From a virus (lineage: Duplodnaviria > Caudoviricetes), in the IMG/VR virus record IMGVR_UViG_3300017913_002163, positions 1 through 51,627 of that record: a stretch of DNA of 51,627 nt; one strand, written 5' to 3'. Below, piece after piece: positions 1 through 51,627 of this stretch. The first letter of the stretch is position 1. Each line of letters opens with the position of its first letter. The translations under genes and the position numbers were made by a program. The notes beneath the pieces were generated by a model that ran no database searches, was not told where the DNA came from, and saw only the letters and a list, made by a program, of their open reading frames with translations.

Positions 1-140
1 AGCAATGTATCTTCATTGACCAGATCTCTCGGAAGATAGTACAAATCCTGACCATAGATCTTCAGAGACTCGATAACGAGATCTTCATAAAGCTCCATTT
101 CGGATCTGACTTTTTCTGAGAAATAACGATTACGAGCCAT
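1..140 (-). CDS. gp14: Neck protein gp14 (5' part only; runs off the window)
   Basis: Hand translation from ATG at 140: MARNRYFSEKVRSEMELYEDLVIESLKIYGQDLYYLPRDLV, the typical T4-like gp14 N-terminus; directly follows gp13. Confidence 0.9.
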   Translation of the reverse strand, partial: MARNRYFSEKVRSEMELYEDLVIESLKIYGQDLYYLPRDLVNEDTL

Positions 141-144
141 TAGG

Positions 145-900
145 TTATCCTATAAAGAAATCAGTTGGCATTTCCCAATTCATTCGTATTTCTTCTTTAA
201 GCCTTTCGATATCTGCTCGTGCATCGTCATAGAGTTGACGACCGTTAAATGTAACACCACCTGGAAGCTGAACCCCTTCGAATTTCAAAAGGTTCATACC
301 CCATTGTTCTTTGAATAATGCTGTAGTATATTCTTTCAGCCACTGATCATTCCAAACACTCGAATGATTTTCTTCATCTACTTTGATATACGCTTCCATG
401 ACTACGTAGTCATCAACTTCAATATCTCCATCGGCAAAGTCACCGAAGATGTACAAACGATTCTGATGACGTGATGCACTAACCTGTACAGTACCATTCA
501 ACTTCATATCAAGAAGAGAGAGATACTGCTGCATCTGTTCGTAATAAGCCAGATCTCCAGCAAAGTTTTGTAGGTCTGCAATATCATTTAACATCATCTG
601 ATATTTGATATCAAAGAAATTAAATGAAGTGCCGAATGATGAAGACATCGGAAAGAGTCTTGTGACAGACAAGACATTAGAAGGGATTGGGATATACTCG
701 TTTGTCTTATCTGTAGTAGTGACTTGATGCTTAAGGTAACCACGATATACAGCATCTGAATGATACTGTTGCCAGTACTGAAGCGCTTCGTCCACACGAT
801 CTTCGTACTGATCGTCGTCGACGTTTATCTCGAGAACCGGATCTCCAAGTCGCCGTTTACAGTAATCTATGAGATCTTGTCTCGATGCTGGTACTGCCAT
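145..900 (-). CDS. gp13: Neck protein gp13
   Basis: P.SR..LIDYC.RRLG.PV.EINV N-terminus and KEQWGMNLLKFEGVQLPGGVTFNG...FFIG C-terminus are characteristic of gp13. Confidence 0.93.
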   Translation of the reverse strand: MAVPASRQDLIDYCKRRLGDPVLEINVDDDQYEDRVDEALQYWQQYHSDAVYRGYLKHQVTTTDKTNEYIPIPSNVLSVTRLFPMSSSFGTSFNFFDIKYQMMLNDIADLQNFAGDLAYYEQMQQYLSLLDMKLNGTVQVSASRHQNRLYIFGDFADGDIEVDDYVVMEAYIKVDEENHSSVWNDQWLKEYTTALFKEQWGMNLLKFEGVQLPGGVTFNGRQLYDDARADIERLKEEIRMNWEMPTDFFIG

Positions 901-932
901 AGATAGTCTCCGAAGTTAAAATATTCTAAGAC

Positions 933-940
933 TATTTATA
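933..940 (-). promoter_or_regulatory. T4-type late promoter TATAAATA
   Basis: Exact TATAAATA on the minus strand, about 30 nt upstream of the gp13 start. Confidence 0.8.
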
Positions 941-945
941 TGTTT

Positions 946-3495
946 TTATAATTCAAACTCTGCGGTGGGTGCTGTAAAGTTGGCAGTGTAACGTGCATGA
1001 CCTTTTGTAAGTCTAAAGTCTTGTAAGTAACCATTAAAATAACTTCCATTGCCACCATTCTCTGTTCTATAACCGTAACCTATCCTAAGAGAACAATTTG
1101 CTGAATATGTTACACCTGATGTACTGATAGTAGATCCTACTTGAGTTCCATCAACAAAGACTCTCATATTGTTTCCTTCTCTAGCGATTGCAACATGATA
1201 CCATTGACTGTTATTCGGAGAAGATATTACCGAAAAACCTTGCGTAACACCCCAAGTTGAACCATTTGAAGAACTATAAAGAAGCCACTCAGCATTATAA
1301 TAATAAAACAATAATGGACCAAATCGAGTTGTAGTAGGGCATATTTCAAAAATACTATCTCCAGTCCCTGGAGTTGAAGATTGGTAAAACCAAAATTCAA
1401 CTGTAAAATCACTAGAACTTAATACTATATCATTATCTGGACGTGAAACTATTTCGTCATCTCCGTCAAATACAATAGAAGAAGAAGTATTAAATTTTCT
1501 TTGAGTAGTGGATGATGTCGGACTATATAGTTGTATTCTGGTGGTTGCAGAAGCATCATAGATATTTGCATCTGATTTATTATTCATTAGCAATGAAGTA
1601 TTAGTAATATGACTTAATGGTGCCGTAGGTGGAGTGAAGTCTGATGTGTAAACAGCACTACCTTTCACAATTCTGAGACCGTGAATATATCCATTGAAAT
1701 ACTGACTGTTCGCACCACCATCATCACCAATATAAAGAGACGCAGAAACGCTGTAGTTCGCAGTATCGGACGCAGTGCTGCCTGTTTGTGTCCCATCAAT
1801 ATACATTTTTGTATTAGAACTAGAGCGAACAACTGCAATGTGATGCCATTCACCAGTAGAAGGAGCAGCAGTTGCAGTTACAACATCAGCAACGCCATAT
1901 TTTCTCCAAACAAACCCTGCAGAATACTTTCCTAACCACATACCACCACTGGCAGCATGTGATAGAATATTATAACTTCCGTCATCTCCATCTAAATATA
2001 TCCAACACTCTACCGTAAAGTCACCAGTTCCCATATCTAAAGAGGTGTCATCTGCAGCAGTTAAATAGTCACCACTACCATCAAAATATACAGAACCACC
2101 ATGATCATCTGCAGCCCATGGTTCATAATCATATGGGCCAAATGGATAAGTTCCGTCTACACCTGATAAAGTTAGTGCATGTGTACTTGATGAAATGTCT
2201 GCAATGTACGGAGTACCACCAACTAAAAGTTTAGTGTTTGTTACAGCAGTAAGTGCTTCTGTTGGTACCGTAATTGTTGTATCAGCAGGATCGTATATGG
2301 AAGAACCGTTTACTAGACGAACATCTCTAAAGTACATTTGAGTGCCTTCAGTGCCGTTACCAGTATGACCTATATAAGCATAAGTATTACCACTTCCTAT
2401 ATCAGTGCTAGCACCATATGAAGCATTGTTTGCTATTCTTGTTCCGTTATAATAAAGAGCAATCGCCCCACCTTTTCTAACTACCGCAACATGATTCCAC
2501 TGCTCTTTATCCCATGTTGTAGACGATATGAGTTTTCTGCTCGCGTTGCTACCACCATCACCCCAATATACTGTGATATAATCAGAATGATCATTATCGT
2601 CTGGTATTACACCAAATGATTGAGCGGTGTTATAATAAGCGCCTAATCCCATTAAACGAGGATAACTCACAAATGAATGACTAGTAGGAACATAGAACCA
2701 TCCTTCATAGCACCAATCATTTGTATCTAAGTCAAAATCTGAAGAACTACCTGTATAGATTCTATCGCCTGCAGCACCAAAGTAAATGCTATATCCACCA
2801 GAACGATGCGGCGTAAATGTAGTTGCATGTGGTGTACCAGCTTCAGTAAATCCCGTAGATGTATCAGATGAGTTTTGATATGTAATAGCTGAATTGTTTG
2901 CGCCGTTACCATCAGCTTTCATTAGAAATATAGTTTCAGCCGATGAATCAACGACATTTGTAAATGATAAACTGAATGATAAAGCTTCGTTATCTACAGC
3001 AATCTGATCGGTTGCTTTAAACGTTAAAGTAAAGTCACCAGCTACACCACCTGAGTCAGCAGACAAAGCAGTAATCGTAAACACACTCGAGTCTTGAGAT
3101 ACACTTGTACCTGTTCCAACCATATTACCATCAGATTCGACAGAGAAAGATATAATATCTTGATTATCATCAGAATCACTGGCAGATGCAGTAACAGTCA
3201 CAGTTAAAGTATCACCATTCAATTCAATTGTACCACTTTGATCGAGTGTTAGAGTAGGACTGGCATTAATCAATGCGACATTGTACCAACCAGATCCATT
3301 TGAGATATACAGTCTACCAGACGATTCAACCCATGCTTGATCACCAGAAGTTAATCCTGTCGAAGGTAAAGAATCAAGAGCGGTGTATACAGAAAGCCCT
3401 GCACTCTGTGCAATTGTGGTAACTTCGGCGGAGTCGAGGCCGTCTGCTCCAATAGCGGCATCCTGATTTTTTCTAAGTTCGCTGAGTAATGTCAT
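946..3495 (-). CDS. Tail fibre/receptor-binding protein with three LamG (concanavalin-A-like) domains
   Basis: Three repeats of DFTVE.W.Y...W.H.AVVR...Y.DG...F.GY....R..KG; Ig-like N-terminal part. Confidence 0.8.
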   Translation of the reverse strand: MTLLSELRKNQDAAIGADGLDSAEVTTIAQSAGLSVYTALDSLPSTGLTSGDQAWVESSGRLYISNGSGWYNVALINASPTLTLDQSGTIELNGDTLTVTVTASASDSDDNQDIISFSVESDGNMVGTGTSVSQDSSVFTITALSADSGGVAGDFTLTFKATDQIAVDNEALSFSLSFTNVVDSSAETIFLMKADGNGANNSAITYQNSSDTSTGFTEAGTPHATTFTPHRSGGYSIYFGAAGDRIYTGSSSDFDLDTNDWCYEGWFYVPTSHSFVSYPRLMGLGAYYNTAQSFGVIPDDNDHSDYITVYWGDGGSNASRKLISSTTWDKEQWNHVAVVRKGGAIALYYNGTRIANNASYGASTDIGSGNTYAYIGHTGNGTEGTQMYFRDVRLVNGSSIYDPADTTITVPTEALTAVTNTKLLVGGTPYIADISSSTHALTLSGVDGTYPFGPYDYEPWAADDHGGSVYFDGSGDYLTAADDTSLDMGTGDFTVECWIYLDGDDGSYNILSHAASGGMWLGKYSAGFVWRKYGVADVVTATAAPSTGEWHHIAVVRSSSNTKMYIDGTQTGSTASDTANYSVSASLYIGDDGGANSQYFNGYIHGLRIVKGSAVYTSDFTPPTAPLSHITNTSLLMNNKSDANIYDASATTRIQLYSPTSSTTQRKFNTSSSIVFDGDDEIVSRPDNDIVLSSSDFTVEFWFYQSSTPGTGDSIFEICPTTTRFGPLLFYYYNAEWLLYSSSNGSTWGVTQGFSVISSPNNSQWYHVAIAREGNNMRVFVDGTQVGSTISTSGVTYSANCSLRIGYGYRTENGGNGSYFNGYLQDFRLTKGHARYTANFTAPTAEFEL

Positions 3496-3496
3496 A

Positions 3497-6400
3497 TTAG
3501 TTCTCTATCAGTATCCATCCTTGAGCTGCATTATAGTATACAAATCCGACAGCGGCTCTATTAACGTCGATTGTAAAGTTATCTGACGCACCTTGAATTT
3601 TGTTACCGTTTCTATTTATTACGATATTATTTGATGCAGCATTTCCTGTACCATCAATAATTCTGATTTCATCACCGAATACTGGACTTGCAGGGAATGT
3701 TACGGTAATCGATCCACCTGAACAATCGATAATGTTCTTAGTGTTTGATTCAACAGAAACACTCGAAGTTCTCTCTGTCCACTTAGTATTTTTACTTGCA
3801 GAAAATGCCGAGATAAGAATATCATCACCGGAATCTGCTGCCTCTGTAAGTGTTACAGAACTTCCGTTTGTTGCAGTATAGTCTGTTTCTCTAAGGAGAA
3901 TACCGTTAACGTGAACCTGTATAGCACCTGATGAATACGCCAGTGTAGAGCTATTATCGTCTGCGCCACTAAATGCGGTTTGGCCGGAGTCTGCAGTATA
4001 TTCAAAGGTGTTTATGGTAGGAGTAACAACCTGTCCCCTACGTGTAGTAATTGTAAGTAGGTCTGCAGAATCTGCGTCATTTACCAATGTAACAGAATTA
4101 CTATCGATAGAATAGTCGGCTGTTTCAGAAAGCAGAACACCGTTTAAGAATACGTCGATATTATCGGTTGTGGTATTTAATATAAGAGAAATACCGTCGT
4201 CATCATTACCACTTACATAAGTATCACCTGAATCCAACGTATATTCGAATTTAGCTTCGGTATAGAGAAGAGTCTCTGCTTTACCTACATTTTCAACAAT
4301 AGTAACATTATAACCAGAATCAATTTCTTCTGTCATTGTCAAGGTTGTAGAAGTCAACGTGTAGTCGACTGTTTCTATCATTAAGATACCATTGACGAAT
4401 ACTAAAGAATTGTCAGGTTCTACACTTAGAGTTGTGCCATTATCGTCTGCACCTGTAAATACAGTATCACCGGAATCTGCTTCATACGTAAAGACATTAC
4501 GTTTAATAGTATTGCTTGTACTACCAAGCTCATCGGCGATTATTGACCTTACTTCAGAAGAGTCTGTGCCACCGCCACCGCTGACGCCGGCGTCAGCTTC
4601 TCTCGCAGCTACATAATCAGAATCGATAAGAGCAATAATGGCTGAAGAGTCAAGTCCTGATCCACCGCCTGAATTTGCCTCACGAAGAGCAACATACGCA
4701 CTATCGACAGTTGCTTCAATCAATGCAATAGTAGCGGCAGAATCTGTACCACCGCTTGCGGAGCGCGCTGCAACATAGGCGGAATCGATAATAAGTTCTA
4801 CTTGTGCACTATCAACAAAATCAGTGCCAAGAGCAGGAATCGTAGGAGTACCAGTCAGTGAGCCGTATGCCCCATCAAAGATCTCACTCTGATTTGCCAG
4901 TCTTACCCAGTTACCTGCATGTGCGAAGTAACCTGCTCCTGTGCCGTGTACGTGAGCAAACATACCATGATAGGTTGATGCTGAAGGAAGATCACCTTCC
5001 GCAGAATACACGTTTGAATAAAGGATCTTATTCGAACCAAAATCAATATCTGAATCACCGATACGTGTACGTGCTCTAATATAGTCAGAATCGATCAGAG
5101 CAATTGTTTCAATAGAATCCAGTAGTAACTGAAGAGCAACGCCAGAATCAATTGCGTTAGCTGTAATCAGTTTAATTGCTTCAGCTGAGTCAATAAAGTC
5201 TGTACCAAGAGCTGGTATTGTCGGAGTACCTGTCAGAGAACCGTAAGCATAATCTTGTCTCAGTTGGACGTAAGCTGAATCAACCACACCTTCAACTGTT
5301 GTTGTAAAGTCAACAGCTACAGCATAGTTTGAATCATTACCTAGGAAGAATTGATTATTATCGAGGTTTGGTGTAGCATTTGTACGACCGGCACCGCCGA
5401 CTTTAATTGAACCAGCGGATCCATGTGATCTAATTACACGACCAATATTTTGTAAAAGATTACTTTCACCAGCCGGTTTTACATTTGTAAGCTCACCTGC
5501 TGTAGCAGAAACATAAAGCGTATCTCCAGCATTAAACGCTGAGGTATCTAGATTATAGAGAGTACCAAATGTGAAGACAATGGTATTCGCGTTATTGTTT
5601 GCGTCTTCTGATACAATACCAAATGCAGGCATCTTTGCAGGATCACTCGCATCGGCTTTAGCGACTGTAGGTTTATTACCGCTTACACCTTTGATATAAA
5701 CTACAGTACCTTTTGTGAGAGTAGATCCCTCATCATTCTTTGCAGTAAACTCAATCGCACCATTCAAATCTGCAGTTACGGTATTAAATGTTACATCTGA
5801 TGTTGTTAATAAGTCTTGATCAGTCTTTACACGTTGTCTTACGTATGCACTATCGATTAATCCAATAGTGTTATCAGAATCATAAGTTGTATAACCAGCA
5901 TCATTATTAAAAGATGAGACGTTAGTCGGTGCACCAGTTAACGATCCATAGGCGTAGTCTTGACGTGCTTGTACATAATCGCTATCGATCAGGTTAATTG
6001 CTTCAGCCGAATCGAGATAAAGATCTTTGACCAAGTTATCGATATAAGTTGAATCGATGATAGCAATGACTTCATCAGAATCAAGCTGACTCGCAACGTT
6101 TGAATCGATCTTATCTAAGAAGTACTGAGCATGATAGCCATCGAGAGTATCGGCATCTACGTTTAGTGCATCAACGAAAGATTTATCGACATCTGTAGTG
6201 ATGATGTTTGAGACGTCGACGTTATCGAGGATAAGAGGCTTATTAGTAACGTTAGTCCAATCTCTATAATAAGCTCCATTTTGTCCTTCTAAAGTATCTG
6301 CATCATTGCTCTGCCGCGCTTGAATATAAGCAGAGTCAATAAATGCAGTGAGCTCGCTACTATCAAAGTTATTAGCATTGATGAGTTCGATAACTTCTGC

Positions 6401-6850
6401 TGAGTCCAAGATAGTTGGAACGTTATAGAGGTTATTGAAGTTGTTATAGTAATTCGGCAGTAGGCCACCGAGAGTATCAGCATCAATCGTTAAGCTATTG
6501 ATATATGCAGCATTGATACGAGCTTGTACATAAGCAGAGTCAATCAGGTTAATTGCTTCGGCGGAATCGAGGAAGAGATCAGGATCGATTCGAGCATTAA
6601 CGTAATCAGAGTCAACAAGTACCAGTATTTCGCTTGAATCAAGTTGAGAGCGCGCGATGACTTCAACAGCATTTGCTATCGACTCGACTCGTGCAGAGTC
6701 AACGAATGCTTTTATCTGATTCGAACTATTTTTATAGTAGATCTTGCCATCATTATAGTTGATCGCGATTTCGCCGTATTCGAGATCCCCTACTTGTGGC
6801 GCACGACCCGATATGGCGGATCGTTTGAGTAGTACCTTTGGTGTTGCCAT
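3497..6850 (-). CDS. Long tail-fibre protein with Asp-Ser repeats
   Basis: N-terminal LKRS...P..GDL.YGEIAIN..DGKIYYK fibre head motif; repeated DSxExIxLIDSxYV; three F.Y.ADSG.T...NG.L....DY domains; C-terminal IDCSGGSITVTFPASP..GDEI.IID fibre domain. Confidence 0.8.
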   Translation of the reverse strand: MATPKVLLKRSAISGRAPQVGDLEYGEIAINYNDGKIYYKNSSNQIKAFVDSARVESIANAVEVIARSQLDSSEILVLVDSDYVNARIDPDLFLDSAEAINLIDSAYVQARINAAYINSLTIDADTLGGLLPNYYNNFNNLYNVPTILDSAEVIELINANNFDSSELTAFIDSAYIQARQSNDADTLEGQNGAYYRDWTNVTNKPLILDNVDVSNIITTDVDKSFVDALNVDADTLDGYHAQYFLDKIDSNVASQLDSDEVIAIIDSTYIDNLVKDLYLDSAEAINLIDSDYVQARQDYAYGSLTGAPTNVSSFNNDAGYTTYDSDNTIGLIDSAYVRQRVKTDQDLLTTSDVTFNTVTADLNGAIEFTAKNDEGSTLTKGTVVYIKGVSGNKPTVAKADASDPAKMPAFGIVSEDANNNANTIVFTFGTLYNLDTSAFNAGDTLYVSATAGELTNVKPAGESNLLQNIGRVIRSHGSAGSIKVGGAGRTNATPNLDNNQFFLGNDSNYAVAVDFTTTVEGVVDSAYVQLRQDYAYGSLTGTPTIPALGTDFIDSAEAIKLITANAIDSGVALQLLLDSIETIALIDSDYIRARTRIGDSDIDFGSNKILYSNVYSAEGDLPSASTYHGMFAHVHGTGAGYFAHAGNWVRLANQSEIFDGAYGSLTGTPTIPALGTDFVDSAQVELIIDSAYVAARSASGGTDSAATIALIEATVDSAYVALREANSGGGSGLDSSAIIALIDSDYVAAREADAGVSGGGGTDSSEVRSIIADELGSTSNTIKRNVFTYEADSGDTVFTGADDNGTTLSVEPDNSLVFVNGILMIETVDYTLTSTTLTMTEEIDSGYNVTIVENVGKAETLLYTEAKFEYTLDSGDTYVSGNDDDGISLILNTTTDNIDVFLNGVLLSETADYSIDSNSVTLVNDADSADLLTITTRRGQVVTPTINTFEYTADSGQTAFSGADDNSSTLAYSSGAIQVHVNGILLRETDYTATNGSSVTLTEAADSGDDILISAFSASKNTKWTERTSSVSVESNTKNIIDCSGGSITVTFPASPVFGDEIRIIDGTGNAASNNIVINRNGNKIQGASDNFTIDVNRAAVGFVYYNAAQGWILIEN
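4550..6700 (-). repeat. Protein-level repeat DSx(E/A)xIxLIDSxYVxxR, about 9-10 copies
   Basis: Examples: LDSAEAINLIDSAYVQAR, LDSAEAINLIDSDYVQAR, LDSIETIALIDSDYIRAR, LDSSAIIALIDSDYVAAR; AYGSLTGTPTIPALGTDF occurs twice with different synonymous codons. Confidence 0.9.
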
Positions 6851-6879
6851 TTTCTCTTCCTAATAAGGATGCTTATGCA

Positions 6880-8655
6880 CTAAAAAGTGCCGCAATCGAT
6901 TGTATTAAGTTCTACGTTTCCTGATGTTACAACGAAGTCTTGTGAATCAAATGTAGCTACACCTGGATTCAGTGTTGATGCCAACTCTGTAGAAACAGTT
7001 AGTTGGTTTGTTCCGTCGTTATAGTTTAAGTCGATACCTTCACCTGCATGTAAGAGGGATGATACACGATCATCTACCCTTTCAGCTGTATAATATAAGT
7101 TTGTTCCTTCTGCCAAGTTAGTAGTTGACTTTGTAGCCAATCTATCATCAAAGCGAGTATTCGTATAATAGAGATTTGTTGAACCTTCTGGCAGATCATC
7201 TGTTGAAGCTAAGCCAAGATCACTGTCAAAGTTGGCTTTCGTATATATCTGCTCAACATCGATACTGAATACACCAGTCGATGAGTCATATGATAGATCG
7301 CCTTGAGCTGCGAAGTGTGCTCTTACTTCTGCTGCGCTTGGACCTGTATATACGAATTGACCTGTAGCCGAATCATAAGTGAGAGAACCATCGCCACCAG
7401 CATCGATCAATGCAATAGCATCTCTTACTCGTTGTTCAGTAAAGTAAAGCCTTGTACCTTCAGCGACATCAGTTGTGGTCTTTGTGGCAAGACGAGCATC
7501 GAAGGCTGAATCAACACGTGTTTGAGTATAATATAAGTTGTCACCTTCTGTCAGATTTGTTGTGGTGACAGTAGTTAACGCACTGTCCCAACGTGCTCTG
7601 GTGTAGTAAAGGTTATTATCACCTTCTGCTAAGCTGTCTGTCGTCTTCGCCGCAAAGTCAGAATCAAATCCTGTATATTGACCACTGATTTGGCCATTTA
7701 CAGTTATGCTGCCAGTGACATCGATGTTTGGTGCTTTGACATCTTTGTTAAAGTTCCACGTGTCAGTAGGATAATCCCACCAAATTTTAGCATTAGCAGC
7801 AGAAACAGTGATACCTGCAGAATCAGCTGCAGCAGCAGTTGCCGCTCCATCAGCAAGTACGATGTTCTTATCGTTGATAGTAAGCGTTTGAGAATTAACT
7901 GTAGTTGTAGTGCCTTCGACTTGTAGATCGCCTTGAATAATAACTTTACCTGCAGCTCCTACAGGAGTTGGATCAAGTACGAGGTCACCACTCGTAGTAC
8001 TAATCGTGTTGCCATCTATATTAACGTTATCTACGTTTAAGAAAGCAAGCTTGCGTACACTACTATCGAGATTGAACTTAAGATCAATGTTACCTAAACT
8101 AGGTGTTAATACGGTATTTAAGTTAAAACCACCAATGAGATGAAACTCATCATTTGGATCAAAAGCGTTTAATTGACTAACGTTATTGTCACCACGTATG
8201 TTAATCGTTTCTGCTCTTAAGAACCTTTTATTGACTGCATCTTGATCTTGTGTTGGATCAGCAACGTTGATAACACGATTGTTCGATACGTCGATAGTAT
8301 CGTTAAAACCATCGAGTGTAAGTGAACCAGAAGTTGATGTGATATCATTGCCATCAATAGTGATATCATCGACATTTAAGAGATCGATCTTATTGTTAGC
8401 ATCTGTGATGATAGCACTTAATGGTGCTAGATGACCACGTTTGTGGTCCATCATATTGGTATAGTAATCACCGCCAATGGTTATGGTTTCAGTAGATAAT
8501 TCCCCATAAGTACCAGTACCTATGAATATCCTTTGACCACCATCTGAATCTCCGTCAGCATTTGTATATGCTACTTCACCAGTGTATAATAATCCATCTT
8601 GTATTGTGGAAGTCGTATTACTGTATAATATGGCAAAGCGATTATCAGAAGCCAT
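6880..8655 (-). CDS. Tail-fibre protein with EGxNLYYT repeats
   Basis: VINVADPTQDQDAVNK and GDLQVEGTTTTVNS motifs common in marine phage fibres; five TT..L.EG..(N)LY(Y/F)T..R repeats; ends IDCGTF. Confidence 0.75.
   Translation of the reverse strand: MASDNRFAILYSNTTSTIQDGLLYTGEVAYTNADGDSDGGQRIFIGTGTYGELSTETITIGGDYYTNMMDHKRGHLAPLSAIITDANNKIDLLNVDDITIDGNDITSTSGSLTLDGFNDTIDVSNNRVINVADPTQDQDAVNKRFLRAETINIRGDNNVSQLNAFDPNDEFHLIGGFNLNTVLTPSLGNIDLKFNLDSSVRKLAFLNVDNVNIDGNTISTTSGDLVLDPTPVGAAGKVIIQGDLQVEGTTTTVNSQTLTINDKNIVLADGAATAAAADSAGITVSAANAKIWWDYPTDTWNFNKDVKAPNIDVTGSITVNGQISGQYTGFDSDFAAKTTDSLAEGDNNLYYTRARWDSALTTVTTTNLTEGDNLYYTQTRVDSAFDARLATKTTTDVAEGTRLYFTEQRVRDAIALIDAGGDGSLTYDSATGQFVYTGPSAAEVRAHFAAQGDLSYDSSTGVFSIDVEQIYTKANFDSDLGLASTDDLPEGSTNLYYTNTRFDDRLATKSTTNLAEGTNLYYTAERVDDRVSSLLHAGEGIDLNYNDGTNQLTVSTELASTLNPGVATFDSQDFVVTSGNVELNTIDCGTF
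7070..7650 (-). repeat. Five TTxxLxEGxNLYYTxxR protein repeats
   Basis: Seen in the translation of 6880..8655; one further copy is in 26806..28530. Confidence 0.85.
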
Positions 8656-8873
8656 TAGAATGTACCTCCAAAGATCTGAAGACCTTTAGGCTTCAACGTG
8701 CTTTCAAATTTACCAGAAACTTGATTAAATTGTAATATGTGATTTTGATCAACGCCGGTAGTATTGACGTCTGTTAGATCATTTATACCTTGAGCTTGAG
8801 CTCCAGTGACCTTACGTACAGGTGTCCCGATAATAACTCGGGCTATCTGGGTTCTAGTGGTATCTTCAGCCAT
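8655..8873 (-). CDS. Small virion/fibre-associated protein
   Basis: INDLTDVN....ILQFN fibre motif; ends FGGTF like its neighbour; translationally coupled. Confidence 0.6.
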   Translation of the reverse strand: MAEDTTRTQIARVIIGTPVRKVTGAQAQGINDLTDVNTTGVDQNHILQFNQVSGKFESTLKPKGLQIFGGTF

Positions 8874-8881
8874 GTGTTATC

Positions 8882-9235
8882 CTATGTGGTCACGGCTGGT
8901 GCAACTACTATCTTTCCCTCTAAAATCCGTTCAATGATGTCATTGTCATTACTATCGGTATATTGGATTTCGGCATCAAATACGTACCTACCTGAGCGCA
9001 ATGCGTCAGTTTGTGTGTTCGTCAATGAGAGTGTAATAATTCCATCAGCAGGTGGAGTGTTAATAGCAAAGGCGAAGGAGGTAGTATCATCACTGTCACT
9101 ATTGTAATTACGCTTCATAGTGGCAGCGCCGGTGTAACCGTCTAGATTTTTTGGGTTCCCTGATGCATCAACAAGATGAAGCTCTATGGCAACATCAGAA
9201 CCCTGATCTATTGTAAACTGTTCGTATTGGGCCAT
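8882..9235 (-). CDS. Virion structural protein (BppU-N-like fibre attachment domain)
   Basis: IDQGSD...NLDGYT...GIITLSLT..QT..L..GRYVFD.EI...RILEG...V.P.VT pattern common in T4-like marine phages. Confidence 0.7.
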   Translation of the reverse strand: MAQYEQFTIDQGSDVAIELHLVDASGNPKNLDGYTGAATMKRNYNSDSDDTTSFAFAINTPPADGIITLSLTNTQTDALRSGRYVFDAEIQYTDSNDNDIIERILEGKIVVAPAVTT

Positions 9236-9276
9236 CTATATCCCTCAATCGCTCTATGCTATGGTTTATTTTACTT

Positions 9277-9284
9277 TATTTATA
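9277..9284 (-). promoter_or_regulatory. T4-type late promoter for the fibre operon
   Basis: Exact TATAAATA on the minus strand, upstream of the 9235 start. Confidence 0.8.
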
Positions 9285-9293
9285 ATATATAGG

Positions 9294-9322
9294 TTTACAA
9301 GAAGTCGAAAATATGGTATAAT
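9294..9322 (+). promoter_or_regulatory. Sigma70-type (early) promoter of the enzyme island
   Basis: TTTACA-17 bp-TATAAT with extended -10 TG, followed by a GAGG RBS before ATG 9356. Confidence 0.8.
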
Positions 9323-9355
9323 ACATAGTATTCAGTTGAAGGGGACAGAGGATCC

Positions 9356-10009
9356 ATGGTTGATTTGATTAAAGAAATAGGTGATAATTATCGCTTATGG
9401 ATATTTGATTATGAAAATGAAGATTTCGAAAAAGTTCGCGCGAAAGCTTTAGAAGAAGATGGTTGGCTAAGAGATAATTATCAACCAGAAAAGTTTACAG
9501 TATCTGACCACGTAGTCATAGGTATATTATATGATAATGTAAATGATGAACCCATCGGTTTTGCCGGCTTAAAAGAATTTACACCTGATGTAGTTAGTAT
9601 GATGCATCGTTTTTATCTGTTTCCAGAGCTAAGAGCAGATAAGAATCCCATGAATCATGAGAACGGAAAAATTTTCGTCGAGACTCTTAAAACTATGCAA
9701 TGGTTTGTCGAGACTCAAACATCTTATAAACTCGGTGTTATACACATGCAGCAGAGATCAGCTAAGAAAGCAGGGCAACAGATTTGGTGGAAGTTGATGG
9801 CTAAAATCGTAAAATCGGCCGATGAAAGATGGACAAACTATAAAGATGGTTTAGTTCAAACATATCCAGGTGAAGTAACTAGCTGTTACCAAAATTTACT
9901 TTATTTAGAATTAGATGATTATACGATCGAGGATTGGAATCCTAAAACAATGTCATATGATCAACACGCATTAAGGATGGAACATGAACAGCTATCTACT
10001 GCCAATTAA
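9356..10009 (+). CDS. GNAT-like acyltransferase (putative)
   Basis: EPIGFAGL...MMHRFYLFPELR resembles GNAT beta3-beta4/motif A, but the glycine loop is degenerate. Confidence 0.45.
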   Translation: MVDLIKEIGDNYRLWIFDYENEDFEKVRAKALEEDGWLRDNYQPEKFTVSDHVVIGILYDNVNDEPIGFAGLKEFTPDVVSMMHRFYLFPELRADKNPMNHENGKIFVETLKTMQWFVETQTSYKLGVIHMQQRSAKKAGQQIWWKLMAKIVKSADERWTNYKDGLVQTYPGEVTSCYQNLLYLELDDYTIEDWNPKTMSYDQHALRMEHEQLSTAN

Positions 10010-10469
10010 CTATCGTTTCGACACCGAGGCACTATTGAGAGAAGCAAACCAAAAAGAGTTTGCAGTGTACGAAGATACGAAACACGGTAAAACAGATGGC
10101 TGGAATATATTGAAAGATGATATACCTCAAGGCTTGATTCAAGCAAAAGAGTTTTGTGAGTTCTATGGCTTAGAAGAGGGTTCACCGAGATATTATAAAC
10201 TTGAAGCTAATCATTACCTTATGCCACATGTAGATTTCAATACTACATGTTCTGTTAATCATATTTTAAGTAATGAGTCTGCACCAGTCACAATTTTAGG
10301 TGAAGACTATCATTACAAAACAGCGTTACTCAATACCTCTGTACAACATGGGGTAAATAACATTGGAAAGGAAGAAAGATTACTTTTTAAGATATCTTTC
10401 TTTGAAAGCACTTATGAAGAAATTAGAGAAAAGATACGATCACGAGAAGCTGCTTTCAGTATTGCATAG
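9984..10469 (+). CDS. 2OG-Fe(II) oxygenase, AspH-like cupin
   Basis: PHVD...LLNTSVQHGVNN...R: HxD...H facial triad plus a distal Arg. Confidence 0.7.
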   Translation: MNSYLLPINYRFDTEALLREANQKEFAVYEDTKHGKTDGWNILKDDIPQGLIQAKEFCEFYGLEEGSPRYYKLEANHYLMPHVDFNTTCSVNHILSNESAPVTILGEDYHYKTALLNTSVQHGVNNIGKEERLLFKISFFESTYEEIREKIRSREAAFSIA

Positions 10470-10923
10470 TACTAATATAGCTGCTAATCAAGTACACGTA
10501 ACTTCTCCTACAGGACAAGACTATGTTTATCCGTCTGGCGATCTGTCAAACCAAGGTTTAGATCAAAATGCCTTTACAGTAATGAATGAGGCTTTTGTTG
10601 GAACTTATGTAGAAGAAGTCTATAACGATATAGCTCAAGACTATGACATTTGTCGAGGACGTTTCATGTCCTTAACTCCAGTTAACCGCGCATATACATA
10701 TCATTATGATATATCTAAAAGATTACATATACCAATCATCACTAACGAAAACTGCATGTTCTTAGTCGATGACGTAGTATATCGCATGGATGATCTTGGA
10801 GCCCTATACGAACTTGATACATTAAAAAAACACACAGCACTAAATCTAAGCAATCAACCACGATTACATTTTGTTGTTTGTCTCAAGTCTAATTTCAATA
10901 TGAATGATTACATAAGGAAATAA
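10414..10923 (+). CDS. Aspartyl/asparaginyl beta-hydroxylase-family oxygenase
   Basis: RGRFM.L.P....YHYD...RLHIPIITN...DT.KKHTALN.S...RLH.V. Start taken at the in-frame ATG 10414 (track start 10363). Confidence 0.75.
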   Translation: MKKLEKRYDHEKLLSVLHSTNIAANQVHVTSPTGQDYVYPSGDLSNQGLDQNAFTVMNEAFVGTYVEEVYNDIAQDYDICRGRFMSLTPVNRAYTYHYDISKRLHIPIITNENCMFLVDDVVYRMDDLGALYELDTLKKHTALNLSNQPRLHFVVCLKSNFNMNDYIRK

Positions 10924-10924
10924 A

Positions 10925-11653
10925 ATGCAGATCGCGTTAGACGAATTATACAAAACTCATCCTCATATGAGAGGACAACCTGAAGATAAACTCATGGCTT
11001 TTATCTTCAAGTATATCTCTCAGCCTGCAATACAAACAGAGATGTACGAAGCGTTACATACTTCTCCATTGGTTGAGACTGATATCGATATTGACATTGA
11101 ACAATTTAAGTTAGATATCGCTGCTTATGATAAACAGTTTACTCGTTGGGGAGATACACACCTCGACTATCCTCGTTTTGGTTTACCTCTAGTAAATATG
11201 ACGGGCACATTAGATGAAGACATTGATCCATCTCGTATGCCTCTAGATGAATATTTTATGGAGTATGGTACTAAAGATCATATGCCATTTGATCATGAGA
11301 TACTTGAAAAGACAGAAGCTTTTTACATTGAATCACTCAAACCATTAACAGATGTTTTTGGTGAATATATGTGTAGAAGTGCTATCTTGAAATGGGATAC
11401 TATGGGTCATTTCAAAGATCACGTTGATGTAAAAGTGCCAGCACCTAACTTAAGATTATGGGGCACTACGTCAAACAATATGCAATTAAAAATGGATGGT
11501 AAACATATAAATAACATCAAGCCAGGAAAGATTTACATCTTTGATTCTAGCTTAGTACACAGCGCTCATGCGCGTGAAGATAATATATATCAGTTTTTCA
11601 TTGGTCTAACTATTGATGCTTATGACACAATGATGGCTAGGAGAATTTCATGA
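10925..11653 (+). CDS. 2OG-Fe(II) oxygenase, AspH-like
   Basis: GHFKDHVD...PGKIYIFDSSLVHSAH: HxD...H. Confidence 0.65.
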   Translation: MQIALDELYKTHPHMRGQPEDKLMAFIFKYISQPAIQTEMYEALHTSPLVETDIDIDIEQFKLDIAAYDKQFTRWGDTHLDYPRFGLPLVNMTGTLDEDIDPSRMPLDEYFMEYGTKDHMPFDHEILEKTEAFYIESLKPLTDVFGEYMCRSAILKWDTMGHFKDHVDVKVPAPNLRLWGTTSNNMQLKMDGKHINNIKPGKIYIFDSSLVHSAHAREDNIYQFFIGLTIDAYDTMMARRIS

Positions 11654-12222
11654 AACTCGTAGTGGGTGGATTACAAGGTTCGGGTAGAACTACGTTTGCA
11701 AATAGAGCAGCAACATTTGGTGTGCGCATATTTGATACCAATCAAATCTATGCCACAAGAAGAGCGTCTATGAAGACTGGATATTCTCGTTTATCTGGTC
11801 CATTCATGGAATCATCTGATGATATGATCAACGAGTATAAAGAAAACTTACCAGTATTTTTAGAAGAACTCGGAAAGTTCGTTGATAGCTTTGATGTTAT
11901 ATTAGCAGATCCATTCATATTAAATTATATTTGTGATAATGCTCCAGACGGAGTAGCACATACAATATTGATTACTGCGCCACAAGAAGATCAATGTTTA
12001 AGAACATATGAAAAAGAAAGACTAACAGATCCGAGGTTGATTGGTAAGTCTAACTCATATGAATTAGTAAAACATGAATACATAAAAGAGTTCAATAGAC
12101 ACCAATCAGTAATCAATTCTCTTGAAGATAAAGTAGATACACATATCGTTAATAACGGTACACTTGAACAATATCATGCAACCATTGACAATTTATTAAA
12201 TGAACATAATTTACTCAACTAA
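11650..12222 (+). CDS. P-loop kinase, dephospho-CoA kinase (CoaE)-like
   Basis: GGLQGSGRTTFAN...GVRIFD, ILITAPQEDQCLR and DTHIVNNGTLE parallel the CoaE motifs; Walker A Lys is replaced by Arg. Confidence 0.6.
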   Translation: MKLVVGGLQGSGRTTFANRAATFGVRIFDTNQIYATRRASMKTGYSRLSGPFMESSDDMINEYKENLPVFLEELGKFVDSFDVILADPFILNYICDNAPDGVAHTILITAPQEDQCLRTYEKERLTDPRLIGKSNSYELVKHEYIKEFNRHQSVINSLEDKVDTHIVNNGTLEQYHATIDNLLNEHNLLN

Positions 12223-13000
12223 GACACTCGGCTATCACTACGACGACAGACTTATCATAAAAGACATGTGGGATCTCGGAGTTTCGGGATCTCAAATAGC
12301 AATGTCGATTGCAAAGGCTCAAAAGTTTTACGAGGTAGCCGAACCTGTAGCTTTTACGTGGTCTATATTGCTGGTTGTCGATGAGAAGAAGTTAGGTAAA
12401 TTCAAAGATTCTGATAAAGAAACAAACCTCGATAGACTGAAGTTTCTTACAAGAAATTTTAAGCAGCCTGCTGAGTTCGAAGTAGTATACACTATTGCTA
12501 CTGTAGAAGATATTCCTTATAAAGATACAGAAATATTCACATCACTTTGGCCATTTGAAAAACAATGGAAAGGTGGTGGAGGTTACGTATTAAATTACAA
12601 AGCCACAGAGTTTGGATTCAATGACTATGCTGTAAAGACGAGAGGCATACATTTACCTGGCCAGATATATAAAGATTATCGAATTGAACAGTTTAGTTAC
12701 AGAGATAAATGGGAAGACGTACTAGAATGGATGCTATATGCTGATTTAGTAGTGGCCGAAAGGACTACACTCTTAGCGATGGCTCTATGGACGAATACAC
12801 CAACTTTGCTCGTATCTCAACCTAAACTTGAGATGTACTTAGATGGCAAGATGAGGCCATTATTATATGGGAACGGCAACTTAGGCATGTCATGGAATGT
12901 TGATCATTACGATGGCAATATCAAGCAAGATTATTTTGATGCTCCGTTTAAGAACGTGAGTGTAGAAGAGTTAGAAGATGAAATGCGTAATTGGTTATGA
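12200..13000 (+). CDS. GT-B fold glycosyltransferase-like protein (GT9-like, degenerate)
   Basis: VLEWMLYADLVVAERTTLLAMALWTNTPTLLV resembles the GT9 C-terminal motif. Confidence 0.45.
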   Translation: MNIIYSTKTLGYHYDDRLIIKDMWDLGVSGSQIAMSIAKAQKFYEVAEPVAFTWSILLVVDEKKLGKFKDSDKETNLDRLKFLTRNFKQPAEFEVVYTIATVEDIPYKDTEIFTSLWPFEKQWKGGGGYVLNYKATEFGFNDYAVKTRGIHLPGQIYKDYRIEQFSYRDKWEDVLEWMLYADLVVAERTTLLAMALWTNTPTLLVSQPKLEMYLDGKMRPLLYGNGNLGMSWNVDHYDGNIKQDYFDAPFKNVSVEELEDEMRNWL

Positions 13001-13619
13001 TGAAGACTATATGCCTCAATACAAGGTGTGTAAATCAACGATAACAGAAGATATAGACTATACACGAAACATGATATTACCACATATAGGTAGTACACGT
13101 TTTTCGTTGTCACGTTTCCTTGTTCCTTATCAGATGCAGTATCATGGCTGGCACTTATATTGCGATAGCGACTTCTATTTTCTCGATACGCCTCGTAAAC
13201 TATTACATTACATTGACCCAAAATATGCAGTACTCGTATGTAAGCATCCAACCTATGCACCAAATTCTGAAGAGAAGATGGACGGTAAACCTCAAAAGCC
13301 ATACGAACGCAAGAACTGGTCATCGCTCATGTTATGGAACTGTGCACACGAGGCAAATCGCATGTTGACACCTACATTTGTAGCTGACTGTCATCCTCTT
13401 TACTTACATCAATTCAAATGGTTAGAAGACGACCAGATTGGCTCATTACCTCTCGAGTGGAATACTCTTGAGGGTTATTATGAATTCGAAAATCCAAAAG
13501 CAATTCATTACACTGATGGTGTACCTCTTAATGATAAATACAAGAATACACCGAATGCACAACTATGGCTAGATAGACATGAACTTTTACTGCGTGAAGG
13601 TGGGAACTCGGTATACTGA
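12978..13619 (+). CDS. GT-A glycosyltransferase (GT8-like)
   Basis: STRFSLSRFLVP, YCDSDF (DxD), KNWSSLMLWN, LPLEWN, IHYTDG.P. Confidence 0.85.
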   Translation: MKCVIGYDEDYMPQYKVCKSTITEDIDYTRNMILPHIGSTRFSLSRFLVPYQMQYHGWHLYCDSDFYFLDTPRKLLHYIDPKYAVLVCKHPTYAPNSEEKMDGKPQKPYERKNWSSLMLWNCAHEANRMLTPTFVADCHPLYLHQFKWLEDDQIGSLPLEWNTLEGYYEFENPKAIHYTDGVPLNDKYKNTPNAQLWLDRHELLLREGGNSVY

Positions 13620-14190
13620 CGAGTTTGTTGTAAAACTTGAGAGCATGATATCTCGTACTTATGATGCTCCATATACACTAAACTGTATTACTGACGACCC
13701 AAGTACTTTACCTAATTATATTAGAACCATCAAGATTCCTACTCAATTAGAAAAATGGTGGTCAAAGATGGTTTTGTTTGATGAAGAGTTCATAGAAGAA
13801 GGCACGTTCTTCGATTTAGATGTAGTCATCAAAGGTGATATAAACGAAATACATCGTCCTGATATCTACATGAAGATGTTACAGACGAGTTGGGTAGACC
13901 TAAAGCAGTTAAAAGAACACACGATTGGTAATAGACAACGATACTGTTCAATCAACTCATCTGTAATGTCATGGGATAAGCAGACGAAAAGGAATCATAT
14001 TTGGAAATACTTCGTCGATAATCAAGAAAAGATAATGAGTATCTTTACGGGCATCGATTCGTTTATCGAGCATAGGTTTCCAGATGATTATGTCTTATAT
14101 GCACGACCTCTCGAACAGATACATATCTTGCTTGATAAGAAACAAGACGAGTTAAGAGAGGAATCATGGATCCAAAGCTACTGGACTTAA
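13579..14190 (+). CDS. GT-A glycosyltransferase
   Basis: CVKVGTRY..EFV..L..M, CITD, WWSK..LF, FDLDVVI, INSSVM.W. Confidence 0.8.
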   Translation: MNFYCVKVGTRYTDEFVVKLESMISRTYDAPYTLNCITDDPSTLPNYIRTIKIPTQLEKWWSKMVLFDEEFIEEGTFFDLDVVIKGDINEIHRPDIYMKMLQTSWVDLKQLKEHTIGNRQRYCSINSSVMSWDKQTKRNHIWKYFVDNQEKIMSIFTGIDSFIEHRFPDDYVLYARPLEQIHILLDKKQDELREESWIQSYWT

Positions 14191-15050
14191 GACCAGATTG
14201 GACGAAAGACGAGTATCACCGCGACTATAAGATCGATCTATCAACGAATGTGTGTTGGGATGCAGGCTTACCACACTTTGAGTTCGATTACTCAAGATAC
14301 TCAAATACAGCTACATGCTATAGTATACTTTCAGACTATCACTCTGTTTATGCAAAACAGATCGCTATCGGTTTAGGCCTAAGCGAACTGATCATGCGTA
14401 TCATGCAAGTGATAAAGCAAAAGGGTTTTACACTCACCAACCTGAGCTCATGGAAACCTGTTGCGATGGCTCAGAAGTTGTATAGTATACCACACGGCCA
14501 AGACGTTTGTTACATAGCAAATCCCCATGGTGAGAACGGCAAACTTATCGAAGACTATAAACCTTATATCGATCAGTATAAGTTAGTCATCATCGATGAG
14601 GCTTACGGTGATTTTTGTGAAACACCATCTGTAAATCTTGGCTCATCAAATGTCCTATATCTTAAGACAATGAGTAAATCATTGGCTATGCCGGGAATTC
14701 GTTTTGGTTGGGCTGTAGGACATGAGCCTCTGATATTCGAGATACAAAATACTAGACCAGCTCATGTTTGTATTGGTGGTGTGGCTGAAAACCTGCCTTC
14801 AATGTTAGATGAGATACCGCATCACGTAAAAAGAATGAACGCAACGAAGGCATATATAGAAAAGACATATCCGTGTATACCTTCGCATGGTAATTATGTA
14901 TTGATAAAAGGTTATGAAAAGTTCTCGAAGCACTTTCACCTGAAAGAGTTTGAGGACCACGCCAGAATGGCATTGATAAATCGTAATATGGTGACTAAGA
15001 GTGCGCTTAACAAGGAACACCCTTTCTTCGATAGAGTTGAACCTAATTGA
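14166..15050 (+). CDS. PLP-dependent class I/II aminotransferase or decarboxylase (HisC/CobD-like)
   Basis: IANP, IIDEAY.DF, KTMSKSLAMPGIRFGW (PLP lysine), GNYVLI. Confidence 0.85.
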   Translation: MDPKLLDLRPDWTKDEYHRDYKIDLSTNVCWDAGLPHFEFDYSRYSNTATCYSILSDYHSVYAKQIAIGLGLSELIMRIMQVIKQKGFTLTNLSSWKPVAMAQKLYSIPHGQDVCYIANPHGENGKLIEDYKPYIDQYKLVIIDEAYGDFCETPSVNLGSSNVLYLKTMSKSLAMPGIRFGWAVGHEPLIFEIQNTRPAHVCIGGVAENLPSMLDEIPHHVKRMNATKAYIEKTYPCIPSHGNYVLIKGYEKFSKHFHLKEFEDHARMALINRNMVTKSALNKEHPFFDRVEPN

Positions 15051-15771
15051 TATCTGCAATCGTACTTGCAGTTTCTGTCCACGTGGTGTAGGCTTCGAGA
15101 ATACAAAATCTCAGATGAGTCTTAAGACGATTAAGGCTATCAATAACTCATTACGAAAGATGGATTATCGAGGTACAGTAACTCTTGCTGGATTCGGTGA
15201 ACCTTTATTACAAAAAAATATAATTAAGCATGTACAAGAACTCAAAAAGGGTGTACAATTAAAACAGATAAAGCTAATCACGAACGGTGACTACCTGACA
15301 CCAAAGTCTGCAAAGAATCTTGTCAAAGCAGGTATTAACTGTATCAAGGTTTCAATGTATGACGAAGATAAGACCGAATACTATGACTCGTTCTTAAAAG
15401 AATATGACATCGAGAGGATATACAAACATTATTACGAAGGTTTGCCCGAAGATGTGGAAGTAAATCGTAATGAGATGTGGCAAAAGAGCAAGATAATAAG
15501 TAAGAAAAGCCCATGCTATTTGCCATTCTATAAGATGTTTGTAAACTGGAATGGTGACGTTGCACTCTGTAGTAACGATTGGAACTTAAGTCAGATATTC
15601 GGTAATGTCAATCGTGATTGGATACATGACATATGGGAATCAGATTACTATAAGGCTTATCGTCGTATCATGATAAAGAGCCAAAGAATCATGAGTCCAT
15701 GTATATCGTGTGATGTAAACGGCCAAGTTTTAGGGAAGGAGAGCTATGACTATTACAAGGACAATGCATAA
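15001..15771 (+). CDS. Radical SAM protein with SPASM/twitch domain
   Basis: CNRTCSFC, GFGEPLL, ITNG; C-terminal C..P...G.V.LC..D...GN...IW...C..C. Confidence 0.9.
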   Translation: MRLTRNTLSSIELNLIDICNRTCSFCPRGVGFENTKSQMSLKTIKAINNSLRKMDYRGTVTLAGFGEPLLQKNIIKHVQELKKGVQLKQIKLITNGDYLTPKSAKNLVKAGINCIKVSMYDEDKTEYYDSFLKEYDIERIYKHYYEGLPEDVEVNRNEMWQKSKIISKKSPCYLPFYKMFVNWNGDVALCSNDWNLSQIFGNVNRDWIHDIWESDYYKAYRRIMIKSQRIMSPCISCDVNGQVLGKESYDYYKDNA

Positions 15772-16366
15772 ATGTCCTATCCCGTTTTGGACATTCTCTC
15801 GTATAGCACAACATATAGCAGTCGAGTATCCGTATCGTTCTCTCGACTTTGCAAGATCATATTCAGAAAATCAAATGAGAGCGAAGTCTTGGTTAGTTGA
15901 AAGACTCTCACTCTCTCCTGCGGCTGGCAAAAAGAACAAGTCAATATATGTACTCGGTGCATGGTATGGTACACTTATCGTTCCATTACTCAGACATTAT
16001 TTCAAAGACATCAAAGAGATAGTACTCGTTGATTATGACCGCGATACGTTGAACATAGCAACGATGATGTTTAGCGGTATTAAAACAAAGTGTATGGATG
16101 TAAGCTTTGACTTAGAAGAGCTCGAAGCAGACATCATCATCAACACTTCATGTGAACACATGTGGCATATGAAAGACATTAGCTTTAAGGGTTTGTGTGC
16201 TTTTCAGTCAAACGATTTCTTACAAGAAACTGCTCACGTAAACTGCGTGCAATCACTCGAAGAGTTCAAAGAGCAAACAGGTATAACGAACGTACACTAT
16301 CAAGGCGAGATACCATTTGATGACTACCACGACAATAAAAGGTTCATGATCATCGGCGAACAATGA
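15746..16366 (+). CDS. SAM-dependent methyltransferase-like protein
   Basis: VLGAWYG glycine motif, acidic VDYD at the end of beta2, DIIINTSCEH. Confidence 0.7.
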   Translation: MTITRTMHKCPIPFWTFSRIAQHIAVEYPYRSLDFARSYSENQMRAKSWLVERLSLSPAAGKKNKSIYVLGAWYGTLIVPLLRHYFKDIKEIVLVDYDRDTLNIATMMFSGIKTKCMDVSFDLEELEADIIINTSCEHMWHMKDISFKGLCAFQSNDFLQETAHVNCVQSLEEFKEQTGITNVHYQGEIPFDDYHDNKRFMIIGEQ

Positions 16367-17133
16367 TACACGTATTATGCAGCAAGTGGGGTGATAAGTA
16401 CGGACCTGAGTACGTAAACCGATTAAAAGAGATGGTGAAGAGACACTTACCAGCTCAACACCAATTCTATTGTCAGACAGAAGATACTCATGGACTCGAT
16501 AGAGATATCACTGTCTTACCATTCCTAACAGACCTTCCACAATCAACTCCTCAAGAGATGTTTGCTTCAGATAACTGGAGAAATAACTTGCCTCGTTTAT
16601 GGGATAGACCGAAGCTAAATTACTTTAAGCCTTATGGTTGGGGACTAGAAGGTGTACGTATAGCACTAGACTTAGATGTTATTATACACAACGATATGAG
16701 ACCACTTCTTGACTTATTTGATAAACCTTTGACTGGCAGATCATGGTGGCATAACAGAGATTATGAGAAAGAACCGACTTGGAAACATAGACATGGTGCT
16801 ATGAATAATGGCGGCTTTTATATGTGGGAGAACACACAGCTATGCAAGGTATGGCACGACTGCATGAAATATGCCGAAAGGATATACCATATATATACTG
16901 GAGGATCTGATAACTTCATTAGTCAACGACATATCGAGTTATTTGACTTCGTACCTCATACGTTGTATTATTCGTTTAATCGTGGTTGCAAATGGCCTGA
17001 TGATATGGATAGGCATAAGATAAGAGAAGACAAGATCATATGTGTCTTCAATACAGACCCAAATAATGCTACAAACTTTGAGCTACATGAAGCTGCAAAG
17101 ATGTATGATCAAGTAGGAAAACTATGGAATTAA
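16363..17133 (+). CDS. GT-A glycosyltransferase
   Basis: CSKWGDKYGPEYVNRL..MV.RHL, LDLDVII, NGGFY.W; paralog of 13579..14190. Confidence 0.8.
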   Translation: MIHVLCSKWGDKYGPEYVNRLKEMVKRHLPAQHQFYCQTEDTHGLDRDITVLPFLTDLPQSTPQEMFASDNWRNNLPRLWDRPKLNYFKPYGWGLEGVRIALDLDVIIHNDMRPLLDLFDKPLTGRSWWHNRDYEKEPTWKHRHGAMNNGGFYMWENTQLCKVWHDCMKYAERIYHIYTGGSDNFISQRHIELFDFVPHTLYYSFNRGCKWPDDMDRHKIREDKIICVFNTDPNNATNFELHEAAKMYDQVGKLWN

Positions 17134-17735
17134 GAGTGTATACGGTTCGTGTTGGTGATAAGTATGGACCAGAATATGAAGAGAGGATTCGCGAACGTAT
17201 ACCACATATTGAAGTATTACACGAAGGACCATGGAACTTACAGTGGAATAAGATCAGTTTCTTTAACGTACAAGGTCCAGATCCAGTAGTGGTATTGGAT
17301 ATTGATATCGATTTAGTAAATGATTATATGGATCTCATTAACTACCCGATTGAACGAGGAGAGTTCCTCAGTATGAGGTCATGGTGGGAAGATGTATCAG
17401 GCTGTGAGCTCAACGGAGGTTTCTACAAATTTTACCCGGACGATGTGCGTTACATATATAATGAGTTTGCACAAGCTGGTCCATTTTGGGAACAATACTT
17501 TATTGATCTTGGTGTAAAACCTGGACCAGTAAATGGTGAAGAGAACTTTGTCGAGTACATGGTCAAGAAGAGGCTCGATCTAAAGTTTATACCTGATGAA
17601 TGGTGTGGCAGGATGGTAAAAGAGCCAACCAAAAGATGGTTGACTCGTATAAATCGTAAATATCCTGGTGACTATTTCTATTTAGATAAAGTAAACCCAG
17701 ACGTAAAGATACTACACTATACTATGGGTTCCTAA
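17124..17735 (+). CDS. GT-A glycosyltransferase
   Basis: VGDKYGPEYE, WNK..FF, LDIDI, NGGFYKF, GEENF, ILHYT. Confidence 0.75.
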   Translation: MELRVYTVRVGDKYGPEYEERIRERIPHIEVLHEGPWNLQWNKISFFNVQGPDPVVVLDIDIDLVNDYMDLINYPIERGEFLSMRSWWEDVSGCELNGGFYKFYPDDVRYIYNEFAQAGPFWEQYFIDLGVKPGPVNGEENFVEYMVKKRLDLKFIPDEWCGRMVKEPTKRWLTRINRKYPGDYFYLDKVNPDVKILHYTMGS

Positions 17736-18219
17736 TATCCCATAGTTTCTTCATGAGATTAAGTGGATCACCTTCTAATCTCATAGCATCACGAGTAGCA
17801 CTATCAGCTGCAGTTACTTCGTCTAGTTCGAATAACTCAAGTTTCAGATTAAATAATTTTTCGATATGATCAGCATCAGCAGAATCATAAGCGAACATCA
17901 TGTTGGCGTAGTTTTCCATTTGTTGTGCTGTATCTTCAGGACCAGCAATACGGGTATAATCTACTTTACCAGCTTCAATCAGTTGTGTATGTACCGTTTC
18001 AATCTCTTCACGAATATTTTCATAATAAGTTTCTGACCAAGCATCGATGTCTTCGAGAGAAGCAGCTGTCATTAACTGTTGGAAATAAGCGTTATCAGGG
18101 TCTACGACCACAAAGAATGAATGCATCAAATCATCTGTGCCGTTCTTAATGAGACACTCAATTGTTGTACGAGCATCGTCAGTATATCGCGCTTGTACGA
18201 GGTTTTCTGAAGTAATCAT
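17722..18219 (-). CDS. Hypothetical protein, last gene of the late structural operon
   Basis: 165 aa ORF coupled to 18216..19436; no recognised motif. Confidence 0.55.
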   Translation of the reverse strand: MITSENLVQARYTDDARTTIECLIKNGTDDLMHSFFVVVDPDNAYFQQLMTAASLEDIDAWSETYYENIREEIETVHTQLIEAGKVDYTRIAGPEDTAQQMENYANMMFAYDSADADHIEKLFNLKLELFELDEVTAADSATRDAMRLEGDPLNLMKKLWDIRNP

Positions 18220-19436
18220 GTAATTGTAACTCCTAAGTAATGGCTATTGACCTGAGTTTGTGTACCACCAGTAGGCACTCTCTGAGAATAGTAGTTATCG
18301 CCTGATTGATAGTTTCTTCGTGTTTGTGTTGGGTTGAGCAATCTCGTATCGAGCATAGCTGTACCAACTTGCTGACCAGTATTCCAATCATATGATACTC
18401 GATAGCCAGTAGTATTTGTTGCCACTTCTTGAGCACCGTTTTGAATCATACTATCAAACGTTGTTTTTGGCATAACCTTTAAGTCACCAGAATTTGTATG
18501 AGTCACAGGTATTGGATACTCTTGCGCAATCGGTGTACCAGAGGTGATCAGAGTCTTAGCAGCAAAGTTTGCACCTGCGCTATCTATAGTATTTACTAGG
18601 AAATTGATATCATTCTTTGGAGTTCTTCCACCAAGTTCAGTACCTAATATCTTAAATGTATCTGCTGGAGCATAGTTTTGTCCACCATCGTTGATAGACA
18701 ATTGGTATGTAGTGCCTACCTTTGATACATTTACCTTTAATCCAGTTCCGCTGGTGCTGATTGCTTGATATGTAACGTCAGTACGCTGATTAGTCACGCC
18801 GCTTTGGGCTTTTCTTACTAAATAATAGCTATTGATTACTGTACCCTGTGTGCGTGCTTCTGGTAATGCGCCTGATCCATAAGCAGATATATTTGCATTA
18901 TTATCTACATATACGGGTGTATTCGATACTCTTGAATATCCTGCAGGTGTAGCATTGTTCTGTGCTATCTGATATAAAGGATCTGCAGAAGCGCTAGAAA
19001 ATGACTGAACAGCTGGTTTAACAAAAGTATCTAAGAAGTCAGAATCCGTAAATGGTTCAAAGTTGCCGCTATCATTCATGTAGATTGGAGGATTAGTGCC
19101 AAAAGCACCAGTCTTAAATCCGCTCACGTTGAAACCACTCGCTGGGGGATTCAAAGTTTGATTAATGCGGCTATATTGAACAGTACCTGTAGATATATTA
19201 CCTAATGTTGCTGTATTATTTCCGAAATTTCTATTATTATTACGTACTGGACTCGCGATCACTTGTGTTTCAGATATATTGCCAAGGTTTCCACCTGAAT
19301 TGACTACCGTGAGTGTCACTGATGGAGATGCGAGAAATTGTCTTTTTACAGCAGCGTATATATCATTGAGTTCTGCAACCGAAAACTCCTGGAAATTCCC
19401 ACTGTCTGTATAATATAAAGGAGAGCGTACAGTCAT
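18216..19436 (-). CDS. Virion structural protein
   Basis: Three P.Y..DSGN(F)-like repeats; Thr/Asn/Gly-rich; lies in the late structural operon. Confidence 0.6.
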   Translation of the reverse strand: MTVRSPLYYTDSGNFQEFSVAELNDIYAAVKRQFLASPSVTLTVVNSGGNLGNISETQVIASPVRNNNRNFGNNTATLGNISTGTVQYSRINQTLNPPASGFNVSGFKTGAFGTNPPIYMNDSGNFEPFTDSDFLDTFVKPAVQSFSSASADPLYQIAQNNATPAGYSRVSNTPVYVDNNANISAYGSGALPEARTQGTVINSYYLVRKAQSGVTNQRTDVTYQAISTSGTGLKVNVSKVGTTYQLSINDGGQNYAPADTFKILGTELGGRTPKNDINFLVNTIDSAGANFAAKTLITSGTPIAQEYPIPVTHTNSGDLKVMPKTTFDSMIQNGAQEVATNTTGYRVSYDWNTGQQVGTAMLDTRLLNPTQTRRNYQSGDNYYSQRVPTGGTQTQVNSHYLGVTIT

Positions 19437-19982
19437 TTACTTACCTGGTGTATATAAAGTCTTTAGTGTAGTTCCTGCTGAATCGAGTATGAGAGTCGTA
19501 ACGAGCATAGCCATATGTCTGCTACCAATCGAGCTGTCATGAATCTCGTTACTGTCAATCGAACCATAAGGCAGAATCACATCTGTTGAATCACCTGTAA
19601 CCGTGATACGGTCAACAACTAGACCGCCATTGATTACAGCACCACTATCAACAGTAAGGTGATTGATATCAGCACTGTTAATCTGAGCATATGTTATATA
19701 TGCGCTATCTACATGTAAAGTGGTGATTACAGCCGAATCAACAGTCAAGAAGTTGATAACAGCACTATCAACTTTCATGAACGAGAAGTTAGCACTATCG
19801 CCGAGTGTTTGTACAGCAGAGTCGAGGTAGTTAATAGCAGATACTAAATTTGAATCAGAATTAGCTACTCTGATTGCTGCGTTTAGGTCGTCGAGGTCAC
19901 CTACATAGTCAGACATTGCATTCGTCTTTTGAACGAATGTGCCGATAGAATTAGATAGGTTTACTAATATTTTTCTTGGCAT
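19437..19982 (-). CDS. Virion fibre-like protein with 10-residue VDSA repeats
   Basis: N-terminal VNLS.S...F..KTN.....VGDL..L....NLVSAIN fibre motif, then periodic VDSAxI. Confidence 0.65.
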   Translation of the reverse strand: MPRKILVNLSNSIGTFVQKTNAMSDYVGDLDDLNAAIRVANSDSNLVSAINYLDSAVQTLGDSANFSFMKVDSAVINFLTVDSAVITTLHVDSAYITYAQINSADINHLTVDSGAVINGGLVVDRITVTGDSTDVILPYGSIDSNEIHDSSIGSRHMAMLVTTLILDSAGTTLKTLYTPGK

Positions 19983-20182
19983 TACAGTCTCTCTATGATT
20001 TTGGCGAGCATTGCTTTCATTTCACTTACATCATTCTTTAGATCTTCAATCTCTTGATCCTTCTCCTTGCGGAGTCTTTTCCTTTCGCGAGCAGCTTGTA
20101 TCTCACTCTTATTTATATTGTGTATTACACCGTTTTCATCGATGGCCATGTTATCATGACCTTGTATTTTAGATAGTTTCAT
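19982..20182 (-). CDS. Small coiled-coil protein conserved in T4-like marine phages
   Basis: GHDNM..D..GVI.N.N...EIEDLK.DVSEMK.ML; usually found after VrlC-like genes. Confidence 0.7.
   Translation of the reverse strand: MKLSKIQGHDNMAIDENGVIHNINKSEIQAARERKRLRKEKDQEIEDLKNDVSEMKAMLAKIIERL
20110..20117 (-). promoter_or_regulatory. Internal T4-type late promoter
   Basis: Exact TATAAATA about 130 nt upstream of the 19982 start. Confidence 0.55.
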
Positions 20183-21762
20183 GTTGCTAATGCTATAGTT
20201 CTCAAGTCCTTAAATACTGGTACACGTGCGTTATTAGTTGATCTCATTACAATTTTTAATTGATATTGAGAAAACGCGGCTAGTTGACCACCTCTTCCAC
20301 CGATTAGATATTCGTGTTCTCTAAATACAAGAGGATTATCATCTTTAGCGAATGCTGTTTCTGGAGAAATTAAATTAAATTCTTCTTCTCTTAAATCACC
20401 ATCACCTGTTGTCGTTCTATAAAACAATTGATAATCACACGCAGATGGGACGTTAGCTGCTAAGATGACTTTTAATCCAACTGCATCTTCTCGTAATTTT
20501 ACTGGCGTAGTAATATGCTTTGCTGCAGCACTACCACCAATTTTTTCTTCTTCACCAACATAAAATACAGGAGTATTAAATCCAGTTCTAGTAGCAGAAT
20601 CTTGTTTGTCAATCATATTATGAATTAGAGATATTGAACTACGCTGAAGATCTACCATTGGAGAAACAACTGTATTATCAGAAGACAACTCAATACTTAA
20701 ATCCATAGATTTTACGCCGCCTGATAACTCAACCGCTTCTATTGAATCTGCCATAACAACTTGAGGAGCTTGTAGATTAAAACTTGTATTATTCAAAGCA
20801 ATCGTATTATAATTAGCAGACTTAGTATAAGGAGTTTCTAAGCCAGCGAAAGATTTGCCAGTAGATGTTTTAATTCGAGATGCAGAGCCAGTACCACCAG
20901 GTGATAAGATTTGAGTATGTGGATATATCGCTGAAAACGGCATATTTCTCAAACTTTGTACTGCGCTTCCTCCTCCTACAGCGTCTGCATTTGCATTAGA
21001 ACCACAGTCAAACTCAAACCCTGTAGCATCAACTTTAGTAATTGTATGATCATCATTTAGCGCAGCAGCTCCAATATTAGCAAACCCAACTGCACCAGTA
21101 ATAGCAACTTCATCACCTACAGTAAGTCCATGACCTGGTAAATATACGTAAACTTCAGAAGCCCCATTTACTACTCGCATTGGATCATTAACTAATTTGT
21201 GCCGAGGTACAGTAGCATTGTGTAATATAACCTCTGCGGTCTTATGTCTAAATTCTGCTCTATACAATTCAAACTTGAGATCCTGCTTTTGATTAGCAGT
21301 AAAGGTGGCTCCATTTTGAGAATAAAATAAGCTACCAATACTCGGATTTTTGGATACACGTAGAGAGTTAGAACCAAGGATTTGTTTATCAATCTCAGAT
21401 ATGAAAACTTCATAATCTGGTACTTCTGAATATAGAACTATAGCATAATCTCTCAAACCGTCGAGGAATACTGGTTCATCAAATACAAAGTCCGTTCCAG
21501 TAGTTCCGTTTGTGGAAACGTTTATGGAGCTTGAGTTCAAGTATTTAACAGAACCCGGAACGATATCTGTTATTGAAGGCAATCCGTTTCGCATAGGACG
21601 CAGTTGCACCGAAACTTGAGGTACGTATGTGGCGCTTGGATTAACACGACTCTTAAAGAATAATGTTATCTTAGTTACAAATATGCCAGTTGGCTCATCG
21701 ATGTAAATCGATTGAGCGATGGGATTTTTACTAGATATGTAACCGAGTGAATTTACTGCCAT
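20179..21762 (-). CDS. VrlC-like virion protein, C-terminal half
   Basis: NPIAQS.YI....GIFVTKI.LFF, GSLF.SQNG.T....Q..DLKF.LYRA.F, ends P.FKDLR.IAL. Confidence 0.75.
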   Translation of the reverse strand: MAVNSLGYISSKNPIAQSIYIDEPTGIFVTKITLFFKSRVNPSATYVPQVSVQLRPMRNGLPSITDIVPGSVKYLNSSSINVSTNGTTGTDFVFDEPVFLDGLRDYAIVLYSEVPDYEVFISEIDKQILGSNSLRVSKNPSIGSLFYSQNGATFTANQKQDLKFELYRAEFRHKTAEVILHNATVPRHKLVNDPMRVVNGASEVYVYLPGHGLTVGDEVAITGAVGFANIGAAALNDDHTITKVDATGFEFDCGSNANADAVGGGSAVQSLRNMPFSAIYPHTQILSPGGTGSASRIKTSTGKSFAGLETPYTKSANYNTIALNNTSFNLQAPQVVMADSIEAVELSGGVKSMDLSIELSSDNTVVSPMVDLQRSSISLIHNMIDKQDSATRTGFNTPVFYVGEEEKIGGSAAAKHITTPVKLREDAVGLKVILAANVPSACDYQLFYRTTTGDGDLREEEFNLISPETAFAKDDNPLVFREHEYLIGGRGGQLAAFSQYQLKIVMRSTNNARVPVFKDLRTIALAT

Positions 21763-21778
21763 TTTTAATCCTTACTTA

Positions 21779-24700
21779 CTATACATGATAGCCAAACGAA
21801 CCGCCGCCACCCCATGGATCACCGCCGCCGTCGTAGTCTTGTCTACCCGAGCCACCACTATTTGAGTATCCACCGCCGGTTGTGCCATCGCTGCTATAAT
21901 GATTAGGAACATAATCATTATCTCCGCCACCGCCGCCTCCGCCGCCGCCTCCTCCGCCGCCACCGCCGGAGTAATAGTAAATTGTTTCTGTTGTCTTAGA
22001 ACCTTCTATTTCTAGTACACGGGTTGATTTGATATCTTGGTGAACTGTATCTAAATATCCTTGAGCAGTATATACTCCTCTAGCAATGGTTCCAGCTAAT
22101 TCTTCCCTATCAATTGTAATATCAAGAATCTTAATTTCGTGACTACCAGCTCTATATTTATAGTAACTATTATTCGGTATCATAAATGATATATCTACTT
22201 CGCCATTCGCATTAGTAATCAAAGCAGTAGCACCATCAGGATGCGATATTAAGCCCTTTAATGTATTACCATAATCTTTTGTGGTAGAACTGTACCTTGT
22301 AAATGGTGCTTCTCTTACATAATCTTCTAAACGATCACCATCAAAGAATACAGCAACGTTAGCATTTGGCCTTAGACCTCTTGCTTTAATTGACACTATA
22401 CGAGATCTAATATAAGGTAATAGAGCAATATTTAATACTCTTTGACCAATTACTTCTAGCAAAGTAGACTCAGAAACTACTTTATTAACAGTCTTAGTTT
22501 TTGTACTGCCAGAAGTTTTAGTGATTGTATTTGTGTTATCGCCTACTTGCAATTCATCGATATTCTTACCGCCCCAATTCCATGACCAATTATCCCAATT
22601 CAAGGCATTATTTGTGGCTAACTTTGTACCACCGTCAATCATTGTCTTTGAAGCAACTTCAATATCTCTCCACTCATCTGAAGCTGGTGATATTACTACA
22701 TTACCTTCATATGTTGACGTTGTAAATGGGTTAATCTTAGTAGACAAGCAAGCAAAAGGCTGATCTAAATATTTTGTTTCGTTATACTTTACGTAGACAT
22801 TATCGCCCTTTAATATAGTATTTGTTGATGATGCAGAGTCATAAATCAAACGAATATTATTTTCTATAAATCCTGGCCGCATATGACCTTTTAGTGGATC
22901 AATAGATGCTCTATAGCCTGCACCTGGTACTCTATCGATGCGGCTATGATCATAGAAATTATCTACAAAGATACCAGCTCTTGTTCTATCTAGTCCTGCA
23001 GAGTCGTATACTTGATAAGTTAAGATACTATTTTCAAGGGCATTTAATGCTACTGCTTCTTCTAGCTTATCAATTCTGTCTTCGATCATACCAATGTCTT
23101 TCATCGTATATCTCTTATGATCGATGATTGAAACTGATAAATCGCTATCGTTTAGAGTATTAGCATTTAATCTAAATTTATATAATGGCAAACCAATGAT
23201 AGAGCTTTGATCTACTGTTGGAAGTTGAGCTGGATCACCTAAAGTTACAACAAAATTGTTTTCTTTATCAATCGAAAGTATACCAGCTTGAGCATTATAA
23301 TAGGTGTTATCTGACGTAACTACTGTTGCTGGCTGTGGTAAGTAAGAAACACCAGAAGTAGCAAAATTACCAGCAGAATCGTTTGATACAGGACGAAAAT
23401 CTAATACGTCTCTCATATCTACGCGTTCACCAAATGCATTACGATAATCAGGTATATCTTCGTAGTTTACTGCGCCGTTATAGCTGTTTACTGCAAAGAA
23501 ATTTCCTGAACCATGACTAAAGTAATCAAAGCGTACATAAACGTTCCCTGAAGGAGCAGTTGCTCCTGGTCTTAGCAGTAGCCGTGAGAAGTTGTACATA
23601 TTATCACGACGGCCGTCATCAAATGCAAATCTATCTCTGATATCAATCCCGTTTGAATCTGTTAATTTAATAGCTTTAATGTTGTGAACGTCAGGTACAT
23701 CTAAGTTAATTTGCTGTTGACCATTTACAGTTTCAATATTCTTATAAATTCTTGTATCAGTTTGATTTGTCTTTGTACGGATAACTGCTGAAGGTTCTTG
23801 AACATAGACATATGCTTTAATAGCGGTAGAAGTTGGAAGGCCAGTTACGGTTGTTGTCCCACTACCAACATTTAGTCCGCCTAAGGTACTATTATCGATA
23901 GCACCAGTGGGGGTGAGAAATACCCAATCGTTTGCATTATCAAGTGTACCAATACTACTTACATCAACAGTAAGCTGGCCACCTGCAGTTGATGTTCCAG
24001 AAATATAATATTGATGTGTTAATGATGCATCAGCTATAGAGCTAGGCCTAGTACCCTGTAAAGGGAAGATTAAGCTATGATTTGTTCTATCAGCTAATGT
24101 AGTATTATTTGATAATCTGAGAGGATTGAAGTATTGACCTGATCCTGTGCCAATACTCTTAACTTCACGGAAGTTACTACCAGCATTCATTTGAATATCA
24201 AAGAGAGAATAACGTAAGCTATTACCACCCACATCAGTAATAGCTCTTACTCTTGCAGTACCAATCGTTGAACCAAGATAATCTGCAGAGTCACGTAGAT
24301 TTAGTAGCTCCATAGTATTTGTATTTGGACCACTTACAGATGAATCTCTATGTACTTCTACGTAGTTACCAAAATCAACACCAGTAGCTTCATTAGTAAT
24401 TTCATATGTAGTAGTTGGTTTTTTTACTCTTATCTTAGTAGGAGTTGTACGAGCAACACGATACCCCTCAATTACTCCAATACCATCGCTAATATTCATG
24501 AGAAGATGAGTATTAGCAGAATCTTCTTCAAATAATAACTTAAACGGTTTAACTATATAATCGCCTGAGTTTTCTTTTATACGTAAAGCTAAAAGATCAC
24601 GTGGTATTCTAAACTGTGTAACATATGCATCTCCAACTGCATTGAATACTACGCCATTTTGTACTGTAGCTACATGAACAAAGTTCTCACCAGAAGGTAC

Positions 24701-25447
24701 ATCAGCTTTTTCGATAATCTCTAATCGAACACGGTATCGATCAGCGCCCGGTGCTGTCAAGTTTGGATTAGTACCTTGGTTATCATATAATGCGTTTGTG
24801 TCATTAACCGTAATGATATCTTGTATGATCTTAAATCCTACATCACCATTAGCAATGTCGCTATACTTATCAAGTATTAAACTTTGTTCTTCTGTCCAAA
24901 GGAATAAACCTTGACTATAGAAAATCGATTCTCCAACAGTTACGAGAGTTCCTCGGCCAACAGCAGGATTAGCTGTAGTGTCGATGATTTGAACAATGAG
25001 GCCACCACCTAAGCTTTCTCCAGGAGTAAATCGAGGTGAGCTAGTAGTAAGGGCAATATTTGTAGTATTATTATAGCGAACGAAGATTGTAGCAGGATCA
25101 CTGCCGGTTGCAGCTACAACATCTAAGACTACCGCTGTTACTCCTGATGTGGCTCCTGTTAATATTGATCCAACCGTTGCCGTTGTAGTAGTCGACGTTG
25201 GGTCTAGTTTAACAAATTCATAAGCATTATCAATTGTAAATCCACCAGCTTTGACTACTGCGCCTTCTTTTAATACTGAACTACCAAATCTTTCAACCTG
25301 TGTTTGTATGATAGTCTGCATCTGTGTAAGTTCACGAGCTTGCAGAGCTTTACCACTATTAAATAAGATACGATAATAACCGTCACTATCAGTGAAGTCA
25401 TCTTTATATCTTGTGCTAAAGGTAGTTTCGTTAAAATTAAGTGGCAT
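21779..25447 (-). CDS. VrlC-like (DUF4815) virion protein, N-terminal half
   Basis: Y.DDF....YYRILF..G.ALQARELTQ.Q, APGADR, RYTMKDIG.IE.RI..LE, G.FVDNF; Gly-rich C-terminal tail. Confidence 0.85.
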   Translation of the reverse strand: MPLNFNETTFSTRYKDDFTDSDGYYRILFNSGKALQARELTQMQTIIQTQVERFGSSVLKEGAVVKAGGFTIDNAYEFVKLDPTSTTTTATVGSILTGATSGVTAVVLDVVAATGSDPATIFVRYNNTTNIALTTSSPRFTPGESLGGGLIVQIIDTTANPAVGRGTLVTVGESIFYSQGLFLWTEEQSLILDKYSDIANGDVGFKIIQDIITVNDTNALYDNQGTNPNLTAPGADRYRVRLEIIEKADVPSGENFVHVATVQNGVVFNAVGDAYVTQFRIPRDLLALRIKENSGDYIVKPFKLLFEEDSANTHLLMNISDGIGVIEGYRVARTTPTKIRVKKPTTTYEITNEATGVDFGNYVEVHRDSSVSGPNTNTMELLNLRDSADYLGSTIGTARVRAITDVGGNSLRYSLFDIQMNAGSNFREVKSIGTGSGQYFNPLRLSNNTTLADRTNHSLIFPLQGTRPSSIADASLTHQYYISGTSTAGGQLTVDVSSIGTLDNANDWVFLTPTGAIDNSTLGGLNVGSGTTTVTGLPTSTAIKAYVYVQEPSAVIRTKTNQTDTRIYKNIETVNGQQQINLDVPDVHNIKAIKLTDSNGIDIRDRFAFDDGRRDNMYNFSRLLLRPGATAPSGNVYVRFDYFSHGSGNFFAVNSYNGAVNYEDIPDYRNAFGERVDMRDVLDFRPVSNDSAGNFATSGVSYLPQPATVVTSDNTYYNAQAGILSIDKENNFVVTLGDPAQLPTVDQSSIIGLPLYKFRLNANTLNDSDLSVSIIDHKRYTMKDIGMIEDRIDKLEEAVALNALENSILTYQVYDSAGLDRTRAGIFVDNFYDHSRIDRVPGAGYRASIDPLKGHMRPGFIENNIRLIYDSASSTNTILKGDNVYVKYNETKYLDQPFACLSTKINPFTTSTYEGNVVISPASDEWRDIEVASKTMIDGGTKLATNNALNWDNWSWNWGGKNIDELQVGDNTNTITKTSGSTKTKTVNKVVSESTLLEVIGQRVLNIALLPYIRSRIVSIKARGLRPNANVAVFFDGDRLEDYVREAPFTRYSSTTKDYGNTLKGLISHPDGATALITNANGEVDISFMIPNNSYYKYRAGSHEIKILDITIDREELAGTIARGVYTAQGYLDTVHQDIKSTRVLEIEGSKTTETIYYYSGGGGGGGGGGGGGGGDNDYVPNHYSSDGTTGGGYSNSGGSGRQDYDGGGDPWGGGGSFGYHV
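21923..21967 (-). repeat. (GGN)15 poly-glycine tract
   Basis: 15 consecutive Gly codons, mostly GGC; a very GC-rich patch in AT-rich DNA. Confidence 0.95.
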
Positions 25448-25456
25448 GACTAATCC

Positions 25457-26803
25457 TTAAAACTGTAGAATGATCTTTACATCTTCAGATTGAACAGCTG
25501 ATCGCAGCACAGGTGATCTATTGTCTATGTATAATATGTCACCAGTGTTTCTATCAACTTCAGCTTCAATCAAAGCTGAGTCAATAATACCAGAGCCTGC
25601 ACCGTTTGCTTCTGTTAGTGCTTCACCATCTTGGAAGGCTGTATGTCCAGTGCTATCTGTTTGGTGATAGTAGATCACGTTTGAATCTACGTCATCGATA
25701 TATGCTTCAGCGAGTGTGGTTGTACCGCGAATCTTTTTATCTCTTGTGAATGAAGTAACGATAGTGCTCAAAGTCATACGGTTCAATGTATTACCAGTTG
25801 TGTTTGTAAACACAGCACCACTACTATCTTTAATGTCTTTGATAAGAGTTACTTGTCTAAAATCTTGACCAACAATGAAGTTACTATCAGTTCCTTCAAT
25901 ACGGCTGTGGAACATGATTGATCCTGATTTCAAATCTACTCGAGCATCAGCACCGATACCAGAGTCCGGACCAAGGACTGGACGAGCCGTAGCTTGTGTG
26001 CTGGCTCCACCACCAGTAAGTTTTACTTGTGCAACTGTATATCCACTACCTAATACTTGAGTTGTGCCTGAATCCGACATCTTAATCCATGCTAGTGTAC
26101 CAGTAGCAGAGTCGATTCTCGCATGCGCCCTAGCTCCTGTACCAGTACCCGTAATAGTTACGGTTGGATTAGATGTGTAACCTGAACCAACAGATGTGAT
26201 AACAACAGAAGTCACTGCTCCAGGAATTGCTGTATCTTGAATTTCTTCTTGTTTCAATTGAATGCCGGTTGAGTTCGAATCAGTTGCTGTTTGTTGCTTC
26301 ACAGGCATATAGTTAGAAGACATAAAGTTATTTGCTCGTTCAGCACTTACGGTGAACAAGAACTTCCAAACATATCCATCACTCAATCTAAATGAATGAT
26401 TATTTGCTGCCGTTGGTTCCACTGTCGATGGCACAGCAACACCATTATTGTTACGACCAGTTTCTAAACAAATATACACATTATTGTTATCGTTCATCAC
26501 ATAGTATGGTTGTGTTGGATAACCTGATACTGTGTTGTCGTATTGAGAATAGATTGTACCGCTTGACCAATTATAGCGTGGAACGACGAGTGAAGTTGCT
26601 TGTACCTTCTTCACAGACTGCATCTGATTCCGTGCGCCGGCGATTTCGGTCGGAGTGTTAGTAGGTGTAGGTACGTTATCTGCACTATCCCATACTTCTG
26701 AACGGCCAATGCCTACATAGTAACGTGCAGTTGCATTGACAAAGTTATCAAAAAACTGACGAGCAAGAAGGGTTCGGAGTGAGTCGGTTACAATTGCTGG
26801 CAT
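25457..26803 (-). CDS. gp8: Baseplate wedge subunit gp8
   Basis: MPAIVT..LR, VVPRYNW.SG..Y, YYVMN...VYICL, DGYVWKFLF, G.ILYIDNR.P..R...Q.ED.KIILQF. Confidence 0.92.
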   Translation of the reverse strand: MPAIVTDSLRTLLARQFFDNFVNATARYYVGIGRSEVWDSADNVPTPTNTPTEIAGARNQMQSVKKVQATSLVVPRYNWSSGTIYSQYDNTVSGYPTQPYYVMNDNNNVYICLETGRNNNGVAVPSTVEPTAANNHSFRLSDGYVWKFLFTVSAERANNFMSSNYMPVKQQTATDSNSTGIQLKQEEIQDTAIPGAVTSVVITSVGSGYTSNPTVTITGTGTGARAHARIDSATGTLAWIKMSDSGTTQVLGSGYTVAQVKLTGGGASTQATARPVLGPDSGIGADARVDLKSGSIMFHSRIEGTDSNFIVGQDFRQVTLIKDIKDSSGAVFTNTTGNTLNRMTLSTIVTSFTRDKKIRGTTTLAEAYIDDVDSNVIYYHQTDSTGHTAFQDGEALTEANGAGSGIIDSALIEAEVDRNTGDILYIDNRSPVLRSAVQSEDVKIILQF

Positions 26804-26805
26804 GA

Positions 26806-28530
26806 TTAGTCTTCCTGAATCCTAAGTATTACTGCGATGTCTGCAGCTGTGTGTCCTGCATCTTGTGTAAGAGCTACTGATAGTTGATCTCCTGCATTAT
26901 AGTCAACACTACAAGTTTGGTTCAAAGTCTGATTACCGTTACCTGTTACTTCGATTGACTTTGATTGTACAGTAGTACCATTAACATCAATATCTAGTAA
27001 GAAAGTAGATGATGATCCACCGTATGAGCTAGAAACAAAGCGTGCTGTGATATTTGTAGCCGTTCCAGCAACTGGCATCGTATAGCCGTTTGGTGGTGAC
27101 GATCCGTCGACAGTAAAGAGATCTGTATTTGATGCACTAGATGTTGCAGCATTGCGGCCAAATGTCATATATGCGACTGCTGCGTTGTTGCGATGAACTG
27201 GGAACCAACCATCAGAGTCAGACATCTCAACGCGATTATCTGTAGTTGAATAATGAATAGCACCCTTACGATAGTCGTCATCATAAAATGCATTTGTGCT
27301 ATACTGTGTACGATTAGTATTCGTGTTATGCGGCAACATAATCAAGCCAGCATTACCCATTACAGAGAAAGCACCGTTTGATGGTGAGTTAGTCTTGATA
27401 TACCAACCAGGTTTATTATCGTCTACAGTACGTAGTGTGACTGTGTTCGCGTTCACCATCAATGAATTAACTTGTGGATCCTGCGAGTGAGTGATGTTTG
27501 CTCCGCCATTCGCGAAGAATAATCTTTGACCAGAATCCATTGAGATGGCTTGTTCTGATTTTAGAGTTCCACCGCCAAATGTATATTGGCTATCAACGTA
27601 CGAGATAGTACCACCACCGAGGAAGATCGTATTGCCACTTAAGTGTAGGTCTTTCCACTTCTTAGTTGGTGAACCAAGATCGTATACAGAATCAAGTAAT
27701 GGCACTAAGTCTTGATTCACTGCACCGAGATTTGACTCGATCATCGCTTGACCTTCAGCCGAATCAAGTGCATTTGGCGCGTCTTCAACACGAGCATTTA
27801 CGTATGCTGAGTCAACTAACACGAGAGTATCAGAATCATGTCTTGCTGTAGTATAGTAAAGATTTACTACACCTTCAGCAATAGTATCTGTATTACCAGT
27901 TAATGTCTGCTGTAGTTCTGCAATATCAGAATCGTGTGCAAGTACTGTAGGATGATTATCAATAGCAGAATCTGTTTGAGCAGCAGACATCAAGAAATTC
28001 AAAGCTAAGTTTGAATCGAGATAATGTGTTTGTCTTGCTTGAATATATGCTGCATCAATGTAAGCAGTAACGTCGGCAGAGTCAAGAGATATGCGAACTG
28101 CACGTGCTGAATCGAGGAAACCTTCAGCGAACATAGCATCGATAGCTGATGCAGAATCGAGAAGTTTTGTATTACCACCTCTAATGCCTAAGATGTGGTC
28201 TTTATTGATAATACGAGTAATATCGCTTAAGAATGCTAGAGTACCAGAGCTATCTTGCATGCTCTGTATGTTAATTTGTGTAGGATCAGTTGGTATAAGA
28301 CGTGTGACAGTAGCGAAAGAGTCTTTCGTTGCACCGTCGAACAAGATCCCATCAAACCCAAATCCAATACCATTTGAGTTCGTAGCTGATAGACTCAAGC
28401 TTAGGCTCAAAGCCGTCATTTGAGAATATAAGTCTTGGAAGTTTTGATTTATCTTGTTAGCGCCGGTTCTGAGGTCATCACCTGTACCATCATTACCAGC
28501 AGTACCAACACCAATTATTTGTCTTGCCAT
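26806..28530 (-). CDS. gp9/gp10-like baseplate-fibre connector or short fibre
   Basis: N-terminal RQII.VG...NDGTGD.LR.G..KIN.NF (gp9/gp10 motif); YDLGSPTKKWKDL.L fibre motif; many DS motifs. Confidence 0.75.
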   Translation of the reverse strand: MARQIIGVGTAGNDGTGDDLRTGANKINQNFQDLYSQMTALSLSLSLSATNSNGIGFGFDGILFDGATKDSFATVTRLIPTDPTQINIQSMQDSSGTLAFLSDITRIINKDHILGIRGGNTKLLDSASAIDAMFAEGFLDSARAVRISLDSADVTAYIDAAYIQARQTHYLDSNLALNFLMSAAQTDSAIDNHPTVLAHDSDIAELQQTLTGNTDTIAEGVVNLYYTTARHDSDTLVLVDSAYVNARVEDAPNALDSAEGQAMIESNLGAVNQDLVPLLDSVYDLGSPTKKWKDLHLSGNTIFLGGGTISYVDSQYTFGGGTLKSEQAISMDSGQRLFFANGGANITHSQDPQVNSLMVNANTVTLRTVDDNKPGWYIKTNSPSNGAFSVMGNAGLIMLPHNTNTNRTQYSTNAFYDDDYRKGAIHYSTTDNRVEMSDSDGWFPVHRNNAAVAYMTFGRNAATSSASNTDLFTVDGSSPPNGYTMPVAGTATNITARFVSSSYGGSSSTFLLDIDVNGTTVQSKSIEVTGNGNQTLNQTCSVDYNAGDQLSVALTQDAGHTAADIAVILRIQED

Positions 28531-28557
28531 TTTTTATTCCTACAGAATATTTAATCT

Positions 28558-28565
28558 TATTTATA
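28558..28565 (-). promoter_or_regulatory. T4-type late promoter
   Basis: Exact TATAAATA in the intergenic gap before ATG 28530. Confidence 0.8.
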
Positions 28566-28571
28566 ACAGTT

Positions 28572-29645
28572 TTACGGACTATTTAAGATATATCCACTCT
28601 TGACATAGCCAGGAGCAACGAATTGACCTTGATCAGATCTATATGATTGGAACTGTCTCATATCATAACGTTCATATGTATTATCAAATGTAATAGCCGT
28701 TGCATTTGAGTCGAGTGTATTATCGTAAGTAATACCCCAATCTGCCCACTCTTTCAGATCTTTGTATTCAAGTACTACATCACTAATGCTAGCATAAAGT
28801 TTACTACCAACTCCAACAGCCATGGCAGAATCTGCCCAATAGCCGATCAAACGATAAGGGTTTGTGCGATATTGCGGAGTATTGATATGACCACCTGGTG
28901 ATAAGTAACTGTTTCTGAAATAATCATTCAGATGAGATACTTCACCAGCAGCAGACCTTGTGATACCTGCATTGCCAGTAAGAAACTGAATATTCTTAAA
29001 TGGATCTGGTACCGACTCGTCAGTCTTGATAACAATACCATCTTGACCTTCGAGTAATACTTCAGCAGAAAGATAGAAACCAGAAGGGTGTACAAACTTT
29101 CTCCATAGTTCTTCCCAAGTAGAGATAGACAATGGAGATTTAATAAACAGAGAGAAGACCTGAAACTTTGCTGAGTTCTGTGTTACATATCCATGGTTAG
29201 GACCAATCTGACCACCACCAATATTTAAGATTTGTTTCTTTGGATATGATATCTCTACGTCTTCATCAAAGAAACCTCGAAAGAATCCTTCACCTGAAAA
29301 AAGAGAACCTTTGACACGAAAGAAGTTACCGAAATTACGAATCGCTTCTCGTGGAAACTTAAACTGATCATGCGATACGCCGAGAGCCAACTCGCCGAAT
29401 ATATAATCAAGATCTGACAGCTTTGTATCTTCAACGTCTCTTACTGATTGTAGCTCGTTGATTATACCACCAAAAGATTGGTCTGAATCCAAATAATCAT
29501 AATATCCTTCGAGAAACTCACAAAGGTTTGGATAGTCTTCTCTGAAATGTTCAGGTAAAGCTTCTTGTACAATACTCTTACGCATATTTGGCGTAAGACG
29601 ATTGTAATCCTTTAAGGTTTCACTTGATCCGTTTCTATGTGCCAT
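28572..29645 (-). CDS. gp7: Baseplate wedge initiator gp7 (short form)
   Basis: LPE.F.EDYP...EFL..YY.YL, F...KGS, FQ.FS..IKS...I..W....K.VHPSGF; lies between gp6 and gp8. Confidence 0.75.
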   Translation of the reverse strand: MAHRNGSSETLKDYNRLTPNMRKSIVQEALPEHFREDYPNLCEFLEGYYDYLDSDQSFGGIINELQSVRDVEDTKLSDLDYIFGELALGVSHDQFKFPREAIRNFGNFFRVKGSLFSGEGFFRGFFDEDVEISYPKKQILNIGGGQIGPNHGYVTQNSAKFQVFSLFIKSPLSISTWEELWRKFVHPSGFYLSAEVLLEGQDGIVIKTDESVPDPFKNIQFLTGNAGITRSAAGEVSHLNDYFRNSYLSPGGHINTPQYRTNPYRLIGYWADSAMAVGVGSKLYASISDVVLEYKDLKEWADWGITYDNTLDSNATAITFDNTYERYDMRQFQSYRSDQGQFVAPGYVKSGYILNSP

Positions 29646-31486
29646 TATGCATCAATTTCCAATGTAGTAGTTTGTCTATCGATGATTGCTGTTGCTGATG
29701 TTACGTCTTCGTCAAGTGATAAGATATAATTACGTAAAGGTTTGATAAAGCTTTGATTCTCTGGAATAACACTCACTTTGATATAGTTAACACCAAATAA
29801 GAGTGCTTGTGGATTAATAGCAACGATGTCGACGATACCGTCTTGCGGTCTATACTCGCCGACATTATTAAAGAGAACATTACCATTCAAATCATATATC
29901 TGTAGTATAGTGCTCTCGAGCTTGTTCTTAATTAATGCAACTTTACCATTATATTGAAAAGTAGTAGTTGTAACAATTGGTTGTACGTCATCTGGTGATG
30001 CGATCTTCATTGGAAATGCTAGCTTATGATCAGTGTTCTGACCAATCGTTGGACTAAATCGAAGTTGAGCCTTAACGTCCTGCTTAGTAGATAATATAGC
30101 CGGACTGAGAGCATCGATCTCTGTCAATAAGTTAGAACGACGATATACCGCATCGAACTTACCGAGATTATTTCTAAAGTAAGTCTTCTTAAAGTTAAAG
30201 ACTTCGGCTTCTGTACTAAACAAAGTATTACCAGTCAATGCTGGATCAAACTGGAAGTTGGTAGTCAACTCGATAAAAGTATCTACTGGATCAGTAAATT
30301 TGGTTTCGATCGACATAACCGCCAAGTTCTTTGTGAAGTTATTGACGATAGAGTTTTTAATCGCTGACTGTGTTGCGGCTGTAGTATTCGTATCAAACTT
30401 GAGTGATACGTATACACGACCATAATCAATCGGCACATTCTGATCACCGCTCCATACTGCGCAATCTTTTACTGCAGTATAGTTACTTAAGATAGTAGAC
30501 TTATAATCGAGAGATGTAACAAGTCGCTGCTGTGATGCGTATGCATATGGAGCTAACTGTTTGATTGACTCAACTGATTGTTTATCAGCACCACCTGCAG
30601 AGTTAGCAGCCGTAGTTACAATTAGATTATAGTTTTGGCCAAGTATCGAAACTGGAGAATTAGCAGTGAATGAACCTGCGTCATTAGCAGCTGGTCCAAC
30701 TGTAGTAAGATATGTAACTTCGATCTTGTTTCCTGGTTCTGGTGATTTACCAAATGAGATGCCGTCACCGAAGTTGAGTTCATAGTAACCGTTAGGAGCT
30801 TCTGACATGGTAAAGAAAGTAGAATCACCATCAACTTCAATAGCTGTCTTGATCGGCGCATATGAAGTAAACGCTGATGACGTAGCAGTATCAAATACTT
30901 TTACGACCGCAGTAGATTTATCCATGTTTTCATCTGGTATGATATAGATCGTACGTTCGCTCTTCTCTCCAGCTAAGAAAGTCTTTACACGCTCAACGCC
31001 TTCTGTAATTGGAATGTCAGCAGAACCTCCAGTTGTTTTGAAATCATATAAACCGAAACCGTTGTCACGACCAAAATAAGTTTCAGTTGTTCTGAATGTA
31101 TAAGATACGCCATCAACTGAACCAGTAAACTGTGTGCCTTTTGCTAATTCAACCGTTACTGGTCTGTTAGATACTGCAGATAAGTTGACCGACAAGTTGA
31201 CATATCCAATCGCTCCGGTCATTGATCTTACGTCATAACCTAATGTATTTGCGTGTGATACTACTGAACTTCGTAGTTGAGCCGTACTCAGGAATGACTC
31301 ATTCATGGCATAGTTTGCAGTCAATCCATTAACGTGTGTATTATATGCTAACACGTCCAATACATTTGACAAACCTGACGCTTCGAAGTCATAGTCCTTA
31401 AATTCATCTGTAGACTTAAAATAATTCTTTAAGCTAGATTTGATATTATCAAAATCTAAATCAGATGTTTTGATAGTTGTTGCCAT
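29645..31486 (-). CDS. gp6: Baseplate wedge subunit gp6
   Basis: LDFD.IK..LK.Y.....EF.DYDFE.SGLS..LDVLAYNTH, SFL.TAQLRSSVVS.A, Q.RLVT..DY. Confidence 0.95.
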   Translation of the reverse strand: MATTIKTSDLDFDNIKSSLKNYFKSTDEFKDYDFEASGLSNVLDVLAYNTHVNGLTANYAMNESFLSTAQLRSSVVSHANTLGYDVRSMTGAIGYVNLSVNLSAVSNRPVTVELAKGTQFTGSVDGVSYTFRTTETYFGRDNGFGLYDFKTTGGSADIPITEGVERVKTFLAGEKSERTIYIIPDENMDKSTAVVKVFDTATSSAFTSYAPIKTAIEVDGDSTFFTMSEAPNGYYELNFGDGISFGKSPEPGNKIEVTYLTTVGPAANDAGSFTANSPVSILGQNYNLIVTTAANSAGGADKQSVESIKQLAPYAYASQQRLVTSLDYKSTILSNYTAVKDCAVWSGDQNVPIDYGRVYVSLKFDTNTTAATQSAIKNSIVNNFTKNLAVMSIETKFTDPVDTFIELTTNFQFDPALTGNTLFSTEAEVFNFKKTYFRNNLGKFDAVYRRSNLLTEIDALSPAILSTKQDVKAQLRFSPTIGQNTDHKLAFPMKIASPDDVQPIVTTTTFQYNGKVALIKNKLESTILQIYDLNGNVLFNNVGEYRPQDGIVDIVAINPQALLFGVNYIKVSVIPENQSFIKPLRNYILSLDEDVTSATAIIDRQTTTLEIDA

Positions 31487-31929
31487 TATCTCAGTCTCGC
31501 TATGTTAAGTTCGAGCGTAACGACTTCTCCAATATTGATGACTTCAAATTCAACCGTTGCTCTTAATTCGTTTCTATCTGATATTGTCTCAACTGCCACA
31601 CTCAACACTCTTGCTCTCGGTTCGTGTATTGATATGGCATTTGCTATTTGGTCTGATACACCACGCGCGTCATAATTCGTATCGAGGTCAAACAATGCGC
31701 TATTCAAATTAGCACCAAATGTTGGGTTAAAAGGCTTTTCAGTGTCAGAAGTCAGAAGCAAGTTCTTCACAGCCTGTTTGACTGCGGCTGCTTCTTTCTT
31801 CTTATAAAGATCTCCAGATGGACGCTTAGCAAAAAGAAGATCGATGTCCAAATATTCACGCGCTATTGAACTGCGTATGGTCTTCTTATCTAAGTTTCCG
31901 TCTTGTAAAGAAAATGCTCTTTGTACCAT
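31486..31929 (-). CDS. gp25: Baseplate wedge subunit gp25
   Basis: Y.DIDL.F, AVKQAVKNLLLT...EKPFNP.FG..L...LF, I..HEPR. Confidence 0.93.
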   Translation of the reverse strand: MVQRAFSLQDGNLDKKTIRSSIAREYLDIDLLFAKRPSGDLYKKKEAAAVKQAVKNLLLTSDTEKPFNPTFGANLNSALFDLDTNYDARGVSDQIANAISIHEPRARVLSVAVETISDRNELRATVEFEVINIGEVVTLELNIARLR

Positions 31930-31945
31930 TGTTACCTCTTACCAC

Positions 31946-31953
31946 TATTTATA
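31946..31953 (-). promoter_or_regulatory. T4-type late promoter
   Basis: Exact TATAAATA just upstream of gp25. Confidence 0.75.
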
Positions 31954-32548
31954 CGCTTTTCAAGATCTCTACGATCTCACCTTGCGATTGAGTGTGATTA
32001 TTAAATGTGGTCTCAATCTTATTAGCGTACTCTACTTCCCACGGAGGTGTAATACGAGGCATGACAAGAACTATCTCTGCGTGTAGCTTACCGTTAGGTG
32101 CGTACGTATCATAAGAAAGAATCATCTTTTCAAACTGTAAGTTATCTTTCCAATACACAGCTAGATCAAAAGTCTTCTCATGAGCTATATTGCCGTTTAC
32201 ATCTCTCAACTCATAAACGACTGCACGACCCTTTGATTTTAAGTAATTGACACTATCAATTTGTAGTTCTTCACCTGCATACTTTTTGTATAAGCCTTCA
32301 CTAACTACCAATCGATAGTCCTTAAATTGACCTTCATTTTCAGACACAGTTTTGATCGCTGCAGCATGTAAACAATATTGTTTAGCTATGATGATCTTTT
32401 CGTTATCATCTGTGATATGATTAAAGTTTGCAGCATTACCTAATCCACCAAGAAACTTTGCCATGGTGACACCTTTACCCAACTTCGTTTTATTGGTAAT
32501 AGGTGTATTTCTCTCAGGATTAAAAGCGTTCTCTACTTGAAATATCAT
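31949..32548 (-). CDS. gp5-associated protein, possibly a degenerate peptidase M15A fold
   Basis: KLGKGVTMAKF / VVSEGLY / KGRAV / FEKMILSY / LH align loosely with M15A motifs; Zn ligands not evident. Confidence 0.45.
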   Translation of the reverse strand: MIFQVENAFNPERNTPITNKTKLGKGVTMAKFLGGLGNAANFNHITDDNEKIIIAKQYCLHAAAIKTVSENEGQFKDYRLVVSEGLYKKYAGEELQIDSVNYLKSKGRAVVYELRDVNGNIAHEKTFDLAVYWKDNLQFEKMILSYDTYAPNGKLHAEIVLVMPRITPPWEVEYANKIETTFNNHTQSQGEIVEILKSV

Positions 32549-34014
32549 GTAAACCTCTTATTCACTCCGCCACCAGCACCAGGCAATATATTTGTACCTC
32601 GCTTAGGCGTTTGATCCCTATTTTCTATTCTACCATACCCAAATGGTGGAGTAATAGTATTGAACTCTGTGCCTAACTTGCCTTCAATCTGCTGTTCGGT
32701 AATAAAGTCTTGGTTACCCAGCGTGATTGGATCTCTCAGCTTAGCCCGAACCTCTGCAGTTGTTAGCTTACGTTCAGCTACGTTGTTATAATCATTTTCT
32801 TTTCTGAATGCATCTTTGAGAGATTCATTTACTGTAACACTTCGAGTACCTAAGAACTGTTTATGTAGTAAGTCTCGTATATTTGTATTATCCTGTTTGA
32901 ACGTTGCTTTAGGATCAACTGACACCGCTGTATGAGTTTGAATCGTTTGTGTACCACCTCCAGATCCTGGGCCTGGTGGAGCTGAACCAGCTTGGTCAGC
33001 CGCGGCTGCGAATGAAGCTTTACCGTCCAGTGTACCGTGGAATGTAGTAGCATGCATAGATGTAGCATTAACTCGATCAGTATATGCAGTATTTGTGGTG
33101 ATTGTATCTACAGCAGTGATAGAGTGACCTGTATACATGTTATAGTTGTACATGATAACGTTTTCTCCGCCGAACGTACCACTATCTGCAGTAGCAACTA
33201 TCTTCTCACCGTTCATGTTGATTTCTTGTGATGCGATGACAACGTCTCGTGCACCTGTCATCATGAGTGTACCAACCTTCTTACCAGATCCATCGTCTGG
33301 ATCTTTATAACCTACAAAGAGATTACCATCACCTTCTACAAACTGATCCCAGTTGCCTTTCACGATACTACTGTGGAAACCAAATGTCAAATCATTACGA
33401 TTATCTCCAACATTCGTAGACATATTATGACCAATCGTAGTTGCTTGGCTTCCAGTTATATCGTACTTTGTGCTACCTTTAATCGTTTCTTTCTTATCAC
33501 CACCTGTCGTGACATTGAAGTCACCACCAACGTTGATATCGAGGTTGCCAGAAACAGTTAGCTTCATGTTGCCGTTGTATACTAATTCACCGTTTCCTTC
33601 AACAATTACCTTTTCATCGCCAGCGGTTACACGTACAGTATTATTACGTGCATTAATGATCACGGTACCATCAGGCCTGAGATCTACACCTGCACCTGTA
33701 CGATGTTTAATCAATACACGTTCTGAACCTGCCGTATCGTCAGTTTCGATCACATGCCCAGACTGTGTTTCTCTTACTTGAGCATAAGGATACTTAGTTG
33801 GCTGTAAAGGTTTTACATCAAGGTTGAGTGCTACATGTCCTCCACCAACATGTAGTTCATTACGATAAACACCTCTTTCAGCCTTATTAGTAGACTGAAC
33901 ATCAATATAATCTCTACGTGGGAATACGCCTTGAGGATCAAAGAATCCAGGCTTTGGTGGTACACTAATCTCATCTTCGATATTTTCAAATTCATCTGCT
34001 GGATTATCAACCAT
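32545..34014 (-). CDS. gp5: gp5 C-terminal part (beta-helix needle)
   Basis: F.DP.G.FP, YPY..V.ET.SGH.IE.DDT.G.ER....HRTG, then V.G 8-residue repeats. Confidence 0.85.
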   Translation of the reverse strand: MVDNPADEFENIEDEISVPPKPGFFDPQGVFPRRDYIDVQSTNKAERGVYRNELHVGGGHVALNLDVKPLQPTKYPYAQVRETQSGHVIETDDTAGSERVLIKHRTGAGVDLRPDGTVIINARNNTVRVTAGDEKVIVEGNGELVYNGNMKLTVSGNLDINVGGDFNVTTGGDKKETIKGSTKYDITGSQATTIGHNMSTNVGDNRNDLTFGFHSSIVKGNWDQFVEGDGNLFVGYKDPDDGSGKKVGTLMMTGARDVVIASQEINMNGEKIVATADSGTFGGENVIMYNYNMYTGHSITAVDTITTNTAYTDRVNATSMHATTFHGTLDGKASFAAAADQAGSAPPGPGSGGGTQTIQTHTAVSVDPKATFKQDNTNIRDLLHKQFLGTRSVTVNESLKDAFRKENDYNNVAERKLTTAEVRAKLRDPITLGNQDFITEQQIEGKLGTEFNTITPPFGYGRIENRDQTPKRGTNILPGAGGGVNKRFT

Positions 34015-35870
34015 TATACATATGTCCCTTTATCTTTACTGTACTTATGACCACGTTCAATCAACTCTTGACGAGTTCCTTGTGCTGATTTGATATCATC
34101 AGTTAATTTGTCTTCAGCACTCAATAAACTAGTAATTGGTTTAGTAACTGCTTTTGCTACATCTGCTAAGTTGCTTAATATGCTGTTATTCTGTAAGCCT
34201 ATACCACTCGCTATTTTACCTGCAGCATTCTCGAACGAAAGAGATTTACTACTTAAATCGGTTGCACTGAATGTCTTTAGTTTACCGGTATCCCTATCAA
34301 GTTGATCGAACTTCTCACTGTTCTTCTTAATGTCAGAAATCGATTTGTTTTCTGTTGGATCATCTTCTACTTGCACAGTCGTAGCAGCTGGTAGTTCTGC
34401 TAAGTCACTAGCTGATTTAGCTCCGTCAAAGTCTCTGTCATAAACACTATCTTTATTGAACTTAGTACGTACGTAATCTCTGACATCAAATCCTGGCCCT
34501 GTATTAGCTTTACCAGTAATTTCAGGGCCGCTTGCAAACTCTCCACCTGGTACTAACTTTAAGAAAGTCTGAATACCAATATCTAACGACTTAAATTGTT
34601 CTGAACTAATAGATGCTTTACTAAGATACTTCTTCCAATCAGGATTATCAAATGGTTCAGTAGAGCCAGCGACTAATGCTATACTTACTATCGGTCCAGC
34701 CCTTGCATCAGCTTCAAAAACAGGTTCTGTAATTGGCCTTCCTCTATGTACACTACCATCTGGTTGAATGATATAATTGATAGGTAAACCATAAGCTTTA
34801 CTATTTGCTTGCAATGCTGCTCTACCATATTTCTTTTCTTGGCTTGATGATTGACTTTGATGTATTTTTGCAACAGTAGACTCAAAGTCTGATGGAGTCT
34901 GAGTCCACTGAATTGACATGGTTGTTATCTCTCGTGCAGCTAATCCGTTAATGAGATCTGTTTCCCATTCTTCTGCTGATGTTATCTTTTCGAATATGTA
35001 AATAGAAGAACCAGAACTCGTCGGTGTATCCAGACCAATCGTCAACCATCCTAACCATTCGCTATAATTAGCTTTCATATCAAACGGAGAACGAGTAGGT
35101 TTGATTTGCTGGTTGTTCGGTAAACCTTTAGTCAATGTACCAGAAAGATTTGTAGAACCAGATTTTTGAACGATAGGTGTAAAAACCTTTTGGCCACTTA
35201 CTGGATCAGTAGCAAATGATGTAGTATCGTTGATGATTTGGCCAACCGCTTGCATAGGATTTCCACCAGTAACGATAGATGCTACTGTAGCTATAATATT
35301 AGAGAAACTAAAACCAGGTGCAGCGTTAGAAAATGTAGAACCAATAGGATTCTTTAACTTGACAGTTTGTTTCTTTGCAAAGTCTGTATTTACTTTTTTC
35401 AACTCTGCTTTCGCATCAATCGTTTCTGCTTTTACTGCCGTGTTTGGCAGTGGCGATGATGATTTTACTGTAGTACTCACTGCAGTAGGTGAAGACTTAA
35501 GTGTAGCTTCCATCGTCTTCTTCATACCGTCTGGAGTAGATTGAGTTATAGCAACGCTAAGAGAACCGTCTGCGGCTTTGCGACTTAATAAGTTGATGTT
35601 AGTAGTTTGTGCAGCTGACTTCTTTACACCATCGATAGAGTCTGTTGCTATACACACCTGAGGACCATCTATAGTAATTGACCCTTCGATTGGATCACTG
35701 CCTAATATTTTGAATCCTGCTACTGCACCACCCGGTGTAGTCTGTACGACTGCTTTCATAGCAATGTGATTGGCTTGTTGCTCTTGAATCTTATAGCTAT
35801 TTTGACCAACTTGTACATCAGTTGGTATCCCTTTTACAGCGTTGTTAATTTGTGCTTTATTGATCGTCAT
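34014..35870 (-). CDS. Baseplate protein with a degenerate Amidase_2 (T7 lysozyme/PGRP-like) domain
   Basis: NYIIQPDGSVHRGRP, SIALV.G, EQFKSL, GPGFDV..YV; Zn ligands substituted. Confidence 0.65.
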   Translation of the reverse strand: MTINKAQINNAVKGIPTDVQVGQNSYKIQEQQANHIAMKAVVQTTPGGAVAGFKILGSDPIEGSITIDGPQVCIATDSIDGVKKSAAQTTNINLLSRKAADGSLSVAITQSTPDGMKKTMEATLKSSPTAVSTTVKSSSPLPNTAVKAETIDAKAELKKVNTDFAKKQTVKLKNPIGSTFSNAAPGFSFSNIIATVASIVTGGNPMQAVGQIINDTTSFATDPVSGQKVFTPIVQKSGSTNLSGTLTKGLPNNQQIKPTRSPFDMKANYSEWLGWLTIGLDTPTSSGSSIYIFEKITSAEEWETDLINGLAAREITTMSIQWTQTPSDFESTVAKIHQSQSSSQEKKYGRAALQANSKAYGLPINYIIQPDGSVHRGRPITEPVFEADARAGPIVSIALVAGSTEPFDNPDWKKYLSKASISSEQFKSLDIGIQTFLKLVPGGEFASGPEITGKANTGPGFDVRDYVRTKFNKDSVYDRDFDGAKSASDLAELPAATTVQVEDDPTENKSISDIKKNSEKFDQLDRDTGKLKTFSATDLSSKSLSFENAAGKIASGIGLQNNSILSNLADVAKAVTKPITSLLSAEDKLTDDIKSAQGTRQELIERGHKYSKDKGTYV

Positions 35871-36754
35871 ACCATTGCCTCATGTATCTCACGAGCTTTT
35901 GCTAGTCTGTCAGGAAATGAGCCAGGTTGTGGCTTCTCATATTTTTCTTCAAATACTCGAGTAGCTTCTTCGATGTCTGCTGCTGCTAACAATTTATGAT
36001 AACCAAAGTCTTCTGGCACTTCTTCGAGTTCGTATCGAATAAAAGATAGTTGAGCATATAAACTATCATTTGGCAAGTTAGCGTTAGCACAATATGCTTT
36101 AAGATTACCAAGCCTATCACCAGCAAGCGGAGATGGATTCCACTGTGCTATACCCCATGACCCTTCACCTGGAACATTACTGCCCTTTTTAGGATCGATA
36201 TCGTCTGGCCCAGATTCGATAAGCAAGTTGCCTACTATGCCAGCACATACGTGTGATGCATAACCGAGTCTTAAGAAATAGTTATAAGCCTTCTCAGAGT
36301 TAGTAGAACCTTCAAGAAATACATCATCAATATCTGATTTAGGCACCGTATTCTTTTTAGTTGGAGTATTTACCTGATCAAATGATTCATTCTCTTCACC
36401 AATACTGAGAGTATTATATTTTACCCTTTCAGTAGCGACTTCAAACTTTGGTATACTTCCAATAACGAGTGGTAGCTGAGAGTTCTTACCATCTAAGAAT
36501 ATGCCAAACACTTGAGCCATAGGTTTCAATCCCACAACTGTACCGATACCAGAACTTCCACCTTCTGTAGTTGGCATATTCACTGAGGCCCATGGTAATT
36601 CACCTGTACTAGCATCAGCAGTAGATTCTGGATGAATACCGTATATACGCACTTGCACTCTACCTAGCTTGAGTGGGTCATTGATGCTGACAACACGACC
36701 AATAAACCATCGAGTCTCATCTCCGTAATAAGCTTTTCTAGATGAAGGTATCAT
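35867..36754 (-). CDS. gp5: gp5 N-terminal OB fold fused to a phage tail lysozyme (Phage_lysozyme2-like)
   Basis: WFIG.V....DPLKLGRV.VRI.G.H, LPWA, VFG.FLDG...Q.P.VIG; then AGIVGNL..ESG, GIAQW, QL.FI.YEL, FE..YE.P. Confidence 0.85.
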   Translation of the reverse strand: MIPSSRKAYYGDETRWFIGRVVSINDPLKLGRVQVRIYGIHPESTADASTGELPWASVNMPTTEGGSSGIGTVVGLKPMAQVFGIFLDGKNSQLPLVIGSIPKFEVATERVKYNTLSIGEENESFDQVNTPTKKNTVPKSDIDDVFLEGSTNSEKAYNYFLRLGYASHVCAGIVGNLLIESGPDDIDPKKGSNVPGEGSWGIAQWNPSPLAGDRLGNLKAYCANANLPNDSLYAQLSFIRYELEEVPEDFGYHKLLAAADIEEATRVFEEKYEKPQPGSFPDRLAKAREIHEAMV

Positions 36755-38130
36755 GTGAATTGATTTCCTGTAGTATCAGTTGGATATATATCGCTATTAT
36801 AATTTGCTAACTTAGTGCATTCAAATGATATATGATAGTTCTCAAGTGTAAATGTGTGCTTAGCAGCATATATCATATAATCACCAGACTTCTTCGGGTC
36901 AATGAGCATGTCATCGTCGGTGTCTGTATAGTTACCAGGAAATAGGACTTTGACTAAGTTACCAATAGTGAAATGTACTGGAGTAGCTTCGTCAGTCCCA
37001 GCCAAGAACTGTGATCCATCACACATGATAGCGATATGACTCTTCTGCATTAGATTTAACATAGCATTTGCTATCACGTTTCTTCTATAGTCTGTTAGGT
37101 TTTCTGTCTCATCGAGAGAGTTAAATCCACCAGTTCGAGTACGATAAGGGCCAACTGCACCGATGCGATGTATGTTTCTCGCATCATGCTCTTGCAATTT
37201 TAAGTCATCAAAGTCAAAGTCACCTGAGACATTAAAATGTTTTTGCCTTTGATTCAACTCTGATATCTGTTTACCAACATCGTTGACCACATTGAACTTC
37301 TCTACATGATACTCTGAATTGAGTATATCATAGAAGTAATATGTAGAACCAATCAATCCTTTGTCGATAAGACTGAACATATTCTCGTTATTACGATAGT
37401 TATAGTTTTTGATATTAAATAAACGTGATACGCCTTCGGTGTCTACATTTGACTGTGAGTAGACGAGCGGATTATTCTCGTTGATAGGACTCTGTTTGAG
37501 CATCGTTTCGAGATCGATATATCCTATCTTTTCAGAAGCGAGTGTAGAGAAACAAAAGAAAGGAAAGCCATTGCTTGTAGTAGCACGATCTCTTATCCAT
37601 TCAATCGCTTCCATCACATTCATGTTAGGTACTATCAATCGTATGTTCTGTTGAACCTCATCTTCATTACGTACCGACAATTCTTTATTCAAGTATTGTT
37701 CTAATAATTTCTTGATGATAGACGATGGGCTGCCTGTGTAAGCTTTATTCACATTATATAAGTTAGACTTAAATGCGATCTCTTCGATCATATGCATTGT
37801 GTAGACTTCGGTACCTTTATTCGTCTTCTTCGCATCGATGATTTTATCGATGATAAAAACCTTCTCATAGACAGGAGACTCTAAACTTCTCTTGATTCGA
37901 ATAGTTACAGATTCTGCACCTTGAAAATCTAGGCGATCAGCGACTCGCATTGAATCAATAAACCGTATCTCACCTGTTAGATATGCTCTATCAATGTGTT
38001 CGTATATTTGTATATCGGTTACGACATCTCGCATATTGATAGGCTGTATCATACGTGATGAGTTTAGTATGACAGACTCAAGAACATAGCCTGACGAATG
38101 TATATCGTTTTGAATCTGTTTATCTTCCAT
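36751..38130 (-). CDS. Baseplate hub protein (gp27-like)
   Basis: I.IYE.I...YLTG.I...D, IVPNM...AI.W, SGDYMIYA.KH.F; lies between gp53 and gp5. Confidence 0.65.
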   Translation of the reverse strand: MEDKQIQNDIHSSGYVLESVILNSSRMIQPINMRDVVTDIQIYEHIDRAYLTGEIRFIDSMRVADRLDFQGAESVTIRIKRSLESPVYEKVFIIDKIIDAKKTNKGTEVYTMHMIEEIAFKSNLYNVNKAYTGSPSSIIKKLLEQYLNKELSVRNEDEVQQNIRLIVPNMNVMEAIEWIRDRATTSNGFPFFCFSTLASEKIGYIDLETMLKQSPINENNPLVYSQSNVDTEGVSRLFNIKNYNYRNNENMFSLIDKGLIGSTYYFYDILNSEYHVEKFNVVNDVGKQISELNQRQKHFNVSGDFDFDDLKLQEHDARNIHRIGAVGPYRTRTGGFNSLDETENLTDYRRNVIANAMLNLMQKSHIAIMCDGSQFLAGTDEATPVHFTIGNLVKVLFPGNYTDTDDDMLIDPKKSGDYMIYAAKHTFTLENYHISFECTKLANYNSDIYPTDTTGNQFT

Positions 38131-38906
38131 TATCTAGCCAATGCTTGTTTATAGGCAGCTGTTACTTCGCCAATCAATTCTGGTTTAATAACGTTGATTT
38201 CTTTAAGCGCAGTATTCTCAGTATTATAAAAATCTTCTTGTGTAACAGGAACGTCTAAAGCTCCAGGTCCATTTGCAGGATCGATATCGATAATACGACC
38301 AGTTGAGTTAGTATAATAACGAGGAGCTTTATATTCTTCTACGATATCAACAAATGCTCTTTGAGTTTGTATAGCATTAACAGATTTCGACGTGATATAT
38401 TCTGATACTGTTGTTTTGAATACTGCATTTGAATTAACTAAGTTCGTAAGCTGCTTCACTACGATTTGACCTAAATCTAAGTTTCGTCTTAGTACTTCAC
38501 CACGAGCATTTGAAGTTGAGCCAACTACGATTTGTCCTGGTATAAAATGATTTGTCAAATCAATGTTTGTTGTCATGACTAAGTTAGGGAAGTCTTTGTG
38601 TAACCTCTTTTCAAGCTCGATGTTACTCAGCGGCCAACCTTGTTCTCTCAATGTATCATTTAACATGAAGAAAGTCCAATGATAGTTTGTACTACCATAT
38701 AACTTATACGATACCTGATCTGGTCTTTCGTTTTCTTGAATATAATATTTAAGATGAAATGAGGCATTCTTACGTACTTGATCGATCACCTCTACATATG
38801 CAGACAAGTCATGAACAAACTGCGTCTGTACGTCACCAGTACCAATATCTTCTGCTTCATTTCCATACACATAGAGTGTACGTGGAAAGAACTTAAAGTA
38901 ATCCAT
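38130..38906 (-). CDS. gp53: Baseplate wedge protein gp53
   Basis: YF..FP, Y.I...ERPD.VSY.LYG...YHW....N.....WP, E.EN.....I....P. Confidence 0.9.
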   Translation of the reverse strand: MDYFKFFPRTLYVYGNEAEDIGTGDVQTQFVHDLSAYVEVIDQVRKNASFHLKYYIQENERPDQVSYKLYGSTNYHWTFFMLNDTLREQGWPLSNIELEKRLHKDFPNLVMTTNIDLTNHFIPGQIVVGSTSNARGEVLRRNLDLGQIVVKQLTNLVNSNAVFKTTVSEYITSKSVNAIQTQRAFVDIVEEYKAPRYYTNSTGRIIDIDPANGPGALDVPVTQEDFYNTENTALKEINVIKPELIGEVTAAYKQALAR

Positions 38907-40102
38907 TAGTGCGGTCCTCCATATGTCATCGCTCCATCAGAACCATTGATGATATCGTTCTTTGTCAGACCTCTGAACTCCTGGAATGAGAGAGTCATGT
39001 CAATCTCTGTAGGTGCACCGTCTTCATGGAAACTCATCGAAGTTGGATTATATGTAGTATTTACATCACGTAGATAACACATAAGAGGTTGAGGCATATA
39101 AGGATTTGCTCTATCATTGTACTGATATGTGATCTTGAAGAGGTTAGGAAACTTATATCCAAGAGGAAGACCGAGCCGACTACCCAATGATTCAGGATAC
39201 AACTCGCTTCTAAATAACTTGATAAGCTGTCTGATCTCTTCAGCTTCATTAGCTGACTTTGCTATAAATTTGAATAAGAATGAAAACTGTCGCAGAGTTA
39301 CACCTTGAAACATAGTACGACTATTTGGATTGATTCGAACTTGTAAACCAATTTGAGCAGCTTGACCTAAGCCACTACCTTGAAACTTTTGTACGATACG
39401 AGCTGCAGCTAACTGTGCTGCTTCTTGACTGGCTTGACCTTTTACAAGGTTAAACACATCTACTAAACCTTCGGTAGAACCACGATACAGAGAACGCATC
39501 AAGCTACTACCGCTACCTAAAGCACCAAGAGCTGAAGCACCGCCAGGTCCTAGACTAGCTTCTGTATATTGCGCGTTATCTTGTGATTGTACTGCCAATG
39601 GGAAATATAACTTAGCTATTCGATTGAGCGGCTTCGTTGTCATACCTAAATCACGATTTGTGATTCCTCCAGATTGTACTGCATCAGCATTATCTTTTTT
39701 TGCTTTTTGAATATTAGCTTCGTGTGCTGCAGCATCTTCATCTTTTGATGCTGTAGTTGCTTGAGACTCGGATACACCACCTGTTGCTGCTCCAACCATT
39801 TGACCTAAGAACCTATTTTTCATTAGACTCTGTGCACCTGCAGTATCAACAAGATATGGATCTACGCTATGCACTTCGAACTTAATAGATGCAGCATATC
39901 GTTCTTGGTTTTCAAGAGGATAGCGTAAGCTAACAGGTGTACCTAAACGTGGAGTTGCCTCTGTTTCTGAAGGCTTATTATAAGTGGTCTTAACAGACTC
40001 ATTAGTCGGTGCACCAGTAGAGGTGAGTGGAACTTCATCATAACCATGCTGTGGTGTCTGTCGTGGATTTAAGTTTCTTCCAGCTAAAGGTGGCATAACC
40101 AT
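38906..40102 (-). CDS. gp48: Baseplate tail-tube cap gp48
   Basis: NP....F.G..LRQFSF.FKF..KS..EA..I..II..F, P..F.I.Y, CYL..V...Y, G.P....M.LSF.E. Confidence 0.88.
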   Translation of the reverse strand: MVMPPLAGRNLNPRQTPQHGYDEVPLTSTGAPTNESVKTTYNKPSETEATPRLGTPVSLRYPLENQERYAASIKFEVHSVDPYLVDTAGAQSLMKNRFLGQMVGAATGGVSESQATTASKDEDAAAHEANIQKAKKDNADAVQSGGITNRDLGMTTKPLNRIAKLYFPLAVQSQDNAQYTEASLGPGGASALGALGSGSSLMRSLYRGSTEGLVDVFNLVKGQASQEAAQLAAARIVQKFQGSGLGQAAQIGLQVRINPNSRTMFQGVTLRQFSFLFKFIAKSANEAEEIRQLIKLFRSELYPESLGSRLGLPLGYKFPNLFKITYQYNDRANPYMPQPLMCYLRDVNTTYNPTSMSFHEDGAPTEIDMTLSFQEFRGLTKNDIINGSDGAMTYGGPH

Positions 40103-40108
40103 TTTCCT

Positions 40109-40138
40109 TATAAATAAAAATCTGTAAACCTATTTATA
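40109..40138. promoter_or_regulatory. Pair of oppositely oriented late promoters
   Basis: TATAAATA (+) at 40109-40116 towards gp4 and TATAAATA (-) at 40131-40138 towards gp48. Confidence 0.8.
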
Positions 40139-40145
40139 TCAAAAA

Positions 40146-40628
40146 ATGGCATATTCTGGAAAGTACAAAGTAAAGAACATATCGAAGTATCGCGGTGATC
40201 CAAGTAAGGTAGTATATCGTTCCTCATGGGAAAAAGCCTGTTTTAATTGGTGTGATCAGAACCCAGATATTAAGTATTGGTCATCAGAAGAAGTCGTTGT
40301 GCCTTATAAGTATGATGTTGATAAGAAGTACCATCGGTATTTTGTAGATTTAATGATTTGTTATAAAGACGGTAGAACGATACTTGTTGAGATCAAACCT
40401 GATAAGGAAACTGCACCGCCTAAACGTCCTGATAAATCGAAGAGATATATCGGCGAAGCGTTGACTTATGTCAAAAACATGAATAAGTGGGAAGCAGCGA
40501 ACTCTTATGCAAAAGATAGAGGATGGGAGTTTCAGATATGGACAGAAAATACACTACGTGAGATGAAGATATTGAAAGCACTTAAGCCTCTCAAGCCGCT
40601 AAAGCCATACAGAAAACGTAAAAAATAG
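40146..40628 (+). CDS. gp4: Head completion protein gp4 (TnsA-like nuclease fold)
   Basis: KY.GD...V.YRSSWE...WCD......WSSEE..VPY...D.K.HRYF.D, LVEIKP, KWEAA. Confidence 0.92.
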   Translation: MAYSGKYKVKNISKYRGDPSKVVYRSSWEKACFNWCDQNPDIKYWSSEEVVVPYKYDVDKKYHRYFVDLMICYKDGRTILVEIKPDKETAPPKRPDKSKRYIGEALTYVKNMNKWEAANSYAKDRGWEFQIWTENTLREMKILKALKPLKPLKPYRKRKK

Positions 40629-40629
40629 T

Positions 40630-40637
40630 TATAAATA
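40630..40637 (+). promoter_or_regulatory. T4-type late promoter
   Basis: Exact TATAAATA 5 nt before the gp2 ATG; the transcript would be nearly leaderless. Confidence 0.65.
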
Positions 40638-40642
40638 GACGT

Positions 40643-41233
40643 ATGGCAAGTTTATTTCAAAAGCTAACTATCGATGCGTTTAGAGCTGGTATCAATCCAC
40701 GGACAAAAGAGTCACGTGATTGGTTCAGACGTAAGGCACAAGATCTGCGTAGGGTAAATCGTAGAAGCTTATTACAAGATGAAGATGTGAAACTGGTGAA
40801 TAGACAGAACCCACTTATCGGCTCGATGAACATGTTCTTCTATGACCCAAAACATAAAGATAAACTACCATACTTTGATAGGTTTCCACTCGTAATCATC
40901 GTTGGACCAGCACCGAAAGGTTTCTACGGTCTCAACTTACATTATCTACCACCTATCTTGCGTGCTAAGTTGCTTGATGAACTTTTGAATAATTTGAATA
41001 ATAAATCATATGATGAGTCTACACGTTTTAATATCAACTATGCGATGTTGAAACGTGCAGCGAACATGAGATACTTCAAGCCTTGTTACAAACATTATTT
41101 GACACAGCATGTAAAGAGCAGGATGGCAAGAGTGAGTGCTCCTGAATGGGAGATTGCAACTTTCTTGCCTACGGCTGACTTTGAAAAGGGAACGAAAGCA
41201 CAAGTTTACAAAGATTCAAGGCGGATGATTTAA
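40643..41233 (+). CDS. gp2: DNA end protector protein gp2
   Basis: G.M..F.YDPK.K..LPY.D.FPL, GF.GLNLHYLPP..R..LL, PC.K.YL..HV. Confidence 0.92.
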   Translation: MASLFQKLTIDAFRAGINPRTKESRDWFRRKAQDLRRVNRRSLLQDEDVKLVNRQNPLIGSMNMFFYDPKHKDKLPYFDRFPLVIIVGPAPKGFYGLNLHYLPPILRAKLLDELLNNLNNKSYDESTRFNINYAMLKRAANMRYFKPCYKHYLTQHVKSRMARVSAPEWEIATFLPTADFEKGTKAQVYKDSRRMI

Positions 41234-41862
41234 TGGCAACGATTGATCAACTCAAATCATTAGCATCGATCAAACTTGGTTTCGCTCGTAGTAACCAATT
41301 CTTGGTGGTGTTACCAGGTCAGGTATCTGGGTTTTTAGGTGGACTATTAGGTGGCAACTCGCTCAACTTATTGTGCGCGAGCGCTGAACTACCTGGAAAG
41401 CAGATACTTACATATGATAGACAGATTGGTATGGTAAACGAAAGGATGGCATATGGCTATGCGAATCCTGACGTTACGATGACTTTCTACGTAATGAACG
41501 ACTATGGAGTAGTAGAATACTTCGATAGTTGGAGAGACTTCATTTATAATACGAATACATATGAAGCGAAGTATAAGAACGAGTACGCAGCTACGGTTGA
41601 GATACACCAGTTGCGTAAACCAATTATCAATAAGAACGTAAGTCTAGGTCCAGTGAATGTGAACATTGGTCTAGGAGGAAATACAGTTTACGGTGTCAAG
41701 CTGCTCGAAGCATTTCCGACATCAGTAAATTCAATTGAATTAAACAATGAGCTTGATGGTCTAGTACAAGTAACTGTACAACTTTCATACACCGAATGGC
41801 AGCCAAATGCTGGTAGTCAAGGTTGGATACAAGCGAGTACTGGATTAAATAGTTTTTTATAG
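41233..41862 (+). CDS. gp54: Tail tube initiator gp54 (gp19-like fold)
   Basis: G.AR.N.F.V, C..AELPG, F..W...I, L.EAFP.S...IEL, V.V...Y..W. Confidence 0.75.
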   Translation: MATIDQLKSLASIKLGFARSNQFLVVLPGQVSGFLGGLLGGNSLNLLCASAELPGKQILTYDRQIGMVNERMAYGYANPDVTMTFYVMNDYGVVEYFDSWRDFIYNTNTYEAKYKNEYAATVEIHQLRKPIINKNVSLGPVNVNIGLGGNTVYGVKLLEAFPTSVNSIELNNELDGLVQVTVQLSYTEWQPNAGSQGWIQASTGLNSFL

Positions 41863-41871
41863 GAGTAGTGA

Positions 41872-42576
41872 ATGGCATTACCTAAGTTGAATGATTCTCC
41901 ACAATATGATTTAGTCATACCTTCAACACAGAAAGAAGTCAGATATCGTCCTTTTCTTGTGAAAGAACAGAAGGTATTGCTTTTAGCTGGAGAGTCACAA
42001 GATAAAAAGTCCGTGTTACGGGCAATCATGGATACAATTGGTTCCTGTGTTGAGAACGTGAATATCAATGAGCTGACAACCTACGACGTAGACTATATGT
42101 TTACGATGATTCGTACGAAGTCAGTAGGTGAATCATCTCAGTTAGTCATGTCTTGCTCTAACTGCGAAACAAGTAACGAAGTAAACATTCGATTAGATGA
42201 TATCAAAGTCGAAGGTACTATACAAGATAATGAGATCAAACTGACTGATGATATTACTGTAAAGATGAAGCATCCTAGCTATGATTATTTTTTACAGAAT
42301 ACCATCACTGATGATACACCACAAACAGAAGTGATGATGGAGTTATTGATTAACTGTATCGATACAGTTGCAACAGAAGACGAAGTGATTGCTATTCGCG
42401 ATGAGCCACGTGATGAGGTAAAAGCTTTTATCGATTCACTTACCACTACACAGTTTGAGAAGTTGACAGGTTACTTAGAGAACATGCCTTCTATCAAACA
42501 AGATGTTGAATTTTATTGTACTGAATGTAATCACCATAACGAAAGACAGCTGAAAGGACTGGAGGATTTTTTCTAA
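41872..42576 (+). CDS. gp26: Baseplate hub assembly chaperone gp26
   Basis: MALPK...P.Y.L.IPST...V.YRPFLVKE.K.LL.A.ES, IR.KSVGE, two CxxC pairs, ends GLEDFF. Confidence 0.9.
   Translation: MALPKLNDSPQYDLVIPSTQKEVRYRPFLVKEQKVLLLAGESQDKKSVLRAIMDTIGSCVENVNINELTTYDVDYMFTMIRTKSVGESSQLVMSCSNCETSNEVNIRLDDIKVEGTIQDNEIKLTDDITVKMKHPSYDYFLQNTITDDTPQTEVMMELLINCIDTVATEDEVIAIRDEPRDEVKAFIDSLTTTQFEKLTGYLENMPSIKQDVEFYCTECNHHNERQLKGLEDFF
42567..42573 (+). other. Candidate -1 ribosomal frameshift slippery site T-TTT-TTC
   Basis: X-XXY-YYZ heptamer in the gp26 frame immediately before its TAA; the -1 frame is open to 42758. Confidence 0.75.
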
Positions 42577-42758
42577 TTAACCTCTCTCATGAGTCGTTAG
42601 AGAACTATTATCGTACGAACTTTCAATTGATTCAACATTTTAGTTACTCTCTGACCGAACTTGATACGATGATTCCTTGGGAGAGGGAGATATATGTGAA
42701 CATGTTATTAGATTATTTGAAAGAGAAAGAAGCCCAGGCGCAACAAGCACGAGGATAA
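42567..42758 (+). CDS. gp51: gp51-like baseplate hub assembly domain (no own start; likely frameshift extension of gp26)
   Basis: Hand translation FFLINLSHESLENYYRTNFQLIQHFSYSLTELDTMIPWEREIYVNMLLDYLKEKEAQAQQARG matches the gp51-like NYY.TNF.L.QH..YSL.E...M.PWER.IY motif; missing from the ORF track. Confidence 0.8.
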   Translation, partial: FFLINLSHESLENYYRTNFQLIQHFSYSLTELDTMIPWEREIYVNMLLDYLKEKEAQAQQARG

Positions 42759-42759
42759 C

Positions 42760-44466
42760 ATGAGTCTACAAGCTATTTCAGACCAACTCAATGATCAGAA
42801 CAAAGAACTGTTGAGTCAAGGTGAAGTGATGAAAGAGAACAACACTCAGTTGGAAACTCTCAATCGCAACTTCTCTAATTTCTTGATTAAGCTCGAGAGT
42901 AATGAGACTGATGAGTTAGAAACACAGGCTGAAGAAAGACTTGAAAAGTCTCGTGCACGCCAAGCAGAAGCCAGACCAAAAACGAGTGGTAACCTATTTG
43001 GTAGTATGGAAAACACACTCATGGGTCTCGGTATTCCTGGTATGGGTGCATTGCTTGGTAGAGGTTTAGTCGGTGGACTAGTACGTGGTGGATTAGCATA
43101 CATCATGGCCGAAGCAGTAGCAGACTATCTCAACTCACAAGGATTTAGTGAAGAGGTAAGCGATGCTGTTGGTCGTGGACTGACTGGCTATGGTATCTTA
43201 CGTGTATTTGGTAAACGACTCGGCGCAATCGGTTTGATCGGCGGTGCATTAGCTACACCAGAAAACATAGAAGCTACAAAAACCCAACTTACAAAACTGG
43301 TTGAGTCGTTTGAGATCGGATGGGGAAAGTTTTCTACATGGTTTGATGGAGTATTTGGTGTAGAAGGCTTAATACCTACAACTGATGAGATAGTTGCAAA
43401 GATCAATAACATTGTTGGTGATTCATTAACAGGATTAAATGCATTTCTGCGAGGTGATTTTAATAGCGAAGAGTTTTATAAGAACTTAGATGACATGGCC
43501 ATCACGTTTGGTGCATTAGCATTGATGCTCAAACCAGGTGGAACACTCAAGGTATTAGTAAAATCAATCGCCAAGCTTGCTGGTGCAGCGCTAGCTTTAT
43601 CTGGATTAAACAAAGCAGCAAAATCATTAGTTCCACCAGGTACTACACCTGGTGTTACAACCGCTAGTAAAGCAAAACTCGATCGTGGTCAGCTGACACA
43701 ACAAGCAGGAAAATTATCAGCCAAACAACTCTCAGCCGAAGGTTTATATAAAGCCAAAGACGGCGCTATCATAGATAAGAAAACAAATAAGGTAGTATCA
43801 GCAGAAAGATTAAACTCAGCTGTAACAAATGCGGATGCAGCTTCGAAGTTTCCACGTGTTGCTAAGTTCTTACGTGCACCTGGCATTGGATACTTATTTG
43901 GTGCATATGACATCTATAGTATCCTCAACTCACCTGGTTCTATGGAAAGCAAGATAGCACCACTAGCAGGTGTATTATCTGCTGTTCTTGGTTCTGGTGG
44001 TGGAGCTATGTTAGGTGCTGCATTAGGTAGTGTCTTCCCAGGCCCAGGTACATTAGTAGGTGGAGCTCTTGGCGGTATCGCTGGTTGGTTGGGAGCAGAA
44101 GCAGTTGGTAAAGGCTTAGCACAGTTCATGCTTGGCCAAAAGGTAGATTCGTTCGGTTATGGATTTGGTTGGGTAAATGATATGCTCAACGGCATTGGTG
44201 CACCTAAAGGACAAGCACCAGATCTTTCTGGTTATGAAAATCCTTCAGCAGGTTATACAGATCCAATTATGAATGCTGCTAAGATGCAACCGAGTAGTGC
44301 TGACGCTTTATCATCTGCACAAAAGGTAATTCAAGTCGGGCCAGCTGGAGCTGGCGCAGTAGCTATTGGCGGAGATAGTTATAATATTATTGGTGGGTCT
44401 GAAACGATGTTCCTCGGTGGCGGCCAGATTGGAGTCACCGAGGAACCAGCCTTTGGTAGGAAGTAA
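42760..44466 (+). CDS. Probable tape measure / gp29-like protein
   Basis: Coiled-coil N-terminus and Gly/Ala-rich hydrophobic helices; 568 aa; follows gp26/gp51. Confidence 0.6.
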   Translation: MSLQAISDQLNDQNKELLSQGEVMKENNTQLETLNRNFSNFLIKLESNETDELETQAEERLEKSRARQAEARPKTSGNLFGSMENTLMGLGIPGMGALLGRGLVGGLVRGGLAYIMAEAVADYLNSQGFSEEVSDAVGRGLTGYGILRVFGKRLGAIGLIGGALATPENIEATKTQLTKLVESFEIGWGKFSTWFDGVFGVEGLIPTTDEIVAKINNIVGDSLTGLNAFLRGDFNSEEFYKNLDDMAITFGALALMLKPGGTLKVLVKSIAKLAGAALALSGLNKAAKSLVPPGTTPGVTTASKAKLDRGQLTQQAGKLSAKQLSAEGLYKAKDGAIIDKKTNKVVSAERLNSAVTNADAASKFPRVAKFLRAPGIGYLFGAYDIYSILNSPGSMESKIAPLAGVLSAVLGSGGGAMLGAALGSVFPGPGTLVGGALGGIAGWLGAEAVGKGLAQFMLGQKVDSFGYGFGWVNDMLNGIGAPKGQAPDLSGYENPSAGYTDPIMNAAKMQPSSADALSSAQKVIQVGPAGAGAVAIGGDSYNIIGGSETMFLGGGQIGVTEEPAFGRK

Positions 44467-45375
44467 TTAGTCTTCAGCTGCTAAGCGTGAGAAGTATGAC
44501 ATCGTGTCATCATCGTCACTAGCATTTTCGGCACTAATTGGTTCAGCGACCTTATATTCAGGTGCTGGTTCAGGTGTATTCACCATTGACTCTTGAGCCA
44601 TGGTCGGTGCACCAGCTGAGATAGCTTCTTCACCAAGAACACGAGCCAACTTGGCTTTTAACTCATCATAAGTCTTGTAGTTCTTTGGATCAGTAAACTC
44701 TGACAGGTTATGCAACTTGCCATAGACTTCTTCAAGCTTTGTTTCGTCTGCATCAAATAATTGAGTAGGTGAAGCAAACTCTGACTTATCGTAATTGCGA
44801 TAGCCTTCTACTTGACGAATCTTCAACTTAAAGTCAGCACCGTCCCAGAAATCGAATGGATTAACTGGTGTCTCGTCAGCAAACTGCGGCTGCATGACAT
44901 CCATGATCTTGTCAAAGATCTTCTTACCAAACTTATAAAGGACAACACGACCTTCATTGTGTGGTGCAGATGGGTCTTGTACGACCAATGCATTGACTAC
45001 ATAATGGAGTCGACGCTTTTGTGCTCGTGCTTTCTCTTTGTCTTCGTCATAGCCTGAGTTCCACAAACGGGAGTTGAGTTCGCCAACTGGATCAGGCTGA
45101 CCAATAGATGTAAGGCTGTTTTCGATATACCATAGACCTGTAGGGCCTTTGAATCCATGGTCCCAGTATCTTGCCCATGGTAACTCTTGGCCTTCTGCTG
45201 CGGGGAGGAATCGTAAGACTGCATAGCCGTTACCTGCTTTGTCTACGGTTGGCTTCCAAATACGTTCATCATCGTAGCTCTTCTTATCACCTGATGTGCC
45301 ACCACCAGCTGCTTCTGCTGCTTGAACGAGTTTGGAAATTTGATCGCGATTGCGTTTTAAGTTTTCGAATGACAT
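44467..45375 (-). CDS. gp32: Single-stranded DNA-binding protein gp32
   Basis: D.R.WKP..DK.GNG.AV.RFLP, H.F.GP.G.WYIEN.LT, YKFGKKIFDKI, NPFD.W.GA.FKLK, NYD.SEF; acidic tail. Confidence 0.97.
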   Translation of the reverse strand: MSFENLKRNRDQISKLVQAAEAAGGGTSGDKKSYDDERIWKPTVDKAGNGYAVLRFLPAAEGQELPWARYWDHGFKGPTGLWYIENSLTSIGQPDPVGELNSRLWNSGYDEDKEKARAQKRRLHYVVNALVVQDPSAPHNEGRVVLYKFGKKIFDKIMDVMQPQFADETPVNPFDFWDGADFKLKIRQVEGYRNYDKSEFASPTQLFDADETKLEEVYGKLHNLSEFTDPKNYKTYDELKAKLARVLGEEAISAGAPTMAQESMVNTPEPAPEYKVAEPISAENASDDDDTMSYFSRLAAED

Positions 45376-45407
45376 ATATTACTCCGTATTAACTGAAATA
45401 TGTTTGT

Positions 45408-45436
45408 ATTATACACTGTATTGCGTTGTATGTACA
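45408..45436 (-). promoter_or_regulatory. Sigma70-type promoter for gp32
   Basis: TGTACA-17 bp-TATAAT. Confidence 0.75.
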
Positions 45437-45452
45437 TCTATATATACTCGTC

Positions 45453-45695
45453 TCACTCGAAAAGTGAGGAGTCGATAGTAGATGTTTTAGGTAAGAAGTT
45501 GAGAGCCATGGCCTCAGCTTCAAGTTTATCTTTGATGATAGGATTGACGAACTTCTTTACATCTTCTGGTTCGATGTCATTCTTATCACAAAGATGTAAG
45601 ATAGCTTCCATATAACTGATTGCTTTCTCAGCTACGGTTGCCTCTACGAGTTTAGAGAATTTACTCTTACTCAAGAATTGTTCTTCGACTGTCAT
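45453..45695 (-). CDS. gp33: Late transcription co-activator gp33
   Basis: F..LVE..V....ISY.EAI...C....IE.E...K.....IK.KLE.EA..LN.LP. Start set at ATG 45695, coupled to the upstream stop. Confidence 0.88.
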   Translation of the reverse strand: MTVEEQFLSKSKFSKLVEATVAEKAISYMEAILHLCDKNDIEPEDVKKFVNPIIKDKLEAEAMALNFLPKTSTIDSSLFE

Positions 45696-46825
45696 TGGTC
45701 CATAACCCTCAATAAAATAGTGTCTTTGTTGATACGACCATTTGGAACAGTCGTCTTTGTTGTGAGTGTCTTCCACTCTTTATCGATCTGAAGACGTGTC
45801 TTCTTTTGAACGATAGGAATGAACTGATCAGGCTTACGAAGTCTGGTACAACGACTCGCAGTAGTATCAATATTTTTTAGCGTTGAGCCAGATACTTCGA
45901 AGCCTGATACAGCATTAGTCACATACTCGGTCATTACTCTTGTCTTCGTATTGAAGGTATAGAGGCGGCGAGAGCCAACGATCTGGAGAGGAGCTATAGA
46001 AACGATCTTGAACTCTGTGTCCTCTGCTTTGTAATTGACCTTAGCGACTTGTTTGTCTGCTGCCTTAGGCTGCTTAGTTCTACTTTTACGCGTCGCTTTA
46101 GCAGCAGACTGAAGACGATCAAGATCAGACAACATGGACTCACATGCTTTCACCCTTTTCTTAAGTTGCGGGCGAGTCAAGTGTGAGTAACCTTCGACTG
46201 CATCTGGATCAGTCTTCGCATAAGCGGCATTGTAGTCATCATATAGACCCTCAATGTATTCACGTACTACCTTCGTCGCTGACGCTGGTAATCCATGCCG
46301 CTTAAACTCTTGATATAGATCGAGTGTTTCATCGTGTTCACCTTCGATCCATTTATCTTCTAATTCTAAAATGTCTTGCATGACAGTGTTTGAGATCTTA
46401 CGCTGTAACCGTTCCATCGGTGATACGGTTGGCTTAGCGTCAGAGTCTCTTTGCTTCATCTGCTTTTCGAGATATAGTTCTTTACCCATAGCAATGAGAG
46501 TAGACAAGTACTTATGCAAGTAATCTGAGTATGAACGTGACTTATCAGTATCTTCAGACTTTGGTGCATGTGTAATCCAAAACGCAGTTGCTGCATGAGA
46601 AGGTGATACGTAGAACTTATACTCAGGACATGCAAGGATATATTCCTTATTGATAGACTTCTTATGCTTCTCACGCACATAAGACTTCAACACTTTTGAG
46701 ATATCAGAATTCGATACTTCGGTTTGAAAGTATGATTGCACAGCTTCGAAGCCTTTTTCGATAGGTGCACCTACGATACCAGTACGACGACGAACTGGTG
46801 CTTTCTTCTTTTTACGAATTGCCAT
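45692..46825 (-). CDS. Conserved hypothetical phage protein
   Basis: 377 aa; C-terminal FNTK.R...G..V.GSTL...LRKP...NGRIN..TILL of the kind seen in T4-like phages. Confidence 0.6.
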   Translation of the reverse strand: MAIRKKKKAPVRRRTGIVGAPIEKGFEAVQSYFQTEVSNSDISKVLKSYVREKHKKSINKEYILACPEYKFYVSPSHAATAFWITHAPKSEDTDKSRSYSDYLHKYLSTLIAMGKELYLEKQMKQRDSDAKPTVSPMERLQRKISNTVMQDILELEDKWIEGEHDETLDLYQEFKRHGLPASATKVVREYIEGLYDDYNAAYAKTDPDAVEGYSHLTRPQLKKRVKACESMLSDLDRLQSAAKATRKSRTKQPKAADKQVAKVNYKAEDTEFKIVSIAPLQIVGSRRLYTFNTKTRVMTEYVTNAVSGFEVSGSTLKNIDTTASRCTRLRKPDQFIPIVQKKTRLQIDKEWKTLTTKTTVPNGRINKDTILLRVMDQ

Positions 46826-47166
46826 TATCCTCTCCTCATGGTTGCAATTTCTTTAGCAGCATTACTATCTTTACGAATCGGTACCATATTTGATTTGTGC
46901 AGTGTGCCGATACCAGCTAGCTCATTACCAGTATATTGATTGGCTACACGCTTGAAACCATTACCAACAACGTCTGATGTTGGTGCAGTACGTTCGACTT
47001 TGTAACTTGGCATCTCAGCACGATATGTAGAACCTTTTTGATAACCAAGACGATCTAATAGCTTTTGTGTCTTACGCTCTTCTTCAAGGATAGCTGCAGT
47101 CTTTTTCTTTGCCTTGCGCTTTTTAGTATTGAGTGTGGACATTCCACGAATAAGATGCATAGTCAT
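46825..47166 (-). CDS. Conserved hypothetical basic early protein
   Basis: YTG....GIGTLHKSN.VPI motif; strong RBS; first gene after a promoter. Confidence 0.65.
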   Translation of the reverse strand: MTMHLIRGMSTLNTKKRKAKKKTAAILEEERKTQKLLDRLGYQKGSTYRAEMPSYKVERTAPTSDVVGNGFKRVANQYTGNELAGIGTLHKSNMVPIRKDSNAAKEIATMRRG

Positions 47167-47192
47167 GATAGCTCCTTCTCTATTATAGATCT

Positions 47193-47221
47193 ATTCTACC
47201 ATAGAATAGAGGAGTTGTACA
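47193..47221 (-). promoter_or_regulatory. Sigma70-type early promoter
   Basis: A-tract, TGTACA-17 bp-TAGAAT, extended -10 TG. Confidence 0.8.
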
Positions 47222-47229
47222 TGCTTTTT

Positions 47230-48384
47230 TTAACTTTTTTCGATTATTTGTGAAATACATTTACCACCAAAACCAAATGAATTATTCATAACACAACTTA
47301 CGTTTGTTTCGATTGGTTCTAATACAACATTGTATTCGGCATTAGCAGTATTATGACAATGTGGTATGATGCCACGATTCATTGATTCTATAGAGTATGC
47401 AGCTTCTATAACACCAGCTGCAGCAAAGGTATGACCTATCTTACCTTTATTAGACGTGATAGGTGCATCAGTGATCTTGCGAATAGCATCAAACTCCACA
47501 CCATCACCAGCAGGAGTAGACGTACCATGTGAGTTCACATAATCAACTTCTGGCAGAAATGCGTTATCTAAAGCTTTTTCCATACTTGCAACTGCACCTA
47601 CTCCACTAGGAGCTGTGCGATTAAAAGCATCTGATGCATGCCCAGCTGGATATAACCATGCATGTATATGAGCACCGCGTTTTTTGGCATTTTTCTCTGA
47701 TTCGAGAATGAATACACCAGCACCTTCACCCATCACAAATCCTGTACGATCTTTATCGTAAGGCATAGATATGTCACCTAATGCCCTCAATGAAGAGAAC
47801 ATACCGATGTCAAGCACTGTAATACCAGCATCTGCACCACCGGCGATCACATAATCATAATCATCGATGACTTTCATTGCATAGTCAATAGTCGCTAAAC
47901 CAGTGGCACACGCTGCTTGAAAGCCCATGTTTTGACCAGTAAATCCATAATACTGTGATATGTAACCGCACAAACTATCTTTTGGTAGATTGACACCCTT
48001 CAACGGCGGTATTTTATCATTGATGATAAAGTTATACTCTTCGTCGTTATGTAATAGTGTGGATAAGAAAACACCAACGTTCTCTGTGATATCAACTTGA
48101 GCATCTCTTAATGCTTGATCAACAGCATGAATACCTATTTTCATTGAGTTAGGCATAAAGCGAACAAACTTCGAGTGACCGTCATCGATCATCAAGTTAT
48201 TATAGTCGACGCCTAACGCATTTTTTACTTTACGCAGTGAACGTAACTGTAACTCGTCTTCTGTGAAGAAATCACTGAGTGGTCTATGAAAATCTTTATC
48301 ATTCAAAAGATTATCAAAACATGTAGAAATATGGTTCCCACATGTGTCGACCATTCCAATACCAGTTACAGCTACTCTCTTCAT
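47230..48384 (-). CDS. fabF: Beta-ketoacyl-ACP synthase (FabF/FabB family)
   Basis: RVAVTGIG, AACATG (catalytic Cys), GFVMGEGAG...LE, NSHGTST.AGD..E (His), KGKIGHT..AAG (His), NNSFGFGG. Confidence 0.92.
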   Translation of the reverse strand: MKRVAVTGIGMVDTCGNHISTCFDNLLNDKDFHRPLSDFFTEDELQLRSLRKVKNALGVDYNNLMIDDGHSKFVRFMPNSMKIGIHAVDQALRDAQVDITENVGVFLSTLLHNDEEYNFIINDKIPPLKGVNLPKDSLCGYISQYYGFTGQNMGFQAACATGLATIDYAMKVIDDYDYVIAGGADAGITVLDIGMFSSLRALGDISMPYDKDRTGFVMGEGAGVFILESEKNAKKRGAHIHAWLYPAGHASDAFNRTAPSGVGAVASMEKALDNAFLPEVDYVNSHGTSTPAGDGVEFDAIRKITDAPITSNKGKIGHTFAAAGVIEAAYSIESMNRGIIPHCHNTANAEYNVVLEPIETNVSCVMNNSFGFGGKCISQIIEKS

Positions 48385-48977
48385 TGACGATTTAGTTCTT
48401 TCTCAACGGCTTCGTTTAGTTCATCCCAAGCCTTCGTAGCTTCAATCTTGCCCATAACCATACGACTCTTCATCAAACGATTACGTAAGACCTTCTTTGC
48501 TTCAAGGTCGGTATACTCAAGAAGAACATACGCACGATACTGTGTACCATTTTGTACGATCTTTTTCTTATTTACCCGATATCCAGCAACGTCGGCATCA
48601 GCGATCAAGTTGCGAGTTACTTGCTCAAACTCTTGAGTGACTTGACTATCGAAGTCATCAGCACCTACACGACCTTTGAAAGTCTTGAGCTGTGACCGAA
48701 GACGAGAGTCAACACGATCAGCGAGTGTTGTCTTAGCAGATAACACAGCGATATCGACTGATAGCTGCAAGTTTGGTGTAACCGCAGTACCAACAGCATA
48801 GACTGCGTCGTCTTTTACTGGTGGTTCTTCGTACCAATTTGGCATGTCATCGATTTGATTCTCGACTTGCTTCATCTTATAATCATATTCCATCTGAGAC
48901 ATTACTGAATCAGGTGGAACTTTACTCGAACATGCTGCGAGTGCAGACACCATACCTAATGCGATGATATTTCTCAT
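48381..48977 (-). CDS. Lipoprotein (LPP20-like)
   Basis: Signal peptide with lipobox LAAC; P.WY...P.....YAVG.A motif. Confidence 0.75.
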   Translation of the reverse strand: MRNIIALGMVSALAACSSKVPPDSVMSQMEYDYKMKQVENQIDDMPNWYEEPPVKDDAVYAVGTAVTPNLQLSVDIAVLSAKTTLADRVDSRLRSQLKTFKGRVGADDFDSQVTQEFEQVTRNLIADADVAGYRVNKKKIVQNGTQYRAYVLLEYTDLEAKKVLRNRLMKSRMVMGKIEATKAWDELNEAVEKELNRQ

Positions 48978-49099
48978 AACGACTCCAATCTTGCAATCAA
49001 CTCATCTCTCATTCCAGAAGTAGTAAACCAATCTAAAACTTCTGGATAAAACACTACTGTCACAACTCCAGCAATGAATCCAATTCCCAACCTAATCAT
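48974..49099 (-). CDS. Small membrane peptide (41 aa)
   Basis: Hand translation MIRLGIGFIAGVVTVVFYPEVLDWFTTSGMRDELIARLESL; ATGA overlaps with both neighbours; GGTGGA RBS. Confidence 0.65.
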   Translation of the reverse strand: MIRLGIGFIAGVVTVVFYPEVLDWFTTSGMRDELIARLESL

Positions 49100-49392
49100 A
49101 ATCCACCTATACTCACTACGGTTGAAAGCAGTCCAGTTAACACAGTATCGAGGTCTTTCTTCGCTGTGGCACCAAAGAAAAAGGACGGCGTATCAAAACG
49201 AGGCTTTGGTTCCTCGGGCTTATCACGTTCTACATAGATGACTTCAGGTGGTGTCTTACAATCGTATTGAGTGATTGAGTCAACCACTGTGCCATCTGTA
49301 TATTTTGAACGTTGTTCATAGAAACAGTCTTGCGCGTACGCATTAGTTCCAATCATTATCCATAGCAATGGTATCGCGCATCTGCTCACCAT
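49096..49392 (-). CDS. Putative secreted protein
   Basis: Likely start MVSRCAIPLLWIMIGTNAYA (signal peptide), shorter than the track ORF (49488). Confidence 0.55.
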   Translation of the reverse strand: MVSRCAIPLLWIMIGTNAYAQDCFYEQRSKYTDGTVVDSITQYDCKTPPEVIYVERDKPEEPKPRFDTPSFFFGATAKKDLDTVLTGLLSTVVSIGGL

Positions 49393-49591
49393 AATATTTC
49401 TCCGCATATTGTGGAGCATCGGTCCACGCATAAATGTTATTGCCGTTATCATACTTATCGAATGATTCGGTCTCAGTTTTACGCACACGTTGGTTACGCT
49501 TCAATTTTTTTGTGAACTTGGCAGAATGCCTACGAATAACTGCTAGACGTTCGTCTTGAGTCATACCTTTAGTGATTGCCATTTTAGCCAT
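49343..49591 (-). CDS. Hypothetical early protein
   Basis: ATG 49591 with a GAGGAG RBS directly downstream of a promoter. Confidence 0.65.
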   Translation of the reverse strand: MAKMAITKGMTQDERLAVIRRHSAKFTKKLKRNQRVRKTETESFDKYDNGNNIYAWTDAPQYAEKYYGEQMRDTIAMDNDWN

Positions 49592-49620
49592 AATAAACTC
49601 CTCTTTCAATTTACTGGTAT

Positions 49621-49649
49621 ATTCTACCACATAATGGCGCAGTTGTACA
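49621..49649 (-). promoter_or_regulatory. Sigma70-type early promoter
   Basis: A-tract, TGTACA-17 bp-TAGAAT, extended -10 TG. Confidence 0.8.
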
Positions 49650-49658
49650 TGCTTTTTT

Positions 49659-49919
49659 TCATGAATTGTAAATTTTTCTCAACTTATCTTCAAACTCATC
49701 TACTTTGGCAATGCGATTTGGCCATAAGATGTATTCTTTCTCAGGATTTTTCTTGAGATTATTGAGTAGAGGCGTGATAGCATTATATAAACGATCAAGC
49801 TTATCTTGAGTTACATTTTGACCAACATCAAGAAGATCAATTGTTTCTTGTTTCTTCTTAACTGCTTCGAGTTCGCTCTCGTCTACAGCTGTAAAGCCAA
49901 AGTCGAAATCATCATCCAT
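49659..49919 (-). CDS. Conserved hypothetical phage protein
   Basis: DFGFTAVDE.EL...PLL.NL..NPEK.YI.WPNR motif familiar from marine T4-like phages. Confidence 0.7.
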   Translation of the reverse strand: MDDDFDFGFTAVDESELEAVKKKQETIDLLDVGQNVTQDKLDRLYNAITPLLNNLKKNPEKEYILWPNRIAKVDEFEDKLRKIYNS

Positions 49920-50085
49920 TTTCTTTCCTCATCATTGCATAGTTAATAAAGAATGCGTAACTCAACAAAAACCAGAACACGCTGCCAGTTAATATCGATT
50001 GACTCATGACATAAGCAAATGGCATTATGACAGCGATGTCGTAGGGTTTTATTGTTGTGGTCTCACGTTTGTCTGCTTGAAGCAT
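49912..50085 (-). CDS. Small membrane protein (57 aa)
   Basis: Hand translation MLQADKRETTTIKPYDIAVIMPFAYVMSQSILTGSVFWFLLSYAFFINYAMMRKENG; fills the gap between neighbouring genes. Confidence 0.5.
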   Translation of the reverse strand: MLQADKRETTTIKPYDIAVIMPFAYVMSQSILTGSVFWFLLSYAFFINYAMMRKENG

Positions 50086-50261
50086 ACGTACTCATTTCCA
50101 ATCGGTGTTTTAATTGTGATCGACTTGGCATTTGGATCTGGTGCACGACAACCAATCTGTTCCCAATAGTTATAGCCTTGTTCGTTCCACTTAAGTTTTT
50201 CGTCTAAGAACTCACGCTCAGTGATTGAGAAGAGTGCTAATAGACCAATGAATGCAATCAT
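50049..50261 (-). CDS. Small exported or membrane-anchored protein
   Basis: ATG 50261 after GGAG; hydrophobic N-terminus; two Cys residues. Confidence 0.55.
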   Translation of the reverse strand: MIAFIGLLALFSITEREFLDEKLKWNEQGYNYWEQIGCRAPDPNAKSITIKTPIGNEYVCFKQTNVRPQQ

Positions 50262-50282
50262 GTTTTTATTCTCCAATGTTAG

Positions 50283-50372
50283 TTGGTGGCTAACCGTTGA
50301 CCACCGCGGATGTATTGAGGCATCACCCTTAAATTAAGCAGAGCCAGCGTATACTTAATGGTACTGGGTGCA
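50283..50372 (-). ncRNA. Candidate structured RNA or 5' leader
   Basis: Non-coding; downstream of a late promoter; several stems, with G-U pairs favouring the minus strand. Confidence 0.4.
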
Positions 50373-50376
50373 AGTC

Positions 50377-50384
50377 TATTTATA
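50377..50384 (-). promoter_or_regulatory. T4-type late promoter
   Basis: Exact intergenic TATAAATA. Confidence 0.7.
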
Positions 50385-50388
50385 AGGT

Positions 50389-50435
50389 TTCCAGCGAGGG
50401 AGCGAGAGAGGAGCTAATACTCAACCTCGCTGGAA
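50389..50435. repeat. 11-bp perfect inverted repeat (hairpin)
   Basis: TTCCAGCGAGG at 50389-50399 and CCTCGCTGGAA at 50425-50435. Confidence 0.85.
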
Positions 50436-50645
50436 TTCGATATATGCGATGATGTCACGTACTATTTCTCTCGTTGCTGTCTGATAAGGACCCATGATAC
50501 TATCTATCTCATCATAATGGTGTACTCCATCGGGAGCTACAAGACAATGCCACAACTTACGAGTACGATCATCTGGATCTTCATCGACTTCGGTACGATA
50601 TTCCCAACCGTCAACAGTAAACTGTAAAAAGCCAAATGGTAACAT
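50421..50645 (-). CDS. Hypothetical protein
   Basis: 74 aa; TAATG-coupled to the upstream gene. Confidence 0.6.
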   Translation of the reverse strand: MLPFGFLQFTVDGWEYRTEVDEDPDDRTRKLWHCLVAPDGVHHYDEIDSIMGPYQTATREIVRDIIAYIEFQRG

Positions 50646-50962
50646 TATGCAGCATCCGCTTTCATGAGTTTAGCCATCTCATCCATAAAATGATGTAGCT
50701 CACCATTTGTCATCTCTGACAATTTAGGACTGATGAAACGAGCATAAGACTTGCTCATCGCATCTGCAGCCATATAGTATGCTGACTCTTCAAGCTGTTG
50801 ACGCTCGAACTCAGCAAACGTACCAGAAGGCACACGCTCTGACCAATACTCGGTCTCGGTGTGGCAAGGCAACTTACCCATGAAATTACCAGGTGCAGCT
50901 GCAGTAAATGCTTCTGCTTCAGCACGTTGTGCTACGATATAATCTACTAATGCCTTTTCCAT
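50645..50962 (-). CDS. Hypothetical protein
   Basis: 105 aa; TAATG-coupled on both sides. Confidence 0.65.
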   Translation of the reverse strand: MEKALVDYIVAQRAEAEAFTAAAPGNFMGKLPCHTETEYWSERVPSGTFAEFERQQLEESAYYMAADAMSKSYARFISPKLSEMTNGELHHFMDEMAKLMKADAA

Positions 50963-51135
50963 TATGCAGCCACCTTTTCAACAACAGAGAATGATGCGAC
51001 TTTGTCGTCTTTCCAAATGCTGTCAATAACAGCAGTCAGACCTTCACGAGTATGACGAATGGTTTCCCACTTGTCACCATTTTCCATGGTTGTAGTGATG
51101 ATAAAGTAATCGATGTTTCTAAGTGTCTTTTTCAT
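50962..51135 (-). CDS. Hypothetical early protein (57 aa)
   Basis: Hand translation MKKTLRNIDYFIITTTMENGDKWETIRH...VEKVAA; GAGGAG RBS; first gene after a promoter. Confidence 0.7.
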   Translation of the reverse strand: MKKTLRNIDYFIITTTMENGDKWETIRHTREGLTAVIDSIWKDDKVASFSVVEKVAA

Positions 51136-51170
51136 GTTTAGCTCCTCAACTAAATTTTTATTATAGATCT

Positions 51171-51199
51171 ATTATACCCTATAATTCAGGCATTGTACA
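51171..51199 (-). promoter_or_regulatory. Sigma70-type early promoter
   Basis: Multiple A-tracts (UP element), TGTACA-17 bp-TATAAT. Confidence 0.8.
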
Positions 51200-51218
51200 C
51201 AGTTTTTTTCACTTTTTT

Positions 51219-51326
51219 TTAATTTTTTTCGCTTTTTTCTGTGAGTTCTTTGATACGAGCATAAGCTGCATACAAAGCTTTTGTTAGTTCTGCGTTATCT
51301 CTTTTGAGTGCTTCTAGTTCAGTCAT
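51219..51326 (-). CDS. Small coiled-coil peptide (35 aa)
   Basis: MTELEALKRDNAELTKALYAAYARIKELTEKSEKN; overlaps the upstream stop. Confidence 0.5.
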   Translation of the reverse strand: MTELEALKRDNAELTKALYAAYARIKELTEKSEKN

Positions 51327-51627
51327 AATCTATCCCTTCTATAAAATTTATATCATCTATGATATCATCTTTGGGAATTACTGTTCCTACTTCTACTAAT
51401 CCCCACGCCTTTGGTTCTACACAATTATCATCACACCATTTCTGAGCTTTCTCATCAAATGGTTTGTGCTTCGAGTGTTTATATATGATAGTGAAATCTG
51501 CTGACCAATGAGTTTGCGGTACTATCTTCGTTGCAACATCATCGTTATCATGGTACACATCATATAAAGGTTTGCCTACATGGCAGTAGTTAATGCAAAC
51601 CGTACCTGGTTTTTGATCGAAAGTAAA
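51319..51627 (-). CDS. Hypothetical protein (3' part; start lies outside the window)
   Basis: Frame is open to the window edge: FTFDQKPGTVCINYCHVGKPLYDVYHDND... Confidence 0.6.
   Translation of the reverse strand, partial: FTFDQKPGTVCINYCHVGKPLYDVYHDNDDVATKIVPQTHWSADFTIIYKHSKHKPFDEKAQKWCDDNCVEPKAWGLVEVGTVIPKDDIIDDINFIEGIDYD

Follow-up and report, generated by a model that had tools for sequence, protein, structure and literature searches.

Introduction

Pelagimyophages and cyanomyophages carry a hypervariable host recognition cluster (HRC), located between VrlC and the neck genes, which contains fibres, GT8-type glycosyltransferases and radical SAM cassettes, and whose proposed role is modification of the host O-chain, with no protein motif mentioned in the accessible portion of that report (Zaragoza-Solas et al., 2020; PMC7029224). 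Glycans are also reported on virion proteins themselves, at the C-termini of mycobacteriophage capsid and tail-tube proteins (Freeman et al., 2023, as cited in PMC12619734 and PMC12582341). Among bacterial systems, as described in the accessible texts, general O-glycosylation in Bacteroidota takes place outside the cytoplasm at the sequon D-(S/T)-(A/I/L/V/M/T), an extended form of which adds S, G, F or C at +1, but not D or N (PMC8729774); Maf flagellin O-glycosyltransferases act on Ser/Thr before export (PMC3426422; PMC13317340); and SdgA and SdgB are dedicated glycosyltransferases for O-GlcNAcylation of Ser-Asp repeats on staphylococcal adhesins (PMC3794999).

Here we analyse a stretch of 51,627 nucleotides, referred to as the window (positions 1 to 51,627 of IMG/VR record IMGVR_UViG_3300017913_002163), from an uncultured aquatic T4-like phage whose tail fibres and outer baseplate are over-rich in the dipeptide Asp-Ser (DS). 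Its variable enzyme island resembles an HRC in its position between VrlC and the neck genes, in its variable content, and in having glycosyltransferases and radical SAM among fibre genes, with families common to the cultured phage Mosig; however, the genomes of Mosig and of HTVC008M, also cultured, have no DS excess. Mycobacteriophages provide a precedent for glycans on virion proteins, for which the window's sites are candidates, but those sites are short motifs spread by the dozen over fibres and baseplate, and DS is scarce in the tube family. As in Bacteroidota, Asp precedes the putative acceptor Ser and Ala is the commonest next residue, whereas Thr is depleted (DT 15 against 30.9 expected), Asp and Asn are common at +1, 42 of the 89 sites fit the motif, and phage virions assemble in the cytoplasm; the comparison is an analogy only. 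A putative Ser/Asp dipeptide signal on surface proteins is shared with SdgA/SdgB substrates, although these have long tandem SD tracts while the window's DS is dispersed and directional. A literature search, with subscription papers and supplements outside its scope, found no paper that describes DS as a motif of phage virion proteins and none on phage C48C1, the sole cultured member of the clade described below that we found.

Results

Expected DS numbers were calculated from amino-acid composition and p values from 5000 shuffles per protein. On the minus strand, the 1117-aa tail fibre (3497..6850), with helical LDSAE-type repeats and three DUF4183-like repeats carrying DS at turns, has 36 DS against 10.5 expected; a 181-aa protein of approximately 10-residue V-D-S-A repeats (19437..19982) has 11 against 2.1; the baseplate wedge gp8 (25457..26803) has 11 against 2.7; and the gp9/10-like fibre connector (26806..28530) has 15 against 5.1, each of these counts being reached by 0 of 5000 shuffles. 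Also enriched on this strand are a 591-aa fibre or structural protein (6880..8655; 11 against 4.6, p 0.004) and a 406-aa virion protein of family F3 (18216..19436; 5 against 1.6, p 0.016), so that the six pooled contain 89 DS against 26.6. The first-pass annotation had arrived at the same counts where it gave them (36, 11, 11, 15 and 11, with 1 in gp6), which our recount reproduced exactly, but its picture of DS-studded outer virion proteins fits these six and not the VrlC-like proteins of 1222 aa (9 against 7.0) and 527 aa (2 against 2.7; both PHROG 358, 20179..25447, minus strand) or the 849-aa LamG protein (7 against 8.3), all at chance level. The inner baseplate protein gp6 (29645..31486, minus strand), whose family is DS-poor in the clade and which served as control, has 1 against 3.5.

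The excess goes beyond composition and is specific to Ser in this order: in the pooled proteins TS (18 against 32.2) and NS (18 against 24.0) are, like DT, not enriched, and SD is at chance level. Asp is followed by Ser in 31% of cases in the six proteins compared with 5% in non-virion proteins. The claim that a small residue follows DS is borne out, with A, D, G, S or N at 78 of 89 sites, while Leu (0.3x) and Thr are depleted there. Leu after DS is typical of phosphopantetheinyl sites, and phosphopantetheinylation was rejected on its depletion. Both serine codon types are used, as had also been claimed (63 TCN, 26 AGY), and AGY-coded DS taken alone is in excess (26 against 7.7). A DNA-level cause, GANTC within GAY-TCN, was likewise rejected, as synonymous shuffling leaves 66.4 in-frame GANTC where 66 are observed, and DS with AGY codons is just as enriched. 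In the other frames, GANTC occurs 18 times against 6.6 in one and 3 against 6.6 in the third.

DS is 2-5x above chance in outer virion proteins, also across most of the source phage's lineage, and in a survey of 34 of 35 genomes, with G036 left out, every genome with strong enrichment falls into a single clade (23 rows, SH-aLRT 100, quick tree). Patterns made from gp8 match about 1800 stored IMG/VR stretches, though not every one is DS-rich. C48C1 has a weak DS excess (1.19), one Flavobacterium myophage has none over 50 kb, and HTVC008M fibres are mildly DS-rich (observed/expected 9/5.7 and 12/7.0). Genome bins, with 17 loci spread over unrelated bins, give a mixed signal on the host. Inner virion families, chosen for comparison after the fact, are low in DS in the clade (gp13 0/9.5; tube family 4/16.1; gp6 14/31.4) compared with three outgroups (2/3.8, 8/8.1 and 11/11.9, respectively), and this clade-specific avoidance is absent in enzyme-like proteins (0.78-0.94 vs 0.79-0.81).

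Seven DS serines of gp8 are invariant in 53 of 53 relatives. Both TCN and AGY codons occur in 5 of 9 conserved gp8 DS columns, compared with 3 of 12 other conserved Ser columns, and across 33 sequences Thr appears once in 10 DS columns against 53 times in 28 other Ser columns. Retention of Ser across codon switches, together with the invariant serines, looks like selection on a serine address, as read from the alignments. The difference in conservation between DS serines and other residues after Asp is not significant (p 0.074), nor is a loop preference of DS (9/11 vs 17/31, p 0.11) when secondary structure is read from a monomer model of gp8 (pTM 0.55). In a shared fibre domain, podovirus HTVC031P has ATSGQT where the clade has ADSGQT; among 74 copies of the domain DS is found at two turns, in 30 and 34 copies, where it replaces TA/TS even among copies within one fibre. 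DS is also carried by gp8, a non-repetitive protein. It is an overlay on folds that elsewhere are without it.

The 13-gene island that had been described amid the DS-rich genes is present on the plus strand (9356..17735) and has no DS excess. Its fixed borders are genes on the minus strand, encoding a 117-aa fibre-assembly-like protein (8882..9235; PHROG 1084/3304) and a 165-aa protein of family F2 (17722..18219), and in 84 of 161 loci the gene immediately upstream of F2 belongs to F3. F2 was rejected as an enzyme adaptor, because Atlas leads, all sub-0.9, point to tail-assembly chaperones; that F2 may be such a chaperone is a lead only. The island encodes four DxD glycosyltransferase-like proteins, three HxD...H oxygenases, a PLP enzyme, a radical SAM/SPASM enzyme, a SAM methyltransferase-like protein and three poorly assigned proteins. 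Family matches support the PLP and radical SAM enzymes of the first-pass annotation, a SAM-fold match (E 7e-5) its methyltransferase, and the HxD...H motif all three of its AspH-like oxygenases, one of which matches Pfam Asp_Arg_Hydrox. Of the five glycosyltransferase-like proteins it listed, four have the DxD motif, although just one of these has a glycosyltransferase family match (PHROG 1962), and the 266-aa fifth has neither DxD nor a family match; its kinase is weak (CoaE, E 0.03) and its GNAT has no family match. PDB sequence searches with alignments of the F0 glycosyltransferase family, the 266-aa protein and the oxygenases gave nothing useful, and a Pfam search with the F0 alignment gave no match.

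DS is decoupled from this island. No island gene is universal among 42 DS-rich islands compared, and each island oxygenase is present in 2 of the 42, so Asp hydroxylation by these enzymes, as had been suggested, cannot explain DS across the clade. An F0 or F6 glycosyltransferase is found in each of the 42 complete DS-rich islands, the loci having been found partly via those genes; however, the two families have no profile similarity (probability 1%), and two DS-rich genomes, G001 and G026 (84-86% complete, the G026 island being read from sequence motifs and custom profiles only), match neither, which goes part of the way to a refutation that the first-pass annotation had set for itself. Conversely, five phages without DS excess have similar islands with F0-family and methyltransferase genes: Mosig (0.91, complete genome), G006, G008, G016 and G017, with G006 and G008 matching the window's GT203b subfamily (E 9e-95). 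In one sample, DS richness was higher in fibres beside window-type islands (n=14, median 2.8) than in those beside F6-only ones (n=18, median 1.6; p 2e-5, uncorrected for kinship), but in a larger set values go up to 4.17 for islands with F6 only and down to 0.69 for those with F0. What stands of the earlier interpretation is a Ser-specific DS signal beyond composition, DNA motif and fold; the island does exist, but it belongs to a known type, the host-recognition island, and its role as DS reader is not supported.

The clade also carries a second cluster, with GT25, GT8-like and Maf/sialyltransferase-fold genes, which in the closest relative (91%) lies about 1.7 kb beyond the position matching the window's end. 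IMGVR_UViG_3300028384_001023 is one record with this second cluster. Eight families are clade-shared, occurring in five or more of 6 clade genomes and having no BLAST match in 3 outgroups; three of them are glycosyltransferase-like and, judged from sequence, none is kinase-like. In the 21 genomes that have the Maf-like gene, 6 of which were located by means of it, DS observed/expected spans 0.93-2.25; the range is 0.69-1.13 in 11 genomes lacking the gene, several of which are 49-78% complete. The window and G009 were left out of this comparison as incomplete. Since a single clade is marked by both DS and the second cluster, their correlation amounts to one event. The cluster occurs without DS excess in G010 (0.93) and G030 (1.03), and in DS-rich G001 a frameshift interrupts the Maf-like gene, although further genes on that contig are likewise split when compared with sister contigs.

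The Maf-like protein is a single domain of 200-214 aa, compared with the 632-residue Maf chain, and would share the catalytic fold of Maf/GT42 enzymes (5MU5, 1RO7) according to its predicted model (pLDDT 84.5), which matches 5MU5 with Z 11.1 (rmsd 3.9, 169 aligned) and CstII with E 6e-4. The model also matches the non-glycosyltransferases SteA (Z 10.2) and HPPK pyrophosphokinase (Z 9.4), the 5MU5 score differing from those of SteA, Cst-I and HPPK by no more than about 1-2 Z, and on this predicted fold glycosyltransferases are not separable from SteA or HPPK. In sequence the protein resembles Pfam MptE-like (E 0.05). Maf enzymes, which transfer a nonulosonic acid to protein Ser/Thr, have extra domains or a partner for acceptor binding (TPR, GlfM); the clade's protein differs from them in being one domain with no such extras, and its gene lies outside the window.

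Discussion

We hypothesise that Asp-Ser-(Ala/Asp/Gly/Ser/Asn) is an O-glycosylation address whose writer is encoded outside the island, a proposal with, in our judgement, an even chance of being right. A phage-encoded cytoplasmic transferase would attach a sugar to the DS serine, and the writer could be the GT25, GT8-like or Maf/sialyltransferase-fold gene of the second cluster, although host lipooligosaccharide would be just as possible a product of a GT25-GT8-GT42-like set. The island would then be a swappable host-recognition cassette that does not define the DS address; what it decorates may be a glycan, the host surface or the F3 protein beside it.

A structural or founder effect would dispense with covalent modification altogether, DS being a unit (hydrophobic-D-S-A-E) that forms an Asx-turn or a helix N-cap, may bind ions, and was spread within one lineage by repeat expansion and domain shuffling. 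Many fibre sites do fit a capping-box/hydrophobic-staple pattern (L/I at -1, Y/E at +2 from Ser, V/I after), DS lies within repeats in three proteins, strong enrichment is limited to one clade, and even HTVC008M has mildly DS-rich fibres. However, helix capping tolerates S, T, D and N, while here there is no enrichment of DT, TS or NS and Ser has hardly ever changed to Thr; Ser is kept through TCN/AGY switches, and DS is present in gp8, which is not repetitive, and takes the place of TA/TS in a domain able to fold in its absence. We regard this explanation as unlikely.

The same Ser-specific selection would fit equally well if DS were a modification address written by a host enzyme, or if the adduct were phosphate, acyl or another non-sugar group, and no phage gene has a link with DS other than through membership of the clade. 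This seems distinctly unlikely, given that the Bacteroidota D-S/T system is limited to exported proteins in the accessible text (PMC8729774), that the Flavobacterium myophage has no DS excess, and that a kinase-like family is absent from the clade-shared set. It is highly doubtful that the 13-gene island itself recognises DS and makes the adduct, the various islands being interchangeable writers by virtue of F0 or F6: its fixed place amid DS-rich genes, the presence of F0 or F6 in all 42 complete islands and the richer fibres beside window-type islands in one sample speak for it, but the five F0 phages without excess, the two DS-rich genomes matching neither family, the dissimilarity of F0 and F6 and the overlapping ranges in the larger set speak against it.

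Extending the hypothesis of an address written from outside the island, we can envisage a two-tier glycocode, a bolder and somewhat unlikely proposal, in which a conserved transferase (Maf/sialyltransferase-fold or GT25) would prime dozens of DS addresses in fibre and baseplate proteins of unrelated fold, and the coat would be varied by exchangeable islands encoding glycosyltransferases and tailoring enzymes, giving phage 'serotypes'; this would be a cytoplasmic sequon-directed system not yet described, in a large clade of aquatic myophages. The glycosyltransferases of DS genomes split into a variable island and a conserved cluster, which likely have different jobs. If the DS serines are modified, abundant aquatic phages would coat their host-contacting parts via a two-residue address, which would bear on adsorption, protease resistance and particle survival and would provide a small Ser-specific transferase that works in the cytoplasm on a minimal tag; C48C1, cultured and weakly enriched, makes a first test possible.

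Excess of Asp-Ser in outer virion proteins

The excess of the dipeptide Asp-Ser (DS) is a real, clade-wide signal at the protein level. Six outer virion proteins of the window (the 1117-aa and 591-aa fibres, the 181-aa protein, the 406-aa protein F3, gp8 and the gp9/10-like protein) together hold 89 DS against 26.6 expected from composition, while DT (15 vs 30.9) and ES (4 vs 8.7) are below expectation and TS and NS stand at 18 vs 32.2 and 18 vs 24.0, respectively. The DS counts of the first-pass annotation were all exact on recount; the window's non-virion proteins, which it described as having few DS, are at chance level (22 vs 23.4). As it had also noted, the following residue is mostly small (A/D/G/S/N at 78 of 89 sites); the preceding one is mainly L/I/V/T. 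The wider statement that outer virion proteins are studded with DS stands for these six, but not for three big outer proteins of 1222, 527 and 849 aa, in which no enrichment was found. Inner virion families of the clade are DS-poor compared with three outgroups, which is a post hoc observation, and no clade-specific DS avoidance was found in enzyme-like proteins.

The 51.6-kb viral record carries a T4-like phage baseplate and fibre module, comprising gp25, gp6, gp7-like, gp9/10-like, gp8, two VrlC-like, fibre and gp13 genes. The predicted structure of gp8 matches T4 gp8 (E 5e-7) and, judged by gp8, the closest cultured phage is C48C1 (36%). VrlC (PHROG 358) occupies two genes at 20179-25447 (-), of 1222 aa, with a Gly-rich tail, and 527 aa; remoter relatives have a single protein of 1735-1795 aa. 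A FabF-like beta-ketoacyl synthase gene at 47230-48384 (-) is shared with G025 and G021, the closest of the relatives examined, and is absent from the corresponding place in G011 and G018.

Three tests agree that DS exceeds what fold or repeat gives. In gp8, which is non-repetitive, every one of 53 distinct relatives keeps seven DS serines, and TCN and AGY codons are both used at 5 of 9 conserved DS columns, compared with 3 of 12 conserved columns for other serines. Among 33 gp8 sequences with <85% mutual identity, Thr occurs once over 10 DS columns vs 53 times over 28 other Ser columns, and DS serines are conserved more than other serines (p 0.031), though not significantly more than other post-Asp residues (p 0.074). 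Most of these sites are missing from remoter gp8s and cultured outgroups. An 80-residue fibre domain common to podovirus HTVC031P reads ATSGQT in that phage and ADSGQT in the clade; DS is present at three of its positions in 30, 22 and 34 of 74 copies, and a single fibre can mix copies with and without it. AGY-coded DS taken alone is 26 vs 7.7, which rules out a site at the DNA level, GANTC for instance, as the cause of DS. In the model of the gp8 monomer, loops hold 9 of 11 DS serines, which is not significant relative to other serines (p 0.11). GANTC itself occurs 18 times at one off-frame position in the window's DS-rich genes, vs 6.6 expected after synonymous shuffling.

The enzyme island and its locus

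The island (13 genes, 9356..17735, +) lies on the strand opposite to the flanking DS-rich genes. The earlier annotation held for the gene number and for the PLP and radical SAM enzymes. DxD is present in four of the proteins and HxD...H in three; the fifth "glycosyltransferase" and the GNAT gave no family match, and the kinase a weak one only. Across relatives, the locus between F2 (165 aa) and the 117-aa protein holds a two-gene unit (an F6 glycosyltransferase-like and a 2OG-oxygenase-like protein), window-type sets based on the glycosyltransferase type F0, or both together; comparison of the F0 and F6 profiles found no similarity. Pelagibacter phage Mosig has F3, F2, two F0, F13, methyltransferase, radical SAM, AspH-like, acetyltransferase and aminotransferase genes there, and the window's island fits the host recognition cluster of pelagimyophages in the accessible portion of its published description (PMC7029224). 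Which residue follows DS varies with lineage among the s117-anchored loci L039-L112, being Ala at 36% beside window-type islands and Asp at 32% beside two-gene islands.

What stays constant beside the island is a member of the F3 family or else a large protein in its place (154 of 161 loci), some of these large proteins having an F3-like start and R/N/Y/T repeats. The protein at this place would be the better candidate substrate for the island. Beside two-gene islands, the protein upstream of F2 has 1500-3300 aa of low-complexity GNY/YTR/TRVS repeats and is nearly DS-free, with 0 vs 5-7 expected in several (L033:31012-41055, in C48C1; L054:3235-7935; L066:2205-7940; L085:1724-7903; L109:3149-7936); it is a candidate substrate of the adjoining two-gene island. 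Some F2 members (L087:3949-5382, L088:6676-7866, L093:6899-7849) have long internal coiled-coil-like repeat expansions, reaching 316-477 aa vs the usual ~160.

A second cluster in the DS-rich clade

Eight families occurred in 5 or more of 6 clade genomes and had no BLAST match in Mosig, HTVC008M or G006, and three of them are glycosyltransferase-like: GT25, GT8-like and a 200-214-aa, Maf-like protein. They run syntenically as GT25-GT25-GT8-like-Maf-like, also in the window's 91% relative, ~1.7 kb past the point matching the window end; the cluster there (L453:2042-10458) has an epimerase-like, a methyltransferase-like, three GT8-like, three GT25 and one Maf/sialyltransferase-fold gene. The model of the 200-214-aa protein resembles Maf (Z 11.1, rmsd 3.9, 169 aligned) and also Campylobacter sialyltransferases, but SteA and a pyrophosphokinase score nearly as high. 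The GT25 profile matches bacterial GT25 (E 1e-5) and, weakly, collagen galactosyltransferase (E 0.03-0.05).

Across 34 genomes, with DS pooled over the structural region and the incomplete window and G009 set aside, DS is 0.93-2.25 in 21 genomes with the Maf-like gene vs 0.69-1.13 in 11 without. A quick gp6 tree places every carrier and every DS-rich genome within one 23-row clade (SH-aLRT 100), so the association counts as a single coincidence rather than 21. G010 and G030 have the cluster without DS excess; C48C1, in which the excess is weak, has no copy of the best-conserved GT25. The Maf-like gene of G001 is frameshifted, and the contig holds other split genes.

Discussion

DS does not travel with the island. 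Among 58 distinct complete islands, from loci found partly by scans anchored on F0 and F6, 42 have DS at least 1.7-fold in flanking fibres; F0 is present in 25 of the 42, F6 in 24, the methyltransferase in 17 and each oxygenase in 2, and the window alone has the GNAT, kinase, PLP enzyme and 213-aa glycosyltransferase. The first-pass annotation had the island reading DS, and the comparison across relatives came out against this: Mosig, a complete genome with window-type island genes, has a DS observed/expected of 0.91 and four genomes with islands like Mosig's (G006, G008, G016, G017) 0.92-1.13, while DS-rich G001 (86% complete; DS 17 vs 3.3 and 21 vs 6.6 in individual proteins) and G026 (84% complete; fibre DS 40 vs 10) have no hit to either glycosyltransferase profile. 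On the other side, median fibre DS was 2.8 beside window-type vs 1.6 beside F6-only islands in one sample with kinship uncorrected, a contrast weaker in the larger island set. It is quite improbable that the 13-gene island reads DS. G026 has its own island (L478:13830-19749 and L479:1-4948) of ~15 genes, several radical SAM-like and 2OG-oxygenase-like, which adjoins very DS-rich fibres and in which the profiles of the island glycosyltransferases had no hit.

The excess might come from structural constraint or a founder effect; carriers and DS-rich genomes do share one clade, but the tests on fold and repeat go against a structural origin, and we regard such an effect as unlikely. Slightly more doubtful still is a writer from the host, or a non-sugar adduct. 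Precedents, in the parts of the accounts available, are SdgA/SdgB and Maf for Ser glycosylation in the cytoplasm or before export, and mycobacteriophages for virion glycosylation at capsid and tube C-termini. The DS system may work like other sequon-directed O-glycosylation. It departs from the Bacteroidota system, whose sequon (PMC8729774) fits 42 of 89 window sites, and Thr is depleted after Asp in the window. A DS motif in phages was not found described in the openly accessible main texts searched.

What we observe is DS as an address, decoupled from the island; the earlier idea of such an address is plausible, and its assignment of the island's enzymes to DS probably wrong. We see an even chance that the DS sites are a glycosylation address, for which we infer the modification, the glycan and the writer. 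A cytoplasmic phage-encoded transferase would recognise Asp-Ser-small where turns occur or helices begin in freshly synthesised outer virion proteins, and put a sugar on Ser, which later enzymes, possibly those of the variable island, may lengthen.
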